The position numbers and the translations under genes are program-made. A stretch of 64,000 bases of DNA from Gemmatimonadota bacterium. Its GTDB lineage: Bacteria > Gemmatimonadota > Gemmatimonadetes > Gemmatimonadales > GWC2-71-9. Every line of letters starts with the position of its first letter. Positions within the stretch are counted from its first letter, which is position 1. The notes under the pieces are model-generated. The model was not told where the DNA came from, made no database searches, and was given only the letters and a program-made list of their open reading frames with translations. Of this stretch, positions 1 to 64,000 are shown one piece after another. The stretch spans positions 8,186 to 72,185 of the forward strand of contig JBDHKN010000034.1 of NCBI GenBank assembly GCA_039586365.1, in the 5' to 3' direction.

Positions 1-201
1 ATGCCGGTGATACTCCAGCCGATTGACTACGACACGTGGCTCGATCCGGATGTGAATGATCCAGATCGGCTCGGGAGCTTGCTGTGTCCGTTTCCCGAGA
101 GGCAAATGGCAGGATATCCCGTGAGCACCTTTGTGAGTCGTGCCGGGAATGAGGGCCCAACTTGCATCGAGCCTCTGGCTGGGAGGTCACTGTTTGACTG
201 A
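1..201 (+). CDS. SOS response-associated peptidase (SRAP/HMCES family), C-terminal part only
   Basis: MPVIL...WLDP...YPVSTFVS...NEGPTCIEP matches the typical SRAP C-terminus; the gene begins upstream of the window. Confidence 0.8.
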   Translation: MPVILQPIDYDTWLDPDVNDPDRLGSLLCPFPERQMAGYPVSTFVSRAGNEGPTCIEPLAGRSLFD

Positions 202-204
202 GCC

Positions 205-1656
205 ATGCTGGCAACTGTAGAGCAGTACAGGCCCGTAATCCTTGCCGCACTGTCGGTTCTGCTGGCGGTGATCGCGTCAGTCCATGTCGTGCTCAATAAG
301 CGGGACACGCGTGCTGCAGTGGCATGGGTGGGCCTTGCATGGTTGGTGCCCATAGTGGGACCGGTGCTCTACGTCTTGCTCGGTGTCAACCGAATACAAC
401 GGCGCGGTGAAGCTCTGAGGAGGTCGGGGCTGACTGTGGGACCGAGCCCCCGAGACACCGGTCCCGACTGGAGGGCGTTCCGCACCGGGCTGGGCGAGGA
501 ACATGGGCACCTCGATTCGTTGGCTCGCGTGGTGCGCAGGGTCACCGGTCGCACCGTCGTTGCGGGGAACCGGGTCACACCTCTGGTGAATGGTGACGCC
601 GCGTATCCTGCCATGCTCGAGGCCATCGACAGCGCCGACCGATCCGTCGCACTGGGCACCTACATATTCGACTACGACGAGATTGGCTGCCAGTTTGCCG
701 CAGCGTTGGAGCGAGCGGTGGCGAGAGGTGTGAAGGTCCGGGTCCTGGTAGATGCTGTGGGTGCACGCTACTCATGGCCTTCTATGATCAGTGAATTGCG
801 GAAGCGGGGTGTTCCTGTAGCGCGGTTCCTGCAGACGCTGCTTCCCTGGCGCATGCCGTTCATGAACCTGCGCTCGCACCGCAAGATCTTGGTTGTCGAT
901 GGTAGGGTGGCTTTCACCGGCGGGATGAACATCCGTGCGGGACATGTCTTGGCCGGCAAGCCGCGGCGCCCGGTCCAGGACCTCCAGTTTCGTCTCGAAG
1001 GACCAATAGTGGAGCAGCTGACTCACGTATTCGCTGAGGACTGGGCCTTCACCACCCGGGAGGTCCTGGCCGGCGAAGACTGGTACCCACTGTTGGAGGA
1101 AGTGGGTCCCGTTGTAGCACGCGGGATTCCGGACGGCCCCGGGGAGAACATCGATGCGGTGCGCATGGTCTTCCTGGGTGGCGTGCAGAGCGCCATGTCT
1201 CGCATCTGTGTCGTCACACCCTACTTCTTGCCGGACAGAGACCTCATCAGCGCCTTGAATATCGCATCGATGCGAGGGGTTGAGGTCAGCATCGTGCTTC
1301 CCCGCGTCAACAATCAGCCCTTGGTGGGTTGGGCCTCCACAGCGCTGCACTGGCAGCTGCTCGAACGCGGCTGCCGAGTCTTCCTGACCCCTCCGCCGTT
1401 CGATCATACGAAGTTGATGGTGGTAGATGGAGTGTGGACCCTGATTGGATCGGCCAACTGGGATCCACGGAGCCTACGGCTCAACTTCGAGTTCAACGTC
1501 GAGTGTTACGATACCCAGTTGGCACTGTCGATGGATCAGCTGGTTGAGTGCAAGCTGCAACAGGCCCACGAAGTGACCCTCAAGGAAGTCGACGGGCGTC
1601 CCCTGCCCATTCGGTTGAGAGACGGTGTGGCGCGACTCTTCAGTCCGTACATTTAA
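205..1656 (+). CDS. cls: Cardiolipin synthase (phospholipase D family)
   Basis: Two N-terminal TM helices; two HKD motifs (HRKILVVDG, HTKLMVVDG); GSANWDPRSLRLNFE. Confidence 0.92.
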   Translation: MLATVEQYRPVILAALSVLLAVIASVHVVLNKRDTRAAVAWVGLAWLVPIVGPVLYVLLGVNRIQRRGEALRRSGLTVGPSPRDTGPDWRAFRTGLGEEHGHLDSLARVVRRVTGRTVVAGNRVTPLVNGDAAYPAMLEAIDSADRSVALGTYIFDYDEIGCQFAAALERAVARGVKVRVLVDAVGARYSWPSMISELRKRGVPVARFLQTLLPWRMPFMNLRSHRKILVVDGRVAFTGGMNIRAGHVLAGKPRRPVQDLQFRLEGPIVEQLTHVFAEDWAFTTREVLAGEDWYPLLEEVGPVVARGIPDGPGENIDAVRMVFLGGVQSAMSRICVVTPYFLPDRDLISALNIASMRGVEVSIVLPRVNNQPLVGWASTALHWQLLERGCRVFLTPPPFDHTKLMVVDGVWTLIGSANWDPRSLRLNFEFNVECYDTQLALSMDQLVECKLQQAHEVTLKEVDGRPLPIRLRDGVARLFSPYI

Positions 1657-1762
1657 GTGGGCAACAAGCATCCCGTCTGAGCGGGTGGTGATAGTACCGC
1701 AGGTTCAGGACTGGGCTGAGCAGTGCATTCTCGCGGTGAGAACCGTTCGACGAGGTGTGGTC

Positions 1763-2269
1763 ATGGATGCAGTGTACACCGTTGGCAGGGCTGCTGTCTC
1801 TATCTTCCTACTGGCAGTAACGTCGAGTGCCTGCAGCCGTGGGTCGCAGGACCGCTACAGCGATCCAGTTGAGGAGCGAGCAGTGCTCGCGGAGCTGGAG
1901 CAGTACTACAGTGACTTCAGCTCGCGAGACTGGGAAGCCTATGCCGGCCATTTCTGGCCCGGGGCGGACTTGACCACAGTGTGGCAACCCGCGGGAGAAG
2001 ACGAAGATCGCGTGATCGCCACGACGATCGACGATTTCATTTCCCAAGCTCCCCAGGGTCCCGGAAGTCGCGAGATATTTGAGGAGCGGATGATCGAGGC
2101 TCACATCCGTATCTTCAACAACCTGGCTCAAGCCTGGGTCCGCTATGGGATGCGGTTTGGTGACCCGGGAGAGGTAGCTGAGTGGGAAGGCGTCGACGCC
2201 TTCGCATTGCTCAAACACGGTGGCAGTTGGAGAATAGCGTCGCTGGTTTTCTCGAGCGAGGGCTCCTGA
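1763..2269 (+). CDS. NTF2/SnoaL-like fold putative lipoprotein
   Basis: ATG 1763 after GAGG; hydrophobic leader ending SSAC (lipobox-like); C-terminal GVDAFALLKHGGSWRIASLVF typical of NTF2-like proteins. Confidence 0.65.
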   Translation: MDAVYTVGRAAVSIFLLAVTSSACSRGSQDRYSDPVEERAVLAELEQYYSDFSSRDWEAYAGHFWPGADLTTVWQPAGEDEDRVIATTIDDFISQAPQGPGSREIFEERMIEAHIRIFNNLAQAWVRYGMRFGDPGEVAEWEGVDAFALLKHGGSWRIASLVFSSEGS

Positions 2270-2285
2270 CCGATCTTGGAGGGGT

Positions 2286-2768
2286 ATGCTGGAAGGAATA
2301 AAGTCGTTCTTCGACAGGAACATCGCCCAGGCGGCTGGGCCTGAGTGTCTCGAGGACGCGGTTCCCTCGGGTGCGCAGCCCGACCGTGTTCCCCTGGCCG
2401 CCTGTGCGCTGTTGCTGGAATTGGCTCATGCCGACGATGAGTTCACCGCTGACGAGCGGGCCCACATTGAAGAGGCCCTGGTGCGGCACTTCGACCTCGA
2501 GCCAGACGCAGTGACCGAACTCATTCAACTGGCAGAGCAAGAGCGCACACGTTCGGTGGATTTGTATCAGTTCACCAAACTCATTTCAGAGCAGTACGAT
2601 CTGGGGCAGAAGATGGTTCTGGCCGAGATCATGTGGCGTGTGGTCTACGCGGATGGTGAGCTGGCAAAACACGAGAGCTATCTGATGCGCAAGCTGTCAA
2701 ACCTGCTCGGTATCAAGCCGGGATACCTGGCCGACGCGCGCAAGAAGGTGAGGGGAGCGGAAGACTAG
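2286..2768 (+). CDS. TerB family (tellurite resistance B-like) protein
   Basis: LAACALLLELAHADDEF...VDLYQFT...MWRVVYADG...E..LMRKLSNLLG pattern; GGAGG RBS. Confidence 0.85.
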   Translation: MLEGIKSFFDRNIAQAAGPECLEDAVPSGAQPDRVPLAACALLLELAHADDEFTADERAHIEEALVRHFDLEPDAVTELIQLAEQERTRSVDLYQFTKLISEQYDLGQKMVLAEIMWRVVYADGELAKHESYLMRKLSNLLGIKPGYLADARKKVRGAED

Positions 2769-2773
2769 CTGCA

Positions 2774-4144
2774 ATGTCAGCCGATCTTCGAACGAGGTTG
2801 CTGGACCACCTCAAGCAAACCGCCCTGTTTGACCGTCCCGGGCTCGCGTTGCTGGCCGTGAGTGGAGGTCCGGACTCAGTTGCCCTCCTGGACTTGATGC
2901 ATCTGGTCGGGCCGGAGTTCGAGCTAGAACTGGCAGTAGGCCATGTCGAGCACGGCATCCAGAGCCAGACGCTGCGGGCAGCTGAGCACGTGCGTGAGCT
3001 GGCGAACTGCTACTCCGTTCCCTGTCACATCGAGAGATTGTCGCTTGGCGCAGGTACGTCTGAGACGTCCGCTCGCGAGGCAAGCTATGGTGCCTTACGG
3101 CTCATGCAAGAACGGGTGCATGCGCAATATGTCGTGACAGCTCACCAGCGTGACGACCAGATAGAAACGGTGTTGTACCGTTTCCTGCGCGGGAGCGGCA
3201 TCGCTGGGCTGGCGGGCATCCCGGCGCGGGGGCCCCGCGGCATCGTACGTCCGCTGCTGCCGTTCCACCGGCGTGAACTGGCCGATTGGCTGGCAGCGCG
3301 CGCGCTGGATCCGGCAACCCACCCGTTCGTCTTTCAGGACCCGGCAAATGAGGATCAACGTCACGATCGCGTGTGGCTGAGACGAGCGGTGCTACCGATT
3401 ATTCGGGACCGGTTCGGGGCAGACTCCGGTGGGCGGATACTCGATTTGGCGGACGACGCGGCTGGCGACAGAGCTGCATGGGCTGCCCTTTTGCAGGCCC
3501 TGCCGGATTTGGACTTCGCGCGGCGTGGGGACTGTGTCGAGGTTGCTGTTGCCCCCCTTCAACGGTATGATAAAACATTGTCAGTGGCGCTCTTGCGTGC
3601 CGTCACCAGGGAGGTGGGATGTCATTTGGGGCAGCGACGTGCAGCTCGGCTACTGGCGTTCGCAATGGGGAGCTCGAGCGGCCGCTCGATCCAGCTGGGG
3701 TCGGGTTGGCAAGCGGAGCTCGTGTTCAGTCGTCTCCGGGTTCGGCGCGACTCCAGGTCGGAGGTGCCCAAATCCCGGATAGTTGTTTGGGGAGTGGGGG
3801 TGAACGAAGCAAGTTCGGCGGGGTGGGGCCGATGGGAATTCAATTGGTGCACAGGGACGGCCGAGACGCCACAGCGCGACACCTTCTTCACGTGGGTCAC
3901 ACCCGGGTCGGGTGAAATAAGAGGTGTGCATGCTGGTGACCGGATGTTGCCGCTCGGTGGCGTTGGGCGCCGCAAGGTGAGACGGTTGCTCATGGAAGCT
4001 GGCATTCCGGCAAGTGAAAGGGCTGAGTATCCGGTCATCGTACGCGGCAATGTTGTGCTGTGGATCCCAGGCGTGTGCCGGTCGGCGGACGAAGTCCCCC
4101 AGGTGGGGACTCCGGCGGTGAGGTTGGATGCACGCCCGGCCTGA
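2774..4144 (+). CDS. tilS: tRNA(Ile)-lysidine synthetase
   Basis: PP-loop AVSGGPDS, TAHQRDDQIET, RPLL, DPAN; precedes hpt-ftsH. Confidence 0.95.
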   Translation: MSADLRTRLLDHLKQTALFDRPGLALLAVSGGPDSVALLDLMHLVGPEFELELAVGHVEHGIQSQTLRAAEHVRELANCYSVPCHIERLSLGAGTSETSAREASYGALRLMQERVHAQYVVTAHQRDDQIETVLYRFLRGSGIAGLAGIPARGPRGIVRPLLPFHRRELADWLAARALDPATHPFVFQDPANEDQRHDRVWLRRAVLPIIRDRFGADSGGRILDLADDAAGDRAAWAALLQALPDLDFARRGDCVEVAVAPLQRYDKTLSVALLRAVTREVGCHLGQRRAARLLAFAMGSSSGRSIQLGSGWQAELVFSRLRVRRDSRSEVPKSRIVVWGVGVNEASSAGWGRWEFNWCTGTAETPQRDTFFTWVTPGSGEIRGVHAGDRMLPLGGVGRRKVRRLLMEAGIPASERAEYPVIVRGNVVLWIPGVCRSADEVPQVGTPAVRLDARPA

Positions 4145-4682
4145 CATTGCCAGGGTCACCGGAGGCAAGGAGTTAGGCGATATCGTCTACACGGAAGAGG
4201 TGATTCAGCGCCGTGTGCGGGAACTCGGAACGGAGGTTGGGGAGTACTATAAGACGGGGGAGCTGCTGCTGATCGGGTTGCTCAAGGGCAGTATCGTCTT
4301 CATGAGCGACTTGGTCAGGTGGATACCGCGGCCTCACATTTGGGATTTCTTGGTCGCGGCATCGTACGGATCGGGCACCAAATCCAGTGGGCACGTCCGG
4401 CTGCTGTACGACCCAGCGACCGACGTGGCAGGGAAACACGTGCTTTTCGTTGAAGATATTGTCGACTCTGGCGCGACCTTGGACAAGGTCGTCCGGATAT
4501 GCGAAACGCGTGAGCCTGCCAGCCTGGAGATTTGTGCGCTGTTGCACAAGAGGATTGGGCAGCCTGCCTTGGAGCCTCGGTTCGTGGGGTTCGACGCGCC
4601 GGCGAAGTTCTTGGTGGGCTACGGCTTGGACTTTGCCGAGGAGTTTCGTCACCTACCGTTCATTGCCAGTTTGAAGGAGTAG
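4128..4682 (+). CDS. hpt: Hypoxanthine phosphoribosyltransferase
   Basis: LKGS, PRPP-binding VEDIVDSGATL, FLVGYGLD; tilS-hpt-ftsH synteny. Confidence 0.95.
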   Translation: MHARPDIARVTGGKELGDIVYTEEVIQRRVRELGTEVGEYYKTGELLLIGLLKGSIVFMSDLVRWIPRPHIWDFLVAASYGSGTKSSGHVRLLYDPATDVAGKHVLFVEDIVDSGATLDKVVRICETREPASLEICALLHKRIGQPALEPRFVGFDAPAKFLVGYGLDFAEEFRHLPFIASLKE

Positions 4683-4683
4683 A

Positions 4684-6669
4684 ATGGCCGATAGACTGCC
4701 GCCGAAGAAGTTGGGCTGGGGCATGATGAGCAAGAACCTGATGTTCTGGCTGTTGATCGTCATGGTTTCCCTCGTCCTCTACCAAACGCTAGGTCCCCGG
4801 CGAGATGAAGCTGTGGAACTACCGTATTCGACGTTCAGCCAGGAGTTGCAGCAGAGCAACGTACTGCGGGTGGAGATCACCAGCGGGAAATTCGTGGAAG
4901 GCGACTTCAAGCGCCCGGTGCCTTACGAACAGCGGGACGTGACGAAGTTCCGGACGGTGCTACCCATTCAGGACTCAGAGCAGCTCATCGAGCGGCTGGA
5001 AGAAAAGAGCGTACCGATCGCCGCAAAAGAGCCCAAGGCTTCGTTCGGCACCGTATTTGTTCAACTACTGCCGTGGGTCATTTTGATCGGTCTGTGGATC
5101 TTCTTCTTCCGGCAAGTGCAGCAAGGTGGAAATCGAGCGTTCTCCTTCGGGAAGTCGAAGGCAAAACTCCTCACCGGGGACACTCCCAAGGTCACCTTTC
5201 AAGACGCGGCAGGCGCCGACGAGGCAAAAGTGGAGCTCGAGGAGGTGATCGAGTTCCTCAAGGACCCACAGAAATTCCAGCGTTTGGGGGGACGGCTGCC
5301 TAAAGGCGTGCTGTTGGTCGGGCCGCCCGGTACTGGGAAGACGCTACTTGCCAGAGCGGTGGCCGGTGAGGCGGGACGTCCCTTCTTCTCGATGTCGGGA
5401 TCCGATTTCGTCGAGATGTTCGTAGGGGTCGGTGCCTCTCGGGTGCGCGATCTGTTCGAGCAGGGGAAGGTCCATGCACCATGCATCATCTTCATTGACG
5501 AGATCGACGCCGTCGGGCGCCACCGTGGCGCAGGCCTGGGTGGCGGACACGACGAGCGGGAACAGACGCTGAACCAATTGCTGGTCGAGATGGATGGGTT
5601 CGAGTCCAACGAGGGCGTGATACTCCTGGCGGCGACCAACCGACCGGACGTCTTGGATCCGGCCTTGCTGAGACCAGGCCGGTTCGATCGACAGATAGTG
5701 GTTGATATGCCAGATGTGCGCGGCCGCGAGATGATCCTCAAGGTGCATGTGCGCAAGATTCCGCTGGCGAACGACGTCAAGCTGGTGACGATAGCTCGGG
5801 CCACACCGGGGTTGGCCGGTGCTGATCTGGCCAACATCGTGAATGAGTCGGCGCTCCTGGCTGCACGCAGGAACAAGCAGTCGGTGGACATGGAAGATCT
5901 GGAAGACGCCAAGGACAAGGTGATGCTGGGTGTGGAGCGCAAGAGCATGGTCCTTTCCGACGAGGAGCGCAAGCTGACCGCCTATCACGAGGCGGGCCAC
6001 GCGCTGGTCAGCCTCAGGGTGCCCGGCCTCGACCCGGTCCACAAGGTCAGCATTGTCCCGCGCGGACGTGCCCTCGGGCTGACGTTTTCTCTGCCGGAAG
6101 AGGATCGTCACAACTACACCAAGGAGTACATCCTGGGTCGACTCGCCATGGCCTACGGTGGGCGCGTAGCGGAGGAACTGATATTCGGGCCCGAGAAGGT
6201 TACCACTGGCGCCGCCCAAGATATTCAGCAGGCGACGGAGATGGCGCGGCGCATGGTGACTCAGTTCGGCATGAGTGACGCAGTTGGACCGGTGGCCGTC
6301 GGCGATCAGGAACACCAGATCTTCCTGGGTCGGGAGTTTGCTCAGCGTAGGGAAGTGTCGGACAGTACCGCTGAGCTGGTGGACGAGGAGGTGAAACGGA
6401 TACTTGAGGAGGCTTTCCAGCGGGCTCGAGAGATCTTGCGGGGCGACCTGGACACATTGCATCGGATGGCGGACGTACTACTCGAAAGAGAGACGATCGA
6501 CCGGGACGAAGTCGAGCTAATCGCCCAGGGCAAAGAACTGCCACCACCATCTCAGGAAGTACTCGACAGCCCTGCACAACCTCCAGCGCAAGGGTCGAGT
6601 GAAAAGTCGCCGGCTTCCGACCACGGCCCAGTGCTGGGCACTCCGCCCGCGGAACCCGCCGGGGCGTGA
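4684..6669 (+). CDS. ftsH: ATP-dependent zinc metalloprotease FtsH
   Basis: Two TM helices, Walker A GPPGTGKT, Walker [24 protein letters not shown] zinc motif. Confidence 0.98.
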
Positions 6670-7838
6670 CTGTTACCCTGCTCGCGTCGCGCGACCCGAA
6701 GGCGCTTCGGGATGCGTTGGTGCGGCGGGGCATGGACGAATCCCACGCAAGTTCGGCTGCCCTCGGTCTGAGGCCGCTGACCCTGGTGGTCGACTCGCGG
6801 GCTCAGGAGACGCGCGACGCGCTGGCCGCAGCGGCTCGGCGACTGGGGGTCGAGTGCCTTACAGATGACGGTTGGACCCTCCTGGCTGGTTCAGCCAGCC
6901 AGCTAGCCGGCCTGACCCGTAGCGTCACAGCCACAATCCCACGACCTGTGGTCGATCAGCTGAGCCAGCTGCTCCGGGGGATGCTGCAGTCGAGAGTGAG
7001 CTGGACCACCGCGCGCGGTTCAATTGATCTCGGCCGTCCAGTGGTTGCCGGTATCCTCAACATCACACCAGACTCCTTCAGCGACGGCGGCAGTTATCTC
7101 GATCCGGCCGCTGCCTTGCGTCACGCCGAACACATGATAGAGGCAGGCGCGGGCATGTTGGATTTGGGTGCGCAATCGAGTCGGCCGGGCCGCACCGATC
7201 AGGTGTCCGCTGAGGAGGAATGGCGGCGCTTGGCACCAGTGCTAGGCGAGTTGACAAGGAGTCATCCCAGGACCCCCATCAGTGTGGATACTGTTAGGGC
7301 GGAAACGGCGGCGCGTGCACTCGAGACCGGGGCTTGGGCTATCAACGACGTGTCCGGGCTCAGGTTTGATCCCGCGATTGCCGACGTTTGTGCCAGCCAC
7401 GGAGCAGGGCTCATTCTAATGCACTCCCGCGGCTCGTTCGCCGAGATGGCGACGTACGACCACGCGCGGTACAGCGATGTTGTCGCGGAGACGGTGTGGG
7501 AGCTGGTGGGCTCGGTGGAAAGTGCCGAGTCCCGCGGAGTCGAGCGGGACCGCATCGTGATCGATCCGGGCCTTGGTTTCTCCAAGCTGCCAGAGCAGAA
7601 CTACCGAGTGGTTGCGGGCCTCCCGGCGCTGGCGTCACTCGGGTTGCCGGTGATGCTCGGCCCATCCCGGAAGCGGTTCCTCGGCACGGTCACGGGCCAG
7701 CCTGCCGCCGAGCGAGATCATGCCACCGCTGCGTTGTGCGTGGCGGCACGTTCTCTTGGGGCGAGTTTGTTTCGCGTCCATGCGGTCCGGCTGGTCAAAG
7801 AAGCGCTTGATATAGCTGCGGAAATCGAGAGCGCGTAA
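6666..7838 (+). CDS. folP: Dihydropteroate synthase with ~120 aa N-terminal extension
   Basis: GILNITPDSFSDGG, SVDT, IDPGLGF, GPSRKRF, FRVH; GTG start overlaps the ftsH stop (GTGA). Confidence 0.92.
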   Translation: MTVTLLASRDPKALRDALVRRGMDESHASSAALGLRPLTLVVDSRAQETRDALAAAARRLGVECLTDDGWTLLAGSASQLAGLTRSVTATIPRPVVDQLSQLLRGMLQSRVSWTTARGSIDLGRPVVAGILNITPDSFSDGGSYLDPAAALRHAEHMIEAGAGMLDLGAQSSRPGRTDQVSAEEEWRRLAPVLGELTRSHPRTPISVDTVRAETAARALETGAWAINDVSGLRFDPAIADVCASHGAGLILMHSRGSFAEMATYDHARYSDVVAETVWELVGSVESAESRGVERDRIVIDPGLGFSKLPEQNYRVVAGLPALASLGLPVMLGPSRKRFLGTVTGQPAAERDHATAALCVAARSLGASLFRVHAVRLVKEALDIAAEIESA

Positions 7839-8641
7839 TGCCACTGGAACAATTCCGCTTTCTGTTGCCTGGCTTGCGTGACGTCGTCGAGATCCTCATT
7901 GTCGCGTTCGTCATTTACCGGCTGCTGTTGTTTCTTGCCGGGATGCGGGCGCTACAGATATTGCTGGGGCTGCTCTCGCTCGTGCTGATCTATTTCATAT
8001 CTGTGATCCTCAAGTTCAACATGATCTCGACCCTGCTCGGTCTGGGTTTCACCTATGGCGCGTTCGCTGCAGTCGTGGTGTTCCAGCCCGAGCTGAGACA
8101 GGCGTTAGCACGGCTGGGGAGATCAAAGGCTATCCGCCTGCTGACCAGCACCGATCCTAGTGCGGTCGCAGATCAGGTGGCAGAGGCGGTGAGCCGCCTG
8201 GCTCGCAACGGGACTGGGGCGATAATTGCGGTCGAGGGTGAGGCGTCGCTCAACGACTACGCCGAGACCGGAACGGAGATGGAAGCCAACGTCTCGGCCG
8301 ACTTGCTGGCCACCGTGTTCACACCCTACTCCCCGCTGCACGATGGAGCAGTCATAGTCAGGGGTAGCCGAATCGTGGCTGCTGGGTGTGTTCTCCCATT
8401 GACGCAGTTCCCGGTAACCGATAGGACGTTGGGCACGCGTCATCGCGCCGCACTCGGTCTTTCAGAAGAAACCGATGCCGTGGTCGTCGTTGTTTCTGAA
8501 GAGACGTCCAGGATATCCATCGCGATCCGCGGCCTGCTGAAGCGAGGTGTCACGGCGGATCAAGTCCGGCAGGCAGTGGCGGCCAGGAACAGTGGGGTAC
8601 TTGCGCACTCGGACGCTCCTGGTGAGGCTTCTCCTGCCTGA
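7838..8641 (+). CDS. cdaA: Diadenylate cyclase (CdaA/DacA type)
   Basis: Three N-terminal TM helices, VVFQPELR, catalytic LHDGA and GTRHRAA motifs. Confidence 0.93.
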   Translation: MPLEQFRFLLPGLRDVVEILIVAFVIYRLLLFLAGMRALQILLGLLSLVLIYFISVILKFNMISTLLGLGFTYGAFAAVVVFQPELRQALARLGRSKAIRLLTSTDPSAVADQVAEAVSRLARNGTGAIIAVEGEASLNDYAETGTEMEANVSADLLATVFTPYSPLHDGAVIVRGSRIVAAGCVLPLTQFPVTDRTLGTRHRAALGLSEETDAVVVVVSEETSRISIAIRGLLKRGVTADQVRQAVAARNSGVLAHSDAPGEASPA

Positions 8642-8663
8642 AAATCCCGCGAATAAACACGAT

Positions 8664-11075
8664 ATGACGAACCAATCAGTTTCAGGGGCATCCCCGGATA
8701 CCCGCCGAGCACCGTACCTGGTCGCGTTGGCCGTGTTTGTGACGGTCTTCACGGGTTACGTATATACTCTGGCTCCTACTGTCACGTTTTGGGATGCGGG
8801 TGAGTTCATTGCCACCGCGAAGATCCTGGGGATACCGCACCCGCCCGGCACACCCCTCTTTACACTCTTGGCCAATGTTTGGGCGAGATTGGTCCCGCTG
8901 GGGGAATTCGCGTTTCGGACCAATCTGATGACGGCCGTGTTCAGCGCTTCCGCAGCGGCCTTCTTCTTCTTGCTGGTCGCACAGGCAATGCGCGGCACCG
9001 CTGATGACGACGCAAGCAGAGATCGCGTTTTCACATTGGGTGGAGGCATCGTCGCCGCCCTGACGTCGGCCTTCGCTTTTACTGTCTGGCAGAACTCCAA
9101 CGAGACGGAAGTCTACATGGTGGCTGCATTGAGCATCGCGGCCACTTCGTGGTTGGCATGGCTGTGGAGGAAGCACCGCGGGGAACCGCGGGGACCTCAT
9201 ATGCTCCTGCTGATCGTCTACTTCGCGGCGGTGTCGATCGGAAATCACTTGCTGGCACTACTAGTCGGTCCGGCGCTGATTGGGTTCATGGCACACGTGC
9301 TCAAGAATCACCCGCTCGAAAGCGAGTCGGACCGGAAGGTCGAATGGGGACAGTGGGCCGTGCTCACGGGAGCTTGGGCCCTTCTAATCGGCAGCGGATT
9401 GGGAAGCACCAACCTGCTCGTCTTGGGGGGCGTCGCGTTTGCCGCTGCGGCATTCTATGCCACCGCCGTCGGTGGTGGGCGCTTTGCACTGACCGTACTG
9501 CTGATCGCTGTCGTTGGTGCCACCACCTACTTGTTTCTCTACTTCCGTGCCAACGTCGGTCCTTTTATCAATGAGGCCGACCCGTCGACTTGGACCAACC
9601 TCTGGGATGTGATTGCGCGCAAACAGTATCCCCCGCGGTCTCCGTGGGACAATCCCATCTACCCGTCGGGCCCAGGCAACCCCGGGCGTTCCATTTACCT
9701 GATGGCCCTCCAGGCACAGAACTACCTGCAGTATTTCGACTGGCAATGGGCCAAGGGACTGGCGCCGACCCAGGCTGTGTTTGCGGGTGTGAGACTTCCC
9801 TTCACGCTCCTGTTCACATCCCTGGGGATCTACGGTGTGGCGGTGCTGTGGGAGCGGGACCGGTCGGTGTTCTGGTTCCTCGTGCTGTTGTTCGTCACCA
9901 CGGGGCCGGCATTGATGGGCTACATGAACTTCAAGCCTGGATCGTCACTCGGGTGGAGCCGGTTCCCCAACCTCGAAATGCATGAGGTTCGCGAGCGGGA
10001 TTACTTCTTCACGGTGTCGTTCCAGGTCTGGGGCATGTTTGCAGGAATCGGGCTGGCTGGCATTTATCGGGCACTGCGGACCAGAATGCGGCAGGGTGGG
10101 GAGACGGGAGGCCTGTTTGTCGTGGCACCGGCCCTGGTATTCGGAGCAGCGCTACTGCCCTTCCTGCTCAATTTCAATGCGGCGAGCAGGAGGCACGGGC
10201 CCGAAGCAACGCTGGCACGGGATTTCGCTTATAATGTGCTCCAGTCTTCGGAGCCGTACGGAATCATCTTCACCAATGGCGACAACGACACGTTTCCACT
10301 CTGGTACCTCCAAGAGACCGAGGGTATCCGCCGTGACGTTGCGGTCGTCAATCTCTCGCTGGGCAATACAGATTGGTATCTGAGGCAGCTCAGAGACAAT
10401 CCGGTGCGACCCTTCGAGCCTGAACAGGCGCCCTGGTTCGTTCCCCTTGCGCCGGAGACGCCGCCACCGGGGCTGCACTCGATGACGGACGAGCAGATCC
10501 TCAGTCTACAACCCCAGTTGTTGTCCAGTGAGCTGAGATTCACAGCCGGTCGAATAGACAAAGAATATCCGGTTGGCTCACCCCTGTACGTGAAAGACAT
10601 CCTGATGCTCCGGCTCATCCAGGAAAACTGGAACCGGCGACCGATTTACTTCTCACTGACTGTGGGTGGCAGCAACTGGCTGCAGTTGGAAGACTACTTC
10701 ACTCAAGAAGCTTTGGTCCTCAAGCTCCACGCAGCAGAGGAGCCCGATACCTCACGGCTCGCTCCTGGTATCATGAATCTCCCGGTCGACCTGCCCCGCA
10801 CGGACTCGCTGGCCTGGCAGGTGTACCGCTACGGTCGTTTGTTCGAAGCCGATACGTTGGACATGATCCCCACCAACCGGAACATCGCGACGAACTTGAG
10901 CTACCCGTTCTACGCTTTGGGACAGGGTTACACCATCAACGGAGACACTGAGCGGGCTGTCGAGAACTTCCGTCGTGGCATCCATTTGGCCCCCATCTTC
11001 CCGCAGCTGGCGCCCGCGCTGGAGGCGCCGGAACCTCTCATTCCCGATTCGGTGGACAGTTCTTCCGTAAACTAG
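8664..11075 (+). CDS. DUF2723 (TMEM260-like) polytopic GT-C glycosyltransferase
   Basis: TLAPTVTFWDAGEF, GIPHPPGTPL, ETEVY, RERDYFF, FTNGDNDTFPLWYLQ motifs; many TM helices; ATG 8664 preferred over the overlapping GTG 8547. Confidence 0.85.
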   Translation: MTNQSVSGASPDTRRAPYLVALAVFVTVFTGYVYTLAPTVTFWDAGEFIATAKILGIPHPPGTPLFTLLANVWARLVPLGEFAFRTNLMTAVFSASAAAFFFLLVAQAMRGTADDDASRDRVFTLGGGIVAALTSAFAFTVWQNSNETEVYMVAALSIAATSWLAWLWRKHRGEPRGPHMLLLIVYFAAVSIGNHLLALLVGPALIGFMAHVLKNHPLESESDRKVEWGQWAVLTGAWALLIGSGLGSTNLLVLGGVAFAAAAFYATAVGGGRFALTVLLIAVVGATTYLFLYFRANVGPFINEADPSTWTNLWDVIARKQYPPRSPWDNPIYPSGPGNPGRSIYLMALQAQNYLQYFDWQWAKGLAPTQAVFAGVRLPFTLLFTSLGIYGVAVLWERDRSVFWFLVLLFVTTGPALMGYMNFKPGSSLGWSRFPNLEMHEVRERDYFFTVSFQVWGMFAGIGLAGIYRALRTRMRQGGETGGLFVVAPALVFGAALLPFLLNFNAASRRHGPEATLARDFAYNVLQSSEPYGIIFTNGDNDTFPLWYLQETEGIRRDVAVVNLSLGNTDWYLRQLRDNPVRPFEPEQAPWFVPLAPETPPPGLHSMTDEQILSLQPQLLSSELRFTAGRIDKEYPVGSPLYVKDILMLRLIQENWNRRPIYFSLTVGGSNWLQLEDYFTQEALVLKLHAAEEPDTSRLAPGIMNLPVDLPRTDSLAWQVYRYGRLFEADTLDMIPTNRNIATNLSYPFYALGQGYTINGDTERAVENFRRGIHLAPIFPQLAPALEAPEPLIPDSVDSSSVN

Positions 11076-11094
11076 CACGCTGCAGGCTGCTCAC

Positions 11095-11123
11095 TTGTAG
11101 CGGAGCATATGCTCGGCTACTAT
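11095..11123 (+). promoter_or_regulatory. Sigma70-type promoter of yggS overlapped by a 24-bp palindrome
   Basis: TTGTAG(11095-11100)-N17-TACTAT(11118-11123); dyad GTAGCgGAGCATATGCTCgGCTAC at 11097-11120. Confidence 0.55.
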
Positions 11124-11131
11124 AAACGGTT

Positions 11132-11830
11132 ATGGATTTTGCGGATCTTCCCGCCAACCTGAAGCGGGTGTTAGAGGAAATCGACCGAGTTCAGCGGCGG
11201 GAAGGGGTAAGCGGTGGCATCAGGATTGTCGCGGTGACCAAGGGCCATCCGGCTGCTGCTGTAACGGCTGCGTGCTCGGCCGGAGTTGCGGACGTTGGTG
11301 AGAACCGGGTGCAGGAGGCGCTAGGGAAACAGGACGTGACCCATCATCTTCAACTCCGGTGGCATCTGGTGGGGCACCTCCAGACCAACAAAGCGAAGTA
11401 CGTGCCGGGGCGGTTCTCAGTGGTGCACTCAGTTGATTCGGTGCGAGTAGCCGATGCCCTGGCCGCAGCGGCTGGGCGGGCTGAGAGGAGAGAGGACCGA
11501 ATCGAAGCCCTGGTGCAGGTCAACGTCGCCCGCGAACCGCAAAAGAGTGGCTGCCAGCCGGTAGAAGCCCTAGAGATAGCGGCGCGCATTGCCGAGCAAC
11601 CGGCACTGCGACTGGCCGGGCTCATGACCATTGCACCGTTCACAGACGACGAAAAGATTCAGCGAAATGTGTTCGCGGCCTTGAGACAGTTGCGTGAAGA
11701 CCTGCAGCAAAACGGATTAGCTGCTCCAGAACTGTCCATGGGGATGTCCGCTGACTACAGCGCCGCCGTGGCCGAGGGCGCCACGATCCTCCGTCTCGGT
11801 ACGGCGCTGTTTGGAGAACGTCCGACATGA
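11132..11830 (+). CDS. yggS: PLP homeostasis protein (YggS/PLPBP family)
   Basis: VAVTK (PLP lysine), GENRVQE, WHLVGHLQTNK, LSMGMSAD, RLGTALFG. Confidence 0.95.
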   Translation: MDFADLPANLKRVLEEIDRVQRREGVSGGIRIVAVTKGHPAAAVTAACSAGVADVGENRVQEALGKQDVTHHLQLRWHLVGHLQTNKAKYVPGRFSVVHSVDSVRVADALAAAAGRAERREDRIEALVQVNVAREPQKSGCQPVEALEIAARIAEQPALRLAGLMTIAPFTDDEKIQRNVFAALRQLREDLQQNGLAAPELSMGMSADYSAAVAEGATILRLGTALFGERPT

Positions 11831-12321
11831 CGGAAGAACAGTTTCGGTTGACGCCGATCGACGTGCGGGCCCAGGAGTTCGGACGCACGGCGTTCGGGTA
11901 TAGCATTGCAGGTGTGGAAGATTTCCGTGAGCGGGTGGCGGAAGAGATGGAACGACTGCTCAAGGAACGCACCACTCTGGAGGATCGCGTAGCCAATCTC
12001 CGCGAACAGATGAAGTCGTTGCGAGAACGCGAAAAGGCGATAAACGACGCAGTGGTGATGGCGCAACAACTTCGCGATGGGGCCCAGAAGAACGCGCAGC
12101 AAGAGGCAGAATTGATAATCCGTGATGCCAGGGCCACAGCGGATGAGATCATCCGGGAAGCGCGCAATGAGGAGTTGGATGTGAGACGCGACATCGAAGA
12201 TGCTCAGCATCAGTTCACCGGTTACCTTGCGGCGTTTCGCCGGCTGTTGGACCGCCAGCTGGCGGAAATCGACGCCCTGGCCGAGCACGAGCGAGACGGC
12301 AGCCCTCCGGGGATGAAGTGA
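11827..12321 (+). CDS. divIVA: DivIVA domain coiled-coil protein
   Basis: LTPIDVRAQEF...FGYS...VEDF N-terminal signature followed by a long coiled coil. Confidence 0.88.
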   Translation: MTEEQFRLTPIDVRAQEFGRTAFGYSIAGVEDFRERVAEEMERLLKERTTLEDRVANLREQMKSLREREKAINDAVVMAQQLRDGAQKNAQQEAELIIRDARATADEIIREARNEELDVRRDIEDAQHQFTGYLAAFRRLLDRQLAEIDALAEHERDGSPPGMK

Positions 12322-13148
12322 ACAACCTCCACACGAGGGAGAGGATTCAAGCGGCGGTCGATGTCATACGGCAGGAGACCGCTGCCGTACCGTCGGTGGC
12401 TCTCATCTTGGGCACTGGCCTGGGTGAGTTGGCAACTGAGATCGAGCTTCAATCGGAGATCGAATACGAGCGAATTCCCGGTTTCCCCCTTTCCACGGTC
12501 GAGACGCACGCGGGACGCCTGCTACTCGGTGAGCTCGGCGGGAAACCAGTCGTGGCGATGCAGGGGAGGTTCCATCGCTACGAAGGGTATTCGATGCAAC
12601 AGATCACGTTCCCCGTGCGGGTGATGCGTGCTCTGGGAGCGCAGAGCTTGGTCGTGTCGAACGCGTGCGGTGGCATGCATCCGTTATGGAGCGCGGGTGA
12701 TCTCGTCCTCATATCTGATCATATCAATCTGCTTGGTGACAACCCTCTGGTTGGACCCAACGATGATTCATTGGGGCCGCGGTTCCCTGACATGTCGGCA
12801 CCCTATGATCCCGCAATGCGCCGCATCGCGCGGGAAGTGGCACGCGATCTCAAGGTCGCGCTGCGGGAAGGCGTGTATGTCGCGGTGCCGGGGCCCAACC
12901 TGGAGACTCCGGCAGAGTACCGTTTTCTTCGGGCGATTGGTGCGGATGTCGTGGGCATGTCTACGGTGCCTGAGGTGATCGTCGCGGTCCATGGCGGGAT
13001 GCGAGCGCTGGGGATATCGATCGTGACTGACATGTGCTTACCTGATGCGTTGGGGCCCGCGGACATCGACCAAATCATCGCAACGGCCCAGGCCGCTGAA
13101 CCCAGCCTCACCGGTCTAGTGACTGGGGTATTGGAGCGGATGAACTGA
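12318..13148 (+). CDS. punA: Purine nucleoside phosphorylase (trimeric PNP family)
   Basis: ILGTGLG, GRFHRYEG, DHIN, GPNLETPAE, VGMSTVPE. Confidence 0.92.
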   Translation: MNNLHTRERIQAAVDVIRQETAAVPSVALILGTGLGELATEIELQSEIEYERIPGFPLSTVETHAGRLLLGELGGKPVVAMQGRFHRYEGYSMQQITFPVRVMRALGAQSLVVSNACGGMHPLWSAGDLVLISDHINLLGDNPLVGPNDDSLGPRFPDMSAPYDPAMRRIAREVARDLKVALREGVYVAVPGPNLETPAEYRFLRAIGADVVGMSTVPEVIVAVHGGMRALGISIVTDMCLPDALGPADIDQIIATAQAAEPSLTGLVTGVLERMN

Positions 13149-16100
13149 TGGGGTACGCACCAATCGACGTTTCCAATCTGGCCGAGATCGAACGGGATCT
13201 GCTGGAACTGTGGCGCTCGGAACGGCTGTTTCATCGCGCCCTGGAAGCGACCCGCGGTGGTCGGCCCTTCGTGTTCTACGAGGGGCCGCCGACTGCCAAC
13301 GGACGACCGGGTATCCACCACGTCTTCGCTCGTACCATCAAAGACCTGATCTGCCGCTACCACACGATGCTTGGCGAGTCAGTGACTCGCATTGCAGGCT
13401 GGGATACACACGGCCTTCCGGTTGAGATCGAGGTTGAGAAGGAGCTGGAGATCAGCGGAAAGGCGGACATTGAGGCTCTCGGAGTCGCGGAATTCAACCG
13501 CCGCTGCAAAGAGAGCGTGTTTCGCTACAAGAGCGAATGGGAGAGTCTCTCAGAGCGTATCGGGTACTGGCTCGACTACGATCGGCCGTACGTCACGTAC
13601 ACGAACGAGTACGTGGAGAGTGTCTGGTGGCTGCTGCAACAGCTATCCGAGAAGGGATTGCTCTACGAGGGCCGCAAAGTCCTACCCTATTGTATTCGGT
13701 GTGGGACGACCCTATCGAGCCACGAGCTGGCGATGGGCTATGACACACACAAGAGCCCGTCGATCTACACTCTGTTCCGGGTAGTCGAGCCCAGGGGCCA
13801 AGCGGAGCGATACCTCCTGGTGTGGACGACCACACCGTGGACGCTCCCGTCCAATATTGCGATCGCCGTGAATCCCCATCTGACTTACCAGGAACTGGAC
13901 GTCGAAGATAGACGAGTGGTTGTCGAGAAGTCGATTGCCCAGTTTACGGTTGTCCCGGGGGCGACTCATGGGAAGCCACTTGGTGAGTATCCCGTGGTGG
14001 CCGAGTACTCTGGTATCGATTTGGTAGGCTGGCGCTACGAGCAGCTCCTGGATGCGGTGGTGGTGGATACGACCCGCGCTTTTCGCGTCTTGGCCGGCGA
14101 CTTCGTTACCAGCGAGGAGGGCACGGGGCTCGTTCATATCGCACCAGCTTTCGGTGCCGATGACTATGCTGTCGTGCAAAGTCAGGACATGCCGTTCGTC
14201 AACCCAGTTGATGCCGAGGGACGGTTTCAGGGAACACGCTGGGACGGGATCAACAACAAGACGGTGTTTGAAGCCAATCCGATAATTGCACAGCGACTCG
14301 AACAAGAGGACAAGTTGTTCGGACGCTACCAACCGAAGGGGTACGAACACACGTATCCGTTCTGCTGGCGGTGTGATTCGCCGCTGATCTACTACGCTAG
14401 AAAATCCTGGTTCGTGCGAACGACCGCCTTCAGCGATCGGATGATCGAGATCAACCAAGCAGTGAATTGGAATCCGCCGGAAGTCGGGTCGGGCCGGTTT
14501 GGTGAATGGCTCGAGAACAACGTTGATTGGGCCCTGTCACGTGATCGCTATTGGGGTACGCCGCTGCCCGTGTGGATTTGTGAGCAGGATGAAGCGCATC
14601 GCGTGGTCATCGGTTCCTTTGCGCAGTTGGCTGATCTCCGTCGTCACGCGCTGCCGCCGGATTTCGATCCACACAAGCCGTATATCGATGCGGTCACGTT
14701 CTCCTGTTCCGAGTGTGGGGGGACAATGCGGCGCGTGCCTGAGGTCATAGACGCGTGGTTTGACTCGGGCGCGATGCCCTACGCTCAGTGGCACTATCCA
14801 TTCGAGAACGAAGAGGAGTTTGGGCGTCACTTCCCTGCCGACTACATATGTGAGGGCCTGGATCAAACCCGGGGTTGGTTCTATTCGCTGTTGGCAATTG
14901 CAGCGGGGGTATACGATCAGACAGCGTACCGCAACGTGATCGTCAACGGTCTCGTTCTGGATGCCGAAGGACGCAAGATGTCCAAGCGGCTGGGTAACAC
15001 GGTCAATCCCACTGCAACCGTGGACGAGTATGGGGCCGACGCCGTGCGCCTCTATTTGCTAGCAGGAAGCCAGGTAGGGCTGCCGAAACGATTCGATCCC
15101 AAAGGCATTGCTGAGTTGGCTCTCGGGTTTCTGAATCAACTCCGAAACACCTATGGTTTCTTTGCCCTCTACGCTGAGGACTGGGTCAGTAGTGGCGCTC
15201 CCGCCGTGGGGGAGTTGCCTGTAGTCGATCGTTGGCTACTCAGTCGGCTCGACCGGCTCGTTACAGCCGTCCGAGCCGCCTGGTCCGCATACGATGTGAC
15301 TGGCGGGGTGCGTGCCATCATGGAGTTCTGTGATACCGACTTGTCGAACTGGTATGTCAGGGTCAACCGGGCCAGGTTCTGGGCTCCAGATGCCACGGCG
15401 GATCCGGCAGCGCTGGCGACCCTGCACGAGGCGCTCACTCAGGTAACCCGTTTGTTGGCTCCTGCAGCTCCGTTCCTGAGCGACGCGATCCATCGACGTC
15501 TGACGGGCGAGTCGGTTCATTTGGCGCGTTTCCCGCAGAGTGCTGGCCGTGAGTCTGAACGGCTCGATACTGCGATGGCTGCGATCCGCAGCCTCGCATG
15601 GCTGGCGCGCTCTGCCCGCGAGGCCGCCGGTCTGCGAATCCGACAACCTTTAGCTAGCATGAAAGTGGCGGTACCCGGGACGGTACGGGGCCCCGATTTA
15701 GACGAGCTGCTCGCAACACTCGCCGCTGAGGTGAACGTGCGAGAGATCGCGGTCGTCGAGTCCGATGAAAGCCTCGTGAAGCTCCGAGCGAAACCGAACT
15801 ATCGCACGCTCGGCAAGATCTACGGCAAAGACACACCGCTCGCGGCGAAAGCGGCGGCTTTGTTGACGACAACGCAGTTGAGGGAATTGGAGGATGGCCG
15901 CGACCAGACAGTGGAACAAGACGGCCGGGCCTTTACGTATCGAGTTGAAGACGTCGTGGTGGAGCGGGAGGTGGCGACGGACTGGATAGTGCAGAGTGAC
16001 GGGCCTTTTGTCACCGCTTTGGATCCGAACCTCACGGACGAACTCCAGTCAGAGGGACTGGCGCGAGAAGTGGTGAATCGGGTGCAGAGGTTACGAAAAG

Positions 16101-16321
16101 AGGCCGGATATAGTTACGATACACGGATCGAAATGGGCATATCGGGTGCGAAAGACACACTGGCCGCGGTGGATTCGCACCGTTCCTTCATAGCTCGTGA
16201 GACACTGGCGCGTCGCGTACAAGTGGGATCTGATTTGCCGGCGGCAGATTTGTCCGAGCGGGTAGATATCGATGGTAGGCAAGTCGTGATCACGCTGATA
16301 CAGCATGATGGCGGTCAGTAG
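13148..16321 (+). CDS. ileS: Isoleucine--tRNA ligase, type 2
   Basis: EGPPTANGRPGIHH, GWDTHGLP, WTTTPWTLP, GLDQTRGWF, KMSKR; long IleRS2-type C-terminal domain (EGLAREVVNRVQRLRK). Confidence 0.97.
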   Translation: MGYAPIDVSNLAEIERDLLELWRSERLFHRALEATRGGRPFVFYEGPPTANGRPGIHHVFARTIKDLICRYHTMLGESVTRIAGWDTHGLPVEIEVEKELEISGKADIEALGVAEFNRRCKESVFRYKSEWESLSERIGYWLDYDRPYVTYTNEYVESVWWLLQQLSEKGLLYEGRKVLPYCIRCGTTLSSHELAMGYDTHKSPSIYTLFRVVEPRGQAERYLLVWTTTPWTLPSNIAIAVNPHLTYQELDVEDRRVVVEKSIAQFTVVPGATHGKPLGEYPVVAEYSGIDLVGWRYEQLLDAVVVDTTRAFRVLAGDFVTSEEGTGLVHIAPAFGADDYAVVQSQDMPFVNPVDAEGRFQGTRWDGINNKTVFEANPIIAQRLEQEDKLFGRYQPKGYEHTYPFCWRCDSPLIYYARKSWFVRTTAFSDRMIEINQAVNWNPPEVGSGRFGEWLENNVDWALSRDRYWGTPLPVWICEQDEAHRVVIGSFAQLADLRRHALPPDFDPHKPYIDAVTFSCSECGGTMRRVPEVIDAWFDSGAMPYAQWHYPFENEEEFGRHFPADYICEGLDQTRGWFYSLLAIAAGVYDQTAYRNVIVNGLVLDAEGRKMSKRLGNTVNPTATVDEYGADAVRLYLLAGSQVGLPKRFDPKGIAELALGFLNQLRNTYGFFALYAEDWVSSGAPAVGELPVVDRWLLSRLDRLVTAVRAAWSAYDVTGGVRAIMEFCDTDLSNWYVRVNRARFWAPDATADPAALATLHEALTQVTRLLAPAAPFLSDAIHRRLTGESVHLARFPQSAGRESERLDTAMAAIRSLAWLARSAREAAGLRIRQPLASMKVAVPGTVRGPDLDELLATLAAEVNVREIAVVESDESLVKLRAKPNYRTLGKIYGKDTPLAAKAAALLTTTQLRELEDGRDQTVEQDGRAFTYRVEDVVVEREVATDWIVQSDGPFVTALDPNLTDELQSEGLAREVVNRVQRLRKEAGYSYDTRIEMGISGAKDTLAAVDSHRSFIARETLARRVQVGSDLPAADLSERVDIDGRQVVITLIQHDGGQ

Positions 16322-16360
16322 CCTCTTCACAACGGCAACCGTGGTGGAAGACTGCAAGTT

Positions 16361-16741
16361 ATGAACAAAAAGCAGCTAACTCATCTCGAGAAGCGCTTGC
16401 TCGAGGAGCGAAACAGAGTGTTGAAGGAGTTGGGGTACTACGATGAGCAGTTCAGTGGTACCCTGCAGAGTTCCGATGGCGATCTCTCTGCGTACTCCTT
16501 CCACATGGCAGATCAGGGTACGGATGCGATGGAGCGTGAGAAGCAGTTCCTGTTCGCGTCCAAGGAAGGCCGCTATCTGTGGCATGTGAACGAGGCATTG
16601 AGACGGCTTTATCGCGACCCTGATATGTTTGGCAGATGCCATGAATGCGGTGACGAAATCGCGTTCGAGCGACTAGATGCGCTACCGCACGCGCGTTTGT
16701 GCATCAAATGCAAGGCGAAAGAAGAAGATGAGAAACAGTAA
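16361..16741 (+). CDS. DksA/TraR C4-type zinc finger protein
   Basis: Coiled coil with HMADQGTD tip; CHEC...ERLDALP..RLCIKC zinc finger. Confidence 0.9.
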   Translation: MNKKQLTHLEKRLLEERNRVLKELGYYDEQFSGTLQSSDGDLSAYSFHMADQGTDAMEREKQFLFASKEGRYLWHVNEALRRLYRDPDMFGRCHECGDEIAFERLDALPHARLCIKCKAKEEDEKQ

Positions 16742-17246
16742 CGGCAAACTGCTGTTCTGGTCGGTAGTGTTCAGTGTGGTGGTGGTTGACTTCATTACCA
16801 AGCGTCTTGCTGTGGCATACCTATCATCTGGCGCAATCCCAATCCTGCGCGAGTCGCTTGTCTTGAGGCTGGTCTACAATCCTGGGGCCGCGTTCGGCAT
16901 TCACGTCGGCGAGTACTCGCGTTGGGTCTTCATGGTTCTCGCGTTGGTCGCCTTGGTCGTTCTGGGGGCGATGGTGCGGCAGACTCTCCCGACTCAACGG
17001 TTTCGTCTACTGACCCTGGGCCTGGTATGTGGGGGTGCAGTCGGTAACCTGCTGGACCGGATTCGCAGTTCGCAAGGTGTAGTGGATTTCATCGACGTGT
17101 GGATTGGGAAGTTCCACTGGCCCACGTTCAACGTGGCGGATATGGCCGTGAGCTGTGGGGCTATAGCCCTGGCTCTGGTCCTTTGGTCGGAGGGAAAACA
17201 GATCACGGCCGAGGAATCTGTCCACCCGGCCGAAGCCTCTCCATAG
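16728..17246 (+). CDS. lspA: Lipoprotein signal peptidase II
   Basis: NPGAAFG, GGAVGNLLDR, VVDFI, FNVAD; start taken at ATG 16728. Confidence 0.95.
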   Translation: MRNSNGKLLFWSVVFSVVVVDFITKRLAVAYLSSGAIPILRESLVLRLVYNPGAAFGIHVGEYSRWVFMVLALVALVVLGAMVRQTLPTQRFRLLTLGLVCGGAVGNLLDRIRSSQGVVDFIDVWIGKFHWPTFNVADMAVSCGAIALALVLWSEGKQITAEESVHPAEASP

Positions 17247-17263
17247 GCGGTAAGTCCACAGCC

Positions 17264-18268
17264 GTGGAGCGGCAGCTCGAGTTTCAGGTATCAGTACCGT
17301 CCACCGAGCGTCTCGATCGCTTCCTCGCCGATCAGCTATCCCTCTCTCGCACCCAGGCAGCTCGCCTTGTTGCAAGTGGCGCCGTTCGAGTGAACGCCGA
17401 GCCGGTGCGAGCTTCACGCAGCCTGGCTCAGGGCGATTTCGTCTCGGTGCTGCTGCCGACCGAAGCGACCGGAGGACCTCGCGAGCTCAAACCGTTCAGC
17501 GCGTCGGTGAACGTCGTGCATGAGGATGAGTCACTCATGGTGCTGGACAAGCCCGCGGGGCTCGTCGTGCATCCAGCTCCGGGACACTGGGAAGACACTC
17601 TGCTCAATGCTCTGGTAGCGCGCGGTACACCCCTGGCCACAGGTGCCGCAGGTAGGCCTGGCCTGGTACACCGACTGGACAAGGACACGTCTGGACTCAT
17701 GGCGCTAGCCAAGACCGATACTGCTCACAGGAGATTAGCACGTGCTATGGCGCAACGCCGCGTCACACGCGTCTACGCGGCGCTGGCCTGGGGGCATCTG
17801 GTTGACGTGACGGAAATCGACGCCCCTGTTGCCCGTCACCCGCGGGATAGAAAACGGATGACGGTGCTCGCTACCGGTAGGCCAGCTCGCACGCTCGTGG
17901 AACCTGTGGCCCGTTTTGACGTGTGTGATCTGGTAAGGGTGCGGTTGGCAACCGGACGGACGCATCAGATTCGTGTTCACTTGCACTATGTGGGCCATCC
18001 TGTAGTGGGTGATCCGGCATACGGAGGGGGCGGTCCTCGCCGCGTGACTGGTTCCCAGCAGGCTCGGGCCAGTCTACTCGACCGGAACACCCCGCGCCAA
18101 GCGTTGCACGCTGCTCTCTTGGGTTTTCTGCACCCCGACACGGGTGAACCCTGTGAGTTTCGCAGCGAATGGCCGGTGGACTTGAGAGCGGCACTCCATG
18201 TGGCGAACGCCGACTCGGATCAGCTTGCTCGGGACAATTGGCTGGAGTATCTTGGCTTCTTCAAATAG
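17264..18268 (+). CDS. rluD: RluA/RluD family 23S rRNA pseudouridine synthase
   Basis: S4 domain RLDRFLA, KPAGLVVHP, HRLDKDTSG, TGRTHQIRVH; GTG 17264 preferred start. Confidence 0.92.
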   Translation: MERQLEFQVSVPSTERLDRFLADQLSLSRTQAARLVASGAVRVNAEPVRASRSLAQGDFVSVLLPTEATGGPRELKPFSASVNVVHEDESLMVLDKPAGLVVHPAPGHWEDTLLNALVARGTPLATGAAGRPGLVHRLDKDTSGLMALAKTDTAHRRLARAMAQRRVTRVYAALAWGHLVDVTEIDAPVARHPRDRKRMTVLATGRPARTLVEPVARFDVCDLVRVRLATGRTHQIRVHLHYVGHPVVGDPAYGGGGPRRVTGSQQARASLLDRNTPRQALHAALLGFLHPDTGEPCEFRSEWPVDLRAALHVANADSDQLARDNWLEYLGFFK

Positions 18269-18269
18269 C

Positions 18270-18704
18270 ATGGCCGACAATACGGTTGACCGACTCTTGG
18301 TTTTTCGGGTGGCTGAGCAGAACTATGCGGCTGTTGCTTCGGTTGTCCGTGAGATTCTCCCAGCTCAAAACGCTACGCGAATACCAGGTGCCACGGATTC
18401 CGTCAAGGGCTTGATCAACGTGCGCGGCCGCCTGATCACCTTGGTCGATGGACGCAAGGCTCTCAGCCACCCACCTGACGGGGGTGATGGGCCAGTCGTT
18501 ATCTTGGATGTGGGAGAGATAGCGGTTGGATTCGCGGTCGACACAGTCCTCGACTTTTGCTCCGTTTCCGCCGGTGATCTCACTGAGCGAGGGGAACTGC
18601 CCGGTATCGATCCTCGTCTGGTCCGAGCGGTGGGTCGCCAAGCCGATATATCTTTCGTGCTCCTCGACGTCGAGGCGTTACTGTCACCAATAATGGTTGC
18701 CTAG
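18270..18704 (+). CDS. cheW: CheW domain protein
   Basis: LLVFRV...VVREI...TRIPG...VKGLINVRGRLITLVD...FAVDTV; ATG 18270 lies 1 nt after the rluD stop. Confidence 0.88.
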   Translation: MADNTVDRLLVFRVAEQNYAAVASVVREILPAQNATRIPGATDSVKGLINVRGRLITLVDGRKALSHPPDGGDGPVVILDVGEIAVGFAVDTVLDFCSVSAGDLTERGELPGIDPRLVRAVGRQADISFVLLDVEALLSPIMVA

Positions 18705-18716
18705 AGGGGGGAACGC

Positions 18717-19079
18717 GTGAGTCACTCAGTCCTCGTTTGCGACGACGCGATCTTCATGAGAACGATGATCAGCGACATCCTGTCTCAAGCGGGATACGAA
18801 GTTGTCGGAGAAGCTGAGACCGGGCTCCAAGCTGTTGCGAAGTACAAGGAGCTGAAGCCCGATCTCGTGACCATGGACATCGTGATGCCCGACATGGGTG
18901 GGATTGATGCGGTGCGCGAGATCGTTGCTCACGATCCCGATGCCTGTATTCTGATGTGTAGCGCCATGGGTCAACAGGCACTGGTTGTGGAGGCGATTCA
19001 GGCTGGTGCCAAGGACTTCGTGGTCAAACCGTTTCAACCCTCTCGGGTCCTTGAGGCGGTGCAGCGGGTTCTCGGATAG
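18717..19079 (+). CDS. cheY: Chemotaxis response regulator CheY
   Basis: Stand-alone receiver: VCDDAIFMR, TMDIVMP, CSAMGQ, FVVKPF (Thermotoga/Bacillus-like). Confidence 0.93.
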   Translation: MSHSVLVCDDAIFMRTMISDILSQAGYEVVGEAETGLQAVAKYKELKPDLVTMDIVMPDMGGIDAVREIVAHDPDACILMCSAMGQQALVVEAIQAGAKDFVVKPFQPSRVLEAVQRVLG

Positions 19080-19081
19080 GC

Positions 19082-20941
19082 ATGGACCTGTCGCAATATG
19101 CGGAGTTATTCCTTGCCGAGAGTCGGGAACACCTAGGCACCATCAATCAACAGCTCCTTGAGTGGGAGCGCGTCCCGGAATCCGGCGAACCCGTCGGTGG
19201 CATATTCCGGGCGGTCCACACTATCAAAGGCATGGCAGCCACCATGGGCTATGCCGACGTCACCGATCTCGCTCACCGGATGGAGAACCTCCTCGACATC
19301 CTCCGCAGCGGTGAACACGAGGCCACCGACCAGGTATTCGAGCTCCTGTTTCAGGCTGCGGATGCCCTCGACAAAGTAGTTGAGTCGTCGGTCTCAGGCA
19401 GGGAGTTGGATGCGGACACGAGCGATGTGCTCGCGCGGCTCGACGCCACATGCCAGGCGTTGGTGCCGACGGCGAAACCCAGGCCGCCACCTGTCCCACG
19501 ATCAGTGGATCCGCCACAAGCCGCCGGAAAGTGGGTGCGCGTGGTAATCGATCCCAGCGCCACCCTCAAAGGTGCGCGGGCAGCAGTCGTTCTGAGGCGC
19601 CTGGAGCAGATTGGCCAGGTCAATACAGTGCAGCCACCGGCCACCGTTTTTGAAACTGAGGATTTCGACGGTGAGTTCGGACTCCGAATCGAAACCTCCG
19701 CTGACGATGAAGTCATTGAGGAGCAGATCCGCGCGGCGGGAGACATCGCAGAGGTTTACGTCGGTAATGGTGCGGGAGACAGATTGGTCGAGCGGCCGGA
19801 GGCGCGGACACGGCATATAAGGGTGGACCTCAGGCGCGTGGATGCAATGATGAACTTGGTGGGAGAACTGGTGACCACCAAAGATCGCCTGGCGCAACTC
19901 AGCGCCGGTCGGGGTGACCCGACGCTCGATGATGTCAGCCTCAAGATGTCTCACCTCACTACACAGCTGCAATCGGAGATTCTAGATGCCCGCATGACGC
20001 CGGTGTGGCAGGTGTTCGATCGTTTCCCAAGACTCGTCAGGGATCTATCCAAGCAGCTCGGTAAGGTGATCGAGTTCAAGGTCGAAGGGAAGGAGATAGA
20101 GCTCGATCGGGCGATCTTGGATGAGATCGCTGATCCCTTGGTTCATCTACTGCGAAACGCGGTCGATCACGGGATTGAACCGGCGGCCGAGCGGGTGGCT
20201 GCAGGGAAGCCGCCGAGCGGCCACATCGTTCTGTCGGCCGTGCGCGAGCGAGCGACCGTCGCGATTCAGGTGAGCGACGATGGGCGGGGAATCGATCGAG
20301 CGAAGTTGCTGGCGGATGCCAAGCGGACTGGTATGCTCGATGAAGACGTCGATGTGCTCAGCGACGAGTTGTTGTTACGGGTGCTGTCACGGCCTGGCTT
20401 CAGCACTGCTGCTGCAGTGTCAAATGTGTCGGGTCGTGGGGTCGGGATCGATGCCGTGGCCAGCAGTCTGCGAACTCTGGGTGGCGGACTCGAGGTGCTC
20501 AGTGTGCCGGGACAGGGGACGGTGTTCAGCTTGCGGCTACCCATAACACTGGCTATTGTGCGCGCGCTCACGGCTGAAGTTGGGGAGGAACGCTACCTTC
20601 TTCCCGTGACGCACGTTGCCGAGACAGTCGATCTGAGTGAAGAGACGACCACCAGCTTGGAGGGTGAAGATGCGATGCTCTTCAGGGGGGAGATGATCCC
20701 GCTGCTGGATCTTCGCAAGGTAGTGCAGCTGCCGGGAGAGGGGCATGGTCGACGACCGGTTGTGGTACTCCAAATTGGCGAGCGGAGGTCCGGTTTGGTG
20801 GTCGATGCTCTCACCGGTCAGCAGGAGATCGTGGTCAAGACCTTCGATGCACCGCGCGGCACATTACCCATCTTCAGTGGGGCGACAGTCTTGGGTGATG
20901 GATCGCCGGCCCTCATTCTGGACACCGGCGGACTAGTGTAG
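19082..20941 (+). CDS. cheA: Chemotaxis histidine kinase CheA
   Basis: P1 FRAVHTIKG, P2 domain, P3 MNLVGEL, P4 HLLRNAVDHGIE/DDGRG/GFST/SGRGVG, C-terminal CheW-like P5; no receiver domain. Confidence 0.96.
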   Translation: MDLSQYAELFLAESREHLGTINQQLLEWERVPESGEPVGGIFRAVHTIKGMAATMGYADVTDLAHRMENLLDILRSGEHEATDQVFELLFQAADALDKVVESSVSGRELDADTSDVLARLDATCQALVPTAKPRPPPVPRSVDPPQAAGKWVRVVIDPSATLKGARAAVVLRRLEQIGQVNTVQPPATVFETEDFDGEFGLRIETSADDEVIEEQIRAAGDIAEVYVGNGAGDRLVERPEARTRHIRVDLRRVDAMMNLVGELVTTKDRLAQLSAGRGDPTLDDVSLKMSHLTTQLQSEILDARMTPVWQVFDRFPRLVRDLSKQLGKVIEFKVEGKEIELDRAILDEIADPLVHLLRNAVDHGIEPAAERVAAGKPPSGHIVLSAVRERATVAIQVSDDGRGIDRAKLLADAKRTGMLDEDVDVLSDELLLRVLSRPGFSTAAAVSNVSGRGVGIDAVASSLRTLGGGLEVLSVPGQGTVFSLRLPITLAIVRALTAEVGEERYLLPVTHVAETVDLSEETTTSLEGEDAMLFRGEMIPLLDLRKVVQLPGEGHGRRPVVVLQIGERRSGLVVDALTGQQEIVVKTFDAPRGTLPIFSGATVLGDGSPALILDTGGLV

Positions 20942-20951
20942 GAGAGACCGA

Positions 20952-21575
20952 ATGGAAGACTTGCGTCATCTCGAGTCGCTGCAACTCGATGCATTAAAGG
21001 AAGTGGCCAACATAGGGGCGGGTCATGCCGCCACAGCGCTGTCGCAGCTTACCGACCGTCGCATCATGATTGACGTGCCTGAGATCATGGTAACGGATCT
21101 GGACGGCCTCGCTGACCTGTTGGTGGCCACTGACAGGGTCGTTGCAGCGGTGCTAATGCACATGCTCGGGGATCTCACCGGGCGCACCCTCCTCATGATC
21201 CCGGAGGAGAACGCGAAGCTCCTGTGCGATCTCCTGCTCAAGCGGGATCCAGGAACAACACAGTCATTCGACGAACTGGAGCGATCCGGCCTGAAAGAGG
21301 CGGGCAACATCCTTGGCGGGGCCTACATGAATGCCCTGTCCGACTTCATGGGAATGATGTTGCTGCCGTCGGTCCCCAGCCTAGCCATAGACCTCGCGTC
21401 AGCAGTCGTGACCACAGCACATCTGAGCTTTGGGCGTGATCGCGACTACGTGTTCTGCGTCGAGACCGATTTCCACTTCGAGGAAGCTGACCGAAAGCTC
21501 AAGGGCCACTTCTTGTTGTTGCCCGACCTCGCCTCACTGAAGGAGATCCTCAAGGCCATCAGGTTGATGGGATAG
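20952..21575 (+). CDS. cheC: CheY-P phosphatase CheC
   Basis: Two active-site motifs DALKEVANIGAG and SGLKEAGNILGG, each followed by a conserved Pro. Confidence 0.93.
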   Translation: MEDLRHLESLQLDALKEVANIGAGHAATALSQLTDRRIMIDVPEIMVTDLDGLADLLVATDRVVAAVLMHMLGDLTGRTLLMIPEENAKLLCDLLLKRDPGTTQSFDELERSGLKEAGNILGGAYMNALSDFMGMMLLPSVPSLAIDLASAVVTTAHLSFGRDRDYVFCVETDFHFEEADRKLKGHFLLLPDLASLKEILKAIRLMG

Positions 21576-21579
21576 GGAG

Positions 21580-24252
21580 ATGTCATTAACCGAGAGAGAT
21601 CATGATATTCTCCGGTCGCTAGCACGTTGCATCGATCCGTCCGATGCAGGTGCTCACAACAACCTCGGTGTACTCTACTACATGAAGGACCTGACGGCGG
21701 AAGCGGTGGAGCAGTTCGCTCGAGCGTTGGAGCTGGATCCCAGGATGCAGGTGGCCGAGCGCAACCTCGAGTTGGCTTACCGACGCTCAGGCCACTACAA
21801 CGAGCAGGTGCGGGAACTACGGAGGCAACTTCGGTCGGACCCGGAGAACCGTGATGCTCGTTGGGAACTGGGACGCGCTTACGCATCGCTGGCCCAATAC
21901 GATGCTGCTGCGAGTGAGTTCCAGACGATTCTGTCTCGTGACCCCACCGACGTCGCTGCGATCGTGCAACTGGCGTTGGCCGAGAAGAAACTGGGGCAGT
22001 TGGAAACGGCGTCGGAATGGCTGGAGCGGGCGGCGGATCTTGATCCAGCGAGCAGTGTGGTGCGGTTCTATCTCGGTGAGGTGATGTATAACCGGGGGCT
22101 CAACGCAGAGGCGCTCGAGGCTCTGGAGCAAGCCGTAAAAGTCAGTCCCGATTACGCCGATGCCCATTACCTGTTGGCCTTTGTGCTGGGCGATATGGGG
22201 CGGCATGACGAGGCGCGCAAAGCGACCAAGCGGGCGATACAACTCAACCCTACCTATGGAAGGGCTCAGACGAACCTGTCAATTGAGCGGGTGACCGGTG
22301 AGAGTGTGGGCGCTACTTCAGAGACACCGCAATCCGCGGGCGCCGACACCCACCAGGGCACTCTCGCTCACTACAATCTCGGCCGTGCCTTCCGACGGCA
22401 GGGTTACTACCAGGAGGCGCTGCACGAGTATCAATTGGCTTTGGACCGTGGCGAGGACCACTTCTTGGTTGAGCACGGCGTGGCTGAGGTCCACTTGCTG
22501 CGACGGGACTATGCCGGTGCCATTGAATTGTATGAAGTGCTGGTTGAGGCGTCTCCTGACTCCGCCAAACTGTGGAATGAACGTGGCGTCGTGCTGCATC
22601 AACTGGGCAGGTTCGAGGACGCAGTCGCATCTTATCGTCGCGCTGTCGAACTCACTCCGGCCTATACACTAGCCCACAACAACCTGGGGATAGCGCTGGC
22701 TCAGCAGGGGAGCCACGACGACGCGTTGGCTGCCCTCTCTCAGGCTGCCGGCAGTGATCCCAAGCTGCCGGTTGCGCGACTCAATCTTGGTCTCCTGTTG
22801 CTCAAGCTCGGTAGGTTGGAGCTGGCGTTGGCGACGTTTCGGAAGCTGCTGGAGCAACATCCCGACACAGCTGGGGCGTGGAATGGGATAGGTCTCGTAC
22901 TCAACGAACTGGGACGACCTGAGGATGCCAGAAACGCCTTCGGTCGAGCTGTCGAAGCCGACTCGAATTCAGCTGAGGCGCACTACAATCTGAGCTTTGC
23001 TCTCTCGAAACTCGGTGACTATGACGGTGCTCTGCGGACTGTGACGCGTGCTCAGACGCTGGATCCTTACTACGTTCCTCAAAAGTTCAGACTGTCTATC
23101 GACCTGCAGTATGAGGATCCCGATCTATCTGTCGTACCAGAAATATCGGCCGACGTGATGGCCGAGACGACCAGCGCAATCAAGTTTGATCAGGGCCTGA
23201 TTGACAATCTGTTCGCGGAACTCGACAGTGCGGCAAGACAGGAAATACCTGTCTCGACGTCCGATCCGCTGACGTTGGCACGGGATTATCTGGACAAGGG
23301 TCTGCTGGACTTGGCTGCTGCTGAAACGGACCGCGCGGCAAACCGGGGAGCGGATCCGGTAGATATGCAGATCCTGTCGGGACACATTTACGCGCGTCAA
23401 GGCCTGCACGGCGAGGCTTTGGAGCGCTACCGAGGGGCGAAGAGTGCGGACCCTGATAGTGCGGTTGCGCGGTTGGGCGAGATTCGTCAGCTGGTCGCAC
23501 TCGGTAGAGGAGCCGAGGCAGTCGCCGACGCCGCTGCCCTGGCAAGTGAGCACCCCGACAACGTTGACGTACTGGTGGCACTGGCCGAAACACAACTCGC
23601 CGCTGGCGATCCCGCCAATGCGCTCGAGTACCTCAAGGAGGCCCGCGGACGAGCCCCGCAGCGAGCTGACATACTCAAGCTGGAAGGCGATATCGCTGTG
23701 GACATGGGCGATCTGGAGACTGCACAGCAAGCCTACGAGGGAGCCCTGGACCTGGAACCACGATTCGCGCAGGTCCGGCTGGACCTGGGGAAGCTGCACG
23801 AGGCCAGGAACGACCTGGTCGCCGCCGAGCGGTCCTACAGAGCGGCACTGGAGACTCTGCCTACCCTTTCTGAAGCCGCAATCGCACTGGCTCAGGTGTA
23901 CCGGCGTGCGGGCCGCTCGCGGCTGGCCGTGAACCTACTGATCGAAGTGCTCCAGAATGATCCATCGGATCTGGAGACGCTGATCGGCCTGGGGCAGTCT
24001 CTGCTGGATGATGGCCGGGTAGAGCGGGCGCTTGAGGCGTTCGGGCGCGTACTGGCATACCAGAGCAACCACGCTGGTGCCCATTTCTATCTGGGTATGG
24101 CACTGGGCCGACAACGCTGCTACACCGAGGCTATCGCGAGATGGCAGTCCGTGATTGCTCTGGAGCCGAACGGCCCATTTGCGCATGAGGCACGCAAACA
24201 CATTCGCACAGCAAACGACCTGCAGCACGTCTTCCCGACCACGGTGGCATAG
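21580..24252 (+). CDS. Large cytoplasmic multi-TPR protein
   Basis: Repeated TPR consensus (AHNNLG, AHYNLG, AWNGIG etc.) over most of 890 aa, interrupted by linkers; no signal peptide. Confidence 0.88.
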   Translation: MSLTERDHDILRSLARCIDPSDAGAHNNLGVLYYMKDLTAEAVEQFARALELDPRMQVAERNLELAYRRSGHYNEQVRELRRQLRSDPENRDARWELGRAYASLAQYDAAASEFQTILSRDPTDVAAIVQLALAEKKLGQLETASEWLERAADLDPASSVVRFYLGEVMYNRGLNAEALEALEQAVKVSPDYADAHYLLAFVLGDMGRHDEARKATKRAIQLNPTYGRAQTNLSIERVTGESVGATSETPQSAGADTHQGTLAHYNLGRAFRRQGYYQEALHEYQLALDRGEDHFLVEHGVAEVHLLRRDYAGAIELYEVLVEASPDSAKLWNERGVVLHQLGRFEDAVASYRRAVELTPAYTLAHNNLGIALAQQGSHDDALAALSQAAGSDPKLPVARLNLGLLLLKLGRLELALATFRKLLEQHPDTAGAWNGIGLVLNELGRPEDARNAFGRAVEADSNSAEAHYNLSFALSKLGDYDGALRTVTRAQTLDPYYVPQKFRLSIDLQYEDPDLSVVPEISADVMAETTSAIKFDQGLIDNLFAELDSAARQEIPVSTSDPLTLARDYLDKGLLDLAAAETDRAANRGADPVDMQILSGHIYARQGLHGEALERYRGAKSADPDSAVARLGEIRQLVALGRGAEAVADAAALASEHPDNVDVLVALAETQLAAGDPANALEYLKEARGRAPQRADILKLEGDIAVDMGDLETAQQAYEGALDLEPRFAQVRLDLGKLHEARNDLVAAERSYRAALETLPTLSEAAIALAQVYRRAGRSRLAVNLLIEVLQNDPSDLETLIGLGQSLLDDGRVERALEAFGRVLAYQSNHAGAHFYLGMALGRQRCYTEAIARWQSVIALEPNGPFAHEARKHIRTANDLQHVFPTTVA

Positions 24253-24254
24253 CT

Positions 24255-25409
24255 ATGGCGATCGAGGGCCCACTCAGAGAACTGGGCATTCACGACGTCT
24301 TTCAGTTACTCGATTTGAGTCGGAAGACCGGCAAGCTGACCGTGACGTCCAGACTGCGGCAAAACGGTGGCAGCGTGTTTTTCGAGCGAGGATCGGTCGT
24401 CTACGCTGAGATCGAAAGCAACCCGCATCTGCTGGGACGGCTGTTGGTGCAGTCGGGCAAGATCAACGAGGCTGATTTGAACAGAGCCCGCGATATGCAG
24501 CTGGAAGGAGACGAGCGGCGTTTGGGTGAAATCTTGGTGGACATCGGGGCGTTGACGGAGAAGGACCTAGAGAGACAGATGAGGTCCCAGATCGAAGAGG
24601 TTGTTTTTGAGCTCGTCGGCTGGCAGGAGGGCTACTTCTCCTTTGTTGAGGGTGAGCTGGCCGGCCTGGGTGCGGAAGCCAAGGTGCGGATCTCGACGGA
24701 GTCACTCTTGATGGAGGGCGCGCGCCGGATCGACGAGTGGTCGCGGATCGAGCGGAAGATCCCGCACCTGGGCGTCGTGCCGAGGTTCGCAGCGCGTAAC
24801 CCGGAGCAGCCGGAAGGCTACCTCGATCTGCTGCCCTTTGAGTGGCAAGTCCTTGCGGCCGTCGACCATGAGCGGGACATCCGTGCGGTGGCTGTGAGTT
24901 TGGGCAGGTCCGAGTTCGAGGTGGCCAAGGCGGTGTTTGGTCTTGAGAGTGCCGGCCTTCTGGAGCTGGAGGAGCAGCCTGGGACTGCTGCTGTGGGGGG
25001 AGGGGCAGAGGAAGTGCGGGATGCCCTCCGGCGCGCAGAGGCTGCCATGGATGCTGGGGATCTGGCACAGTCCCGACGTTGCGCGGAGCTGGCCCGGACG
25101 GGGGCACCCCACGATCCACTGGTCCACCTTATACTGGGTAAACTGGATCTGTCGGAACATCGTGCCGAGGCAGCTGAACAACACCTGCGCCGAGCGTTGC
25201 GGATCGATCCGATGCTCGTGGCCGCGCATCGACTGCTGGGCAACACGTTGGCGTTGCAGGGACGTTATTCCGAAGCGATCGAATGGTGGCAGCGGTGGAT
25301 GACTCTCGGTGAGCGCACCGAGAAGGATGCCGCCGATGTTGAGCAAGTTGAAGAAGCGCTCAAGGCCGTAGAGCGTCTTGACACCATACTCGGAGGTGCA
25401 CGTGGCTGA
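24255..25409 (+). CDS. DUF4388 (PatA-N-like) domain + MshEN-like repeat + TPR protein
   Basis: MAIEGPL..L.I.DVFQLL..SRKTGKL N-terminus; LLMEGARRIDEW; C-terminal TPRs. Confidence 0.82.
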   Translation: MAIEGPLRELGIHDVFQLLDLSRKTGKLTVTSRLRQNGGSVFFERGSVVYAEIESNPHLLGRLLVQSGKINEADLNRARDMQLEGDERRLGEILVDIGALTEKDLERQMRSQIEEVVFELVGWQEGYFSFVEGELAGLGAEAKVRISTESLLMEGARRIDEWSRIERKIPHLGVVPRFAARNPEQPEGYLDLLPFEWQVLAAVDHERDIRAVAVSLGRSEFEVAKAVFGLESAGLLELEEQPGTAAVGGGAEEVRDALRRAEAAMDAGDLAQSRRCAELARTGAPHDPLVHLILGKLDLSEHRAEAAEQHLRRALRIDPMLVAAHRLLGNTLALQGRYSEAIEWWQRWMTLGERTEKDAADVEQVEEALKAVERLDTILGGARG

Positions 25410-26196
25410 TGATATCCGGACGTTGAGCTCCGAGCTGGCTCGGGATCCTGACAGCCTGGTGTTTCTCGAGTTGGGTGAGGTGCTGAGGTCAAGGGGGCAG
25501 CTATACCTCGCAGCCAAAGTCGCCGTGACAGGTTTGGAGCGCCATCCACGACTGGCCGATGCCCACGACCTTTACGCTCGGATCCTAGCTGACATGGGAC
25601 ATCCTGAGCAGGCGCAGGAGGAGTGGTCACTCGCGCTTGGTATCGACCCAAGACACTGCGGGGCTCACAAAGGACTGGGTTTCCTGGCCTACCGGTGGGG
25701 CGACCTCGACAAAGCACTAGAGCATCTGGAGTGGGCGCTCGCCACGGATCCGTTGGATTCGAGCGTGGTAGAGGCGCTCAGGATGGTCCGACGCACTGCC
25801 GAGGAATCAGCGGCTACGGTTTCTGGAGCCGAGCTTCCGCCGGTCTTCGCGGGATTGGAGGGGGCAGAGCACGGCCTCTTGTTGTTGGACACCAGGGGAC
25901 GCGTCTTGGCCGGAGGGATGAAGAGCGTGACTGGTGCCGACGTGTCAAACGACGTGGCAGCCTACGTAGCGGGAGGCGCTCAGGAGGCTGAGCGCACCTC
26001 GCGGATACTCGAGCTGGGGGATTGGCAGTGGATGGTGATAGAAGGATCCGCGGGAAACCTCCATATCAGCCGTCCCGAGACCGAGGCAGCGCTGTTGGTA
26101 GCTCGTGACCGCAGCGTTCCGTCCGGCAGGCTATCGATCTTGGCCGACCGGGCTACCAGAGTTGCCAAAGCGTGGATCGAGGCACAGGAGCCGTGA
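25402..26196 (+). CDS. TPR + roadblock/LC7-like domain protein
   Basis: GTG 25402 after GGAGG; N-terminal TPRs; C-terminal LLLLDTRGRVLAG...MVIEGSAGNL roadblock-like pattern. Confidence 0.7.
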   Translation: MADDIRTLSSELARDPDSLVFLELGEVLRSRGQLYLAAKVAVTGLERHPRLADAHDLYARILADMGHPEQAQEEWSLALGIDPRHCGAHKGLGFLAYRWGDLDKALEHLEWALATDPLDSSVVEALRMVRRTAEESAATVSGAELPPVFAGLEGAEHGLLLLDTRGRVLAGGMKSVTGADVSNDVAAYVAGGAQEAERTSRILELGDWQWMVIEGSAGNLHISRPETEAALLVARDRSVPSGRLSILADRATRVAKAWIEAQEP

Positions 26197-26543
26197 CCGA
26201 GCGATTGCGGCAGTCACTGGACAAGATCACGCGGGTTCGCGGTGTGCGGGGAGCGCTCTTGGTGACCGGGGACGATGGTCTGATCGTGGCAGACGCCGTA
26301 ATGGACAGTGTGCGTGGTGACGCGGTAGCGGCTCTCGGGGCAAACTTGGCCACGCGCATGGCGAAGACGTGCGAATGCTCCGGAGTTGGCAGCCTGCAGT
26401 TTGTCCATCTCCAGTCGGTCCAGGGGACCCTCTTGGTCATGCCTTTGGCCGAGGAAGTGGTCCTGGTGGTCATCGGCGACAAGGACATCAACGTCGGCTT
26501 GGTCAGGCTGGAGATGCAAGGCATGTCGGAGGCGGTGCCGTGA
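26193..26543 (+). CDS. Roadblock/LC7 domain protein
   Basis: GVRGALLVTGDDGLIVA...VAAL...NVGLVRLEM; GTG 26193 overlaps the upstream stop. Confidence 0.85.
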   Translation: MTERLRQSLDKITRVRGVRGALLVTGDDGLIVADAVMDSVRGDAVAALGANLATRMAKTCECSGVGSLQFVHLQSVQGTLLVMPLAEEVVLVVIGDKDINVGLVRLEMQGMSEAVP

Positions 26544-27010
26544 TCCCGACCCGGTCGATCGAGCCGTGGATCAAAGAGCCGCTGGAGCGGTTCGTCGCCG
26601 AGGCTGGAGCCAGGCTGACGTTGATCATGACTACTGCTGGTCAAGTGCTTGCCCAACATGGGTTTACGCGTGCGGTTGACGTCATGGCAGCGGCTGCGCT
26701 GGGCGCGGCGATCCACTCGTCAACGAGGGAGATCGCGCGGGCTGTTGGGGAGAGCGAGTTCAAGGCGCTCAATCATCAAGGGATCAGACACGGTATCTAC
26801 CTAGCGGAGATGCAGACCCCACGGGGAAGGCTCTTGGCCCTGGTCGTGTACGGTACCGAATCCTCGGTGGGACTGGTGCAACTCTTTTACGAGGATCTGG
26901 TCCGCGATCTCAGTAAGGCGTGTCCGCGAGAAGAGAGGAAGAAACCTGTCATCGCATCTAACTTCGAACGGGAGCTGGATGAGAGTCTCGCTTCACTTTT
27001 TCGGCGGTGA
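26540..27010 (+). CDS. mglB: MglB-like GTPase-activating roadblock protein
   Basis: Roadblock pattern (GQVLAQHG...AAAL...EIARAVGESEF...SVGLVQL) with acidic C-terminal helix; directly upstream of mglA. Confidence 0.75.
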   Translation: MIPTRSIEPWIKEPLERFVAEAGARLTLIMTTAGQVLAQHGFTRAVDVMAAAALGAAIHSSTREIARAVGESEFKALNHQGIRHGIYLAEMQTPRGRLLALVVYGTESSVGLVQLFYEDLVRDLSKACPREERKKPVIASNFERELDESLASLFRR

Positions 27011-27013
27011 GTT

Positions 27014-27613
27014 GTGTCACTAGTCAACTTCACCACACGCGAAATCACCTGTAAGATCGTGTACTATGGACCGGGACGATCGGGTAAGACGAGCAACCTC
27101 CAGTATATCTATGGCCGCGTGCCGGAGAATCGGCGCGGCAGGATGGTATCGTTGGCGACTCAGACCGACCGTACTCTCTTCTTCGATTTCTTGCCCCTGG
27201 AACTGGGCTCGATTTCCGGCTTCGCGACGCGGTTCCAGCTGTACACTGTCCCGGGTCAGGTTTATTACAACGCCACTCGCAAGTTGGTACTGCAGGGTGC
27301 GGATGGGGTCGTATTCGTGGCTGACAGCCAGGCTCGCCAGCTCGATGAAAACGTGGAGAGCCTGCAGAACCTCCAGGCAAACCTACTTGACCAAGCCGTA
27401 GACATCCGTGAACTGCCCATGGTCCTGCAGTACAACAAGCAGGATCTCCCGTCGGATCTCATTCTGACCCCTCAGGAGCTGGACGACGCCATCAACTTCC
27501 GAGGCGTGCCTAGTTTTCCTGCTGACGCCTTGAGGGGTGGTGGAGTGTTCGAGACTCTCAAGGGAATATCTGAGCAGTTGTTGCGCAAACTGAGTGAGGA
27601 ATCTCCGACGTGA
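27014..27613 (+). CDS. mglA: MglA Ras-like small GTPase
   Basis: REITCKIVYYGPGRSGKT, TDRTLFFDFLP (intrinsic Arg), LYTVPGQV (catalytic Gln), QYNKQD. Confidence 0.95.
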   Translation: MSLVNFTTREITCKIVYYGPGRSGKTSNLQYIYGRVPENRRGRMVSLATQTDRTLFFDFLPLELGSISGFATRFQLYTVPGQVYYNATRKLVLQGADGVVFVADSQARQLDENVESLQNLQANLLDQAVDIRELPMVLQYNKQDLPSDLILTPQELDDAINFRGVPSFPADALRGGGVFETLKGISEQLLRKLSEESPT

Positions 27614-29568
27614 CGACCGAGCTCAACCCCGGAATGACCTTCGAGAGCTTTGCGGTAGGGCCAGGTAATCAGTTAGCGGTGACTGCGGCTCGAGCTGTGG
27701 CGGAACGGCTCGACGGAGCTTACAGCCCACTCTACATCCATGGGGGAGGAGGGCTCGGCAAGACACACCTACTCATAGCGATCGGACATGTGGCGGCCGA
27801 GGCGTTTCCCCCCCGGGTGGTGGAGTACTTCACGCCGAGTCGCCTAGCCGAGGCCTTCAATGCGGCGGCTTCAGCGGGCCAGAGTGAAACGTTCCGCAAT
27901 CTGCTGGCCGACGTCGACGTATTGTTGATCGACGATGCGCATCTTTTCGAGCGAAGGCAGGGCGCAAACACTGAGCTCCAGAGATTGACGCAGGACATCT
28001 TGGTTGAGGGGAGGAACCTCGTTCTTGCTGGCCATGTTCCACCCGGCGAAATCGACGGCCTGCGCAGGGAACTCGTAACGGCCTTGTCACAGGGACTAGT
28101 TGTTGAGATCGAACCGCTTGATTACGAAACGCGGTTGGCCATTTTGCAGCGCCGGGCGGAGAGCCGCGCTTCAGGCCTGGATCAGACTGTGCTGGCAGCG
28201 GTCGCCGAGTTCAATATCACCACTGCCAGAGAGTTGATCGCATTGCTCAATCGGCTGATCGCACTGGATGCGGTAAGTGAGACTCGGTTGATGCCTGATG
28301 CAGCAAGAGCGCTGTTAGAGGGAGAAGCACTTGCACTGGACGGGCGGCGTCCGGTACCATCGGTGGGTGGGGCAGAGACCCAGCGAGACGAGTTCGCGGA
28401 CTTCCTGTCCGAAGTGAGTGTCGCGGTCCAACAGCAGATCGAGGGGTGGGAGACGGACGTTCGGGATGCGATTGAGCGGTGGGGCCGTGAAGGTTTCGAC
28501 ACGAAGAGGCTGGAAGGGCTTCTCACGCAGAGTAATCCGATGCCGGTTGAGGCAACCATAGTGGAGTTCGAGCGAGACGTCCAGCAACTCCGAACCCTCC
28601 GTGAATCTGTTGCGGCAACCGATCCCACCCAGGCGGATGATCCGGTATTCTGTGATCCCGACCGGGTATCGGAGGCACACATATTGGCCGAGAGTATCGT
28701 GCCGGCTGTGGAGCTACCTCCCGGTCCCTCGTCTGCCTGGACCTTCGACAGTTACATCGAGACAGAAGGCAACAGAGCGGCCAACCAGGCCGTGCACGAG
28801 GTAGTGGATTCGCCAGTATCGGCGCACAATCCGCTCGTAATCGTGGGAGCGACCGGAGTGGGGAAGACACACCTCCTGCATGCACTGGGGAGCGGTCTGA
28901 GCGAGCATCTCGCCATGCCGGTAGCCTGTCTTTCCGGGCAGGAGTTCCACACCCTGGCCAGGAGCGCGGTCGAAGAGAATGCGCTTGAGGCCTTCGGGTC
29001 GCTGTTTGATCGGGCGGGTGCGCTGCTGATTGACGATATACACATGCTGGTGGGGCATGAGCGATCTCAAGAAGAACTGTACAGGATTGTCTCAGTGCTC
29101 ATAGGGACATCCCGGCAAGTCGCATTCACCGTCAGTTCTGACCCTGCCGAGATCGACGGTCTCACCGCACAGCTGAGGCAGTGCATTGACGGTGGCAGGC
29201 AGGTGGTGTTGACGTCACCCGACCGTGAATTGCGACGCCGCTTGGTGCAGCGGGTGCTGCGGGATCGGGTGGGAGAAGCCGATCCTGAACTGCTGGATTA
29301 CTTGGCGGATCGACCGGCTGAATCAGTGCGGGTGGTGACGGGCCTAGCCCAGCGGATAGTCGACTCCGCGGACGGCCAAGGCTTGCCGCCTAGTGCGGCT
29401 CTCGCCCGTCAGCTGATCGAAGGGGCCCTCCCCAAGGTGGAGCGAGTGTCTCGAGGGATGCGAACCAGTGGGGTCATGGTTTCGCTGGCGAGCGGCGTCA
29501 AGAGTCGCGAGAAGATGATCTGGAACTGGCCCGATCCGGGAGAGCGGCTGATAGAGGAACTTTCGTAG
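27610..29568 (+). CDS. Protein with two DnaA/Hda-type AAA+ domains and no DNA-binding domain
   Basis: Domain 1: LNPGMTFESF..G.GN, GGGGLGKTHLL, LLIDD. Domain 2: WTFDSY..GN, GATGVGKTHLL, LLIDDIH. No DnaA domain I or IV. Confidence 0.85.
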   Translation: MTTELNPGMTFESFAVGPGNQLAVTAARAVAERLDGAYSPLYIHGGGGLGKTHLLIAIGHVAAEAFPPRVVEYFTPSRLAEAFNAAASAGQSETFRNLLADVDVLLIDDAHLFERRQGANTELQRLTQDILVEGRNLVLAGHVPPGEIDGLRRELVTALSQGLVVEIEPLDYETRLAILQRRAESRASGLDQTVLAAVAEFNITTARELIALLNRLIALDAVSETRLMPDAARALLEGEALALDGRRPVPSVGGAETQRDEFADFLSEVSVAVQQQIEGWETDVRDAIERWGREGFDTKRLEGLLTQSNPMPVEATIVEFERDVQQLRTLRESVAATDPTQADDPVFCDPDRVSEAHILAESIVPAVELPPGPSSAWTFDSYIETEGNRAANQAVHEVVDSPVSAHNPLVIVGATGVGKTHLLHALGSGLSEHLAMPVACLSGQEFHTLARSAVEENALEAFGSLFDRAGALLIDDIHMLVGHERSQEELYRIVSVLIGTSRQVAFTVSSDPAEIDGLTAQLRQCIDGGRQVVLTSPDRELRRRLVQRVLRDRVGEADPELLDYLADRPAESVRVVTGLAQRIVDSADGQGLPPSAALARQLIEGALPKVERVSRGMRTSGVMVSLASGVKSREKMIWNWPDPGERLIEELS

Positions 29569-31187
29569 TGGCTATCAAAGGCAGTCTCAAGGAAGCGTCC
29601 CTCCCAGACGTGCTCCAACTGCTATCGCTCGGGCGCAAGACGGGCTGTCTGTCCGTTTCAGACCGTTCAAGCCTGGGGTACGTCTTCTTCGATGCAGGCC
29701 GAATCATATACGCCACCGTTGTCAACAGGCGCGACAGGCTCGGGGACATACTCCACAAGAGCGGCAGGATCACGCAGAAACAGCTGGACGAAGCCGTACG
29801 ACTGCAGGACGCGGGTCGCGACAAGAAGTTGGGAGAGATCCTGGTTGAAACCGGGGCTATCTCGCAATCTGAGTTGGAGCATTGCGTGCGGCTGCAGATA
29901 GAGGAAGCTGTCTTCTTTCTGTTCACATGGCGGCGCGGGAGCTTCACTTTTGAGAGCGACGTCCGACCGCACCGTCAGGATTACCTGGTCTCCATCGATC
30001 CTGAGGCTCTCCTCTTGGAGGGAGCACGGCGGATTGACGAGTGGAGCCTCATCGAGAAGAAAGTCCCCTCTTTTGACCTGGTGTTCCAAACTGACGAGGA
30101 GCGCCTGATGTCCTCCGACGCTTCCCTGTCGGAAGCGCAGCAGCGCATTGCACCCCTACTGAACGGCAGCCGCGACCTATTCGCAGTGATCGAAGAGACC
30201 GGGCTCGTAGAGTTCGAGGTCGGCAAGGCGCTTTACGGACTTCTGACCGCTGGCTTCGTTCACCAGGTAGGCCGCAAAGCAGCGGAGCGGCGGCGCGAGG
30301 TCTCTGGGGTCCGTATCGATGAGCACAGGAACCTCGGCATCGCGTTCTATCGCACCGGGATGCTAGATGAGTCGTTGCGTGAGTTCCGTCGAGTGGTTGA
30401 GCTGGGGCCGTCGGACGGGGGTGCCTACTTTTACCTCGGCCTCATCTACTTCAAGCAGGCGCAGTGGCAGCAGGCGATCGAAGCGTTCAAGCAGGCAGTG
30501 GAGAAAGGTGGATCACAGCCGTCAATACTCTATAACTTGGCGCTCAGCTACGAGAAAGCCGGGATGCTCGCCGAAGCGGAGGAGGCCTATGCCGACTCGG
30601 CGACTCGAGCACGTCGGGATTCACGCGTCCTGACAGGTTGGGGGCTGGTGGCCTTGCACCGCAGTGACTTCGAAGTGGCAGAGGGCCGGCTCGACCGGGC
30701 ACGTGAGGTGACCGGTGGCGAGGGCATGAGTGCCATCTGGTACTGGGCTCGCTCACTGGCAGCTGGGGCTCAGGAGGACTACGATTCGGCGGAACGCATC
30801 TTGAGAGAAGGTGTAGAGCTGTTTCCCGAACATGCTGTGCTGCGAAACAACCTGGGAGCCCTACTTGAATTGCTGGGCCGAGTCGACGAAGCCGAGGAGC
30901 TTTTGAAGACGGCGCTGGCAGACGAACCGAGCGTCCCGCAACTGTCGAAGAATCTCGGTGATCTCCACTACCGGAGCGGCCGCTACGACGAAGCGTGGGA
31001 TGCCTATCAACGCGCAGTCAAGCTCCAGCCCGAGTTGGGCGACGATGTGTATTTCAAGCTGGGCAACATCGCGTACAAGCGGCAAGATCGCGAGCTCGCA
31101 ACCACCTGCTGGCACAAGGCTCTTGAGCTGAACCCGATTCACGAGTTGGCTCGCACGAACCTAGAGACTGTGAGCGCCCTTAAGTGA
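29568..31187 (+). CDS. DUF4388 (PatA-N-like) domain + MshEN-like repeat + TPR protein
   Basis: MAIKGSLKEASLPDVLQLL..GRKTG; LLLEGARRIDEW; multiple C-terminal TPRs; paralog of 24255..25409. Confidence 0.82.
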   Translation: MAIKGSLKEASLPDVLQLLSLGRKTGCLSVSDRSSLGYVFFDAGRIIYATVVNRRDRLGDILHKSGRITQKQLDEAVRLQDAGRDKKLGEILVETGAISQSELEHCVRLQIEEAVFFLFTWRRGSFTFESDVRPHRQDYLVSIDPEALLLEGARRIDEWSLIEKKVPSFDLVFQTDEERLMSSDASLSEAQQRIAPLLNGSRDLFAVIEETGLVEFEVGKALYGLLTAGFVHQVGRKAAERRREVSGVRIDEHRNLGIAFYRTGMLDESLREFRRVVELGPSDGGAYFYLGLIYFKQAQWQQAIEAFKQAVEKGGSQPSILYNLALSYEKAGMLAEAEEAYADSATRARRDSRVLTGWGLVALHRSDFEVAEGRLDRAREVTGGEGMSAIWYWARSLAAGAQEDYDSAERILREGVELFPEHAVLRNNLGALLELLGRVDEAEELLKTALADEPSVPQLSKNLGDLHYRSGRYDEAWDAYQRAVKLQPELGDDVYFKLGNIAYKRQDRELATTCWHKALELNPIHELARTNLETVSALK

Positions 31188-31996
31188 ACAAGAGGCGGCG
31201 CGATCCCGACCTCGCCGCTCTGGTTGAAAAGATTGCTCGGGAACGCCACTTCGGCTTCGACGCATACAAAGAGGGTTGTCTCAGGCGACGTGTGGCAGTT
31301 CGCATGAGAGTAAGAGGCGTGACGACCTATGAGGAGTACGCTGAACTACTGGATCGCGATACGAACGAATACGAGAGTCTCCTGGACACCCTCACTATCA
31401 ATGTCACCAAGTTCTACCGTAACAGAGAGACCTGGGAAGCGTTGGCTCGGAACCAGCTTCGGGCCCTGCTACGATCGCGGGGAGGCCAGGTCCGGTGCTG
31501 GTCGGCAGGGTGTGCGTCCGGTGAGGAACCGTTCACACTGGCGATATTACTGTTCGAGACGGCAGCACATGAGCGACTCACAGCGACGGCGATTCAAATC
31601 GACGCTACCGATTTCGACTCAAACAGCCTTAACCGTGCTCGCCGTGGCGAGTACAGCAAGGCCGCGTTCGACGAAATGCCAGCGGACTTGGCTCGGCGGT
31701 ACTTCAGTGATGGTAGCGTTAGGGTGGTCGACCAACGAATCAGCGGAACCGTACGGTTCCGTCGCCACGACATCACCAGAGAGCCACCACCGGAGCCGCC
31801 ATACGACTTGATTATGTGCCGGAATGTGCTGATCTATTTTGATCGCGCTACTCAGGATCGCTTAGTATCCCAGTTCATAGGGGCTCTGCGGCCCGGAGGC
31901 TACTTGGTATTGGGAAGGGCAGAGACGATACTTGGTGACCTCCGTGAGTGCGTGAAATTGGAGGATCCGCGTGAGCGCATCTATCGGCGGCCATGA
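31184..31996 (+). CDS. cheR: Chemotaxis methyltransferase CheR
   Basis: LTINVTKFYRN, WSAGCASGEEP, DLIMCRNVLIYF. Confidence 0.95.
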   Translation: MNKRRRDPDLAALVEKIARERHFGFDAYKEGCLRRRVAVRMRVRGVTTYEEYAELLDRDTNEYESLLDTLTINVTKFYRNRETWEALARNQLRALLRSRGGQVRCWSAGCASGEEPFTLAILLFETAAHERLTATAIQIDATDFDSNSLNRARRGEYSKAAFDEMPADLARRYFSDGSVRVVDQRISGTVRFRRHDITREPPPEPPYDLIMCRNVLIYFDRATQDRLVSQFIGALRPGGYLVLGRAETILGDLRECVKLEDPRERIYRRP

Positions 31997-32487
31997 GTGA
32001 GGGTCCGGCAGAGACCCTGGTGCGTCTCGGTGCCCTTGAGGTGACTGATCAAGCAGACACCCTCATGGCGTTGGGGTTGGGCAGCTGTGTGGCCGTGATC
32101 CTTCATGATCCCAAGGCGAAGGTAGGCGGTCTCGCCCATATCCTCCTGCCATCTCAGTCGTTGTCGCGTGACAGTACGAATTTCGCACGGTCCGCCGATA
32201 CGGCTGTGCCGCGTCTCCTTCAATTGATGCACGAGCGCGGTGCGACCCGCAGTCAGGTTGTGGCGCGACTAGTTGGCGGAGCGAGCATGTTTGCCGATTT
32301 GCTGGCTGCCGGCACGGTCCATATTGGTGAGCGAAACGTCAATGCATGTAGGCTGAGCCTACGTCGGGCGGGGGTGCCCATAGTAGGAGAAGCGGTCGGT
32401 GGCCAGAAGAGCCGCTCAGTCTGGCTCGACGTGGGACGGGGTACAGTCACCGTACGCACGGTGGGTGGTGAGCCGACAACTATCTAG
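31993..32487 (+). CDS. cheD: Chemoreceptor glutamine deamidase CheD
   Basis: LGSCVAV (catalytic Cys), AHILLP (His), GGASMF, IGERN. Confidence 0.93.
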   Translation: MSEGPAETLVRLGALEVTDQADTLMALGLGSCVAVILHDPKAKVGGLAHILLPSQSLSRDSTNFARSADTAVPRLLQLMHERGATRSQVVARLVGGASMFADLLAAGTVHIGERNVNACRLSLRRAGVPIVGEAVGGQKSRSVWLDVGRGTVTVRTVGGEPTTI

Positions 32488-33547
32488 TTCACAAGCCACT
32501 GTCCTCGTAGTGGACGACAGCGCCTTCATGCGACGCATATTGGCGGATGCCATCTCCGAGTCCGATAGCTTCAGGCTGGCTGGTACGGCCCGGGACGGTG
32601 TCGACGCCATTGAGAAGGTGAACAGGCTCGAGCCAGATCTCGTAACGATGGACATCGAAATGCCGAGGCTCGGTGGGTTGGATACGATAGAGAGAATCAT
32701 GCAGGAGAGTCCTCGACCCATTGTTGTAGTAAGTGCTCATGCAGGGTTGGGTACGGCCGCGGCCATCAAAGCTCTTGAGGTGGGAGCGGTTGAGGTCGTT
32801 GCCAAACCGAGCGGGCGAGATCCCGCAGGTCTCGCCGTGATGGTTTCGTCCATGATGGCCGCTCTCACCGCGGCCGCAATGGCAGTCGTAGAGCGGACAC
32901 CGCCAATATCCGTCGACCGAGAGATCTTGTATGCCCAGGCGCATTCTGGTCGCAAGCCGCGCCATGCACGAGCTGCGGTGGCTATTGCGGCCAGCACAGG
33001 AGGTCCCCGTGCGCTCACGCAGCTGGTGCCCGCGATACCCTCGGGTCTGGGTCTTGGTACCCTCGTGGTCCAACACATGCCCGCAGGGTTTACCAAGAGC
33101 TTGGCGCAACGGCTGCATGAGTTGAGCTGCTTGACCGTCGTGGAAGCTGAGGATGGTATGGAGGTTCTGGCCGACACGGTGTACGTAGCACCCGGCGACC
33201 ATCATATGCGGGTGGCCGGCCCAGACGGCCTGCTGATACGGTTGGATCGCGACACTCCCGTGTGGGGTGTGCGACCGGCGGCCGATCCACTGTTCTACTC
33301 AGTGGCGGCGCACTTTGGCCCGCGGGCGGTGGGTGTGGTGCTGACAGGCATGGGGCGAGACGGTGCTGCCGGTCTCAAGGCGATAAGAGATGCTGGGGGG
33401 AGGGGAGTCGTGCAAGACCAGGCCACCTCGGTGGTGTTCGGTATGCCAAAGGCCGCTATTGATGCAGGTGGTGCTAACGCGATTGAGCCTTTGTCGGGAC
33501 TCGCGTCCGCGGTCACTAGGTTTGTTACAAGCGAGGGAGGTCATTGA
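32468..33547 (+). CDS. cheB: Chemotaxis methylesterase/response regulator CheB
   Basis: Receiver VVDDSAFMR, MDIEMP; esterase triad ASTGGP, QHMP, LTGMGRDG; start GTG 32468 inferred. Confidence 0.94.
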   Translation: MSRQLSSSQATVLVVDDSAFMRRILADAISESDSFRLAGTARDGVDAIEKVNRLEPDLVTMDIEMPRLGGLDTIERIMQESPRPIVVVSAHAGLGTAAAIKALEVGAVEVVAKPSGRDPAGLAVMVSSMMAALTAAAMAVVERTPPISVDREILYAQAHSGRKPRHARAAVAIAASTGGPRALTQLVPAIPSGLGLGTLVVQHMPAGFTKSLAQRLHELSCLTVVEAEDGMEVLADTVYVAPGDHHMRVAGPDGLLIRLDRDTPVWGVRPAADPLFYSVAAHFGPRAVGVVLTGMGRDGAAGLKAIRDAGGRGVVQDQATSVVFGMPKAAIDAGGANAIEPLSGLASAVTRFVTSEGGH

Positions 33548-33972
33548 AGGGTTATCTCCGCGTTCGCGCAGAGGGCACACACTACGGCCTACGGGTGGAT
33601 CAGGTGCTCGAAGTAGTAGACGGGTTCGAGCTGCGTCGGGTACCGGCCACACACGAATCAGTGCGCGGTGTCACTCCGTTGCGAGGACGGCTAGTACCGC
33701 TGATTCAACTAGCCGCGCTCCTGGGTGATCGGCCACCACCGCCCACTCTTGGTGGAACCGCTGTGCTGGTGCGGTGTTCCGGATTGGTGGTGGCCTTCGA
33801 GGTGGACGATGCGGAGGAGCTCGTTGCGGAGAATCCCCTCCCTGTCCCGGACGTCTGGCGGCTTCCCTGGGCGTCAGGTGTGGGGCGCTATCGCGGGGAC
33901 CTCATACCAATCATCGATCTCGAGATTCTGGCAGGGCGATTGATGCCTGGACGCGAGGGTACTGGGGAATGA
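33544..33972 (+). CDS. cheW: CheW domain protein (divergent)
   Basis: YGLRVDQVLEV...RVP...VRGV..LRGRLVPLI; TTG start after GGGAGG. Confidence 0.8.
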   Translation: MKGYLRVRAEGTHYGLRVDQVLEVVDGFELRRVPATHESVRGVTPLRGRLVPLIQLAALLGDRPPPPTLGGTAVLVRCSGLVVAFEVDDAEELVAENPLPVPDVWRLPWASGVGRYRGDLIPIIDLEILAGRLMPGREGTGE

Positions 33973-34445
33973 GCGTGGGTGACGAGATCCAGTTGGTGAC
34001 CTTTCGCCTCGGCGGGCATGAGCTTGCGTTCAACGTTTTCGAGGTAGAGCGAGTGTTGCGGTACGAGGGACCCACTCCACTGCCGGATTCCCCAGATTAT
34101 CTCCTGGGGACTCTCCGCTACGGTAGCGAGGTGGTGCCGGTAGTCGATCTGCGAAAGCGGCTCCGAGTGCCCGCTACCGTGGAGGATGTTACCAGGATCA
34201 TTGTGGTTCAGTGGGAACATGGAAGACTCGGAGTAGTGGTTGATGCGGTGCTCGAAGTCACCAAAGTGTCCGCCGACGAAATCGTACCACCACCGCAATT
34301 CGTGAAGGGACTTGCGGCTGAGTGCGTTGGGGGTATCGTGTCGGCGGGCGACCGGACAATAGTCGTACTCGCGGTGGCAAGGCTGCTCGCGTCCAACGAG
34401 CAGCTGAAATTGGACACTCTGATGGCGGAGATACCCCATGGGTGA
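33969..34445 (+). CDS. cheW: CheW domain protein
   Basis: QLVTFRLG...VERVL...LPDSPDYLLG...VVPVVDLRKRL...GVVVDAVLEV; ATG 33969. Confidence 0.88.
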   Translation: MSVGDEIQLVTFRLGGHELAFNVFEVERVLRYEGPTPLPDSPDYLLGTLRYGSEVVPVVDLRKRLRVPATVEDVTRIIVVQWEHGRLGVVVDAVLEVTKVSADEIVPPPQFVKGLAAECVGGIVSAGDRTIVVLAVARLLASNEQLKLDTLMAEIPHG

Positions 34446-35301
34446 ACCGATTGTTGCCCAAATGCGGGCCCTTTACAACGAGATCGTTCAGAACCTAGAG
34501 GCGGTGCGGTCCGGTGGTGATAGAGAGGCGGTCAAGCACGACATCATCGCTCTGTTCAAGACAGTCGATCAGGGCATAACAGACCTCACCGAGCTGAAGG
34601 AAGACATTAGGGTCCTGGTCGAGAAATACAAACAGCTAGCCCAGAGCACGAGCGGAGACCGGGCGCCAGAGTTCACGGGGGCTGTTCCCGCCGTCAGGGT
34701 CGACCACATCGGTGCTTCGACTTTCATCGAGAAGGGGTGGAGCCTCATCTCACTGGGGGATTATCCCGGTGCGCTACTGGCCCTGAACAAGGCGCTGTCG
34801 CTGTCACCCGGCGATGTGCAGGCTGAGTCGTTGCTCGGCTGGGCACAGATGCTCAACGAAGACTACGATGATGCGCTGGCGACCTTTCAGCAGGTTCTCA
34901 TGAAAGAGCCGGCCAATTCCTTGGCTCGTATCAACGTTGGCTACATCTGCCTGAAGAAGGGCATTTTCGGGGAAGCGATCGAGCACCTTTCCAAGGCCAT
35001 TAGGTTGGACAATGACAAGAAGGCGACGTTGTATGCGCACTTCTACTTGGGCTTGGTGTACCTCGAGCGGGACATGTACGAGGATGCGCAGACGTTCTTT
35101 GAGAAGACACTCAGGCTCGGGCCGAATTTAGTCGAAGCGTACTACGAGCTCGGGCGCGCGCAGTGGTTCGCCGGGGACCGGGAAGGAGCGAAGGGTACCT
35201 GGGCCAGCGGATACAAGACCAACAAGTTCAACTCTTGGGGCAAACGTTGTAAGGAGACCCTCAATTTGGTAGAGCGAGGACAGGAGCCACCACGTTCGTA
35301 G
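34438..35301 (+). CDS. Coiled-coil + TPR protein
   Basis: Helical N-terminus (~70 aa) followed by about five clean TPRs (ARINVG, AHFYLG, AYYELG). Confidence 0.82.
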   Translation: MGEPIVAQMRALYNEIVQNLEAVRSGGDREAVKHDIIALFKTVDQGITDLTELKEDIRVLVEKYKQLAQSTSGDRAPEFTGAVPAVRVDHIGASTFIEKGWSLISLGDYPGALLALNKALSLSPGDVQAESLLGWAQMLNEDYDDALATFQQVLMKEPANSLARINVGYICLKKGIFGEAIEHLSKAIRLDNDKKATLYAHFYLGLVYLERDMYEDAQTFFEKTLRLGPNLVEAYYELGRAQWFAGDREGAKGTWASGYKTNKFNSWGKRCKETLNLVERGQEPPRS

Positions 35302-35411
35302 CAGCGCTTCTCGTAGCCCTGCTGTCGCAGGACCCATCACTTGTCAGTGTCGGGCGAGCGAGTGCGGTTTTTTGGCCAGGTGATGAGTCGGGTGCGACGA
35401 TCCTGGCTGAA

Positions 35412-36155
35412 ATGGCTGACAAAGCCGGTCCTTGGCCGGGAATACCCAGTGTTTCAGAGCGGCGGGTCCGTCTGATCATCGCTCCAGACGACCAACGGTT
35501 TGACTCGCTCACCAGCAGTCGTCTGCCAGAGTGGGGTGGCGGAGCGGCGTTCCCGGGTTCGAACACGATCGTGCTGAAGCTCACCGGTGACGTGCGCAGG
35601 GTGCTGCGGCACGAGCTGGCCCATCTCGCGCTGCACAGTGTCGTCAAGCGAGTTCCCTTGTGGTTTGATGAGGGGTACGCGGCGTGGGCGTCTGGTGAGT
35701 GGGACCGTGTGAGGGCATTACGGGTAAACTGGGCGCTCCTGACTGGTGCCTCTCCTACCTTGCGGCAAGTCGAAGCAGACTTGAGGGGCAGCGTGGCCGG
35801 CGCTGAAACGGCCTATGCGCTGGCGATGACCGCGGTGCTGCTATTGGAGCATTTGGGTGGTGACCGCGGGCTAGAGCCGTTGATCGCCAACCTGGCCGAC
35901 ACCCCCGATTTCGATCGGGCGCTGCGGATCACCAATCAGATGACTCTGGGACAATTCGAGGAACTGTGGCGTCGCGAGTTGCGCACTCGCTACGGGTGGG
36001 TACTGTTTTTCGGATCTGTGACAGTGTTCTGGGCCGTGTTGGCGCTTGTGCTCACGAGTTTATGGTGGTGGCGCCGCCAGCGGGACCGGGATCGGCGGGC
36101 GGCTCTTGACGAAGGGTGGGTCGTTCCGCTAGATGAATGGGACGCAAGTGCTTGA
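35412..36155 (+). CDS. Membrane-anchored zinc metallopeptidase (peptidase MA-like/gluzincin); true start probably upstream
   Basis: RHELAH (HExxH) plus downstream PLWFDEG; C-terminal TM helix followed by a basic stretch; open frame extends 5' to 35253. Confidence 0.75.
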   Translation: MADKAGPWPGIPSVSERRVRLIIAPDDQRFDSLTSSRLPEWGGGAAFPGSNTIVLKLTGDVRRVLRHELAHLALHSVVKRVPLWFDEGYAAWASGEWDRVRALRVNWALLTGASPTLRQVEADLRGSVAGAETAYALAMTAVLLLEHLGGDRGLEPLIANLADTPDFDRALRITNQMTLGQFEELWRRELRTRYGWVLFFGSVTVFWAVLALVLTSLWWWRRQRDRDRRAALDEGWVVPLDEWDASA

Positions 36156-36180
36156 CGCATATGGAACTTCCGATTAGCGT
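36152..36180 (+). promoter_or_regulatory. Sigma70-type promoter
   Basis: TTGACG(36152-36157)-N17-TAGCGT(36175-36180) upstream of the small membrane protein and tRNA-Val. Confidence 0.55.
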
Positions 36181-36188
36181 GAGTGTCT

Positions 36189-36371
36189 ATGTCTAAGGGT
36201 AGTTCCCCTGCTCGCCTCCACTTCCGCAGCAGGAACTTCGCTCTGCTGGGCGGTGCGCTAGTGGCGGTGGGCATCGGATACCTGCTATTGGCAGGTGGCG
36301 ATACCACCTTGGCCCCGATCCTGCTTGTGCTAGGCTACTGCGTGTTGTTTCCGTTAGGCCTGGCTTTGTGA
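36189..36371 (+). CDS. Small two-TM membrane protein, DUF3098-like
   Basis: RNFALL...GYLLLAGG...TLAPILLVLGY pattern; 60 aa from ATG 36189. Confidence 0.65.
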   Translation: MSKGSSPARLHFRSRNFALLGGALVAVGIGYLLLAGGDTTLAPILLVLGYCVLFPLGLAL

Positions 36372-36383
36372 AAGGGAGTGCGC

Positions 36384-36458
36384 GGGCGAATAGCTCAGTT
36401 GGTCCAGAGCGCCTGCCTTACAAGCAGGAAGTCGGGGGTTCGAATCCCTCTTCGCCCA
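36384..36458 (+). tRNA. tRNA-Val(TAC)
   Basis: Acceptor GGGCGAA/TTCGCCC, D arm GCTC/GAGC, anticodon arm CCTGC-CTTACAA-GCAGG, T loop TTCGAAT; CCA not encoded. Confidence 0.97.
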
Positions 36459-36518
36459 TAGATTCGCGGGCTGATGATGGGGTACCTGGTCACTGAAGTC
36501 ATCAACGGGAGGACTGTA

Positions 36519-38211
36519 GTGGTGCAGCGCCAAACATCCCACCTGTGCTCCGTGCTCGTTTCGCTTGGTGTGCTGGCCGCTGTTGGTCTGGCGCCGGCCA
36601 CCGTGGCGGGGCAAGAGCGCACACACGACCGGATTCTCATTCTGACACCGATGCCGGTGCAGCCGGGGGATTCGGGATTCGTCCATGAGATGACCCACTT
36701 CCTGCGTACTAGAGCCCAGAACAAGTTCCGGCACAAGTGGCAGGTGATATCCACGGAGAAAGTGCACGAACTCTTTGTAAGATCAGGTGGCCAGGTCCCT
36801 GCAGGCTCACGGCTACATGTACGGGACGTTCGACCGCAGCAATGGCCAGGCCATCGCGCGGTACCGCATGGTCGATGTGAGTCGGTCCGGCCTGTCAGGC
36901 TGGCTGACAGTCGTGGGACAACTTGGTGACCCGCCCAAGGATTTCGCCGACCAGGTGGCCGATTCACTCGACAATCAAGTCAGGGCCGCCGACTACGCTA
37001 AGGACTGTACTGCCCGCCGAGACCGTTCGGATTTCAAAGGCGCCAGGGATCGCGCTGATCGGGCCTTCGCCATCTACGAGGACCACCCGTCCGCTGCCAT
37101 CTGTCTTTCCTATGTTTTCGAGGCCGAGCGGGCACCGGCCGACAGCATGGTCTGGGCATACCGCAAAGCGGCCCAAGGTGATTCACTCTATATGAGGGCA
37201 TGGGAGGAACTGGCTCGGCAGTACCAGCGCTTGGGTGATACGGCTGGGGCAGTTGAGGCCTACGCGCGGCAGCTCGACGCCAATCCTGGCGACATGGACA
37301 TGCGTTACAACACCGCCGCGGGTTACGTAGCCACACAGCAACTGGACAGGGCCCGGGTTGTGCTGGACGAAGGCTTGGAAAGGGAGCCGGAGAATCTTCG
37401 CTTCCTAAGGCTGAAGAACCAAGTCTGTCTGGACAGTGAGGATTGGCAGTGTGCGCTCCAGACCAGCTCTCGCCTATACGATATCGACTCGACTCTGGTC
37501 GGGAGTATCGAGTTCTACGGTGCCGTCATCGGTCTGGCCACGCAGGTCGCTGATACCGCAGCCATGCTCAGGTGGTCCGGCGAGGCACTGCAACACGACC
37601 CCAACTCAGTCCGGTTCTGGCAGCTGCATACTCTATTACTCGATGCAAACGGTATGGCTGACTCGGCCTTCGTCGGGTACCAGAAGCTCGTGGAGCTCAA
37701 TCCCGGGGACATCCGCAGCAAGCTGCAGGTCGCTACCAAGCTCGGGGAGCGGTTCACCGTGGATACGTTGCAGCCCCTCGACACCGCCATGGTAGAGCGC
37801 ATCGACGGTCTGCTGCAGGACATACTGACCGCCACGCAGGACAGCAATATCGCAACGGCCATCGGCGTCGAATACCTGAAGGGCGCACAGAAGCTGGTGC
37901 CAGTCCAACCGGACCTGGGGGTCCAATGGGCGGACAAGGCTCTGACCAACGATCCCAGGGGTTTGCTTACAACGCAGGCCAATTTTTGGTTGGGCTATGG
38001 CATGTTCTTGCTTGCGACGCCACTGGATCAGCAGATAGTCGAGTCGCAGTCCTGCAGGCTGCTGCCCGATTACCAGAACTACTTGAGGCGGGCGACCCAA
38101 GCACTCACGATTGGCCGTAGCGTGTCGGAAGAGACTGCAAGCCAGTTGCTGGGGTACCTGCAGCAGCTAGCTGGGAGGCCGGAGCAGTTCAGGCAGAGTT
38201 TCTGCCCATAG
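36519..38211 (+). pseudogene. Secreted TPR protein interrupted by a frameshift near 36781-36790
   Basis: GGGAGG RBS, GTG and signal peptide in one frame; TPR-containing remainder (36787..38211) in the +1 frame, closed upstream by TAA 36778-36780. Confidence 0.65.
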
Positions 38212-38221
38212 CACAAAGCGC

Positions 38222-38250
38222 TTGAATAAGGGAGAGGCCCCGTCTACATT
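38222..38250 (+). promoter_or_regulatory. Sigma70-type promoter of tRNA-Asp
   Basis: TTGAAT(38222-38227)-N17-TACATT(38245-38250), 18 nt before the tRNA. Confidence 0.65.
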
Positions 38251-38268
38251 GAAGGTCTGTGGATTTCA

Positions 38269-38342
38269 GGGGCTGTAGCTCAGTTGGTTAGAGTGCCGGT
38301 CTGTCACACCGGAGGCCGCGGGTTCAAGTCCCGTCAGCCCCG
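38269..38342 (+). tRNA. tRNA-Asp(GTC)
   Basis: Acceptor GGGGCTG/CAGCCCC, anticodon arm CCGGT-CTGTCAC-ACCGG, T loop TTCAAGT, discriminator G; CCA not encoded. Confidence 0.97.
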
Positions 38343-38367
38343 TGGAAAAACCTAGAGGTATGGATTC

Positions 38368-38405
38368 CGGCCCCGCTTGCCTAGCTTGCGGGGCCGTTGT
38401 GTTTT
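38368..38405 (+). terminator. Intrinsic terminator-like hairpin after tRNA-Asp
   Basis: Perfect 9-bp stem CGGCCCCGC/GCGGGGCCG, 11-nt loop, followed by TTGTGTTTT. Confidence 0.65.
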
Positions 38406-38411
38406 CCTAGC

Positions 38412-39335
38412 GTGAGCGTGGTATCCTATCACACCCCCGTACTCGTCGAGGAGGTCTGCCGGTTGGCAGCCGGTCGGGTGAGGATCGTCGACTGCACGCT
38501 GGGGGGTGGAGGACATGCTGCCCGACTGGTCGGCGCGGGCGTGGAGTTACTCGGCATCGATCGAGATCCACAGGCGGTTGCTCTAGCGAGCCGCCGGATA
38601 ATCGGAGCAGGAGTTCGTTGCGTCACCGCCAATTTCGCCGATCCCCGCACAATCGCAGAAGTGGCCCGTTTCAGACCCGATTTCGTACTGTTCGACTTGG
38701 GAGTCTCGAGTTATCAATTGGACGCCGATGAACGTGGTTTCTCTTTCCGACAGGCCGTCCCGCTAGATATGAGGATGAGCGTAGGGCAGGGGACGACCGC
38801 TGCCGAGTTGCTCAGTAACCTCGGCCAGAGGGAGCTGACCTCCATTTTTCGAGGCTACGGCGATGAGCCTCGAGCCTCGCGCTTGGCAGCCGCCATTGTG
38901 CGCAGACGGGAGCGGAGTGGCTTCAAGACCAGCACCGATCTGGTCAACGCCATCCGCGAGGCAGTCGGTCCGCGAGCTGGTCCCAGCGATTTTGCGCGGC
39001 TGTTTCAAGCGCTGCGGATAGCTGTGAACGACGAGATCGGTGCTCTCCAGTCTGCATTGCCGGCTTTCCTAGAGGCGTTGGAGCCCGGTGGGTCAATCGC
39101 CGTCATTAGCTATCACTCCGGTGAAGATCGAGTGGTCAAGCGAGAGTTTCGTGAATGGGCCCGCGAATGCATCTGTCCCAGCAGTTCTCCAATCTGCACC
39201 TGTCGCGGTATAGCCTTGGGGGTGCTTGATCCCAAGAAACCTGTGCGACCCAGTGCCGCTGAGGTGGCAGCCAATCCTCGAGCGCGCAGTGCGAAGCTCA
39301 GGTCATTCCGGAAAGCGAATGCGGATCAAGGGTAG
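38412..39335 (+). CDS. rsmH: 16S rRNA m4C1402 methyltransferase
   Basis: YHTPVL, DCTLGGGGH, DLGVSSYQLD..RGFSF, FQALRIAVNDE, NPRARSAKLR; start GTG 38412 or 38418. Confidence 0.95.
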   Translation: MSVVSYHTPVLVEEVCRLAAGRVRIVDCTLGGGGHAARLVGAGVELLGIDRDPQAVALASRRIIGAGVRCVTANFADPRTIAEVARFRPDFVLFDLGVSSYQLDADERGFSFRQAVPLDMRMSVGQGTTAAELLSNLGQRELTSIFRGYGDEPRASRLAAAIVRRRERSGFKTSTDLVNAIREAVGPRAGPSDFARLFQALRIAVNDEIGALQSALPAFLEALEPGGSIAVISYHSGEDRVVKREFREWARECICPSSSPICTCRGIALGVLDPKKPVRPSAAEVAANPRARSAKLRSFRKANADQG

Positions 39336-39606
39336 GGTCTGGGCCGGCATCTGGCTGCTATTCGCAATTGCGGTGGCGGGGTGGGTAATTGCTCGGAACA
39401 CATCGGGCTATGTAAGCGCACGGGAATCGTCCGGATTGGCGGACAGCATCGGATACCTGAAATCGCGCAAGACGGAATTGACTCAGAGAATCCGCAGGGC
39501 AGAGAGCCGTGCCGTGCTGGTTCCTAGGGCCGAATCGCTCGGACTACGCTTGCCTGCCGACAGTGAAATCGTCATCCTGCAGACACCCGGCTATGAGAGA
39601 CGCTAG
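39319..39606 (+). CDS. ftsL: Cell division protein FtsL-like
   Basis: Short bitopic protein with coiled coil and A..LGL..P tail, between rsmH and ftsI. Confidence 0.7.
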   Translation: MRIKGRVWAGIWLLFAIAVAGWVIARNTSGYVSARESSGLADSIGYLKSRKTELTQRIRRAESRAVLVPRAESLGLRLPADSEIVILQTPGYERR

Positions 39607-39609
39607 CTA

Positions 39610-41520
39610 GTGGCAAAACCTGTGGTCAGGCTCGGTGCTGTCCGGCTCGCATTTGCGCTTGGGGTGGCCGCCGTGCTGGTGCGTTCGGCTCAAGTCCAGT
39701 TGGTGAGTGGTCAACGCTATGCCGACACGGCGGTAGCGCAGCGGACAGAGACTCTGGTCCTTCCAGCACGTCGTGGGACCATCTATGACCGAAACGGTGC
39801 GGTCCTGGCCCAGACCGTCGACGCATACCGCGTGGGGGTGGCACCCAACGAGCTACGGGACTTGGAGCGCGATGCGGAGATCATTGCTGCGCGGCTGAAG
39901 ATCCCGCAGAGCACAGTCCGCCGTCAGCTCAGACAGCGCTACGCTTGGTTTGGAGGTCCTTTCACCTCGGCCCAGGTCCAGCAGCTGCGGTCGATGCGGG
40001 GCGTTCACCTGACAGGCGACCTGATTCGCCTCCACCCCAATCCTGGCCTGGCCCGAGCAGTGCTGGGGCGACCCGCAGCGGAAGGCCGTCGAGCCAGTGG
40101 CATTGAGCGTGTCGTTGACACGCTACTCACGGGTACCGACGGCAGCGGCGTCGTCCTCCGAGACCGCCAAGGACGCAGGTTGGAATCACCTTCCCGGCTG
40201 GGCGAATTCCCGATTCCGGGGCACGATGTGTACCTGACGATCGACGCTGCATTGCAGGAGATCGTCGAGAAGGCGCTGGACGATGCGTTGTACGAATTCG
40301 AAGCCACAGCCGGCGATGTTGTCGTGCTCAATCCCACCACGGGTGAGATTCTCGCTCTGGCATCGCGCACGGCAGACGGGCGCAATACCACCAGCGCCTT
40401 CACTTCGGTGTTCGAACCTGGCTCTACAGCTAAGGTGTTTGCTGCCGCCGCACTCCTCACGGAAGGATTGGCACAGCCGACAGACTCAGTATGGACGGAG
40501 AACGGAACCTACGTCACAGAGCATCGCAGGATCCAAGATGATCACCCCAATGGCTGGCTTACGCTGCAAGGTGTCATAGAACAATCCAGCAACATCGGCA
40601 TCGTGAAGTTCGCCAGCCGAATCTCACCCGAATCACAGTACCGCATGTTGCGGAGCTTTGGCCTAGGCAGCCCGACCGCGGTGGAATACCCCAGTGAGTC
40701 AGCGGGTAGACTCTCACGTCCAGATGCATGGAGCGGAATCACCGGGCAGAGTATGGCGATGGGATACGAGATTGCGGTGACCCCTTTGCAGCTCGCCCAG
40801 GCCTACGCGGCCATAGCCAATGGTGGCGTGCTCTTGAGGCCGACTCTGCTGAGCAAGGTGTCAGCGCCGGACGGTGCAATTGTCTACCGACATATTCCGG
40901 AACCGGTTCGTCGGGTGCTATCGGCGGAAGTGGCTGAGCAACTACGCACGGCGCTGCGCGGGGTCGTGTATCGCGGAGGCACGGGAGAATCGGCCGCGCT
41001 GCGCGGCTACGAAGTCGCTGGCAAGACAGGTACGGCGTGGCGCTCAGGACCCCAGGGATACGTGAGTGGCTCCTACACAGCGAGTTTCATCTCGTTGTTC
41101 CCGGCAGATCGTCCGCAACTAGTCACGGTGGTGAAACTGGATGAGCCCAAAGGGACTTACGCGCGGGTCACCGCGGTGCCGCTCACCAGGGCGGTGCTGG
41201 AGCAGGTGCTCGCCGCCGAGACCCAGGCCCTCGACCGGGGAAAGCTAGCAGGAACCGCCGCTCGAGCCGAATCAAATCAGGCCGTCGGGCAGGCCGAGGT
41301 TCGGCACGTGTTTCCTTGGCCAGACTCTCTCTCTGCCGATCGTGCGCCGGACCGGCCGGTCCCGAACGTCGTGGGTATCCCCCTGCGGGATGCGGTTCGC
41401 CGCATGCACGAGGCAGGATTGCGGGTACAGCTATCCCGCATCGGAGCCGTCACGGACACTGACCCGAGACCGGGCACCATGGTGGCACCAGGTACGCTGG
41501 TGAAATTGGTCGTACGGTGA
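39610..41520 (+). CDS. ftsI: Class B penicillin-binding protein (FtsI/PBP3) with C-terminal PASTA domain
   Basis: RGTIYDRNG, EPGSTAK (SxxK), SSN, KTGT; VPNVVG PASTA repeat. Confidence 0.92.
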   Translation: MAKPVVRLGAVRLAFALGVAAVLVRSAQVQLVSGQRYADTAVAQRTETLVLPARRGTIYDRNGAVLAQTVDAYRVGVAPNELRDLERDAEIIAARLKIPQSTVRRQLRQRYAWFGGPFTSAQVQQLRSMRGVHLTGDLIRLHPNPGLARAVLGRPAAEGRRASGIERVVDTLLTGTDGSGVVLRDRQGRRLESPSRLGEFPIPGHDVYLTIDAALQEIVEKALDDALYEFEATAGDVVVLNPTTGEILALASRTADGRNTTSAFTSVFEPGSTAKVFAAAALLTEGLAQPTDSVWTENGTYVTEHRRIQDDHPNGWLTLQGVIEQSSNIGIVKFASRISPESQYRMLRSFGLGSPTAVEYPSESAGRLSRPDAWSGITGQSMAMGYEIAVTPLQLAQAYAAIANGGVLLRPTLLSKVSAPDGAIVYRHIPEPVRRVLSAEVAEQLRTALRGVVYRGGTGESAALRGYEVAGKTGTAWRSGPQGYVSGSYTASFISLFPADRPQLVTVVKLDEPKGTYARVTAVPLTRAVLEQVLAAETQALDRGKLAGTAARAESNQAVGQAEVRHVFPWPDSLSADRAPDRPVPNVVGIPLRDAVRRMHEAGLRVQLSRIGAVTDTDPRPGTMVAPGTLVKLVVR

Positions 41521-42995
41521 GAAGACAGGCGATGGAGCTGCCGGTCATCGTAGATGCTCTGAGATCTGCGGGTGTGTTGGCAGACTCAGACGCTGAGTCG
41601 GTGAGTGTGACCGTCAGCGGTGTGATGGAGGACTCGCGGGAAATACAGCCGGGTTCCTTGTTCTGCGCCGTCGAGGGCACAATGCAGGACGGACATCGGT
41701 TCCTCGCTGATGCGGCGAGTCGCGGAGCTGCGGCGGCACTCGTGGTGCGCCGTGTCAACGTGGAACTGCCGCAGGTCATTGTGAGCGACAGCCGGGTTGC
41801 CGCCGGTGTCGCGGCCCGGGAATGGTACGGTCATCCCGCGGACGATCTGCGTCTGATCGGGGTTACGGGCACCAATGGCAAATCCACTACTGTCTCCCTC
41901 ATACGTCATATCCTCAATTCCGCGGGAGTAGCGGCCTCCCTGGGAACCTTGGGTGTGTTCGACGGGCTTGGGCACCGATTGTCCGGAGTCGGGTCGCTGA
42001 CCACGCCTGGCCCGGTTGAACTTCAAGCTGTGCTCGCCGAACTGCGGCAGCGTGGTGTGCGCACCGTTGCGCTCGAGGCATCTTCACACGGACTTGACCA
42101 ACGGCGGCTGGAGGCTGTCAGGTTCAGTGCGGCTGTCTATACCAACATCAGTCATGAACACCTCGACTACCATGCCGATCTCGAGTCATACGCTGCCGCA
42201 AAGATGAGACTGTCGCAACTGGTCGATCGTTCCGGAGTCGAGGTTGTCAACGCAGACGATCCCATTTGGGAGGGGCTTCCCGAGCGCGCTGGAATCCGTC
42301 GCATTCTCTACGGACGAGGGGTCGGAGCTGAGGTTCGTGGGACGGATGAGCGGCTTGATGCTGCGGGATCCGATGCAGTGTTTAGCTTCGCTGGCGCACC
42401 ACACCGGTTGAGGTTGCCGCTACTGGGTGAATACAACGTGACCAATGCGCTGGCGGCAGCGGCAACTGCGTGGGGATTGGGGCTCGATCCCGCGCTGATC
42501 ATCGAGCGACTCCATGCTCCACCCCAGGTTCCAGGGAGGATGGAGCGACTCGTTTCAGGGCCGTTCAATGTGTTGCGGGACTACGCCCACACACCTGACG
42601 GATTCGAGCGGGCGATTAGGACTATCCGAGACATAACGCGGGGGCGGTTGTTCGTGTTGTTCGGTGCGGGTGGAGACCGCGACAGAGACAAGCGACCGGT
42701 GATGGGGCAGATCGCTGCGCAGAACTGCGATTTGGTCATAATCGCCATGGACAATCCGCGAACTGAGGACCCTGAGCGGATCCTGGATGACATCGAGGAG
42801 GGGATCGGGCAGAGACCGCATCTCCGAATACTCGATCGGGCAGAGGCCATCCGGAGGGCGGTGTCGATGTTGGAGCCTGGTGACTGTCTTCTGCTGTTAG
42901 GCAAGGGACACGAGACCTATCAGATCATTGGGACCGAGAAAATCCCGTTCGACGAGCCTGCTATCGTACAGGCCGCGCTGGGGCACCGAGCATGA
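41517..42995 (+). CDS. murE: UDP-MurNAc-dipeptide--meso-DAP ligase
   Basis: VTGTNGKST, EASSHGL, HLDYH, DYAHTPD, DNPR (meso-DAP specificity), GKGHETYQ. Confidence 0.96.
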   Translation: MRRQAMELPVIVDALRSAGVLADSDAESVSVTVSGVMEDSREIQPGSLFCAVEGTMQDGHRFLADAASRGAAAALVVRRVNVELPQVIVSDSRVAAGVAAREWYGHPADDLRLIGVTGTNGKSTTVSLIRHILNSAGVAASLGTLGVFDGLGHRLSGVGSLTTPGPVELQAVLAELRQRGVRTVALEASSHGLDQRRLEAVRFSAAVYTNISHEHLDYHADLESYAAAKMRLSQLVDRSGVEVVNADDPIWEGLPERAGIRRILYGRGVGAEVRGTDERLDAAGSDAVFSFAGAPHRLRLPLLGEYNVTNALAAAATAWGLGLDPALIIERLHAPPQVPGRMERLVSGPFNVLRDYAHTPDGFERAIRTIRDITRGRLFVLFGAGGDRDRDKRPVMGQIAAQNCDLVIIAMDNPRTEDPERILDDIEEGIGQRPHLRILDRAEAIRRAVSMLEPGDCLLLLGKGHETYQIIGTEKIPFDEPAIVQAALGHRA

Positions 42996-44356
42996 GTATG
43001 TGGACGGGCGAGCGGGTGGCTAGAGTGCTGGGCACCGTCACGCAGTCTACAGTATCGTTTCGGTCCATCACCACCGACACTCGTTGCCTCCAGCCCGGAT
43101 CGCTGTTCGTCGCTCTCGTCGGTGAGCGGTTCGATGGGCACGAGTTCCTGCGTGATGCAAGAAGGCGGGGTGCTCTTGGTGCAGTGGTGCAGCACGGAAC
43201 ACCGCCGGTCGATGGCATGGTGCACTTGGAGGTGGATGACACTCTCACGGCGCTGGGTTTGCTTGCCCGTGAGCGGAGAAGGATGGTTACCGGCCCTGTG
43301 GTCGCGATCACCGGAACGAACGGGAAGACATCCGTCAAGGAGATGGTCAGGTGCGCGTTGGGCACTCGCTGGAAGGTGCAAGCGACGCGGGAGAACTTGA
43401 ACAACTTGGTCGGTGTCCCCCTCACCATTCTCGCTGCTCCCGATGACTGTGAAGCACTCGTGGTCGAGGCCGGTGCCAATCTCCCAGGCGAGATCGCACG
43501 GTTACGTGATGTGATAGAGCCGTCACTCGGTGTTGTCACCAACGTCGGGGCGGGGCATCTGGCAGGATTTGGATCGCTCGATGGTGTGCTGGTAGAGAAA
43601 GCCGCACTGCTCGAAGGCGTCCCTAAGGCGGTAGTCGGTACCGAACCACCGGAACTGGGCAAGCGTGCTCGGAGCTTGGCGGGTGCCGTGGTAACTGCGG
43701 GACTTGCTGACTCCGCCGCCGTCCGTCCGGATGAATGGGGGCTCGGGGCTTCGGGACACGGCTGGCTGGTGTTTGAGGGGATCAGGATCGATTTGCCGGT
43801 CCTCGGGAAGCATCAGTTGGATAATGCGATGCTCATGTTGGCGACTGCTCTGGAACTGGGATTGGAGGTCAGCTCAGTCAGATCCGCCTTGCAGAATCTC
43901 GAGTTGCCGTCGGGGCGATGCGAGATGATATCCTGCAACGATCGTATCATACTGCAAGATACATACAACGCGAATCCAGGATCTCTATTGGCTTTGCTCG
44001 ACACTGCCCGTAATATCCGAGATGACCGACCTCTCGTGGTGGTGCTCGGAACCATGTTGGAGCTGGGAACGGAGAGTCTGGCGCTCCATGCTCAGATGGC
44101 GGATGCCGTGATGCAGGAGCAACCACAGCTGCTTGCCGTGCTGGGAGAGTTCATCCCGGCTGTTGCACGCTACGCGCACAGGCTGGGAGATCGCTTGATA
44201 ACTGCGGAGGATTCCGATAGCCTGGGTCGCCTTGTGGCCACGCATCTAACGGGGAATGAAATCGTGCTGGTCAAGGGATCGCACGGTGTACATATGGAGC
44301 ACGCAATCCCCCATTTGACCAGAAGCGACAATACGCCGTGCTCTACCATCTCCTGA
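42992..44356 (+). CDS. murF: UDP-MurNAc-tripeptide--D-Ala-D-Ala ligase
   Basis: GERFDGH, ITGTNGKTSVKE, NLNNLVGVP, DTYNANP, MLELG, VKGS. Confidence 0.95.
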   Translation: MSMWTGERVARVLGTVTQSTVSFRSITTDTRCLQPGSLFVALVGERFDGHEFLRDARRRGALGAVVQHGTPPVDGMVHLEVDDTLTALGLLARERRRMVTGPVVAITGTNGKTSVKEMVRCALGTRWKVQATRENLNNLVGVPLTILAAPDDCEALVVEAGANLPGEIARLRDVIEPSLGVVTNVGAGHLAGFGSLDGVLVEKAALLEGVPKAVVGTEPPELGKRARSLAGAVVTAGLADSAAVRPDEWGLGASGHGWLVFEGIRIDLPVLGKHQLDNAMLMLATALELGLEVSSVRSALQNLELPSGRCEMISCNDRIILQDTYNANPGSLLALLDTARNIRDDRPLVVVLGTMLELGTESLALHAQMADAVMQEQPQLLAVLGEFIPAVARYAHRLGDRLITAEDSDSLGRLVATHLTGNEIVLVKGSHGVHMEHAIPHLTRSDNTPCSTIS

Positions 44357-45459
44357 CTCCGCTGAGCTCGCAGTTCTTCGGGTTCAACGTCTTCAACTAC
44401 ATCTCGTTTCGCGCTGCGGGCGCCGCCTTCACTGCTATCCTACTCGCCTTCGTAGTGGGGCCACTGATTATCAAACAGCTGAAGCTAAAGGGAGTCGGAC
44501 AGGTAATCAGAACAGATGGTCCGGCAAGCCATCACTCCAAACGCGGCACGCCTACGATGGGCGGGCTCATCCTGCTTGTCTGTACCATCATTCCGACGCT
44601 GCTCTGGGCTCGACTCGATTCCCAGTATGTGCTGGTCATTGCGGTGGCGACGCTGTGGATGGGAGCGATCGGTTTCATCGACGATTATCTCAAGGTTGTC
44701 CAGGGCAAGGCACGAGGGCTGGTGGCTCGTTACAAGTTGGTGGGACAGATAGTGTTTGGAGTGGCACTGGGAGCCTACCTCTTGCTTTGGCCTGTTGCCG
44801 CCAACCTACCACCCAACGCGACAACGCTGCCGTTTTTCAAGTACGTGCTTGTTCAACTCCATCCCATTCTATACTTGGGATTCGTCACGTTCGTGGTGAC
44901 TGCAAGCAGTAACGCGGTGAATCTGACCGACGGTCTTGACGGCTTGGCGGCTGGGCTGACAGTCATTGCGGCCGCGGCATTCGCGTTCTGTGCGTATGTC
45001 TTCGGCCGGATCGATTACTCCGACTACCTGCTGGTCTACTACCTGCGTGGCGCGGGGGAGTTAGCGGTCTTCTGTGCTGCGTTGATGGGTGCAGCATTGG
45101 GGTTCCTGTGGTACAACGCCCATCCGTCTGAAGTCTTCCTGGGAGATACGGGCAGCCTTGCAATAGGTGGTGCGTTCGGAACCGTGGCCATCCTACTGAA
45201 ATCCGAATTCCTGTTGCTTCTGATTGGTGCCGTTTTCGCAGCGGAGACGCTCTCGGTGATCATTCAGACCCTGGTGTTTCGCTGGCGCCTGATCAGACAT
45301 GGCCGCGAGTATGCACGGCAGCATCGTGTCTTTCGGATGGCTCCGCTACATCACCACTTCGAGCAGTTGGGCTGGTCAGAGTCCAAGATAGTGACGCGGT
45401 TCTACATAATAGCCATCATGTGCGCGCTGTTCGCACTTGCGACAATGAAGATCAGATGA
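44338..45459 (+). CDS. mraY: Phospho-N-acetylmuramoyl-pentapeptide transferase
   Basis: GTPTMGG, GFIDDY, NAVNLTDGLDGL, FLGDTGS, MAPLHHHFE. Confidence 0.97.
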   Translation: MLYHLLTPLSSQFFGFNVFNYISFRAAGAAFTAILLAFVVGPLIIKQLKLKGVGQVIRTDGPASHHSKRGTPTMGGLILLVCTIIPTLLWARLDSQYVLVIAVATLWMGAIGFIDDYLKVVQGKARGLVARYKLVGQIVFGVALGAYLLLWPVAANLPPNATTLPFFKYVLVQLHPILYLGFVTFVVTASSNAVNLTDGLDGLAAGLTVIAAAAFAFCAYVFGRIDYSDYLLVYYLRGAGELAVFCAALMGAALGFLWYNAHPSEVFLGDTGSLAIGGAFGTVAILLKSEFLLLLIGAVFAAETLSVIIQTLVFRWRLIRHGREYARQHRVFRMAPLHHHFEQLGWSESKIVTRFYIIAIMCALFALATMKIR

Positions 45460-46802
45460 TTCCCGATGAGTGGCGGGACGGGGAGGTTGCGGTTGTGGGG
45501 TTGGGCCGCAGCGGCGCGGCGGCCACCAGGTTTCTTGCGGCCAACGGCCTTCAGGTCTACGTCTCTGACAACGCTGCTACGGAGGCGGTGCGAACAAACG
45601 CTGCGGATTTGGCCGGTCCTGGTGTGACCGTGGATGTCGGGCGACACGACCTCGATCGGATCAGTCGCTCGAGCTTGGTCGTTACTTCGCCGGGTGTAGC
45701 CCCACAGGCGCCACCCTTGAGAGCAGCTCGCAGCGCTGGCCGCGACATCCTCGCAGAGCTCGATCTGGCGGCAATGCAACTCGACGATGCTAGACTGATA
45801 GTGGTGACGGGGACCAACGGGAAGACGACGACCACCAAGTTGATAGCACATCTGCTTCGTGAGGCGGGTGAGTCTGCCGAGGCCGCAGGCAACATCGGAG
45901 TACCGCTGATCGAAGTGACAAGCCGACCAGTGAGACCCAGTTGGATCGCCGTAGAGGCGTCCTCGTTCCAACTCCACGACTCACCCCACCTCACTCCGAC
46001 TATCGGTGTGATGACCAACCTGGCACCTGATCACTTGGACCGGTACGAAAGCGTAGAGGCCTACTACGCTGATAAGCGCAACCTGTTCCGCAACGCCAAT
46101 ACCGAAGCGGTCTGGGTCTTGAACGGTGACGATCCCGCTCTGCTGCGCCTAGCGGATGGGGTGGCTGGGGAACACCTGCATTGGAGCCTGCAGGACCACG
46201 CAGACGGATGGTACGATCGCTCGGCAGGGCGGCTAGTGCTGGCTGGTCAGGCATTGCTACCACGAGCGGAGATCCCGCTGCTGGGCGACCACAACGTGGC
46301 CAACGCTTTGGCTGCAGCAATTGCCGTCAGGGCAGCAGGTGTCGGAGTCTCAGCCATTTCGCGAGGCTTACAGTGCTTCAGGCCGCTGCCACACCGGTTG
46401 GAGCCAGTACGTGAGGTGGAGGGGACGGTTTGGATCAACGATTCGAAGGCAACCAATGTCTCATCTACCTTGGTCGCCGTCGCCGCAATGGACCGTCCTT
46501 ACGTGTTGATTGCAGGAGGGCGCGCCAAAGGTGGGGGATTCGCTCAGCTGGTCGACCCGCTCGCGACCAATTGCCGAGCCGTCATCGCATACGGGGAAGC
46601 CCGTGGTGCCATCGAGCAAGATCTCAATCGGGTGGTTCGGGTGCACGGTGTGGCTAGTTTCTGCAAGGCGGTGAGCCTGGCACAAGAGTCTGCACTCGAA
46701 GGTGACGTGGTGCTGCTGTCTCCAGCCTGCGCGAGTTTCGATCAGTTCTCCAACTACGAAGAACGTGGCGACGTTTTCCGGCGGATCGTGGAGTCGCTGT
46801 GA
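45456..46802 (+). CDS. murD: UDP-MurNAc-L-Ala--D-Glu ligase
   Basis: GLGRSG, TGTNGKTTT, EASSFQL, DHLDRY, NDSKATN, SPACASFDQF; ATG 45456. Confidence 0.96.
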   Translation: MIPDEWRDGEVAVVGLGRSGAAATRFLAANGLQVYVSDNAATEAVRTNAADLAGPGVTVDVGRHDLDRISRSSLVVTSPGVAPQAPPLRAARSAGRDILAELDLAAMQLDDARLIVVTGTNGKTTTTKLIAHLLREAGESAEAAGNIGVPLIEVTSRPVRPSWIAVEASSFQLHDSPHLTPTIGVMTNLAPDHLDRYESVEAYYADKRNLFRNANTEAVWVLNGDDPALLRLADGVAGEHLHWSLQDHADGWYDRSAGRLVLAGQALLPRAEIPLLGDHNVANALAAAIAVRAAGVGVSAISRGLQCFRPLPHRLEPVREVEGTVWINDSKATNVSSTLVAVAAMDRPYVLIAGGRAKGGGFAQLVDPLATNCRAVIAYGEARGAIEQDLNRVVRVHGVASFCKAVSLAQESALEGDVVLLSPACASFDQFSNYEERGDVFRRIVESL

Positions 46803-47941
46803 GGAAGGCGACTGCTTCATCAGCTGTCCCTGACTGGGAGCTCAGGCTAGTCGGCCTCATCGTCGTTACGCTGGTTGCTTTCGGAATCGTTGCGGTCTAC
46901 GGAGCCTCGAGTATTTGGGCCGTTCAGAGTGATGAGCCAGGCACTCTCTTCGCGCGGCGGCAGATCGGCGGAGCCCTGGTGGGGATCGTGGTGTTGTTGG
47001 TGGCGACACGGATCGACTATCACGTATGGCAGCGCAATGCTTGGTTGATCCTGGGGTCCGTGGTGTTGGTCCTGATCATCCCTCTACTCCCGTTCACCGA
47101 ATCAATCTCGGCAGAAAGAAACGGGGCGCGGCGTTGGGTCGGAGTGGCACCGCTAGTACTACAACCTTCCGAGTTTGCCAAATTCGCCGTTGTCGTATGG
47201 ACCGCGATGTTGGCGGCCAAGAAGGGTACTGGCATCCGGAGTTTCAAGCGGGGAGTGCTTCCGTTCATAGTAATACTAGTGCCGGTAAGTCTGCTCATCC
47301 TGCTGGAACCGGATCTTTCCACTGCCAGCCTCACGATCTTGCTGGCTGCCATCGTTCTATTCACCGCCGGCGCTCGGATCGGACACTTCCTGGTTGTCGC
47401 GTTGGTGGCGTTGCCATTCGCGTGGCAGTGGGTGGCGAGTGAGCATTACAGGTTGCAGCGAATGATGAGCTTCTTGAGCCCCGGTGAGGACCTGGCTGAG
47501 GCGAGTTGGCAAATCAATCAATCGCTGATCGGCTTTGGCTCTGGGCGTCTCTTTGGCCTGGGATTCGGCCAAGGCCTGCAGAAGCTGGGGTACCTGCCCT
47601 ACGCCTACTCCGACTTCATCTTCAGCACCATTGGGGAGGAGTGGGGATTCGTGGGTGTGACACTCATCGTACTGCTATATGCCGTCTTCATCATTGTTGG
47701 ACTGCGAATAGCTCGGGCCGCCCGAGATAGCTTTGGGATGTTGCTTGCAACTGGGCTCACGGCGTTGATCGGTCTGACTGCACTGCTGCACATGGCAGTC
47801 ACAATATCTCTTGTTCCCGCCACCGGGTTGTCACTTCCGTTTGTTTCCTATGGTCGCTCCAATCTGTTGGTGTCACTCTTTGCCGTAGGTGTCCTCATCA
47901 ACATCGGCAGCCACTCCGCCCGTCGGAGGGCACGATCGTGA
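46799..47941 (+). CDS. ftsW: SEDS peptidoglycan polymerase FtsW
   Basis: NGARRW, QPSEFAK, EPDL, SDFIF..IGEEWG, LPFVSYG; polytopic. Confidence 0.95.
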   Translation: MRKATASSAVPDWELRLVGLIVVTLVAFGIVAVYGASSIWAVQSDEPGTLFARRQIGGALVGIVVLLVATRIDYHVWQRNAWLILGSVVLVLIIPLLPFTESISAERNGARRWVGVAPLVLQPSEFAKFAVVVWTAMLAAKKGTGIRSFKRGVLPFIVILVPVSLLILLEPDLSTASLTILLAAIVLFTAGARIGHFLVVALVALPFAWQWVASEHYRLQRMMSFLSPGEDLAEASWQINQSLIGFGSGRLFGLGFGQGLQKLGYLPYAYSDFIFSTIGEEWGFVGVTLIVLLYAVFIIVGLRIARAARDSFGMLLATGLTALIGLTALLHMAVTISLVPATGLSLPFVSYGRSNLLVSLFAVGVLINIGSHSARRRARS

Positions 47942-49029
47942 GAATAGTGATTGCGGGAGGCGGCACCGGCGGGCATCTGATGCCGGCGCTCGCGCTCGCA
48001 GATGCGCTGATCGAGTTGCGGGACGACGTCGAACCCATCCTGGTGGGGGCGCAGCGGGGTGTAGAAGCGAGCATTCTTCCCCACAGGCCGTACCGATTCC
48101 ATTTGCTGCCGGTGGAGCCGATACATCGGCACGCCTGGTGGCGGAACCTGCGCTGGCCGTTCCTCGTCTGGAAGGTTGCCGCTGCGTGCAATCGGGTGCT
48201 CGATGTCGAGAGTCCGGTCTGCGTGGTGGGAACTGGAGGGTATGTGTCAGGACCTGTGCTGTTCCAGGCAGCCAGGCGCGGCATCCCGGTGGCCCTGCAG
48301 GAACAGAATGCTTATCCGGGTGTTGCCACGCGTCTCATGGCCCGTCGTGCCAGTCAGATCTATCTTGGCTTCCCTGAAGCCGAGCGGTATCTGAAGTTGG
48401 GGCGGGAGACAACTGTACACACGTTCGGTAACCCCATTACCCCACCTCCCGAACCACGCCCCGATCCTGCCGCCGCGCGTTGGGCATTCGGCATTGTGCC
48501 GGACCAGCCGGTTCTGCTCGTCATGGGCGGTAGCCAGGGTTCTCGCAGCGTGAATACGGCAGTGCGCGATCTGCTCGACACGGGGGGACTGAGCGACATT
48601 GCTCTGTTGTGGGGTACGGGGAGAGCCATGTGGGACGCGTTCTCGCAGTATCACGATCCTCCGGCCAGACATGTGCGCGCCTTCTGGGATCCGATCGCGG
48701 ATGCCTACGCCGTGGCTGACCTGGTGGTCGCGCGTTCCGGTGCCATGACAACTGCCGAGCTGTGCGCTTGGGGCCTACCTGCCATCTACATCCCGTTGCC
48801 TACCTCGGCAGCCGATCACCAGATGAAGAATGCAGCAGCGTTGGCCCATGTGGGTGCTGCGGAGCTAATCCCAGAGCGGCAACTCAGCCCGCAGCGGCTC
48901 CGTGCGGTGATCGAGAGGCTCCTAGGTGGAGGCGACGAGCTACGCCGTATGAGCCGTGCCGCCCGGGGCCGGGGGCGACCCGAAGCGGCCCGAAAATCGA
49001 TCTCTCAGTTACTGACGATAGTGAGCTAA
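47938..49029 (+). CDS. murG: Lipid II GlcNAc transferase
   Basis: GGGTGGH, GGYVS, EQNAYPG, GGSQG, RSGAMT, HQMKNA. Confidence 0.96.
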   Translation: MRIVIAGGGTGGHLMPALALADALIELRDDVEPILVGAQRGVEASILPHRPYRFHLLPVEPIHRHAWWRNLRWPFLVWKVAAACNRVLDVESPVCVVGTGGYVSGPVLFQAARRGIPVALQEQNAYPGVATRLMARRASQIYLGFPEAERYLKLGRETTVHTFGNPITPPPEPRPDPAAARWAFGIVPDQPVLLVMGGSQGSRSVNTAVRDLLDTGGLSDIALLWGTGRAMWDAFSQYHDPPARHVRAFWDPIADAYAVADLVVARSGAMTTAELCAWGLPAIYIPLPTSAADHQMKNAAALAHVGAAELIPERQLSPQRLRAVIERLLGGGDELRRMSRAARGRGRPEAARKSISQLLTIVS

Positions 49030-49079
49030 GTCCAAGTCTTTCGGAACTTTCCCGTTCTTCTTATATTAGCAGCCCGCCA

Positions 49080-50459
49080 ATGTCTCTTTTCATCCTGGAC
49101 GATCCCCGACCCGTCCATTTCATGGGGATAGCCGGCGCGGGGATGAGTGCTCTGGCACTCATAGCCAAAAGCCGGGGGGTAGTAGTTACCGGATGCGATC
49201 TCAACTCACATGGAGCGAGTGACGTTGCCGAGCGGGGCGTGTTGGTGTTTGAGGGGCACGATGTCAGCCACGTTCACGATGCCAGAGCCGTAGTCTACTC
49301 GGCGGCTGTTCCTCCCGACCACCCGGAATTGGCTGCGGCGCGGGCGGCGGGTCTGCCAGTTGTGAAGCGTGCGGCGGCGCTGGGCGAGGCGGTGCAGGAG
49401 GGTCTCACGGTTGGTATCGCGGGGACACATGGGAAGACGACCACCACAGCGATGACTACCACGGCGCTCAAGGCGGTCGGGAGAGATCCCACAGGTATCG
49501 TCGGTGGGCGGGTGGCATCGTGGAAAGGGAATGCACTGATTGGAGGGTCCGATCTCTACGTGGTGGAGGCAGACGAATACGATCGCTCGTTCCTCGAGTT
49601 GTACCCCAAGGTGGCAGTGATCAACAACGTCGAAATTGACCACCTCGAATGCTATGGGTCCGTCGCAGCGCTAGAAGGGGCGTTTGGCGAGTTCGCGGGC
49701 CGGGCGGAACGGGTTTTGTTGAATGCGGACGACCGAGGCGCATCTCGTGTCGCCCGCTTGTTGGAAGTGCCGACTTGGAGTGTCGGGCAGGGTTCCCATG
49801 CCGATTTCCGCCTGAGCGATGTGAGTCACACGGCAAGAAGAACCGTGGCTCGGTTATCTGTGCCGAATGGTGAGTCCGTTGCGGTGGATCTGCTCGTGCC
49901 AGGCCTGCACAACGTCAGGAACGCCGCGATGGCTGTTGGCGTCGCATTCGCTCTCGACGAGGACGTTGCAGCCGCGGCGGCTGGGCTCAGACAGTTCACC
50001 GGAGTATCGCGGCGTTTTGAAGTACTGGGTACAGCAGCAGGTATTACCGTGGTGGACGACTATGCACACCATGCCACCGAAGTTGCGGCCACCCTCGGCG
50101 CTGCCAGGCAACGGTTCCCGGGACGGCGCTTGGTCGCGGTGTTCCAGCCACATCTATACTCGAGAACGCAAGCTCAGGGGCAGGCGCTGGGCATCGTGCT
50201 GTCGGTAGCAGACCTTGCCGTGGTCACTGCAATCTATGCTGCCAGAGAGGCTCCGATACCCGGGGTCTCCGGCAAGATGGTAGCAGAGGCCGTACACTGT
50301 GCCGGTGGTGTGGTGGAGTGGGTGGAGCAACGGGCCGGTCTCACCGATGTATTGATTCCCTTGGTACGTGAGGGGGACGTTGTCCTCACGCTTGGTGCAG
50401 GGGACATCACTGAAATTGGTCCCGAGTTGCTGCAACGACTTGATGGAGTGATCGCGTGA
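49080..50459 (+). CDS. murC: UDP-N-acetylmuramate--L-alanine ligase
   Basis: HFMGIAGAGMSALA, GTHGKTTTT, EADEYD, DDYAHH, FQPHLYSRT; ATG 49080. Confidence 0.96.
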   Translation: MSLFILDDPRPVHFMGIAGAGMSALALIAKSRGVVVTGCDLNSHGASDVAERGVLVFEGHDVSHVHDARAVVYSAAVPPDHPELAAARAAGLPVVKRAAALGEAVQEGLTVGIAGTHGKTTTTAMTTTALKAVGRDPTGIVGGRVASWKGNALIGGSDLYVVEADEYDRSFLELYPKVAVINNVEIDHLECYGSVAALEGAFGEFAGRAERVLLNADDRGASRVARLLEVPTWSVGQGSHADFRLSDVSHTARRTVARLSVPNGESVAVDLLVPGLHNVRNAAMAVGVAFALDEDVAAAAAGLRQFTGVSRRFEVLGTAAGITVVDDYAHHATEVAATLGAARQRFPGRRLVAVFQPHLYSRTQAQGQALGIVLSVADLAVVTAIYAAREAPIPGVSGKMVAEAVHCAGGVVEWVEQRAGLTDVLIPLVREGDVVLTLGAGDITEIGPELLQRLDGVIA

Positions 50460-51136
50460 GCGGCCGCTACGCACTTGTGGGCGGACTAGTGGGGTTCGTT
50501 ATCATTATGCTCGTGGCGGCACCGGCTGCTATCAGGCATGTCAGTTTCTTTCGGGTGCGACAGGTGGAGCTCGTTGGGGTGCGGTATCACGCGCCGCGGG
50601 AGATCATGGCCGAATTGGGTTTGCTTCCCGAGCGTAGTCTGTTTGCACCGGCCGGTGAAATCGAGCAACGCGCGATGCAGATTCCGGGGATTACCGGCGC
50701 GCGGATCGAGCGCAGGATTCCAGGTACGCTGAGGGTCGTGCTGCAGGAGCGAATGCCGATAGCTTTCGCTCCCGGGCCTTCCGGACTCGTTGTGCTAGAT
50801 GCCGACGCCCGTCCGCTGGCCTACGATCCTGCGGCAACTGGTCTCGATCTACCCCTGGTTGAGCAAGTTGACTCGCTGTTGGTGCGCACTCTGGATGTAT
50901 TGCGTACGACGGATTCGGCCTTCTACTGGGACGTGGATGTTGCCAGGCGGGGTGGCGGAAACTCAGTAGTTCTCGAACTTGGACAGGAGTTGGTGATACT
51001 GAAGGATGTACCGACTGCACGCGAGATTGCGGCCATAGGAGCTGTCCGGCAGCACTTGTCGTCGCAACAGCGCGGGTTCGAACAACTCGATGCCCGCTTT
51101 GATCACAAGGTCTTTGTGCGGCTGAGTGGAGCATGA
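50456..51136 (+). CDS. ftsQ: Cell division protein FtsQ/DivIB
   Basis: N-terminal TM, POTRA-like region (FRVRQVELVG...RRIPGTLRV...ER.P), C-terminal LDARF; precedes ftsA. Confidence 0.85.
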   Translation: MSGRYALVGGLVGFVIIMLVAAPAAIRHVSFFRVRQVELVGVRYHAPREIMAELGLLPERSLFAPAGEIEQRAMQIPGITGARIERRIPGTLRVVLQERMPIAFAPGPSGLVVLDADARPLAYDPAATGLDLPLVEQVDSLLVRTLDVLRTTDSAFYWDVDVARRGGGNSVVLELGQELVILKDVPTAREIAAIGAVRQHLSSQQRGFEQLDARFDHKVFVRLSGA

Positions 51137-52365
51137 AGGTCGACCAACTCGTAGCCGGACTCGATATCGGTAGCTCAAAGACCTGCGCCCTCATTGCTGA
51201 GGCAACCGGTGACGTTCTGAAGCCGGGTGCAAAGATTCTCGGTGTTGGCATCGCCAGGACCACAGGAGTGAAGAGGGGCGTGGTTCGCGACATCGAAGAG
51301 ACCACGCGTTCGATTGCGCAGGCCATGCGCGATGCAGAGAGGATGGCGGGCGTTGAGGTGCCAGGCGTCTTCTGCGGCATCGCGGGGGATCACGTGCAGA
51401 CACAAGTCTCCACCGGATTGGCGTCTGTTGCGAGCGAGGAGATCACCAGGGCTGACGTGGACCGGGTTGACGATGTGGCAAAGGCCATTAGTCTGGGGGA
51501 CGACTACGAGCTCTTGCACTTCATCCCTCAGGAATACAAGGTTGACAGTCAAGGGGGAATTAGCGACCCGATAGGTATGGCCGGCCTGCGTCTCGAGGTG
51601 GAGATGCGTCTGGTGGCGGTCCAGAACAAAGCCGCCCAGAACCTCCGGAAGTCGGTTGAGAAGGCCGGATATCGTGTGATCGAATTGGTGCTGGAGCCGT
51701 TGGCGGCAGCGCTGGCCACCATTAGCATAGACGAGAAGGAGATTGGGTGCGCCTTGGTTGAGCTCGGCGGCGGCTCGACAACGGTTGCTATCTTCCACGA
51801 TGGCAAGTTGCGGGATCTGGCGTCGCTTCCCTATGCTGGGGTTCACGTCACCAGCGACATCGTCCAGGGATTGGGCGTGACGCAGAGTGATGCGGAACGA
51901 CTCAAAGAACGGTGGGGTGTTGCTTACACTCCGTTGGTGAGTCCCGATGAAGAGGTGGATCTGCCGAGCACACCAGGGCAGGGCAGTCGCCGCGTCAAGC
52001 GCGAGCTGCTGGCGCATATAATCCACCAGCGTTTGGATGAGATTCTGGGATTGGTGTTGGACCGCATCGAAGGAGCTGGCTACAGCGGTCGTCTTCCGGC
52101 CGGTGCCGTGCTCACTGGTGGCGGGGCTCACCTCTCGGGGGTGGTAGAACTGACTCGAGACGTCTTCGCGATGCCGGTACGAAAGGGCGTTCCGGAGCAG
52201 AGCATCTCAGGGTTGGTGGACAGCGTACAGGCGCCACGCTACGCTGTACCCGTAGGACTGGCACTTTACGGTACGCGGCAGCTACTCAAGGGGAGGATCG
52301 ATGCCGGGCCGCGGGTGGAGAAATTGCTGGGGCCCGTGAAGCGCTGGCTACAGGATTTCTTCTAA
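51133..52365 (+). CDS. ftsA: Cell division protein FtsA
   Basis: GLDIGSSK, AERMAG, ELGGGST, VLTGGGA, C-terminal amphipathic KRWLQDFF. Confidence 0.96.
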   Translation: MKVDQLVAGLDIGSSKTCALIAEATGDVLKPGAKILGVGIARTTGVKRGVVRDIEETTRSIAQAMRDAERMAGVEVPGVFCGIAGDHVQTQVSTGLASVASEEITRADVDRVDDVAKAISLGDDYELLHFIPQEYKVDSQGGISDPIGMAGLRLEVEMRLVAVQNKAAQNLRKSVEKAGYRVIELVLEPLAAALATISIDEKEIGCALVELGGGSTTVAIFHDGKLRDLASLPYAGVHVTSDIVQGLGVTQSDAERLKERWGVAYTPLVSPDEEVDLPSTPGQGSRRVKRELLAHIIHQRLDEILGLVLDRIEGAGYSGRLPAGAVLTGGGAHLSGVVELTRDVFAMPVRKGVPEQSISGLVDSVQAPRYAVPVGLALYGTRQLLKGRIDAGPRVEKLLGPVKRWLQDFF

Positions 52366-52388
52366 CAACTAGGGCTGACGAGGGATTC

Positions 52389-53540
52389 ATGGTTTTTGAA
52401 CTCGAGGAAACGGTTGCGCAGAACGCCCGGATGAAGGTGGTGGGAGTCGGGGGCGGTGGCGGGAATGCGGTCAATCGCATGATTGACGAACACCTCATGG
52501 GGGTTGAGTTCATATCAGTCAACACCGATTCTCAGGCCCTGATGCACAACAAGGCTGACATCAAGGTACAGGTTGGCAAGAAACTGACACGTGGCTTGGG
52601 TGCGGGGGCAAGGCCGGAGATCGGGCGCCAGGCAATCGAGGAAAACCGTGATGACGTTCTCAAGGTCCTTGAGGGGGCCGACCTTGTCTTCGTCACTTGT
52701 GGGATGGGAGGTGGGACGGGCACTGGTGCATCGCCCATCATAGCGCAGCTGGCCCGCGATGTTGGCTCGTTGACAGTGGGAATAATCACCAAGCCCTTCC
52801 TGTTCGAAGGCCGTAAGCGGATGCGGCAAGCCGAAATTGGGATTTCGGAGATGGCCAAGCACGTCGATACCATGATTGTCGTTCCCAACGAACGGTTGCT
52901 CGCTGTGGTCGGCAAGAACGTGCCGTTCCAGGAAGCGCTGAAAAAGGCAGACGAAGTTCTGTTGCACGCCACCCAGGGTATCTCAACGCTGATCAGTGTC
53001 ACTGGTCTAGTTAACGTGGATTTCGCGGACGTCAGGACCGTCATGCAGAACGGCGGTTCGGCGCTGATGGGAATGGGTTCGGCGCGTAGCGAGGATCGGG
53101 CCCTGGAGGCTGCACAGCAGGCAATCGCAAGTCCATTGCTCGATGAGGTCTCAATCAACGGTTCCACGGGTGTGTTGGTGAACATAACCGGTGGTGAAGA
53201 TCTGACCCTGGGTGAAGTTAATCAAATCAGCGAAGTCATACACGACGCCGCTGGCGACCAGGCAGAGATCATCTTCGGAGCGGTGACCGAGCCGGCAATG
53301 GAGGGTGAAGTAAGGGTGACCGTCATAGCCACAGGCTTTGACCAGACCTTGGGACAGCTAGAAGGACCCTTTGGTAAGGTCACAGCGCCGGGAGTGCTTC
53401 CCTTTCCTCAAAGGCAACCTAGGGCGGTAACTCCAGTTGGTGGACCGGCAGTCGCCAAGGCACGGGCACCTCAGCCCGAAGCAGAACAAGAAGTCGCAGA
53501 GATGGAGATTCCGACCTTCATCCGGAGGCAAATGGACTGA
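52389..53540 (+). CDS. ftsZ: Cell division protein FtsZ
   Basis: GVGGGGGNA, GMGGGTGTG, NVDFADV, C-terminal EIPTFIRRQMD. Confidence 0.99.
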   Translation: MVFELEETVAQNARMKVVGVGGGGGNAVNRMIDEHLMGVEFISVNTDSQALMHNKADIKVQVGKKLTRGLGAGARPEIGRQAIEENRDDVLKVLEGADLVFVTCGMGGGTGTGASPIIAQLARDVGSLTVGIITKPFLFEGRKRMRQAEIGISEMAKHVDTMIVVPNERLLAVVGKNVPFQEALKKADEVLLHATQGISTLISVTGLVNVDFADVRTVMQNGGSALMGMGSARSEDRALEAAQQAIASPLLDEVSINGSTGVLVNITGGEDLTLGEVNQISEVIHDAAGDQAEIIFGAVTEPAMEGEVRVTVIATGFDQTLGQLEGPFGKVTAPGVLPFPQRQPRAVTPVGGPAVAKARAPQPEAEQEVAEMEIPTFIRRQMD

Positions 53541-54805
53541 TGCGGCCCAGGCCTGGGCGGATTGCTCTGGTAGGTGCCGCGCTCGTGCTGGGCGTGTTGT
53601 TCACCGCCAGCGTGGCGTCGTCTTCGCACCGCCTGCCAGTAGCACCTCCGATTATCGTTACCAACGCCTACGTCCAGGTTGCCGATACCGTGCGCCGCAA
53701 CGAAACACTGTCCCATCTCTTTGGGCGCCACAACATCTACGGGGCCGAACTTGCCACAGTACTCGGTGAGGCCGACGGGCTGAATCCACGGCGCATACGC
53801 TCGGGACAGGTCTTCGATTTCCGCTACTTATACGGGGCTGACAAGCCTGATCGGGTGACGTTTCGCTTGGGTGACGAGCGTACGGTCAGGCTCGCTCGTG
53901 ACACATGGGGGGGCTGGAACGGATGGTCCGACGAGATCCTGTGGCATGTTCACGTCGAGCGGGCTCAAGGCGTGATCAGCTCGTCCTTGTACGAAGCTGT
54001 AGATGAGGTCATCGCGGACTCGCTCCTCCCGGCAGGGCAACGCCATTACATGGTCGAGGATTTGGCCGACGGCGTCTTTGGTTGGGTGATCGATTTCTAT
54101 CGAGACTTCTATCCAGGTGACAAGTTTGCGTTTGCCTACGAGCGGCTCACGTCGCAGTACGGCGACATCCGCTACGGTCGTGTGCTGGCCGCCAAGGTCG
54201 AAACGCGGGGCAAAGAGAACTATGCATACGTGATGACGGACGAACGGGGCCGTAACGTCTACTACGACGGCAACGGTCGTTCGCTGAAGCGAACACTGAA
54301 GATCCGGCCTATCGCCTTCGGACAGCTCATCTCGCGTTATTCAAAGAGTCGGTTCCATCCGATTCTCAAGACATACAGACCTCACTACGGCATCGATTAC
54401 GCGGCGCCTGCGGGCGCGCGAATCGAGGCAACGGGCGACGGAACGGTGACTCGGGCAGGGCGCTGGGGAACGTATGGGATCATGGTTGCCATCAGGCACA
54501 CCAATGGAATCGAGACCCGGTATGCTCACATGAGAGGCCTGGGACCAGGCATCGAGACGGGTGTACGGGTCGAGCAAGGCCAGACTGTAGGTTACGTGGG
54601 TATGACGGGCTTGGCCACTGGGCACCACGTGCACTACGAACTACTCAGGAATGGCAAGCACATCGATCCGCGAACGTTGGGGACCGAGCCCGGACCTCCC
54701 GTGAGTGCAGACCGCCGTGCCGAGTTCGAAGCGATTAGAGCCCACTACGCTCGCATGCTCGACTTCCACCAGGCCGCAACGGTGGCGGTTGCCCCTGACC
54801 GCTGA
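53540..54805 (+). CDS. M23 family murein endopeptidase (MepM/Csd3-like)
   Basis: N-terminal anchor, HYGIDY (HxxxD), YAHM, ATGHHVHYE (HxH). Confidence 0.9.
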   Translation: MRPRPGRIALVGAALVLGVLFTASVASSSHRLPVAPPIIVTNAYVQVADTVRRNETLSHLFGRHNIYGAELATVLGEADGLNPRRIRSGQVFDFRYLYGADKPDRVTFRLGDERTVRLARDTWGGWNGWSDEILWHVHVERAQGVISSSLYEAVDEVIADSLLPAGQRHYMVEDLADGVFGWVIDFYRDFYPGDKFAFAYERLTSQYGDIRYGRVLAAKVETRGKENYAYVMTDERGRNVYYDGNGRSLKRTLKIRPIAFGQLISRYSKSRFHPILKTYRPHYGIDYAAPAGARIEATGDGTVTRAGRWGTYGIMVAIRHTNGIETRYAHMRGLGPGIETGVRVEQGQTVGYVGMTGLATGHHVHYELLRNGKHIDPRTLGTEPGPPVSADRRAEFEAIRAHYARMLDFHQAATVAVAPDR

Positions 54806-54825
54806 CTTCTCAGGAATTACAATCC

Positions 54826-55539
54826 ATGCGGGTCTATCCGGCCATTGACATCAAGGGCGGGCGTGTGGTGCGCTGGCTTGAGGGTGAGTCGTTTCACGAG
54901 ACTGTCTATGGCGACGACCCGCTCGCGCAGGCGCTGATCTTCGCACAACAAGGAGCCAACTGGATCCACGTGGTCGACATGGACCGGGCTTTTGCCACTG
55001 GTGCCGACAATCTGGACTGTGTTCGACGGATAGCGGGTGTTGAGCACGTCAAGGTTCAGATTGGCGGCAGCATCGACACGCTCGAAATGGTGAGAGATGC
55101 CATGCACACCGGCGCGGCGCGTATCGTATTGGGTACGGCGGCGGCTTTGTCACCAGATTTGTTTGCACGGCTGATAAGTGAGGTCGGCGCCTCCGGTTGT
55201 GCTCTCGCGATCGACACGCGTGGCGGCGAGGTGGCGCTGCGCGGCAAGAGCGACCGGATCGAGCAATCGGTTTCCGACCTTGTCCGGTTGGCTGTCTACT
55301 CAGGAGTCACGACGATCGTGTATCGTGATCTGATGCGCGATGGCATGACCGTCGGAGCCGATGTCGAAGCCGCCAAGGCAATCCGCTCGCTGGGAGCCGA
55401 CGTTATCCTGGCAGGCGGTGTCGCCAGCCTCGAGGACGTTCGCAACGCATCGCGAGCAGGCCTGGCTGGGGTGATCATAGGCCGGGCGCTATATGAGGGC
55501 AGATTCTCGTTACAGGACGCGATCGCATGCTCGTTGTAG
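54826..55539 (+). CDS. hisA: HisA-like ProFAR isomerase
   Basis: YPAIDIKGGRVVR, IHVVDMD, QIGG, LAIDTR, RDG, AGGV, IGRALYEG. Confidence 0.8.
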   Translation: MRVYPAIDIKGGRVVRWLEGESFHETVYGDDPLAQALIFAQQGANWIHVVDMDRAFATGADNLDCVRRIAGVEHVKVQIGGSIDTLEMVRDAMHTGAARIVLGTAAALSPDLFARLISEVGASGCALAIDTRGGEVALRGKSDRIEQSVSDLVRLAVYSGVTTIVYRDLMRDGMTVGADVEAAKAIRSLGADVILAGGVASLEDVRNASRAGLAGVIIGRALYEGRFSLQDAIACSL

Positions 55540-57365
55540 CCGCCGGAGCTGCGGCAATAGCGACCTGGGCGGCGTATACCTACGTGAGGCGAGAGGGCTT
55601 TGGTCTGGAGGGTCTGGGGCTGGCTTTCCTGCGCACGGTTGGATTGACGGCACTCCTCATCCTGCTGGTCAATCCAGTTCGAGCGACCAGGGTACCAGGC
55701 GGCAGTCCCGTGGTACTGCTCGATGAGTCTCTTAGCATGAGTGTTGGAGGCCGCTGGAAGCAGGCACTCGACACTGCCACAGCCCTGTCCGGTACCGAGG
55801 GAACGGTCCTGCGGTTTGGGTCTGAAGTCGTCCCCTTCGATACAACGCCTCCCCGAGCGAGTTCGACGAGACTCGCGGAGGCACTGTACACAGCGAGTGC
55901 AATGGGCGGACCTGTCTACGTGGTTACCGACGGCGAAATAGAAGACTTGGGGTCCCTGGTGCCCAGCGCGCTGCAACGCACGACTTTCGTGACGCTGCCG
56001 CGGGACACCGTTCCTGATGCGGCGCTGCTCGGTGTAGACATACCGAGGCGAGTCCACCACGAAGACTCGATTCTGGTGGAGCTCATGATCGGTACTTGGG
56101 GAGTTGACGATTCCAGCAGCGTCACACTCGAGGCGCTCGTCGGCGAGCGAAGTCTGGTCAAGCGCTCGGTGCGGTTGCCACCGGCGCCGGCTGTGTCGCG
56201 TAGGCGGCTGATCATTCCACCTAGCTCGCTGTCAGTTGGAACACATGCGGTGACGTTCAGGGCGTCTCTCAGCGGCGATGAGATTCGCTACGACGACGAG
56301 CGCGCGCGTGTGGTGACGGTAACCGAGCAGCCTGCGGTGGTGGTGCTTGTCGATTCACCGGACTGGGAGGGCAAGTTCTTGGCGGCGGAGCTTGGTCGGA
56401 TCGCTAACACGAGCTTCAAGGCATACGCCCATGTTGCCCCGGAAGAGTGGCTCGACATGGAGTTGCTCACACGGGCCTCCTGGGCGCAAGTGAGGGATGC
56501 CGCTCGGCGGGCGGGACTCTTGATTGTCCGCGCGGATCTGGCTTCTGTGGAAACTCTTGCACCGAACGGTCGTTCGGTTTGGTATTGGCCGGCTGGAGTG
56601 GACTCGGTGGCCTCATTACTGTCTGGTGACTGGTATCTCAGCGACACCATCTCGCCTTCCCCGCTGGCCGCGGCCTTGGGTCGTGTGGAATGGGACTCAT
56701 TACCTCCGCTAGTCGGTCTAATTCCTCTGGGTGTCGCGGCTGGTGGCTGGGTTGCGATCTCGGCCAGATTGGGACGGCGTGGAGCGGAGCGGCCGGTCGT
56801 TCATGGCTATGACTCAGCCGGGACCAGAAAGATGACAACGGTGGGGACTGGCCTGTGGCGTTGGGCATTCCGCGGGGGAGCTTCAAGGGAAGCTTACCGC
56901 ACGCTGCTCGCGGCCGGGGTCGACTGGCTGCTCGGTGGGGAGCCTGTAGAGCGGGGACAGTCCCTGGTGGTGAGCAGCGTTGTCACCCGCGGAGAGCCGG
57001 TGGTATTCAGCTGGGACCAAGGACGGGCGCCGGATTCCCTCGTCGTGAGTTTTGGCACTGCCACTCAGGATACCGTGATCTCGGCTGTGCTGAGTTTCGA
57101 TGGGGAAGGGACGGCCGTACAGCATCTACCTCCGGGTGTCTATCGGTGGCGTGTACCAGAGGACCGGCAGTATGGAGGATTGGTGGTAGTCGAGTCGTAT
57201 TCCGAGGAGTACCCTCCTCGAGTAGTAGGCTTGCGGGCGACGGAACCAGAGGGCTCTCTCGTGCTGATGGAAACGTCCGCTCGTGATTGTTGGATTCTTT
57301 ACGTGCTAGTGGTATTGGCATTGGCAGGCGAGTGGGCTTGGCGTCATCAGCGGGGGTTACCTTGA
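55527..57365 (+). CDS. Membrane protein with vWA-like domain
   Basis: Two N-terminal TM helices, LLDESLS (DxSxS MIDAS) and VVTDG, C-terminal TM ending EWAWRHQRGLP. Confidence 0.7.
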   Translation: MLVVAAGAAAIATWAAYTYVRREGFGLEGLGLAFLRTVGLTALLILLVNPVRATRVPGGSPVVLLDESLSMSVGGRWKQALDTATALSGTEGTVLRFGSEVVPFDTTPPRASSTRLAEALYTASAMGGPVYVVTDGEIEDLGSLVPSALQRTTFVTLPRDTVPDAALLGVDIPRRVHHEDSILVELMIGTWGVDDSSSVTLEALVGERSLVKRSVRLPPAPAVSRRRLIIPPSSLSVGTHAVTFRASLSGDEIRYDDERARVVTVTEQPAVVVLVDSPDWEGKFLAAELGRIANTSFKAYAHVAPEEWLDMELLTRASWAQVRDAARRAGLLIVRADLASVETLAPNGRSVWYWPAGVDSVASLLSGDWYLSDTISPSPLAAALGRVEWDSLPPLVGLIPLGVAAGGWVAISARLGRRGAERPVVHGYDSAGTRKMTTVGTGLWRWAFRGGASREAYRTLLAAGVDWLLGGEPVERGQSLVVSSVVTRGEPVVFSWDQGRAPDSLVVSFGTATQDTVISAVLSFDGEGTAVQHLPPGVYRWRVPEDRQYGGLVVVESYSEEYPPRVVGLRATEPEGSLVLMETSARDCWILYVLVVLALAGEWAWRHQRGLP

Positions 57366-58258
57366 AAGGCGGACTTTGGACTCGAATCAAGCAAGTCGCA
57401 CTCACCGACGTTTCAGTTCTCGTCAAAGGATTGGACCGTGATGCCTTGGACGACGTGGAACGGATCCTAGCGGAGGCGGATTTCGGTGCCACCGCCCTGG
57501 ACCTTGTCGAGTCGCTGGAGGACAAGCTACGGCGCGGGGAGTTGAGGACTGCCACCGCGATGCGAGGTTGGCTCAAGGAGAGGATTGTCGGGTATCTGGC
57601 TAGTGTTGACGGTCAAGAGCCGCTCAACCTGGGTAATGGGGTGGGACCAGCGGTGATTCTGATACTGGGGGTGAACGGTGTCGGCAAGACCACGCTGATC
57701 GCAAAGGTGGCCAATCGGTTGATGAGCGACGGCCGTAGTGTGTTGTTGGCTGCCGCTGACACGTTCCGGGCCGGTGCTCCGGAGCAGTTGCGAGAGTGGG
57801 CAAAGCGTCTTGGGGTCCCGTGCGTCACGGGAACCCACGGTGGCGATCCCGCTGCCGTTGCCTTTGATGCTGTCGAGGCGGGAATGGCGCGAGGGATCGA
57901 TGCTGTCTTGGTCGATACGGCAGGCCGTCTGCATACCCACGCCGATCTGATGGAGGAACTGAAGAAGATCGCTCGAGTAGTGGGCCGCAAACGGGAGGGG
58001 GCACCGCACGAAAGTCTGTTGGTGTTGGATGGAACGGTGGGTCAGAACGCGATACACCAAGGGCGTAGCTTCAGTCAAGCGGTATCGGTAACTGGTCTCG
58101 TTATAACGAAACTCGACGGGACGGCAAAGGGTGGAGCTGTACTGGCGCTCAAGCGCGAACTCGGAATCCCCATCCGGTTCCTTGGCGTTGGCGAGCATCT
58201 GGAGGACTTGGAGCTGTTTGATCCAGAACTCTTCGCCGAACGACTGCTGTCCGACTGA
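57362..58258 (+). CDS. ftsY: Signal recognition particle receptor FtsY (short NG form)
   Basis: GVNGVGKTT, DTFRAGA, DTAGR, TKLDGTAKGG; start uncertain (TTG 57338 or 57362). Confidence 0.95.
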   Translation: MKGGLWTRIKQVALTDVSVLVKGLDRDALDDVERILAEADFGATALDLVESLEDKLRRGELRTATAMRGWLKERIVGYLASVDGQEPLNLGNGVGPAVILILGVNGVGKTTLIAKVANRLMSDGRSVLLAAADTFRAGAPEQLREWAKRLGVPCVTGTHGGDPAAVAFDAVEAGMARGIDAVLVDTAGRLHTHADLMEELKKIARVVGRKREGAPHESLLVLDGTVGQNAIHQGRSFSQAVSVTGLVITKLDGTAKGGAVLALKRELGIPIRFLGVGEHLEDLELFDPELFAERLLSD

Positions 58259-60333
58259 TGGCCTTGTCGCTCGACACTCCAGTTCAGTTCCTCAAGGGTG
58301 TCGGTCCGAGACGGGCAGAGGCATTCGAACGTATTGGAGTCAGGACGGTAGAGGACCTTCTCTATCACATACCCCATCGCTATTTGGATGCAACTTCCGT
58401 CACTTCCGTAGCCAAAGCCGCGGTCGGGAACGACGTCACCCTAGTGGGTCGAGTAGTCTCCAAAGCGGTCGTGCCAACTCGCAGCCGGCTGCGAGTATTC
58501 AGAGCTGTCATCAGAGATTCGTCCGGTGTGATTGAGTGTGCCTGGCCGGGACAGGTCTATCTCGATCGTGTGATACAGCAAGGCCAACTGATACTCGTGA
58601 CCGGGCCGGTCAAGTACTTCCACGGCCGGCAGGTGAACCCGCGCGAGCAAATCGTACTCGCCGAGTCGGACGATGAGAGCCTCGCTGACGAGATGAGTCG
58701 TGGCGTTGTTTTGCCGGTTTATCCAGCGACCGAAGGTCTCAGTCATAGGCAGATCCGTCGGCTCGTGGCGGACCATTTGGATCAGATGGTTGCCTGTGTG
58801 GAGGACTCGCTCCCAGTTGCCGTACGCGAAGAGGCTGGGCTCCATCCTCTCAAGCGCGCCTTTCTGGCTCTCCACCGTCCCACTGCACCGGGTGAGTCGG
58901 AGTCTGGCCGGAGACGTTTGGCCTTTGACGAGCTCTTCGATCTTCAGCTCGTTGTCATGCGGGCGAGACACCTGGCAAAGACAGCGAGGGTGGGGATCGA
59001 ATTCAAGATCAAGAAGGAGCTGACCACAACTCTCAAGGAAACCCTGCCCTATGAGTTGACGAGGGGCCAAAAGAGGGCTGTTCGCGAGATCACAACCGAC
59101 ATGGCGGCGAACCAGCGCATGCACCGCCTGCTGATGGGTGACGTAGGAACTGGCAAGACGGTTGTCGCCTTGTTCGCTATGCTGTTGGCCTTGGAGAATG
59201 ATTACCAGGCGGTCTTCATGGCTCCTACCGAACTCTTGGCGGAGCAGCATGCCGCAACGCTGACTAGCCTTCTAGCTTCAACCGGTATCGTGCCGGACGT
59301 CCTGATCGGGCGGTTCTCGCCGGCGGAGAAGAAGGCGGCGCGGGAGCGGATCGCCGCCGGAACGGCCCGGATCATTGTGGGGACTCATGCGCTCATTCAG
59401 GACACGACAGACTTCTCCAGATTGGGTCTCGTGGTGATTGATGAACAACACCGTTTCGGCGTTGAACAACGGGCCGCCCTGATAGAGAAGGGTGAGGCGC
59501 CCGACGTTCTCCTCCTCACCGCCACCCCGATTCCCCGCACACTCGCGTTAACGTTCTATGGCGACTTGGACATCTCCACTCTGAAGGAGAAGCCGGTGAG
59601 CCAGACGGCGGTCAAGACTGGTGTCCGGTCGGGTCGGGATCGTAGCGCCATATACAGCTTTGTCAGACAGCAGTGTGATCTGGGTCGACAGGCCTACGTT
59701 GTCTATCCTGTGATCGAGGAATCTGAGCGGGTCGATCTCAAGGCTGCCACCACAATGGCTGGGGAACTCGAGGTGCGGCTAAGTCCTTTTTCAGTTGGCC
59801 TGGTACACGGTCGCATGAAAGTGGATGAGCGAGATGCTGTGATGCGTCGGTTCAGGGATGGTACGCTCGACGTCCTGGTGGCAACGACCGTGATCGAGGT
59901 TGGCATCGACATCCCGAACGCGACGGTGATGATTGTCGAGCACCCGGAACGATTCGGCCTCGCTCAATTACATCAACTCCGTGGGCGCGTGGGTCGAGGG
60001 TCAGAGGAAGGTCATTGCATTCTGCTCACAGACGATTTTCAGGCAGCTGATAGGCTGAAGCGCTTCGCCCGCACGTATGACGGATTCCGGATTGCGGAAC
60101 TCGACCTCAAGGAGCGAGGCATCGGTGAGTTGACGGGAGTGCGGCAGTCAGGTGGTTTCAGTCTACGGTATGCAGATCTTACGACCGACACCGACCTGAT
60201 CAGTATGGCACGGCGCGCGGCGCTCGACATCCTCTCAGCCGACCCCAACCTCTCCCAGGACGCACACACCCCGCTGAGAAAGCGGATCGAACGGCGTTAC
60301 GAGAGGGGGATGGAGCTGTTTAGAGTCGGATGA
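58258..60333 (+). CDS. recG: ATP-dependent DNA helicase RecG
   Basis: LKGVGP, GDVGTGKT, DEQHRFG, TATPIPRT, QLHQLRGRVGRG. Confidence 0.97.
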   Translation: MALSLDTPVQFLKGVGPRRAEAFERIGVRTVEDLLYHIPHRYLDATSVTSVAKAAVGNDVTLVGRVVSKAVVPTRSRLRVFRAVIRDSSGVIECAWPGQVYLDRVIQQGQLILVTGPVKYFHGRQVNPREQIVLAESDDESLADEMSRGVVLPVYPATEGLSHRQIRRLVADHLDQMVACVEDSLPVAVREEAGLHPLKRAFLALHRPTAPGESESGRRRLAFDELFDLQLVVMRARHLAKTARVGIEFKIKKELTTTLKETLPYELTRGQKRAVREITTDMAANQRMHRLLMGDVGTGKTVVALFAMLLALENDYQAVFMAPTELLAEQHAATLTSLLASTGIVPDVLIGRFSPAEKKAARERIAAGTARIIVGTHALIQDTTDFSRLGLVVIDEQHRFGVEQRAALIEKGEAPDVLLLTATPIPRTLALTFYGDLDISTLKEKPVSQTAVKTGVRSGRDRSAIYSFVRQQCDLGRQAYVVYPVIEESERVDLKAATTMAGELEVRLSPFSVGLVHGRMKVDERDAVMRRFRDGTLDVLVATTVIEVGIDIPNATVMIVEHPERFGLAQLHQLRGRVGRGSEEGHCILLTDDFQAADRLKRFARTYDGFRIAELDLKERGIGELTGVRQSGGFSLRYADLTTDTDLISMARRAALDILSADPNLSQDAHTPLRKRIERRYERGMELFRVG

Positions 60334-60484
60334 GGTTCACAGCGAACTGCACTGGAAAGTAGGAGACTGCCTTTCAGGCGGGCAGATCCCAATCGATCTT
60401 ACGTTTCGGCGGTCGGGCAAGGTTGCTTTCCCGACTGGCTGCCTCTAGGATTCTCCGATCGAACTCGCAAAAGGGAAAGTATGC

Positions 60485-60817
60485 ATGAGCGGTGAGTTGG
60501 CGAAAAAACGGTGTGTGCCCTGTCGTGGTGGTGTCCCGCCCCTGAGAGGAGGCGAGCTGCAGGCGTTGTTGGACGAGCTCGCGGGTGGCTGGCGGGTGGT
60601 CGATGACCACCACCTCGAGAAGGAGTACAACTTCGACGACTTTGCCCAGGCCCTCGAGTTCACCAACAAAGTGGGGAACGTGGCGGAGCAGGAAGGACAC
60701 CATCCGGATATCTACCTGGCCTGGGGGAGGGTCGGACTCAAGATCTGGACCCATAAGATCGATGGTCTGACCGAGAGCGATTTCATCCTTGCAGCCAAGG
60801 CTGACCGTGTGTTGTAG
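60485..60817 (+). CDS. phhB: Pterin-4-alpha-carbinolamine dehydratase
   Basis: CVPC..G.PPL, AEQEGHHPDI, WTHKIDGL..SDFILAAK. Confidence 0.92.
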   Translation: MSGELAKKRCVPCRGGVPPLRGGELQALLDELAGGWRVVDDHHLEKEYNFDDFAQALEFTNKVGNVAEQEGHHPDIYLAWGRVGLKIWTHKIDGLTESDFILAAKADRVL

Positions 60818-60849
60818 GCACCGACTCAAGCGGATGAGATACTGAGGCG

Positions 60850-62151
60850 ATGTCGCTTTCAGCTGTGACGATCAAGGACCTGCCCGGGAACGTGGGTGAG
60901 ACTGTGACGGTAAATGGGTGGGTTGCCACAACCCGGTCCATGGGCAAGGTCGCGTTTGTTGTGCTGCGAGATGGCACTGGCAATCTGCAGTGTGTGCTCG
61001 GCAAGGAGGAAGTGGCTGATTCAGTATGGGAGGCGTTCCAGGGGCTGACTCAGGAGACGGCACTGGAGATTACCGGCGTTGTCCGTGCAGACAAACGATC
61101 GCCGGGTGGTGTGGAACTGACCGTCTCTGCAGTAGAAGTTCTTGGCCCCAGTGTCGACTATCCGATCACGAAGAAGCAACACGGTACCGCTTTCCTCTTC
61201 GAGCGGCGCCATCTTTGGCTCCGGTCACAGCGTCAGGTAGCGATCATGAGGGTACGGCACGAGGCCGTGCAGGCGATTCGGGACTTCTTCTATCAGCGGG
61301 AGTTCGTGCTGGTCGATACGCCATTGCTCACGGGAGCTATCGGCGAATCCACCGGTAACCTCTTCGCGACCGAGTACTTCGATCTCGGGCACGCCTACTT
61401 GGCTCAGACGGGACAACTGTATTTGGAGGCCGCGGCAGCGGCGCTCGGCAAGGTGTACTGTTTCGGACCAACGTTCCGCGCAGAGAAGTCAAAGACTCGA
61501 CGGCACCTGACGGAGTTCTGGATGGTCGAACCTGAAGTGGCCTGGTACGACTCCAATGACAACATGAGGTTGCAGGAGGACTTCGTGTCGTACATAGTGC
61601 AGCGCTGTCTGGAGCGATGCAGGCCCGAGCTGGATACACTGGAGCGGGACTGCACTCGACTCGAAAGCGTGGCTCCACCATTCCACAGGCTCTCCTACGA
61701 TGCAGCACTGGAGAAACTGCGTGGCCTCGGGACGGAGGTAACCTGGGGTCAGGATCTCGGTGCTGATGACGAGACCAAGCTCGCCAAGGATCTCGACCGG
61801 CCGGTGTTCGTGTACAACTACCCCAAGGAAGCCAAAGCCTTTTACATGAAGGAAAACCCAGACGACCCGCGCACCGTTCTCTGCAACGACTGCCTGGCGC
61901 CGGAGGGGTACGGAGAGATCATCGGGGGCAGCCAACGAGAGGACGACCACGACCGGCTGCTCAAACGGATCCGCGAAGAGAAGTTGCCGGAAAGGGCATA
62001 CGACTGGTACCTGGATCTAAGGAAATACGGAACCTTCGTGCACTCGGGTTACGGGCTCGGAGTTGAACGCACAGTTGCCTGGATCTGCGGAATTCCCCAC
62101 ATTAGAGAGGCGATCGCGTTTCCGCGAACGATGACGCGGCTGTATCCCTAA
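60850..62151 (+). CDS. asnS: Asparagine--tRNA ligase
   Basis: OB fold LRDGTG, RHLWLRS, GPTFRAEKSKTRRHLTEFWMVEPE, GEIIGGSQRE, GLGVER. Confidence 0.95.
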   Translation: MSLSAVTIKDLPGNVGETVTVNGWVATTRSMGKVAFVVLRDGTGNLQCVLGKEEVADSVWEAFQGLTQETALEITGVVRADKRSPGGVELTVSAVEVLGPSVDYPITKKQHGTAFLFERRHLWLRSQRQVAIMRVRHEAVQAIRDFFYQREFVLVDTPLLTGAIGESTGNLFATEYFDLGHAYLAQTGQLYLEAAAAALGKVYCFGPTFRAEKSKTRRHLTEFWMVEPEVAWYDSNDNMRLQEDFVSYIVQRCLERCRPELDTLERDCTRLESVAPPFHRLSYDAALEKLRGLGTEVTWGQDLGADDETKLAKDLDRPVFVYNYPKEAKAFYMKENPDDPRTVLCNDCLAPEGYGEIIGGSQREDDHDRLLKRIREEKLPERAYDWYLDLRKYGTFVHSGYGLGVERTVAWICGIPHIREAIAFPRTMTRLYP

Positions 62152-62177
62152 GGAGTAGCTCCCCTCTTCCAGTATCG

Positions 62178-62948
62178 TCAGCGCTGCTGTATAGGCGCCT
62201 CTTTCACTTCATCCCACAATCCATCGAGCACGTCCAAACCGGCCGTCGCCAAATCAATGCCGCGCTCGGCGGCCAAACCCTCGACTGCGCGAAACCGCCC
62301 GACGAAGCGAGAGTTGGCTTTCTCCAGTGCTGTGCGTGGATCGTGTCCCAGCTTCCGTGCTAGGTTCACGATTGCGAAGAGCAGATCTCCAAGTTCCTCT
62401 TCAATGCGCTCGCCATTGCCGGCAGCCGAGATTTCCAGTTCGAGTTCTGCGAGCTCCTCGCGTACCTTCTCGCGGGGTCCACCGGCATCGGGCCAGTCAA
62501 AGCCGACGCCAGCGGCCCGTTCCTGCAGACGGAATGCCATTATGATTGCCGGCAGCTTGGCCGGCAGACCGTCGAGTACGCTGCGTTTGGTCGTGCCGCG
62601 TTCGCATAGCTTCGAGCGTTCCCAAGTCTCCGGGCTGGCTCCCAGCTCGAACAGGTGGGGATGCCTCTGCCACATCTTCTGCTCGATGGTCCGGGCCACG
62701 TCTTCAGGGCCGAACTGACCCGACTCCTCGGCTAGTACGATCTGGAAGGCCAGGTGCAGCAATAGATCTCCCAACTCGGTCCGGATGCTCTCTGGCTCTG
62801 CCGAGGCGATGGCTTGGTCCAATTCAAGGACTTCCTCTACGAGATAGGGCCGCAAAGTCTGCGGTGTCTGTGCAGCGTCCCAGGGGCACCTCTTGCGGAG
62901 GTCCCGGACCAAGTGCACGATGCGTCCAAGCGCTGATGGTTCTTGCAT
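62178..62948 (-). CDS. mazG: Nucleoside triphosphate pyrophosphohydrolase MazG (tandem domain)
   Basis: LRKRCPWD..QT, EE..EL, ELGDLL twice, RHPH, GFDW; ATG at 62948. Confidence 0.93.
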   Translation of the reverse strand: MQEPSALGRIVHLVRDLRKRCPWDAAQTPQTLRPYLVEEVLELDQAIASAEPESIRTELGDLLLHLAFQIVLAEESGQFGPEDVARTIEQKMWQRHPHLFELGASPETWERSKLCERGTTKRSVLDGLPAKLPAIIMAFRLQERAAGVGFDWPDAGGPREKVREELAELELEISAAGNGERIEEELGDLLFAIVNLARKLGHDPRTALEKANSRFVGRFRAVEGLAAERGIDLATAGLDVLDGLWDEVKEAPIQQR

Positions 62949-62996
62949 TTGCGTACTCGCGCCGGTACAATACCCGACTGGCCGTGAACGTGTCAA
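62943..62996. promoter_or_regulatory. Overlapping divergent sigma70-type promoters for alr (+) and mazG (-)
   Basis: + strand TTGCAT(62943-48)-N17-TACAAT(62966-71); - strand TTGACA(62996-91)-N18-TATTGT(62972-67). Confidence 0.6.
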
Positions 62997-64000
62997 CACA
63001 GGAGCGTCGAGATAGGGCTTGGGTTGAGGTCAACCTGGCCAATCTGATAGCCAACGCACTCACAGTGCAGCAGGCTGCTGCTGGCGCAGCGTTGTTGCCG
63101 ATGGTGAAGGCGAATTCCTACGGTCTTGGGGCTGTCAGAGTGGCGCAGGAGCTGGAAGGACTCGATCCTTGGGGATTCGGTGTAGCGACGGTCGCAGAGG
63201 CAAGGCAGTTGAGGGCGGCAGGCATCACTCGACCCATTGTCGTGTTTACCCCCACCACCACTGAGAGGCAGGCTGAATACGAGGCTCTCGATCTGAGAGC
63301 TGTCCTCGACGACCCGGCTGTGGCGCAACAGTGGTCCCTGCCGTTCCACTTGGAGATAGATTCGGGGATGGGGCGCTGCGGCCTGCGGTTCGACGACGAG
63401 CGCCTCGCGGATATAGCGTCACCCCACCTCGAGGGCGTATTCACTCACTTCTTTGCGGCAGACGACCGGCCACAGTCAGTGGCTGAACAGTGGGCTAGGT
63501 TCGAGGCCGCACTGCGGAGAATCCCTAGGAACAGCTTCATGGTTCACGCCGCCAACAGCGCCGGGGCGTGGCGGCTCGGCAAAAGGCTTGATCTGATACG
63601 TCCAGGGATCTTCCTCTACGGCGGAAGGTGTGGCGCGGATCTGCCTGCACCTGAACCGGTCGCTGCGGTCCGTGCCAGGGTAGCTAGCCTTAGACGGTTG
63701 CCCCGAGGAGCAACCGTGAGTTACGGCGGCGAGTGGGCTGCCCCGCTCGACACGACGGTGGCCACCCTCAGTATCGGATATGCTGACGGCGTGAAATGGA
63801 CAGCCAAGGGTCGTGCCGCGGTGCTGTTTCAGGGGTCCCGGTACCCGGTTGTCGGCAGGATCACCATGGATTTCGTGATGGTCAATCTGGGACCTGACGC
63901 GACATCCGCTACAGTCGGGGATGTCGCGACGTTGATCGGACGAGATGGTTCCGCTGAAATCACGGTTGACGACTTTGCGGGCTGGGCTGGAACGATCTCG
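62984..64000 (+). CDS. alr: Alanine racemase, truncated by the window end (not in the ORF track)
   Basis: Manual translation: RAWVEVNLANL, PMVKANSYGLG (PLP Lys), DSGMGRCG, FTHF, HAANS, RPGIFLYG, VSYG (catalytic Tyr), GYADG, GRITMD. Confidence 0.93.
   Translation, partial: MNVSTQERRDRAWVEVNLANLIANALTVQQAAAGAALLPMVKANSYGLGAVRVAQELEGLDPWGFGVATVAEARQLRAAGITRPIVVFTPTTTERQAEYEALDLRAVLDDPAVAQQWSLPFHLEIDSGMGRCGLRFDDERLADIASPHLEGVFTHFFAADDRPQSVAEQWARFEAALRRIPRNSFMVHAANSAGAWRLGKRLDLIRPGIFLYGGRCGADLPAPEPVAAVRARVASLRRLPRGATVSYGGEWAAPLDTTVATLSIGYADGVKWTAKGRAAVLFQGSRYPVVGRITMDFVMVNLGPDATSATVGDVATLIGRDGSAEITVDDFAGWAGTIS

Follow-up and report, generated by a model that had tools for sequence, protein, structure and literature searches.

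A chemosensory gene cluster enclosing an MglA-family GTPase module in Gemmatimonadota, and its possible link to type IV pili

What does a chemosensory pathway control when its genes are wrapped around those of an MglA-family GTPase and a DnaA-like ATPase, and do the two sets of genes form one system? The question is raised by a locus of the Gemmatimonadota bacterium GCA_039586365.1, which we analyzed within a stretch of 64,000 nucleotides (the window). An initial annotation had placed 18 co-directional, mostly abutting genes between 18270 and 36155; the 18 abutting ORFs, all on the plus strand, occupy 18270–35301, and the longer interval adds a 19th ORF, a peptidase-MA-like gene that lies 3' of the cluster in most loci and is retained where che genes have been lost (Table 1). 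ORFs and domains were otherwise as that annotation had described them, with the terminal TPR gene left unnamed there. From the 5' end, cheW-cheY-cheA-cheC is followed by genes for an 890-aa TPR protein, a DUF4388-TPR protein, a TPR-roadblock fusion, a roadblock protein, MglB, MglA, the tandem DnaA-type ATPase and a second DUF4388-TPR protein, and then by cheR-cheD-cheB-cheW-cheW and the terminal TPR gene.

Table 1. Genes of the cluster and its usual downstream neighbor (window coordinates)
Feature	Position	Strand	Length, domains and matches
cheW (1)	18270..18704	+	144 aa; PF01584 E 3.5e-26
cheY	18717..19079	+	120 aa, single receiver domain; PF00072
cheA	19082..20941	+	619 aa; Hpt-P2-dimer-HATPase-CheW, without receiver
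cheC phosphatase	20952..21575	+	PF04509; NF041093 E 1.5e-50; two active-site motifs, both present
890-aa TPR scaffold	21580..24252	+	TPR families
PATAN/DUF4388 protein a	24255..25409	+	384 aa; PATAN with MshEN-type insertion, then short TPR; PF14332 E 6.8e-32
TPR-roadblock fusion	25402..26196	+	~264 aa; TPR matches and PF03259 E 0.0014 (under cut-off)
Stand-alone roadblock protein	26193..26543	+	116 aa; PF03259 E 5e-11
MglB-like GAP candidate	26540..27010	+	156 aa; solved MglB profile match E 2.6e-18 over 141 positions
MglA paralog	27014..27613	+	199 aa; G motifs, R53, Q82 intact; 247 bits to solved MglA
Tandem DnaA-fold AAA+ protein	27610..29568	+	652 aa; two PF00308 stretches, without PF08299
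PATAN/DUF4388 protein b	29568..31187	+	539 aa; PATAN with MshEN-type insertion, small alpha/beta domain, TPR solenoid; PF14332 E 5.5e-38
cheR methyltransferase	31184..31996	+	PF01739, PF03705
cheD deamidase	31993..32487	+	PF03975
cheB	32465..33547	+	Receiver and methylesterase; PF01339, PF00072; start uncertain, GTG at 32465 or 32468
cheW (2)	33544..33972	+	PF01584 E 5.6e-20
cheW (3)	33969..34445	+	PF01584 E 1.2e-28
Terminal TPR protein	34438..35301	+	287 aa; helical region at N-terminus; TPR families
Peptidase-MA-like ORF	35412..36155	+	PF13485 E 7.5e-13; 19th ORF, usual downstream neighbor

Intergenic spacing, with starts as chosen in this analysis, ranges from 12-base gaps to small overlaps. 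The first cheW begins 1 base past the rluD stop, the genes for the tandem ATPase and PATAN protein b overlap by 1 base, and the block nested within the che genes is joined by overlapping stop and start codons. Since the entire window from 205 to 62151 is read from the plus strand, the shared direction of the cluster genes carries no weight on its own. The cluster is contained in a long conserved housekeeping run, from rluD to rsmH, with divIVA upstream and a division/cell-wall cluster downstream; a tRNA-Val gene at 36384 lies 3' of the peptidase-MA-like ORF. A promoter and terminator scan returned 0 promoters and 9 terminators, versus 11.1 expected. In line with the initial annotation, the 57 main window ORFs scanned yielded no receptor, flagellar or pilus gene.

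The window copies of CheA, CheY, CheC, CheB, CheD and MglA all have intact catalytic residues, and these are largely invariant in alignments: CheY D54 and K104 (38/38 rows; orthologs share 78–92% mutual identity), CheA H46, N359 and D399 (38/38), CheC E17 (34/34), N20 (31/34), E116 and N119 (34/34), CheD C32 and H49 (27/27), and CheB S199, H226, D296 and D85 (32/32, numbered on the longest ORF). The genome yielded a single tblastn match for cheA, this copy. Its P2-bearing, receiver-less layout, together with CheC and CheD, agrees with the F1 chemosensory class, among whose features we count an Hpt-P2-dimer-kinase-CheW CheA without receiver and the CheC/CheD pair. The best solved-structure match of CheY is 1tmy (E 1.9e-50), which we take to be a Thermotoga-type CheY, while CheA scored marginally best against 6s1k, presumably an E. 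coli-type chain (324 bits versus 310 for 3ja6), in a comparison with PDB chains.

The GTPase of the cluster has the G1–G4 motifs and the intrinsic R53, T78 and Q82 that are features of Group 1 MglA; R53 is kept in 32 of 34 aligned rows and Q82 in all 34, R53 and G81 being lost in two genomes (G103 and G034). The genome also encodes a separate recR-linked mglBA pair on contig C97, and a quick, midpoint-rooted tree split 20 recR-linked from 33 operon MglA rows (SH-aLRT 100). Judged by sequence, the cluster MglA is thus a second paralog, distinct from the recR-linked pair, of which the MglA is nearer to Myxococcus MglA (284 bits versus 247 for the operon copy). An SgmX-like TPR gene also occurs in the genome (E 1e-25, far under cut-off). 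Of the roadblock proteins, the MglB-like one also matches NF052242 (E 1.2e-8, under cut-off), and the stand-alone protein is nearer to generic Robl_LC7, proteins of that family outranking MglB in its profile search. A PATAN-flanked mglA copy of Gemmatimonas is filed as Group 1 in a published supplement (PMC4316618); a literature search that covered supplements in part yielded this PATAN-mglA-PATAN table row but no description of the architecture, in keeping with the initial annotation, which knew of no functional account.

Both PATAN/DUF4388 proteins combine PATAN with TPR and neither is fused to a receiver, unlike PatA-type regulators. Protein b scores above the 38-bit cut-off of the NF053729 c-di-GMP motif (45.7 bits) and protein a just under it (36.7 bits); the MshEN-type motif is conserved in most orthologs, and binding of c-di-GMP is predicted. 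Neither this motif nor the second MglA paralog had been mentioned in the initial annotation. For the model of protein b (pLDDT 87.5), TPR solenoids alone appeared among the Foldseek matches listed. Its gene is the most retained of the cluster and occurs in all 42 handle loci; in five loci from two lineages it has no MshEN insertion, and all five are without the tandem ATPase, while in locus L030 the tandem ATPase and PATAN protein b are the sole cluster genes. A complex prediction for CheY with protein b (alignments A4 and A1) scored 0.00, which speaks neither way. The single plasmid match was to a DUF4388 protein in an unrelated context. The terminal TPR protein is found in 36 of 42 handle loci, its nearest Atlas clusters being mostly from Gemmatimonadota. 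The 890-aa TPR scaffold contains a conserved non-TPR insertion at about residues 497–548, with an amphipathic motif in 76 of 86 rows that, we assume, resembles a CheY-binding helix. We rejected that role for it because its conservation does not track CheY: the motif persists without CheY in L047 and L093, and partly in L048, and is absent in the CheY-bearing loci L006, L007 and L055.

The tandem ATPase carries DnaA-type Walker A and B motifs in both domains, and the DNA-binding domain IV (PF08299) was not found in it. Its model (pLDDT 83.6) superimposes on DnaA domain III (8bv3) with an rmsd of 1.7 A over 234 residues at 34% identity, and ends in a low-confidence tail with conserved tryptophan and acidic residues. 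At positions that we take to be those of Walker A/B, sensor I, the arginine finger and sensor II, the family has K51 (31/31), D108 (31/31), D at position 142 (28/31), R158 (28/31) and R207 (29/31). H142 and A158 are found in the window copy, neither domain of which retains the arginine at the finger position, whereas most orthologs keep the finger (28/31, domain 1). These proteins, named 'chromosomal replication initiator' in databases, apparently form an uncharacterized family; a metagenome scan with distant ATPases brought up ordinary-length DnaA-like ORFs, 76 of 80 without another cluster gene. One fusion of a tandem ATPase to a receiver (P0071) was not counted as a link between CheY and the ATPase because it is a single sequence whose receiver is degenerate and just 26% identical to CheY.

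The initial annotation had inferred one integrated system, and the neighborhoods of relatives are consistent with the linkage that this implies. In 69 of 120 relatives, mostly without a FliM/FliN match, no more than 12 kb separates an operon-type CheA from the operon MglA or ATPase; in six further genomes the two are split between contigs, and mglA is then at most 6 kb from a contig start. Seven of the 120 genomes have the module only and three CheA only. The gene order is kept in most sampled Gemmatimonadales genomes and recurs in at least six families, so the arrangement is not due to chance. Of 42 handle loci, 18 carry all 14 core genes, as do 34 of 80 named loci; many loci end at contig edges. 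The genome scan gave at least 80 loci, among them 76 titled Gemmatimonad-, two titled 'bacterium' only and two under other taxa, these last possibly mis-binned. The halves can separate: G105 and G108 have the whole Mgl block and no cheW/Y/A/C/R/B/D, G068 and G070 have che genes without MglA, roadblocks or ATPase, and G099, G063, G088 and G090 are missing all three roadblocks. Che-only and module-only loci alike retain PATAN protein b and the terminal TPR protein.

The pathway had been called receptor-less, which holds for the window alone: five orphan chemoreceptors are encoded on other contigs of this genome. Two of them, with HAMP domains, are of 44-heptad length (160 residues from HAMP to tip, taken by us as the 44H calibration); their C-arm is collinear with 2ch7 without gaps, and their N-arm is 7 residues longer in the alignment. 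Within the bacterium's own family, the 6 of 55 genomes without a receptor are exactly those in which cheA is missing (five) or broken (one). The genome further encodes type IVa pilus genes, namely pilB (with a c-di-GMP motif), pilT, pilC, pilin, pilM and pilQ, and 10 GGDEF matches. Because PilM is found in 114 of 121 genomes, including most of those without the cluster, the distribution of the cluster does not point to pili, and no pilus gene adjoins the cluster.

We propose that the complete CheA-CheY-CheC/CheRBD pathway and the second MglA module form one circuit that biases the extension, site or occurrence of type IVa pili, a reading to which we give an even chance; the cluster would likely allow these bacteria of soil and water to direct their type IV pili in response to chemical cues. 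The five orphan receptors would drive the cluster CheA, and CheY-P, reset by CheC and tuned by CheR, CheB and CheD, would act on the PATAN/roadblock/MglA module, with PATAN protein b as its top candidate target because no other gene outside the che set is retained at all loci examined. The GTP state of the dedicated MglA would be governed by MglB together with the remaining two roadblock proteins. The switch as a whole is predicted to decide at which site type IVa pili extend, or whether they do so at all, while the PATAN domains may contact PilB and PilC and read c-di-GMP via their MshEN-type insertion. The tandem DnaA-fold protein would be an ATPase that acts with PATAN protein b and not in replication, a pairing to which the 1-base overlap, the joint loss with the MshEN insertion and the L030 pair point.

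The conserved linkage, the few FliM/FliN carriers, the loss of receptors with cheA and the pilus gene set argue for one circuit, and a pilus output has precedents in a Synechocystis PATAN protein that binds PilB1 and PilC (bioRxiv 10.1101/2021.06.11.447907, in part) and in Frz action on MglA polarity in Myxococcus (PMC12288465, in part). Against it stand the separation of the halves in G105, G108, G068 and G070, the recR-linked mglBA and SgmX-like TPR genes, which could run polarity without the operon, the lost arginine fingers of the window ATPase, the lost MglA residues of G103 and G034, the lack of an adjoining pilus gene, the FliM peptide of G103, and the Dif system, where CheY/CheC serves as a phosphate sink and an orphan regulator provides the output (PMC12802240, in part). 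Only tentatively, and with more doubt than conviction, would we go further and see here an undescribed class of signaling machine, ancestral to much of the class Gemmatimonadetes, in which a kinase driven by chemoreceptors, a Ras-like GTPase dedicated to it, PATAN-TPR scaffolds that read c-di-GMP and a double AAA+ ATPase derived from a replication initiator would be assembled into a single physical switch; the task of the DnaA fold would have changed from DNA opening to the building of a polarity landmark that gates pilus motor activity, and a split PatA-type regulator would be made up of CheY and PATAN protein b.

Other readings fit parts of these data. The cluster could be an integrated lifestyle switch of the Dif type, with exopolysaccharide, adhesion or c-di-GMP-dependent surface commitment as output, pili as upstream sensors, CheY/CheC as a sink and an orphan regulator carrying the signal. 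The layout of CheA equals that of DifE, DifA and the HAMP receptors of the cluster genome are both 44H (PMC3945109, in part), the cheY-cheA-cheC order is that of difD-difE-difG, the DifD/DifG sink, EpsW output and proposed upstream pili have been described (PMC12802240, in part), and the two c-di-GMP-type motifs would suit such a switch; yet no receptor gene heads the cluster as difA does, none of the genes seen in the window is a polysaccharide gene, and CheR, CheB and CheD are present, which suggests adaptation. We consider this reading unlikely. Distinctly unlikely, in our view, is that the che pathway and the Mgl/ATPase block share an ancestral locus and promoter but exchange no signal: each half does persist alone (seven module-only and three CheA-only genomes among 120), and order may be kept passively in the rluD–rsmH run, but the nesting of the block with overlapping stop and start codons in at least six families, and the retention of PATAN protein b and the terminal TPR protein by either half, argue otherwise.

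Quite improbable is control of the cell cycle or division site, in which the DnaA-fold ATPase would oligomerize as a spatial landmark or act on replication initiation, gated by the GTPase and che pathway. Such a role would suit the Walker motifs of both domains, the arginine finger of most orthologs, and the nearby divIVA and division/cell-wall genes; these neighbors are, however, common housekeeping genes, the ATPase is without a DNA-binding domain, a full-length dnaA-like ORF lies on another contig, and in several near-complete genomes the cluster as a whole was not detected. We regard as very improbable ordinary flagellar chemotaxis, with CheY binding FliM and the inserted genes as passengers. 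FliM/FliN matches are present in 17 of the 69 linked genomes but absent from 52, all at least 90% complete. Nine flagellated genomes have a second cheA 22–63 kb from fliM/fliN, and where the operon CheA is the sole match, the N-terminal FliM peptide, presumably the CheY-binding motif, was not found in four of five cases, G103 being the one that keeps it. No match to FliM/FliN or flagellin was obtained in the bacterium's own genome, which is 86% complete and to that extent leaves room for a flagellum. The closeness of CheY to 1tmy, presumably a Thermotoga-type CheY, would also suit the flagellar reading. The premise of the initial annotation that CheC systems normally drive flagella is unsupported, because Dif is non-flagellar.

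Even in Myxococcus, the way in which the MglA polarity switch is thrown by chemosensory output is an open question (PMC12288465, in part), partly because the genes are scattered there. Here kinase, CheY, GTPase, GAP candidates and adaptors lie in one run, and natural deletion variants exist, giving a short list of contacts. If the proposed circuit is real, a behavior would be assigned to an abundant, poorly studied phylum, most of whose sampled genomes have pili and no flagellar switch.

Among known systems, Frz with MglA/MglB/RomR is similar in joining a chemosensory pathway to a Ras-like switch in a non-flagellar host with type IVa pili, and Myxococcus has TPR effectors such as SgmX, as the cluster has TPR proteins (PMC12288465, in part); the catalytic residues of Myxococcus MglA are common to the operon MglA. 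Myxococcus mglA is, however, distant from the genes of its partners (PMC4316618, in part), whereas here it is nested in one run and is a second paralog. FrzE is a CheA-CheY hybrid (PMC3945109 and PMC12288465, both in part), while the cluster CheA has P2 and no receiver and is accompanied by CheC and CheD. For the PATAN-MshEN-TPR proteins and the tandem ATPase, we found no Frz/Mgl counterpart in the consulted parts of PMC12288465.

The likeness to Dif, one of layout and order, comprises a non-flagellar host, a DifE-type CheA (Hpt, P2, dimer, kinase and CheW, no receiver), a single-domain CheY with CheC, the cheY-cheA-cheC order (difD 6693, difE 6692, difG 6691) and receptors of 44H length (PMC3945109 and PMC12802240, both in part). 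The Dif cluster includes its own receptor gene, and the pathway controls exopolysaccharide; here the receptors are orphans, and cheR, cheB, cheD, extra cheW genes and the GTPase block are included. With the F1 systems of Bacillus, Thermotoga and archaea the cluster shares CheC and CheD, a P2-bearing CheA, a highly similar CheY and a receptor C-arm collinear with 2ch7, but in most carriers no flagellum was found, and the GTPase module is inserted.

Cyanobacterial Tax regulators of the PatA type likewise have PATAN encoded within a chemosensory cluster; PatA fuses it to a receiver, whereas here PATAN is joined to MshEN-type and TPR domains with CheY separate, and the partial sources on the cyanobacterial systems describe no MglA with them. 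Actinobacterial conservons (CvnA-D) also encode a histidine kinase, a roadblock protein and an MglA-family GTPase together, with a membrane sensor kinase, a Group 2 MglA and no response regulator (PMC4316618, in part); a CvnA-type membrane sensor kinase and CvnC were not found in the cluster, whose MglA is of the Group 1 type, has intrinsic R53/Q82 and is accompanied by a full Che pathway. The tandem ATPase, finally, shares the AAA+ fold with DnaA and Hda, and differs from them in the absence of a DNA-binding domain, in having two ATPase domains in tandem, and in its helical linker and distinctive C-terminal tail.

The gene set that the initial annotation had described, comprising che, TPR, mgl and DnaA-like genes, is present, in a run of 18 ORFs in the order cheW, cheY, cheA, cheC, the gene for an 890-aa TPR protein, PATAN (DUF4388) protein a, a TPR-roadblock fusion, roadblock, mglB, mglA, a 652-aa tandem DnaA-fold protein (below, the ATPase), PATAN protein b, cheR, cheD, cheB, cheW, cheW and a terminal TPR gene. 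Intergenic gaps measure at most 12 bases, and from protein a onward most neighbouring genes overlap. GC content is level with the remainder of the window. Since the cluster continues an uninterrupted upstream run of ileS-dksA-lspA-rluD, the common strand is by itself weak evidence. Coordinates of these and other features are collected below.

Features of the window and of the host genome
Feature	Location	Strand	Remark
TMEM260-like membrane protein	window 8547-11075		842 aa
che/MglA cluster	window 18270-35301	+	18 ORFs
PATAN protein a	window 24255-25409	+
ATPase	window 27610-29568	+	652 aa
PATAN protein b	window 29568-31187	+
Peptidase-MA-like ORF	window 35412-36155		downstream of cluster, followed by tRNA-Val
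Short hydrophobic stretch	window 36200-36370		before tRNA-Val; may be a small membrane protein gene
612-aa ORF	window 55527-57365		no match in Pfam or NCBIfam
Second mglBA pair (L051)	host contig C97, 136836-138024		adjoins dnaX-recR
901-aa TPR protein (L227)	host contig C62, 10043-12748	-	candidate MglA effector outside the operon
Fifth roadblock gene	host contig C87, 41464-41724
Orphan CheR-like gene (L229)	host contig C34, 4139-4975

The initial annotation had proposed a gene-neighbourhood survey, and positions of CheA, MglA and ATPase matches were compared in 120 evenly drawn relatives, each at least 90% complete; linkage was counted on top-scoring operon-type matches alone, with 26 weaker matches outside the count. 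Among the matches listed, 69 of the 120 genomes have CheA no more than 12 kb from MglA or the ATPase, six have it separated from the module at apparent contig edges, three have CheA without the module, and seven have the module without CheA. Within this sample, none of the three families outside the class yielded the cluster, and families f6, f7 and f9 hold mere traces of it. Fetched loci from families f1-f5 and f8 have an identical order, flanked by rluD and the peptidase/rsmH side. Of the 42 loci fetched for the cluster, among which variants are over-represented by choice, 18 contain the complete set of 14 core genes; so do 34 of 80 named loci among the matches listed. The named relatives among the loci listed are Gemmatimonadota.

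The architecture is real and conserved, and apparently hitherto undescribed; a full-text literature search, whose reach excluded most subscription journals, found no paper describing it. The accessible part of PMC4316618 (Wuichet and Sogaard-Andersen 2014) remarks that PATAN genes sometimes occur close to Group 1 mglA, and Gemmatimonas aurantiaca GAU_1409 is tabulated as PATAN>MglA>-PATAN>, with no mention there of che genes, the ATPase or a function for this neighbourhood. The available sections of a Myxococcus pilus study (PMC11580455) have PATAN proteins among the candidates, without follow-up. The parts of the cluster are mostly known already, the exception being the tandem DnaA-fold ATPase, an uncharacterised family.

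Judged by their residues, the cluster enzymes look functional. In alignments of orthologs cut from relatives, with a few comparison rows from unrelated che clusters, the following are conserved and intact in the window copies: the phospho-histidine in CheA, the aspartate and lysine in CheY, the two motifs in CheC, the cysteine and histidine in CheD, the catalytic set in CheB, and R53 and Q82 in MglA. An MshE-related c-di-GMP motif (NCBIfam), which the initial annotation had not noted, scores above cut-off in protein b and just under it in protein a.

The predicted structure of the ATPase (pLDDT 83.6, pTM 0.43) has two AAA+ domains with a helical bundle between them and superposes on DnaA domain III at 1.7 Å. 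A domain search found no DNA-binding domain in it; the host genome has a full-length dnaA-like ORF at another place. Walker A/B motifs and arginine fingers are retained in most orthologs; in the window copy the finger position is lost in both domains, so that its activity may be reduced or its role that of a scaffold. At the C-terminus, orthologs preserve a tryptophan/acidic tail, with W640 in all 31 aligned sequences, and remoter family members have linker and tail in common. Proteins P0074 and P0078 (1,900-2,000 aa) combine an N-terminal MshEN domain with two DnaA-type ATPase domains that have a long helical region between them, and provide a second MshEN-DnaA-fold link. Proteins P0106, P0112, P0122, P0126 and P0141 (1,080-1,420 aa) have repeats like the central linker of the ATPase and, at the C-terminus, a single DnaA-type domain; in some of them the chain finishes with a zinc ribbon.

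The pathway had been called receptor-less, which does not hold for the genome as a whole: the host assembly (5.4 Mb in 132 contigs, 86% complete) encodes five orphan receptors with dCache, GAF or multi-membrane sensors, and both HAMP-bearing ones are of 44-heptad length. Two receptors (contigs C126 and C125) have several membrane helices and a GAF domain; a pattern search for methylation sites gave no match in them. Single cheA, cheC, cheD and cheB methylesterase genes were found, and we infer that the orphan receptors belong to the operon CheA. In the host's own family (55 genomes), the six genomes lacking any receptor match are those that either have no cheA (G039, G040, G066, G105, G108) or have one interrupted by a stop codon (G035), G040 being highly fragmented and related genomes not being independent cases. 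In near-complete G039, searches for the cluster, for receptors and for PilM all came back empty, a single case of combined loss with the pilus gene. Two other genomes (G006, G009), which lack a receptor at E 1e-12 and a FliM/FliN match, have cheA-cheB-cheY clusters.

The genome search for motility genes, likewise proposed earlier, returned a type IVa pilus set (pilB, pilT, pilC, one pilin, pilM and a pilQ-like secretin) and no match for flagellin or FliM/FliN in this 86% complete assembly. The pilB match is above cut-off, PilB has its own c-di-GMP motif, and there are 10 GGDEF matches. The second mglBA pair, adjoined by recR in 20 of 20 loci examined, is likely the canonical polarity pair; its MglA matches the solved Myxococcus MglA at 284 bits, versus 247 for the operon copy. 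A single branch of a quick tree divides the 20 MglA sequences linked to recR from the 33 of the operon type, so that the operon MglA is a dedicated paralog. The top NCBIfam match of the 901-aa TPR protein is SgmX (E 1.3e-25, far under cut-off).

In the reading that we favour, and hold with about even confidence, chemoreceptors would drive CheA, which would phosphorylate CheY; CheY-P would act on the PATAN/roadblock/MglA module, and the module, with c-di-GMP as a second input, would control type IVa pili or cell polarity. We infer every step beyond CheY. The action of Frz on MglA, as described in the accessible part of PMC12288465, is a precedent for the CheY-P step; for the pilus step, the precedent is Synechocystis, where, in the portion available of bioRxiv 10.1101/2021.06.11.447907, PATAN by itself binds both PilB1 and the N-domain of PilC, and turns phototaxis round. 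The main rival, to which we give a modest chance, is a Dif-like switch, matched in kinase layout, 44-heptad receptor class and cheY-cheA-cheC order; in Dif, according to the sections available of PMC3945109 and PMC12802240, CheY/CheC form a sink and the pathway acts on exopolysaccharide as its output.

Natural deletion variants bear on whether the che and module halves are independent, which we consider unlikely. G105 and G108 keep the block from TPR-PATAN through roadblock, MglA and ATPase to PATAN-TPR with zero che genes; in G068 and G070 the che genes remain, accompanied by just PATAN b and the terminal TPR gene. The three roadblocks are missing in G099, G063, G088 and G090, and cheR/D/B in G103, G034 and G091. 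PATAN b occurs in all 42 fetched loci; in five, from two lineages, it lacks the MshEN insertion and the ATPase is missing too, and G110 keeps the insertion with the ATPase missing. Such a distribution agrees with input and output layers that meet at PATAN b, and also with two independent blocks. In G103 and G034, the operon MglA is degenerate (R53, T54 and G81 changed), the big TPR protein is down to about 385 aa and CheA is shortened; gene order is nevertheless intact. Cell-cycle control seems quite improbable. The cluster is not, in our assessment, a flagellar pathway, and flagellar control is hardly credible. By match search, FliM/FliN are absent from 52 of the 69 linked genomes, and nine flagellated genomes have an additional cheA 22-63 kb from fliM/fliN. 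The FliM N-terminus was inspected in nine genomes for the CheY-binding peptide; it is present in all four with a second CheA (two judged by eye) and was not found in four of the five whose sole CheA match is the operon CheA, the exception being G103. The flagellated genomes G021, G027, G026 and G091 encode FliM without a recognisable peptide of this kind, and their motors may be unswitched, or switched another way.

Compared with known systems, the che core of the cluster resembles F1/Dif; as a whole, the cluster most plausibly works like Frz-to-MglA control, yet is not a member of Frz.
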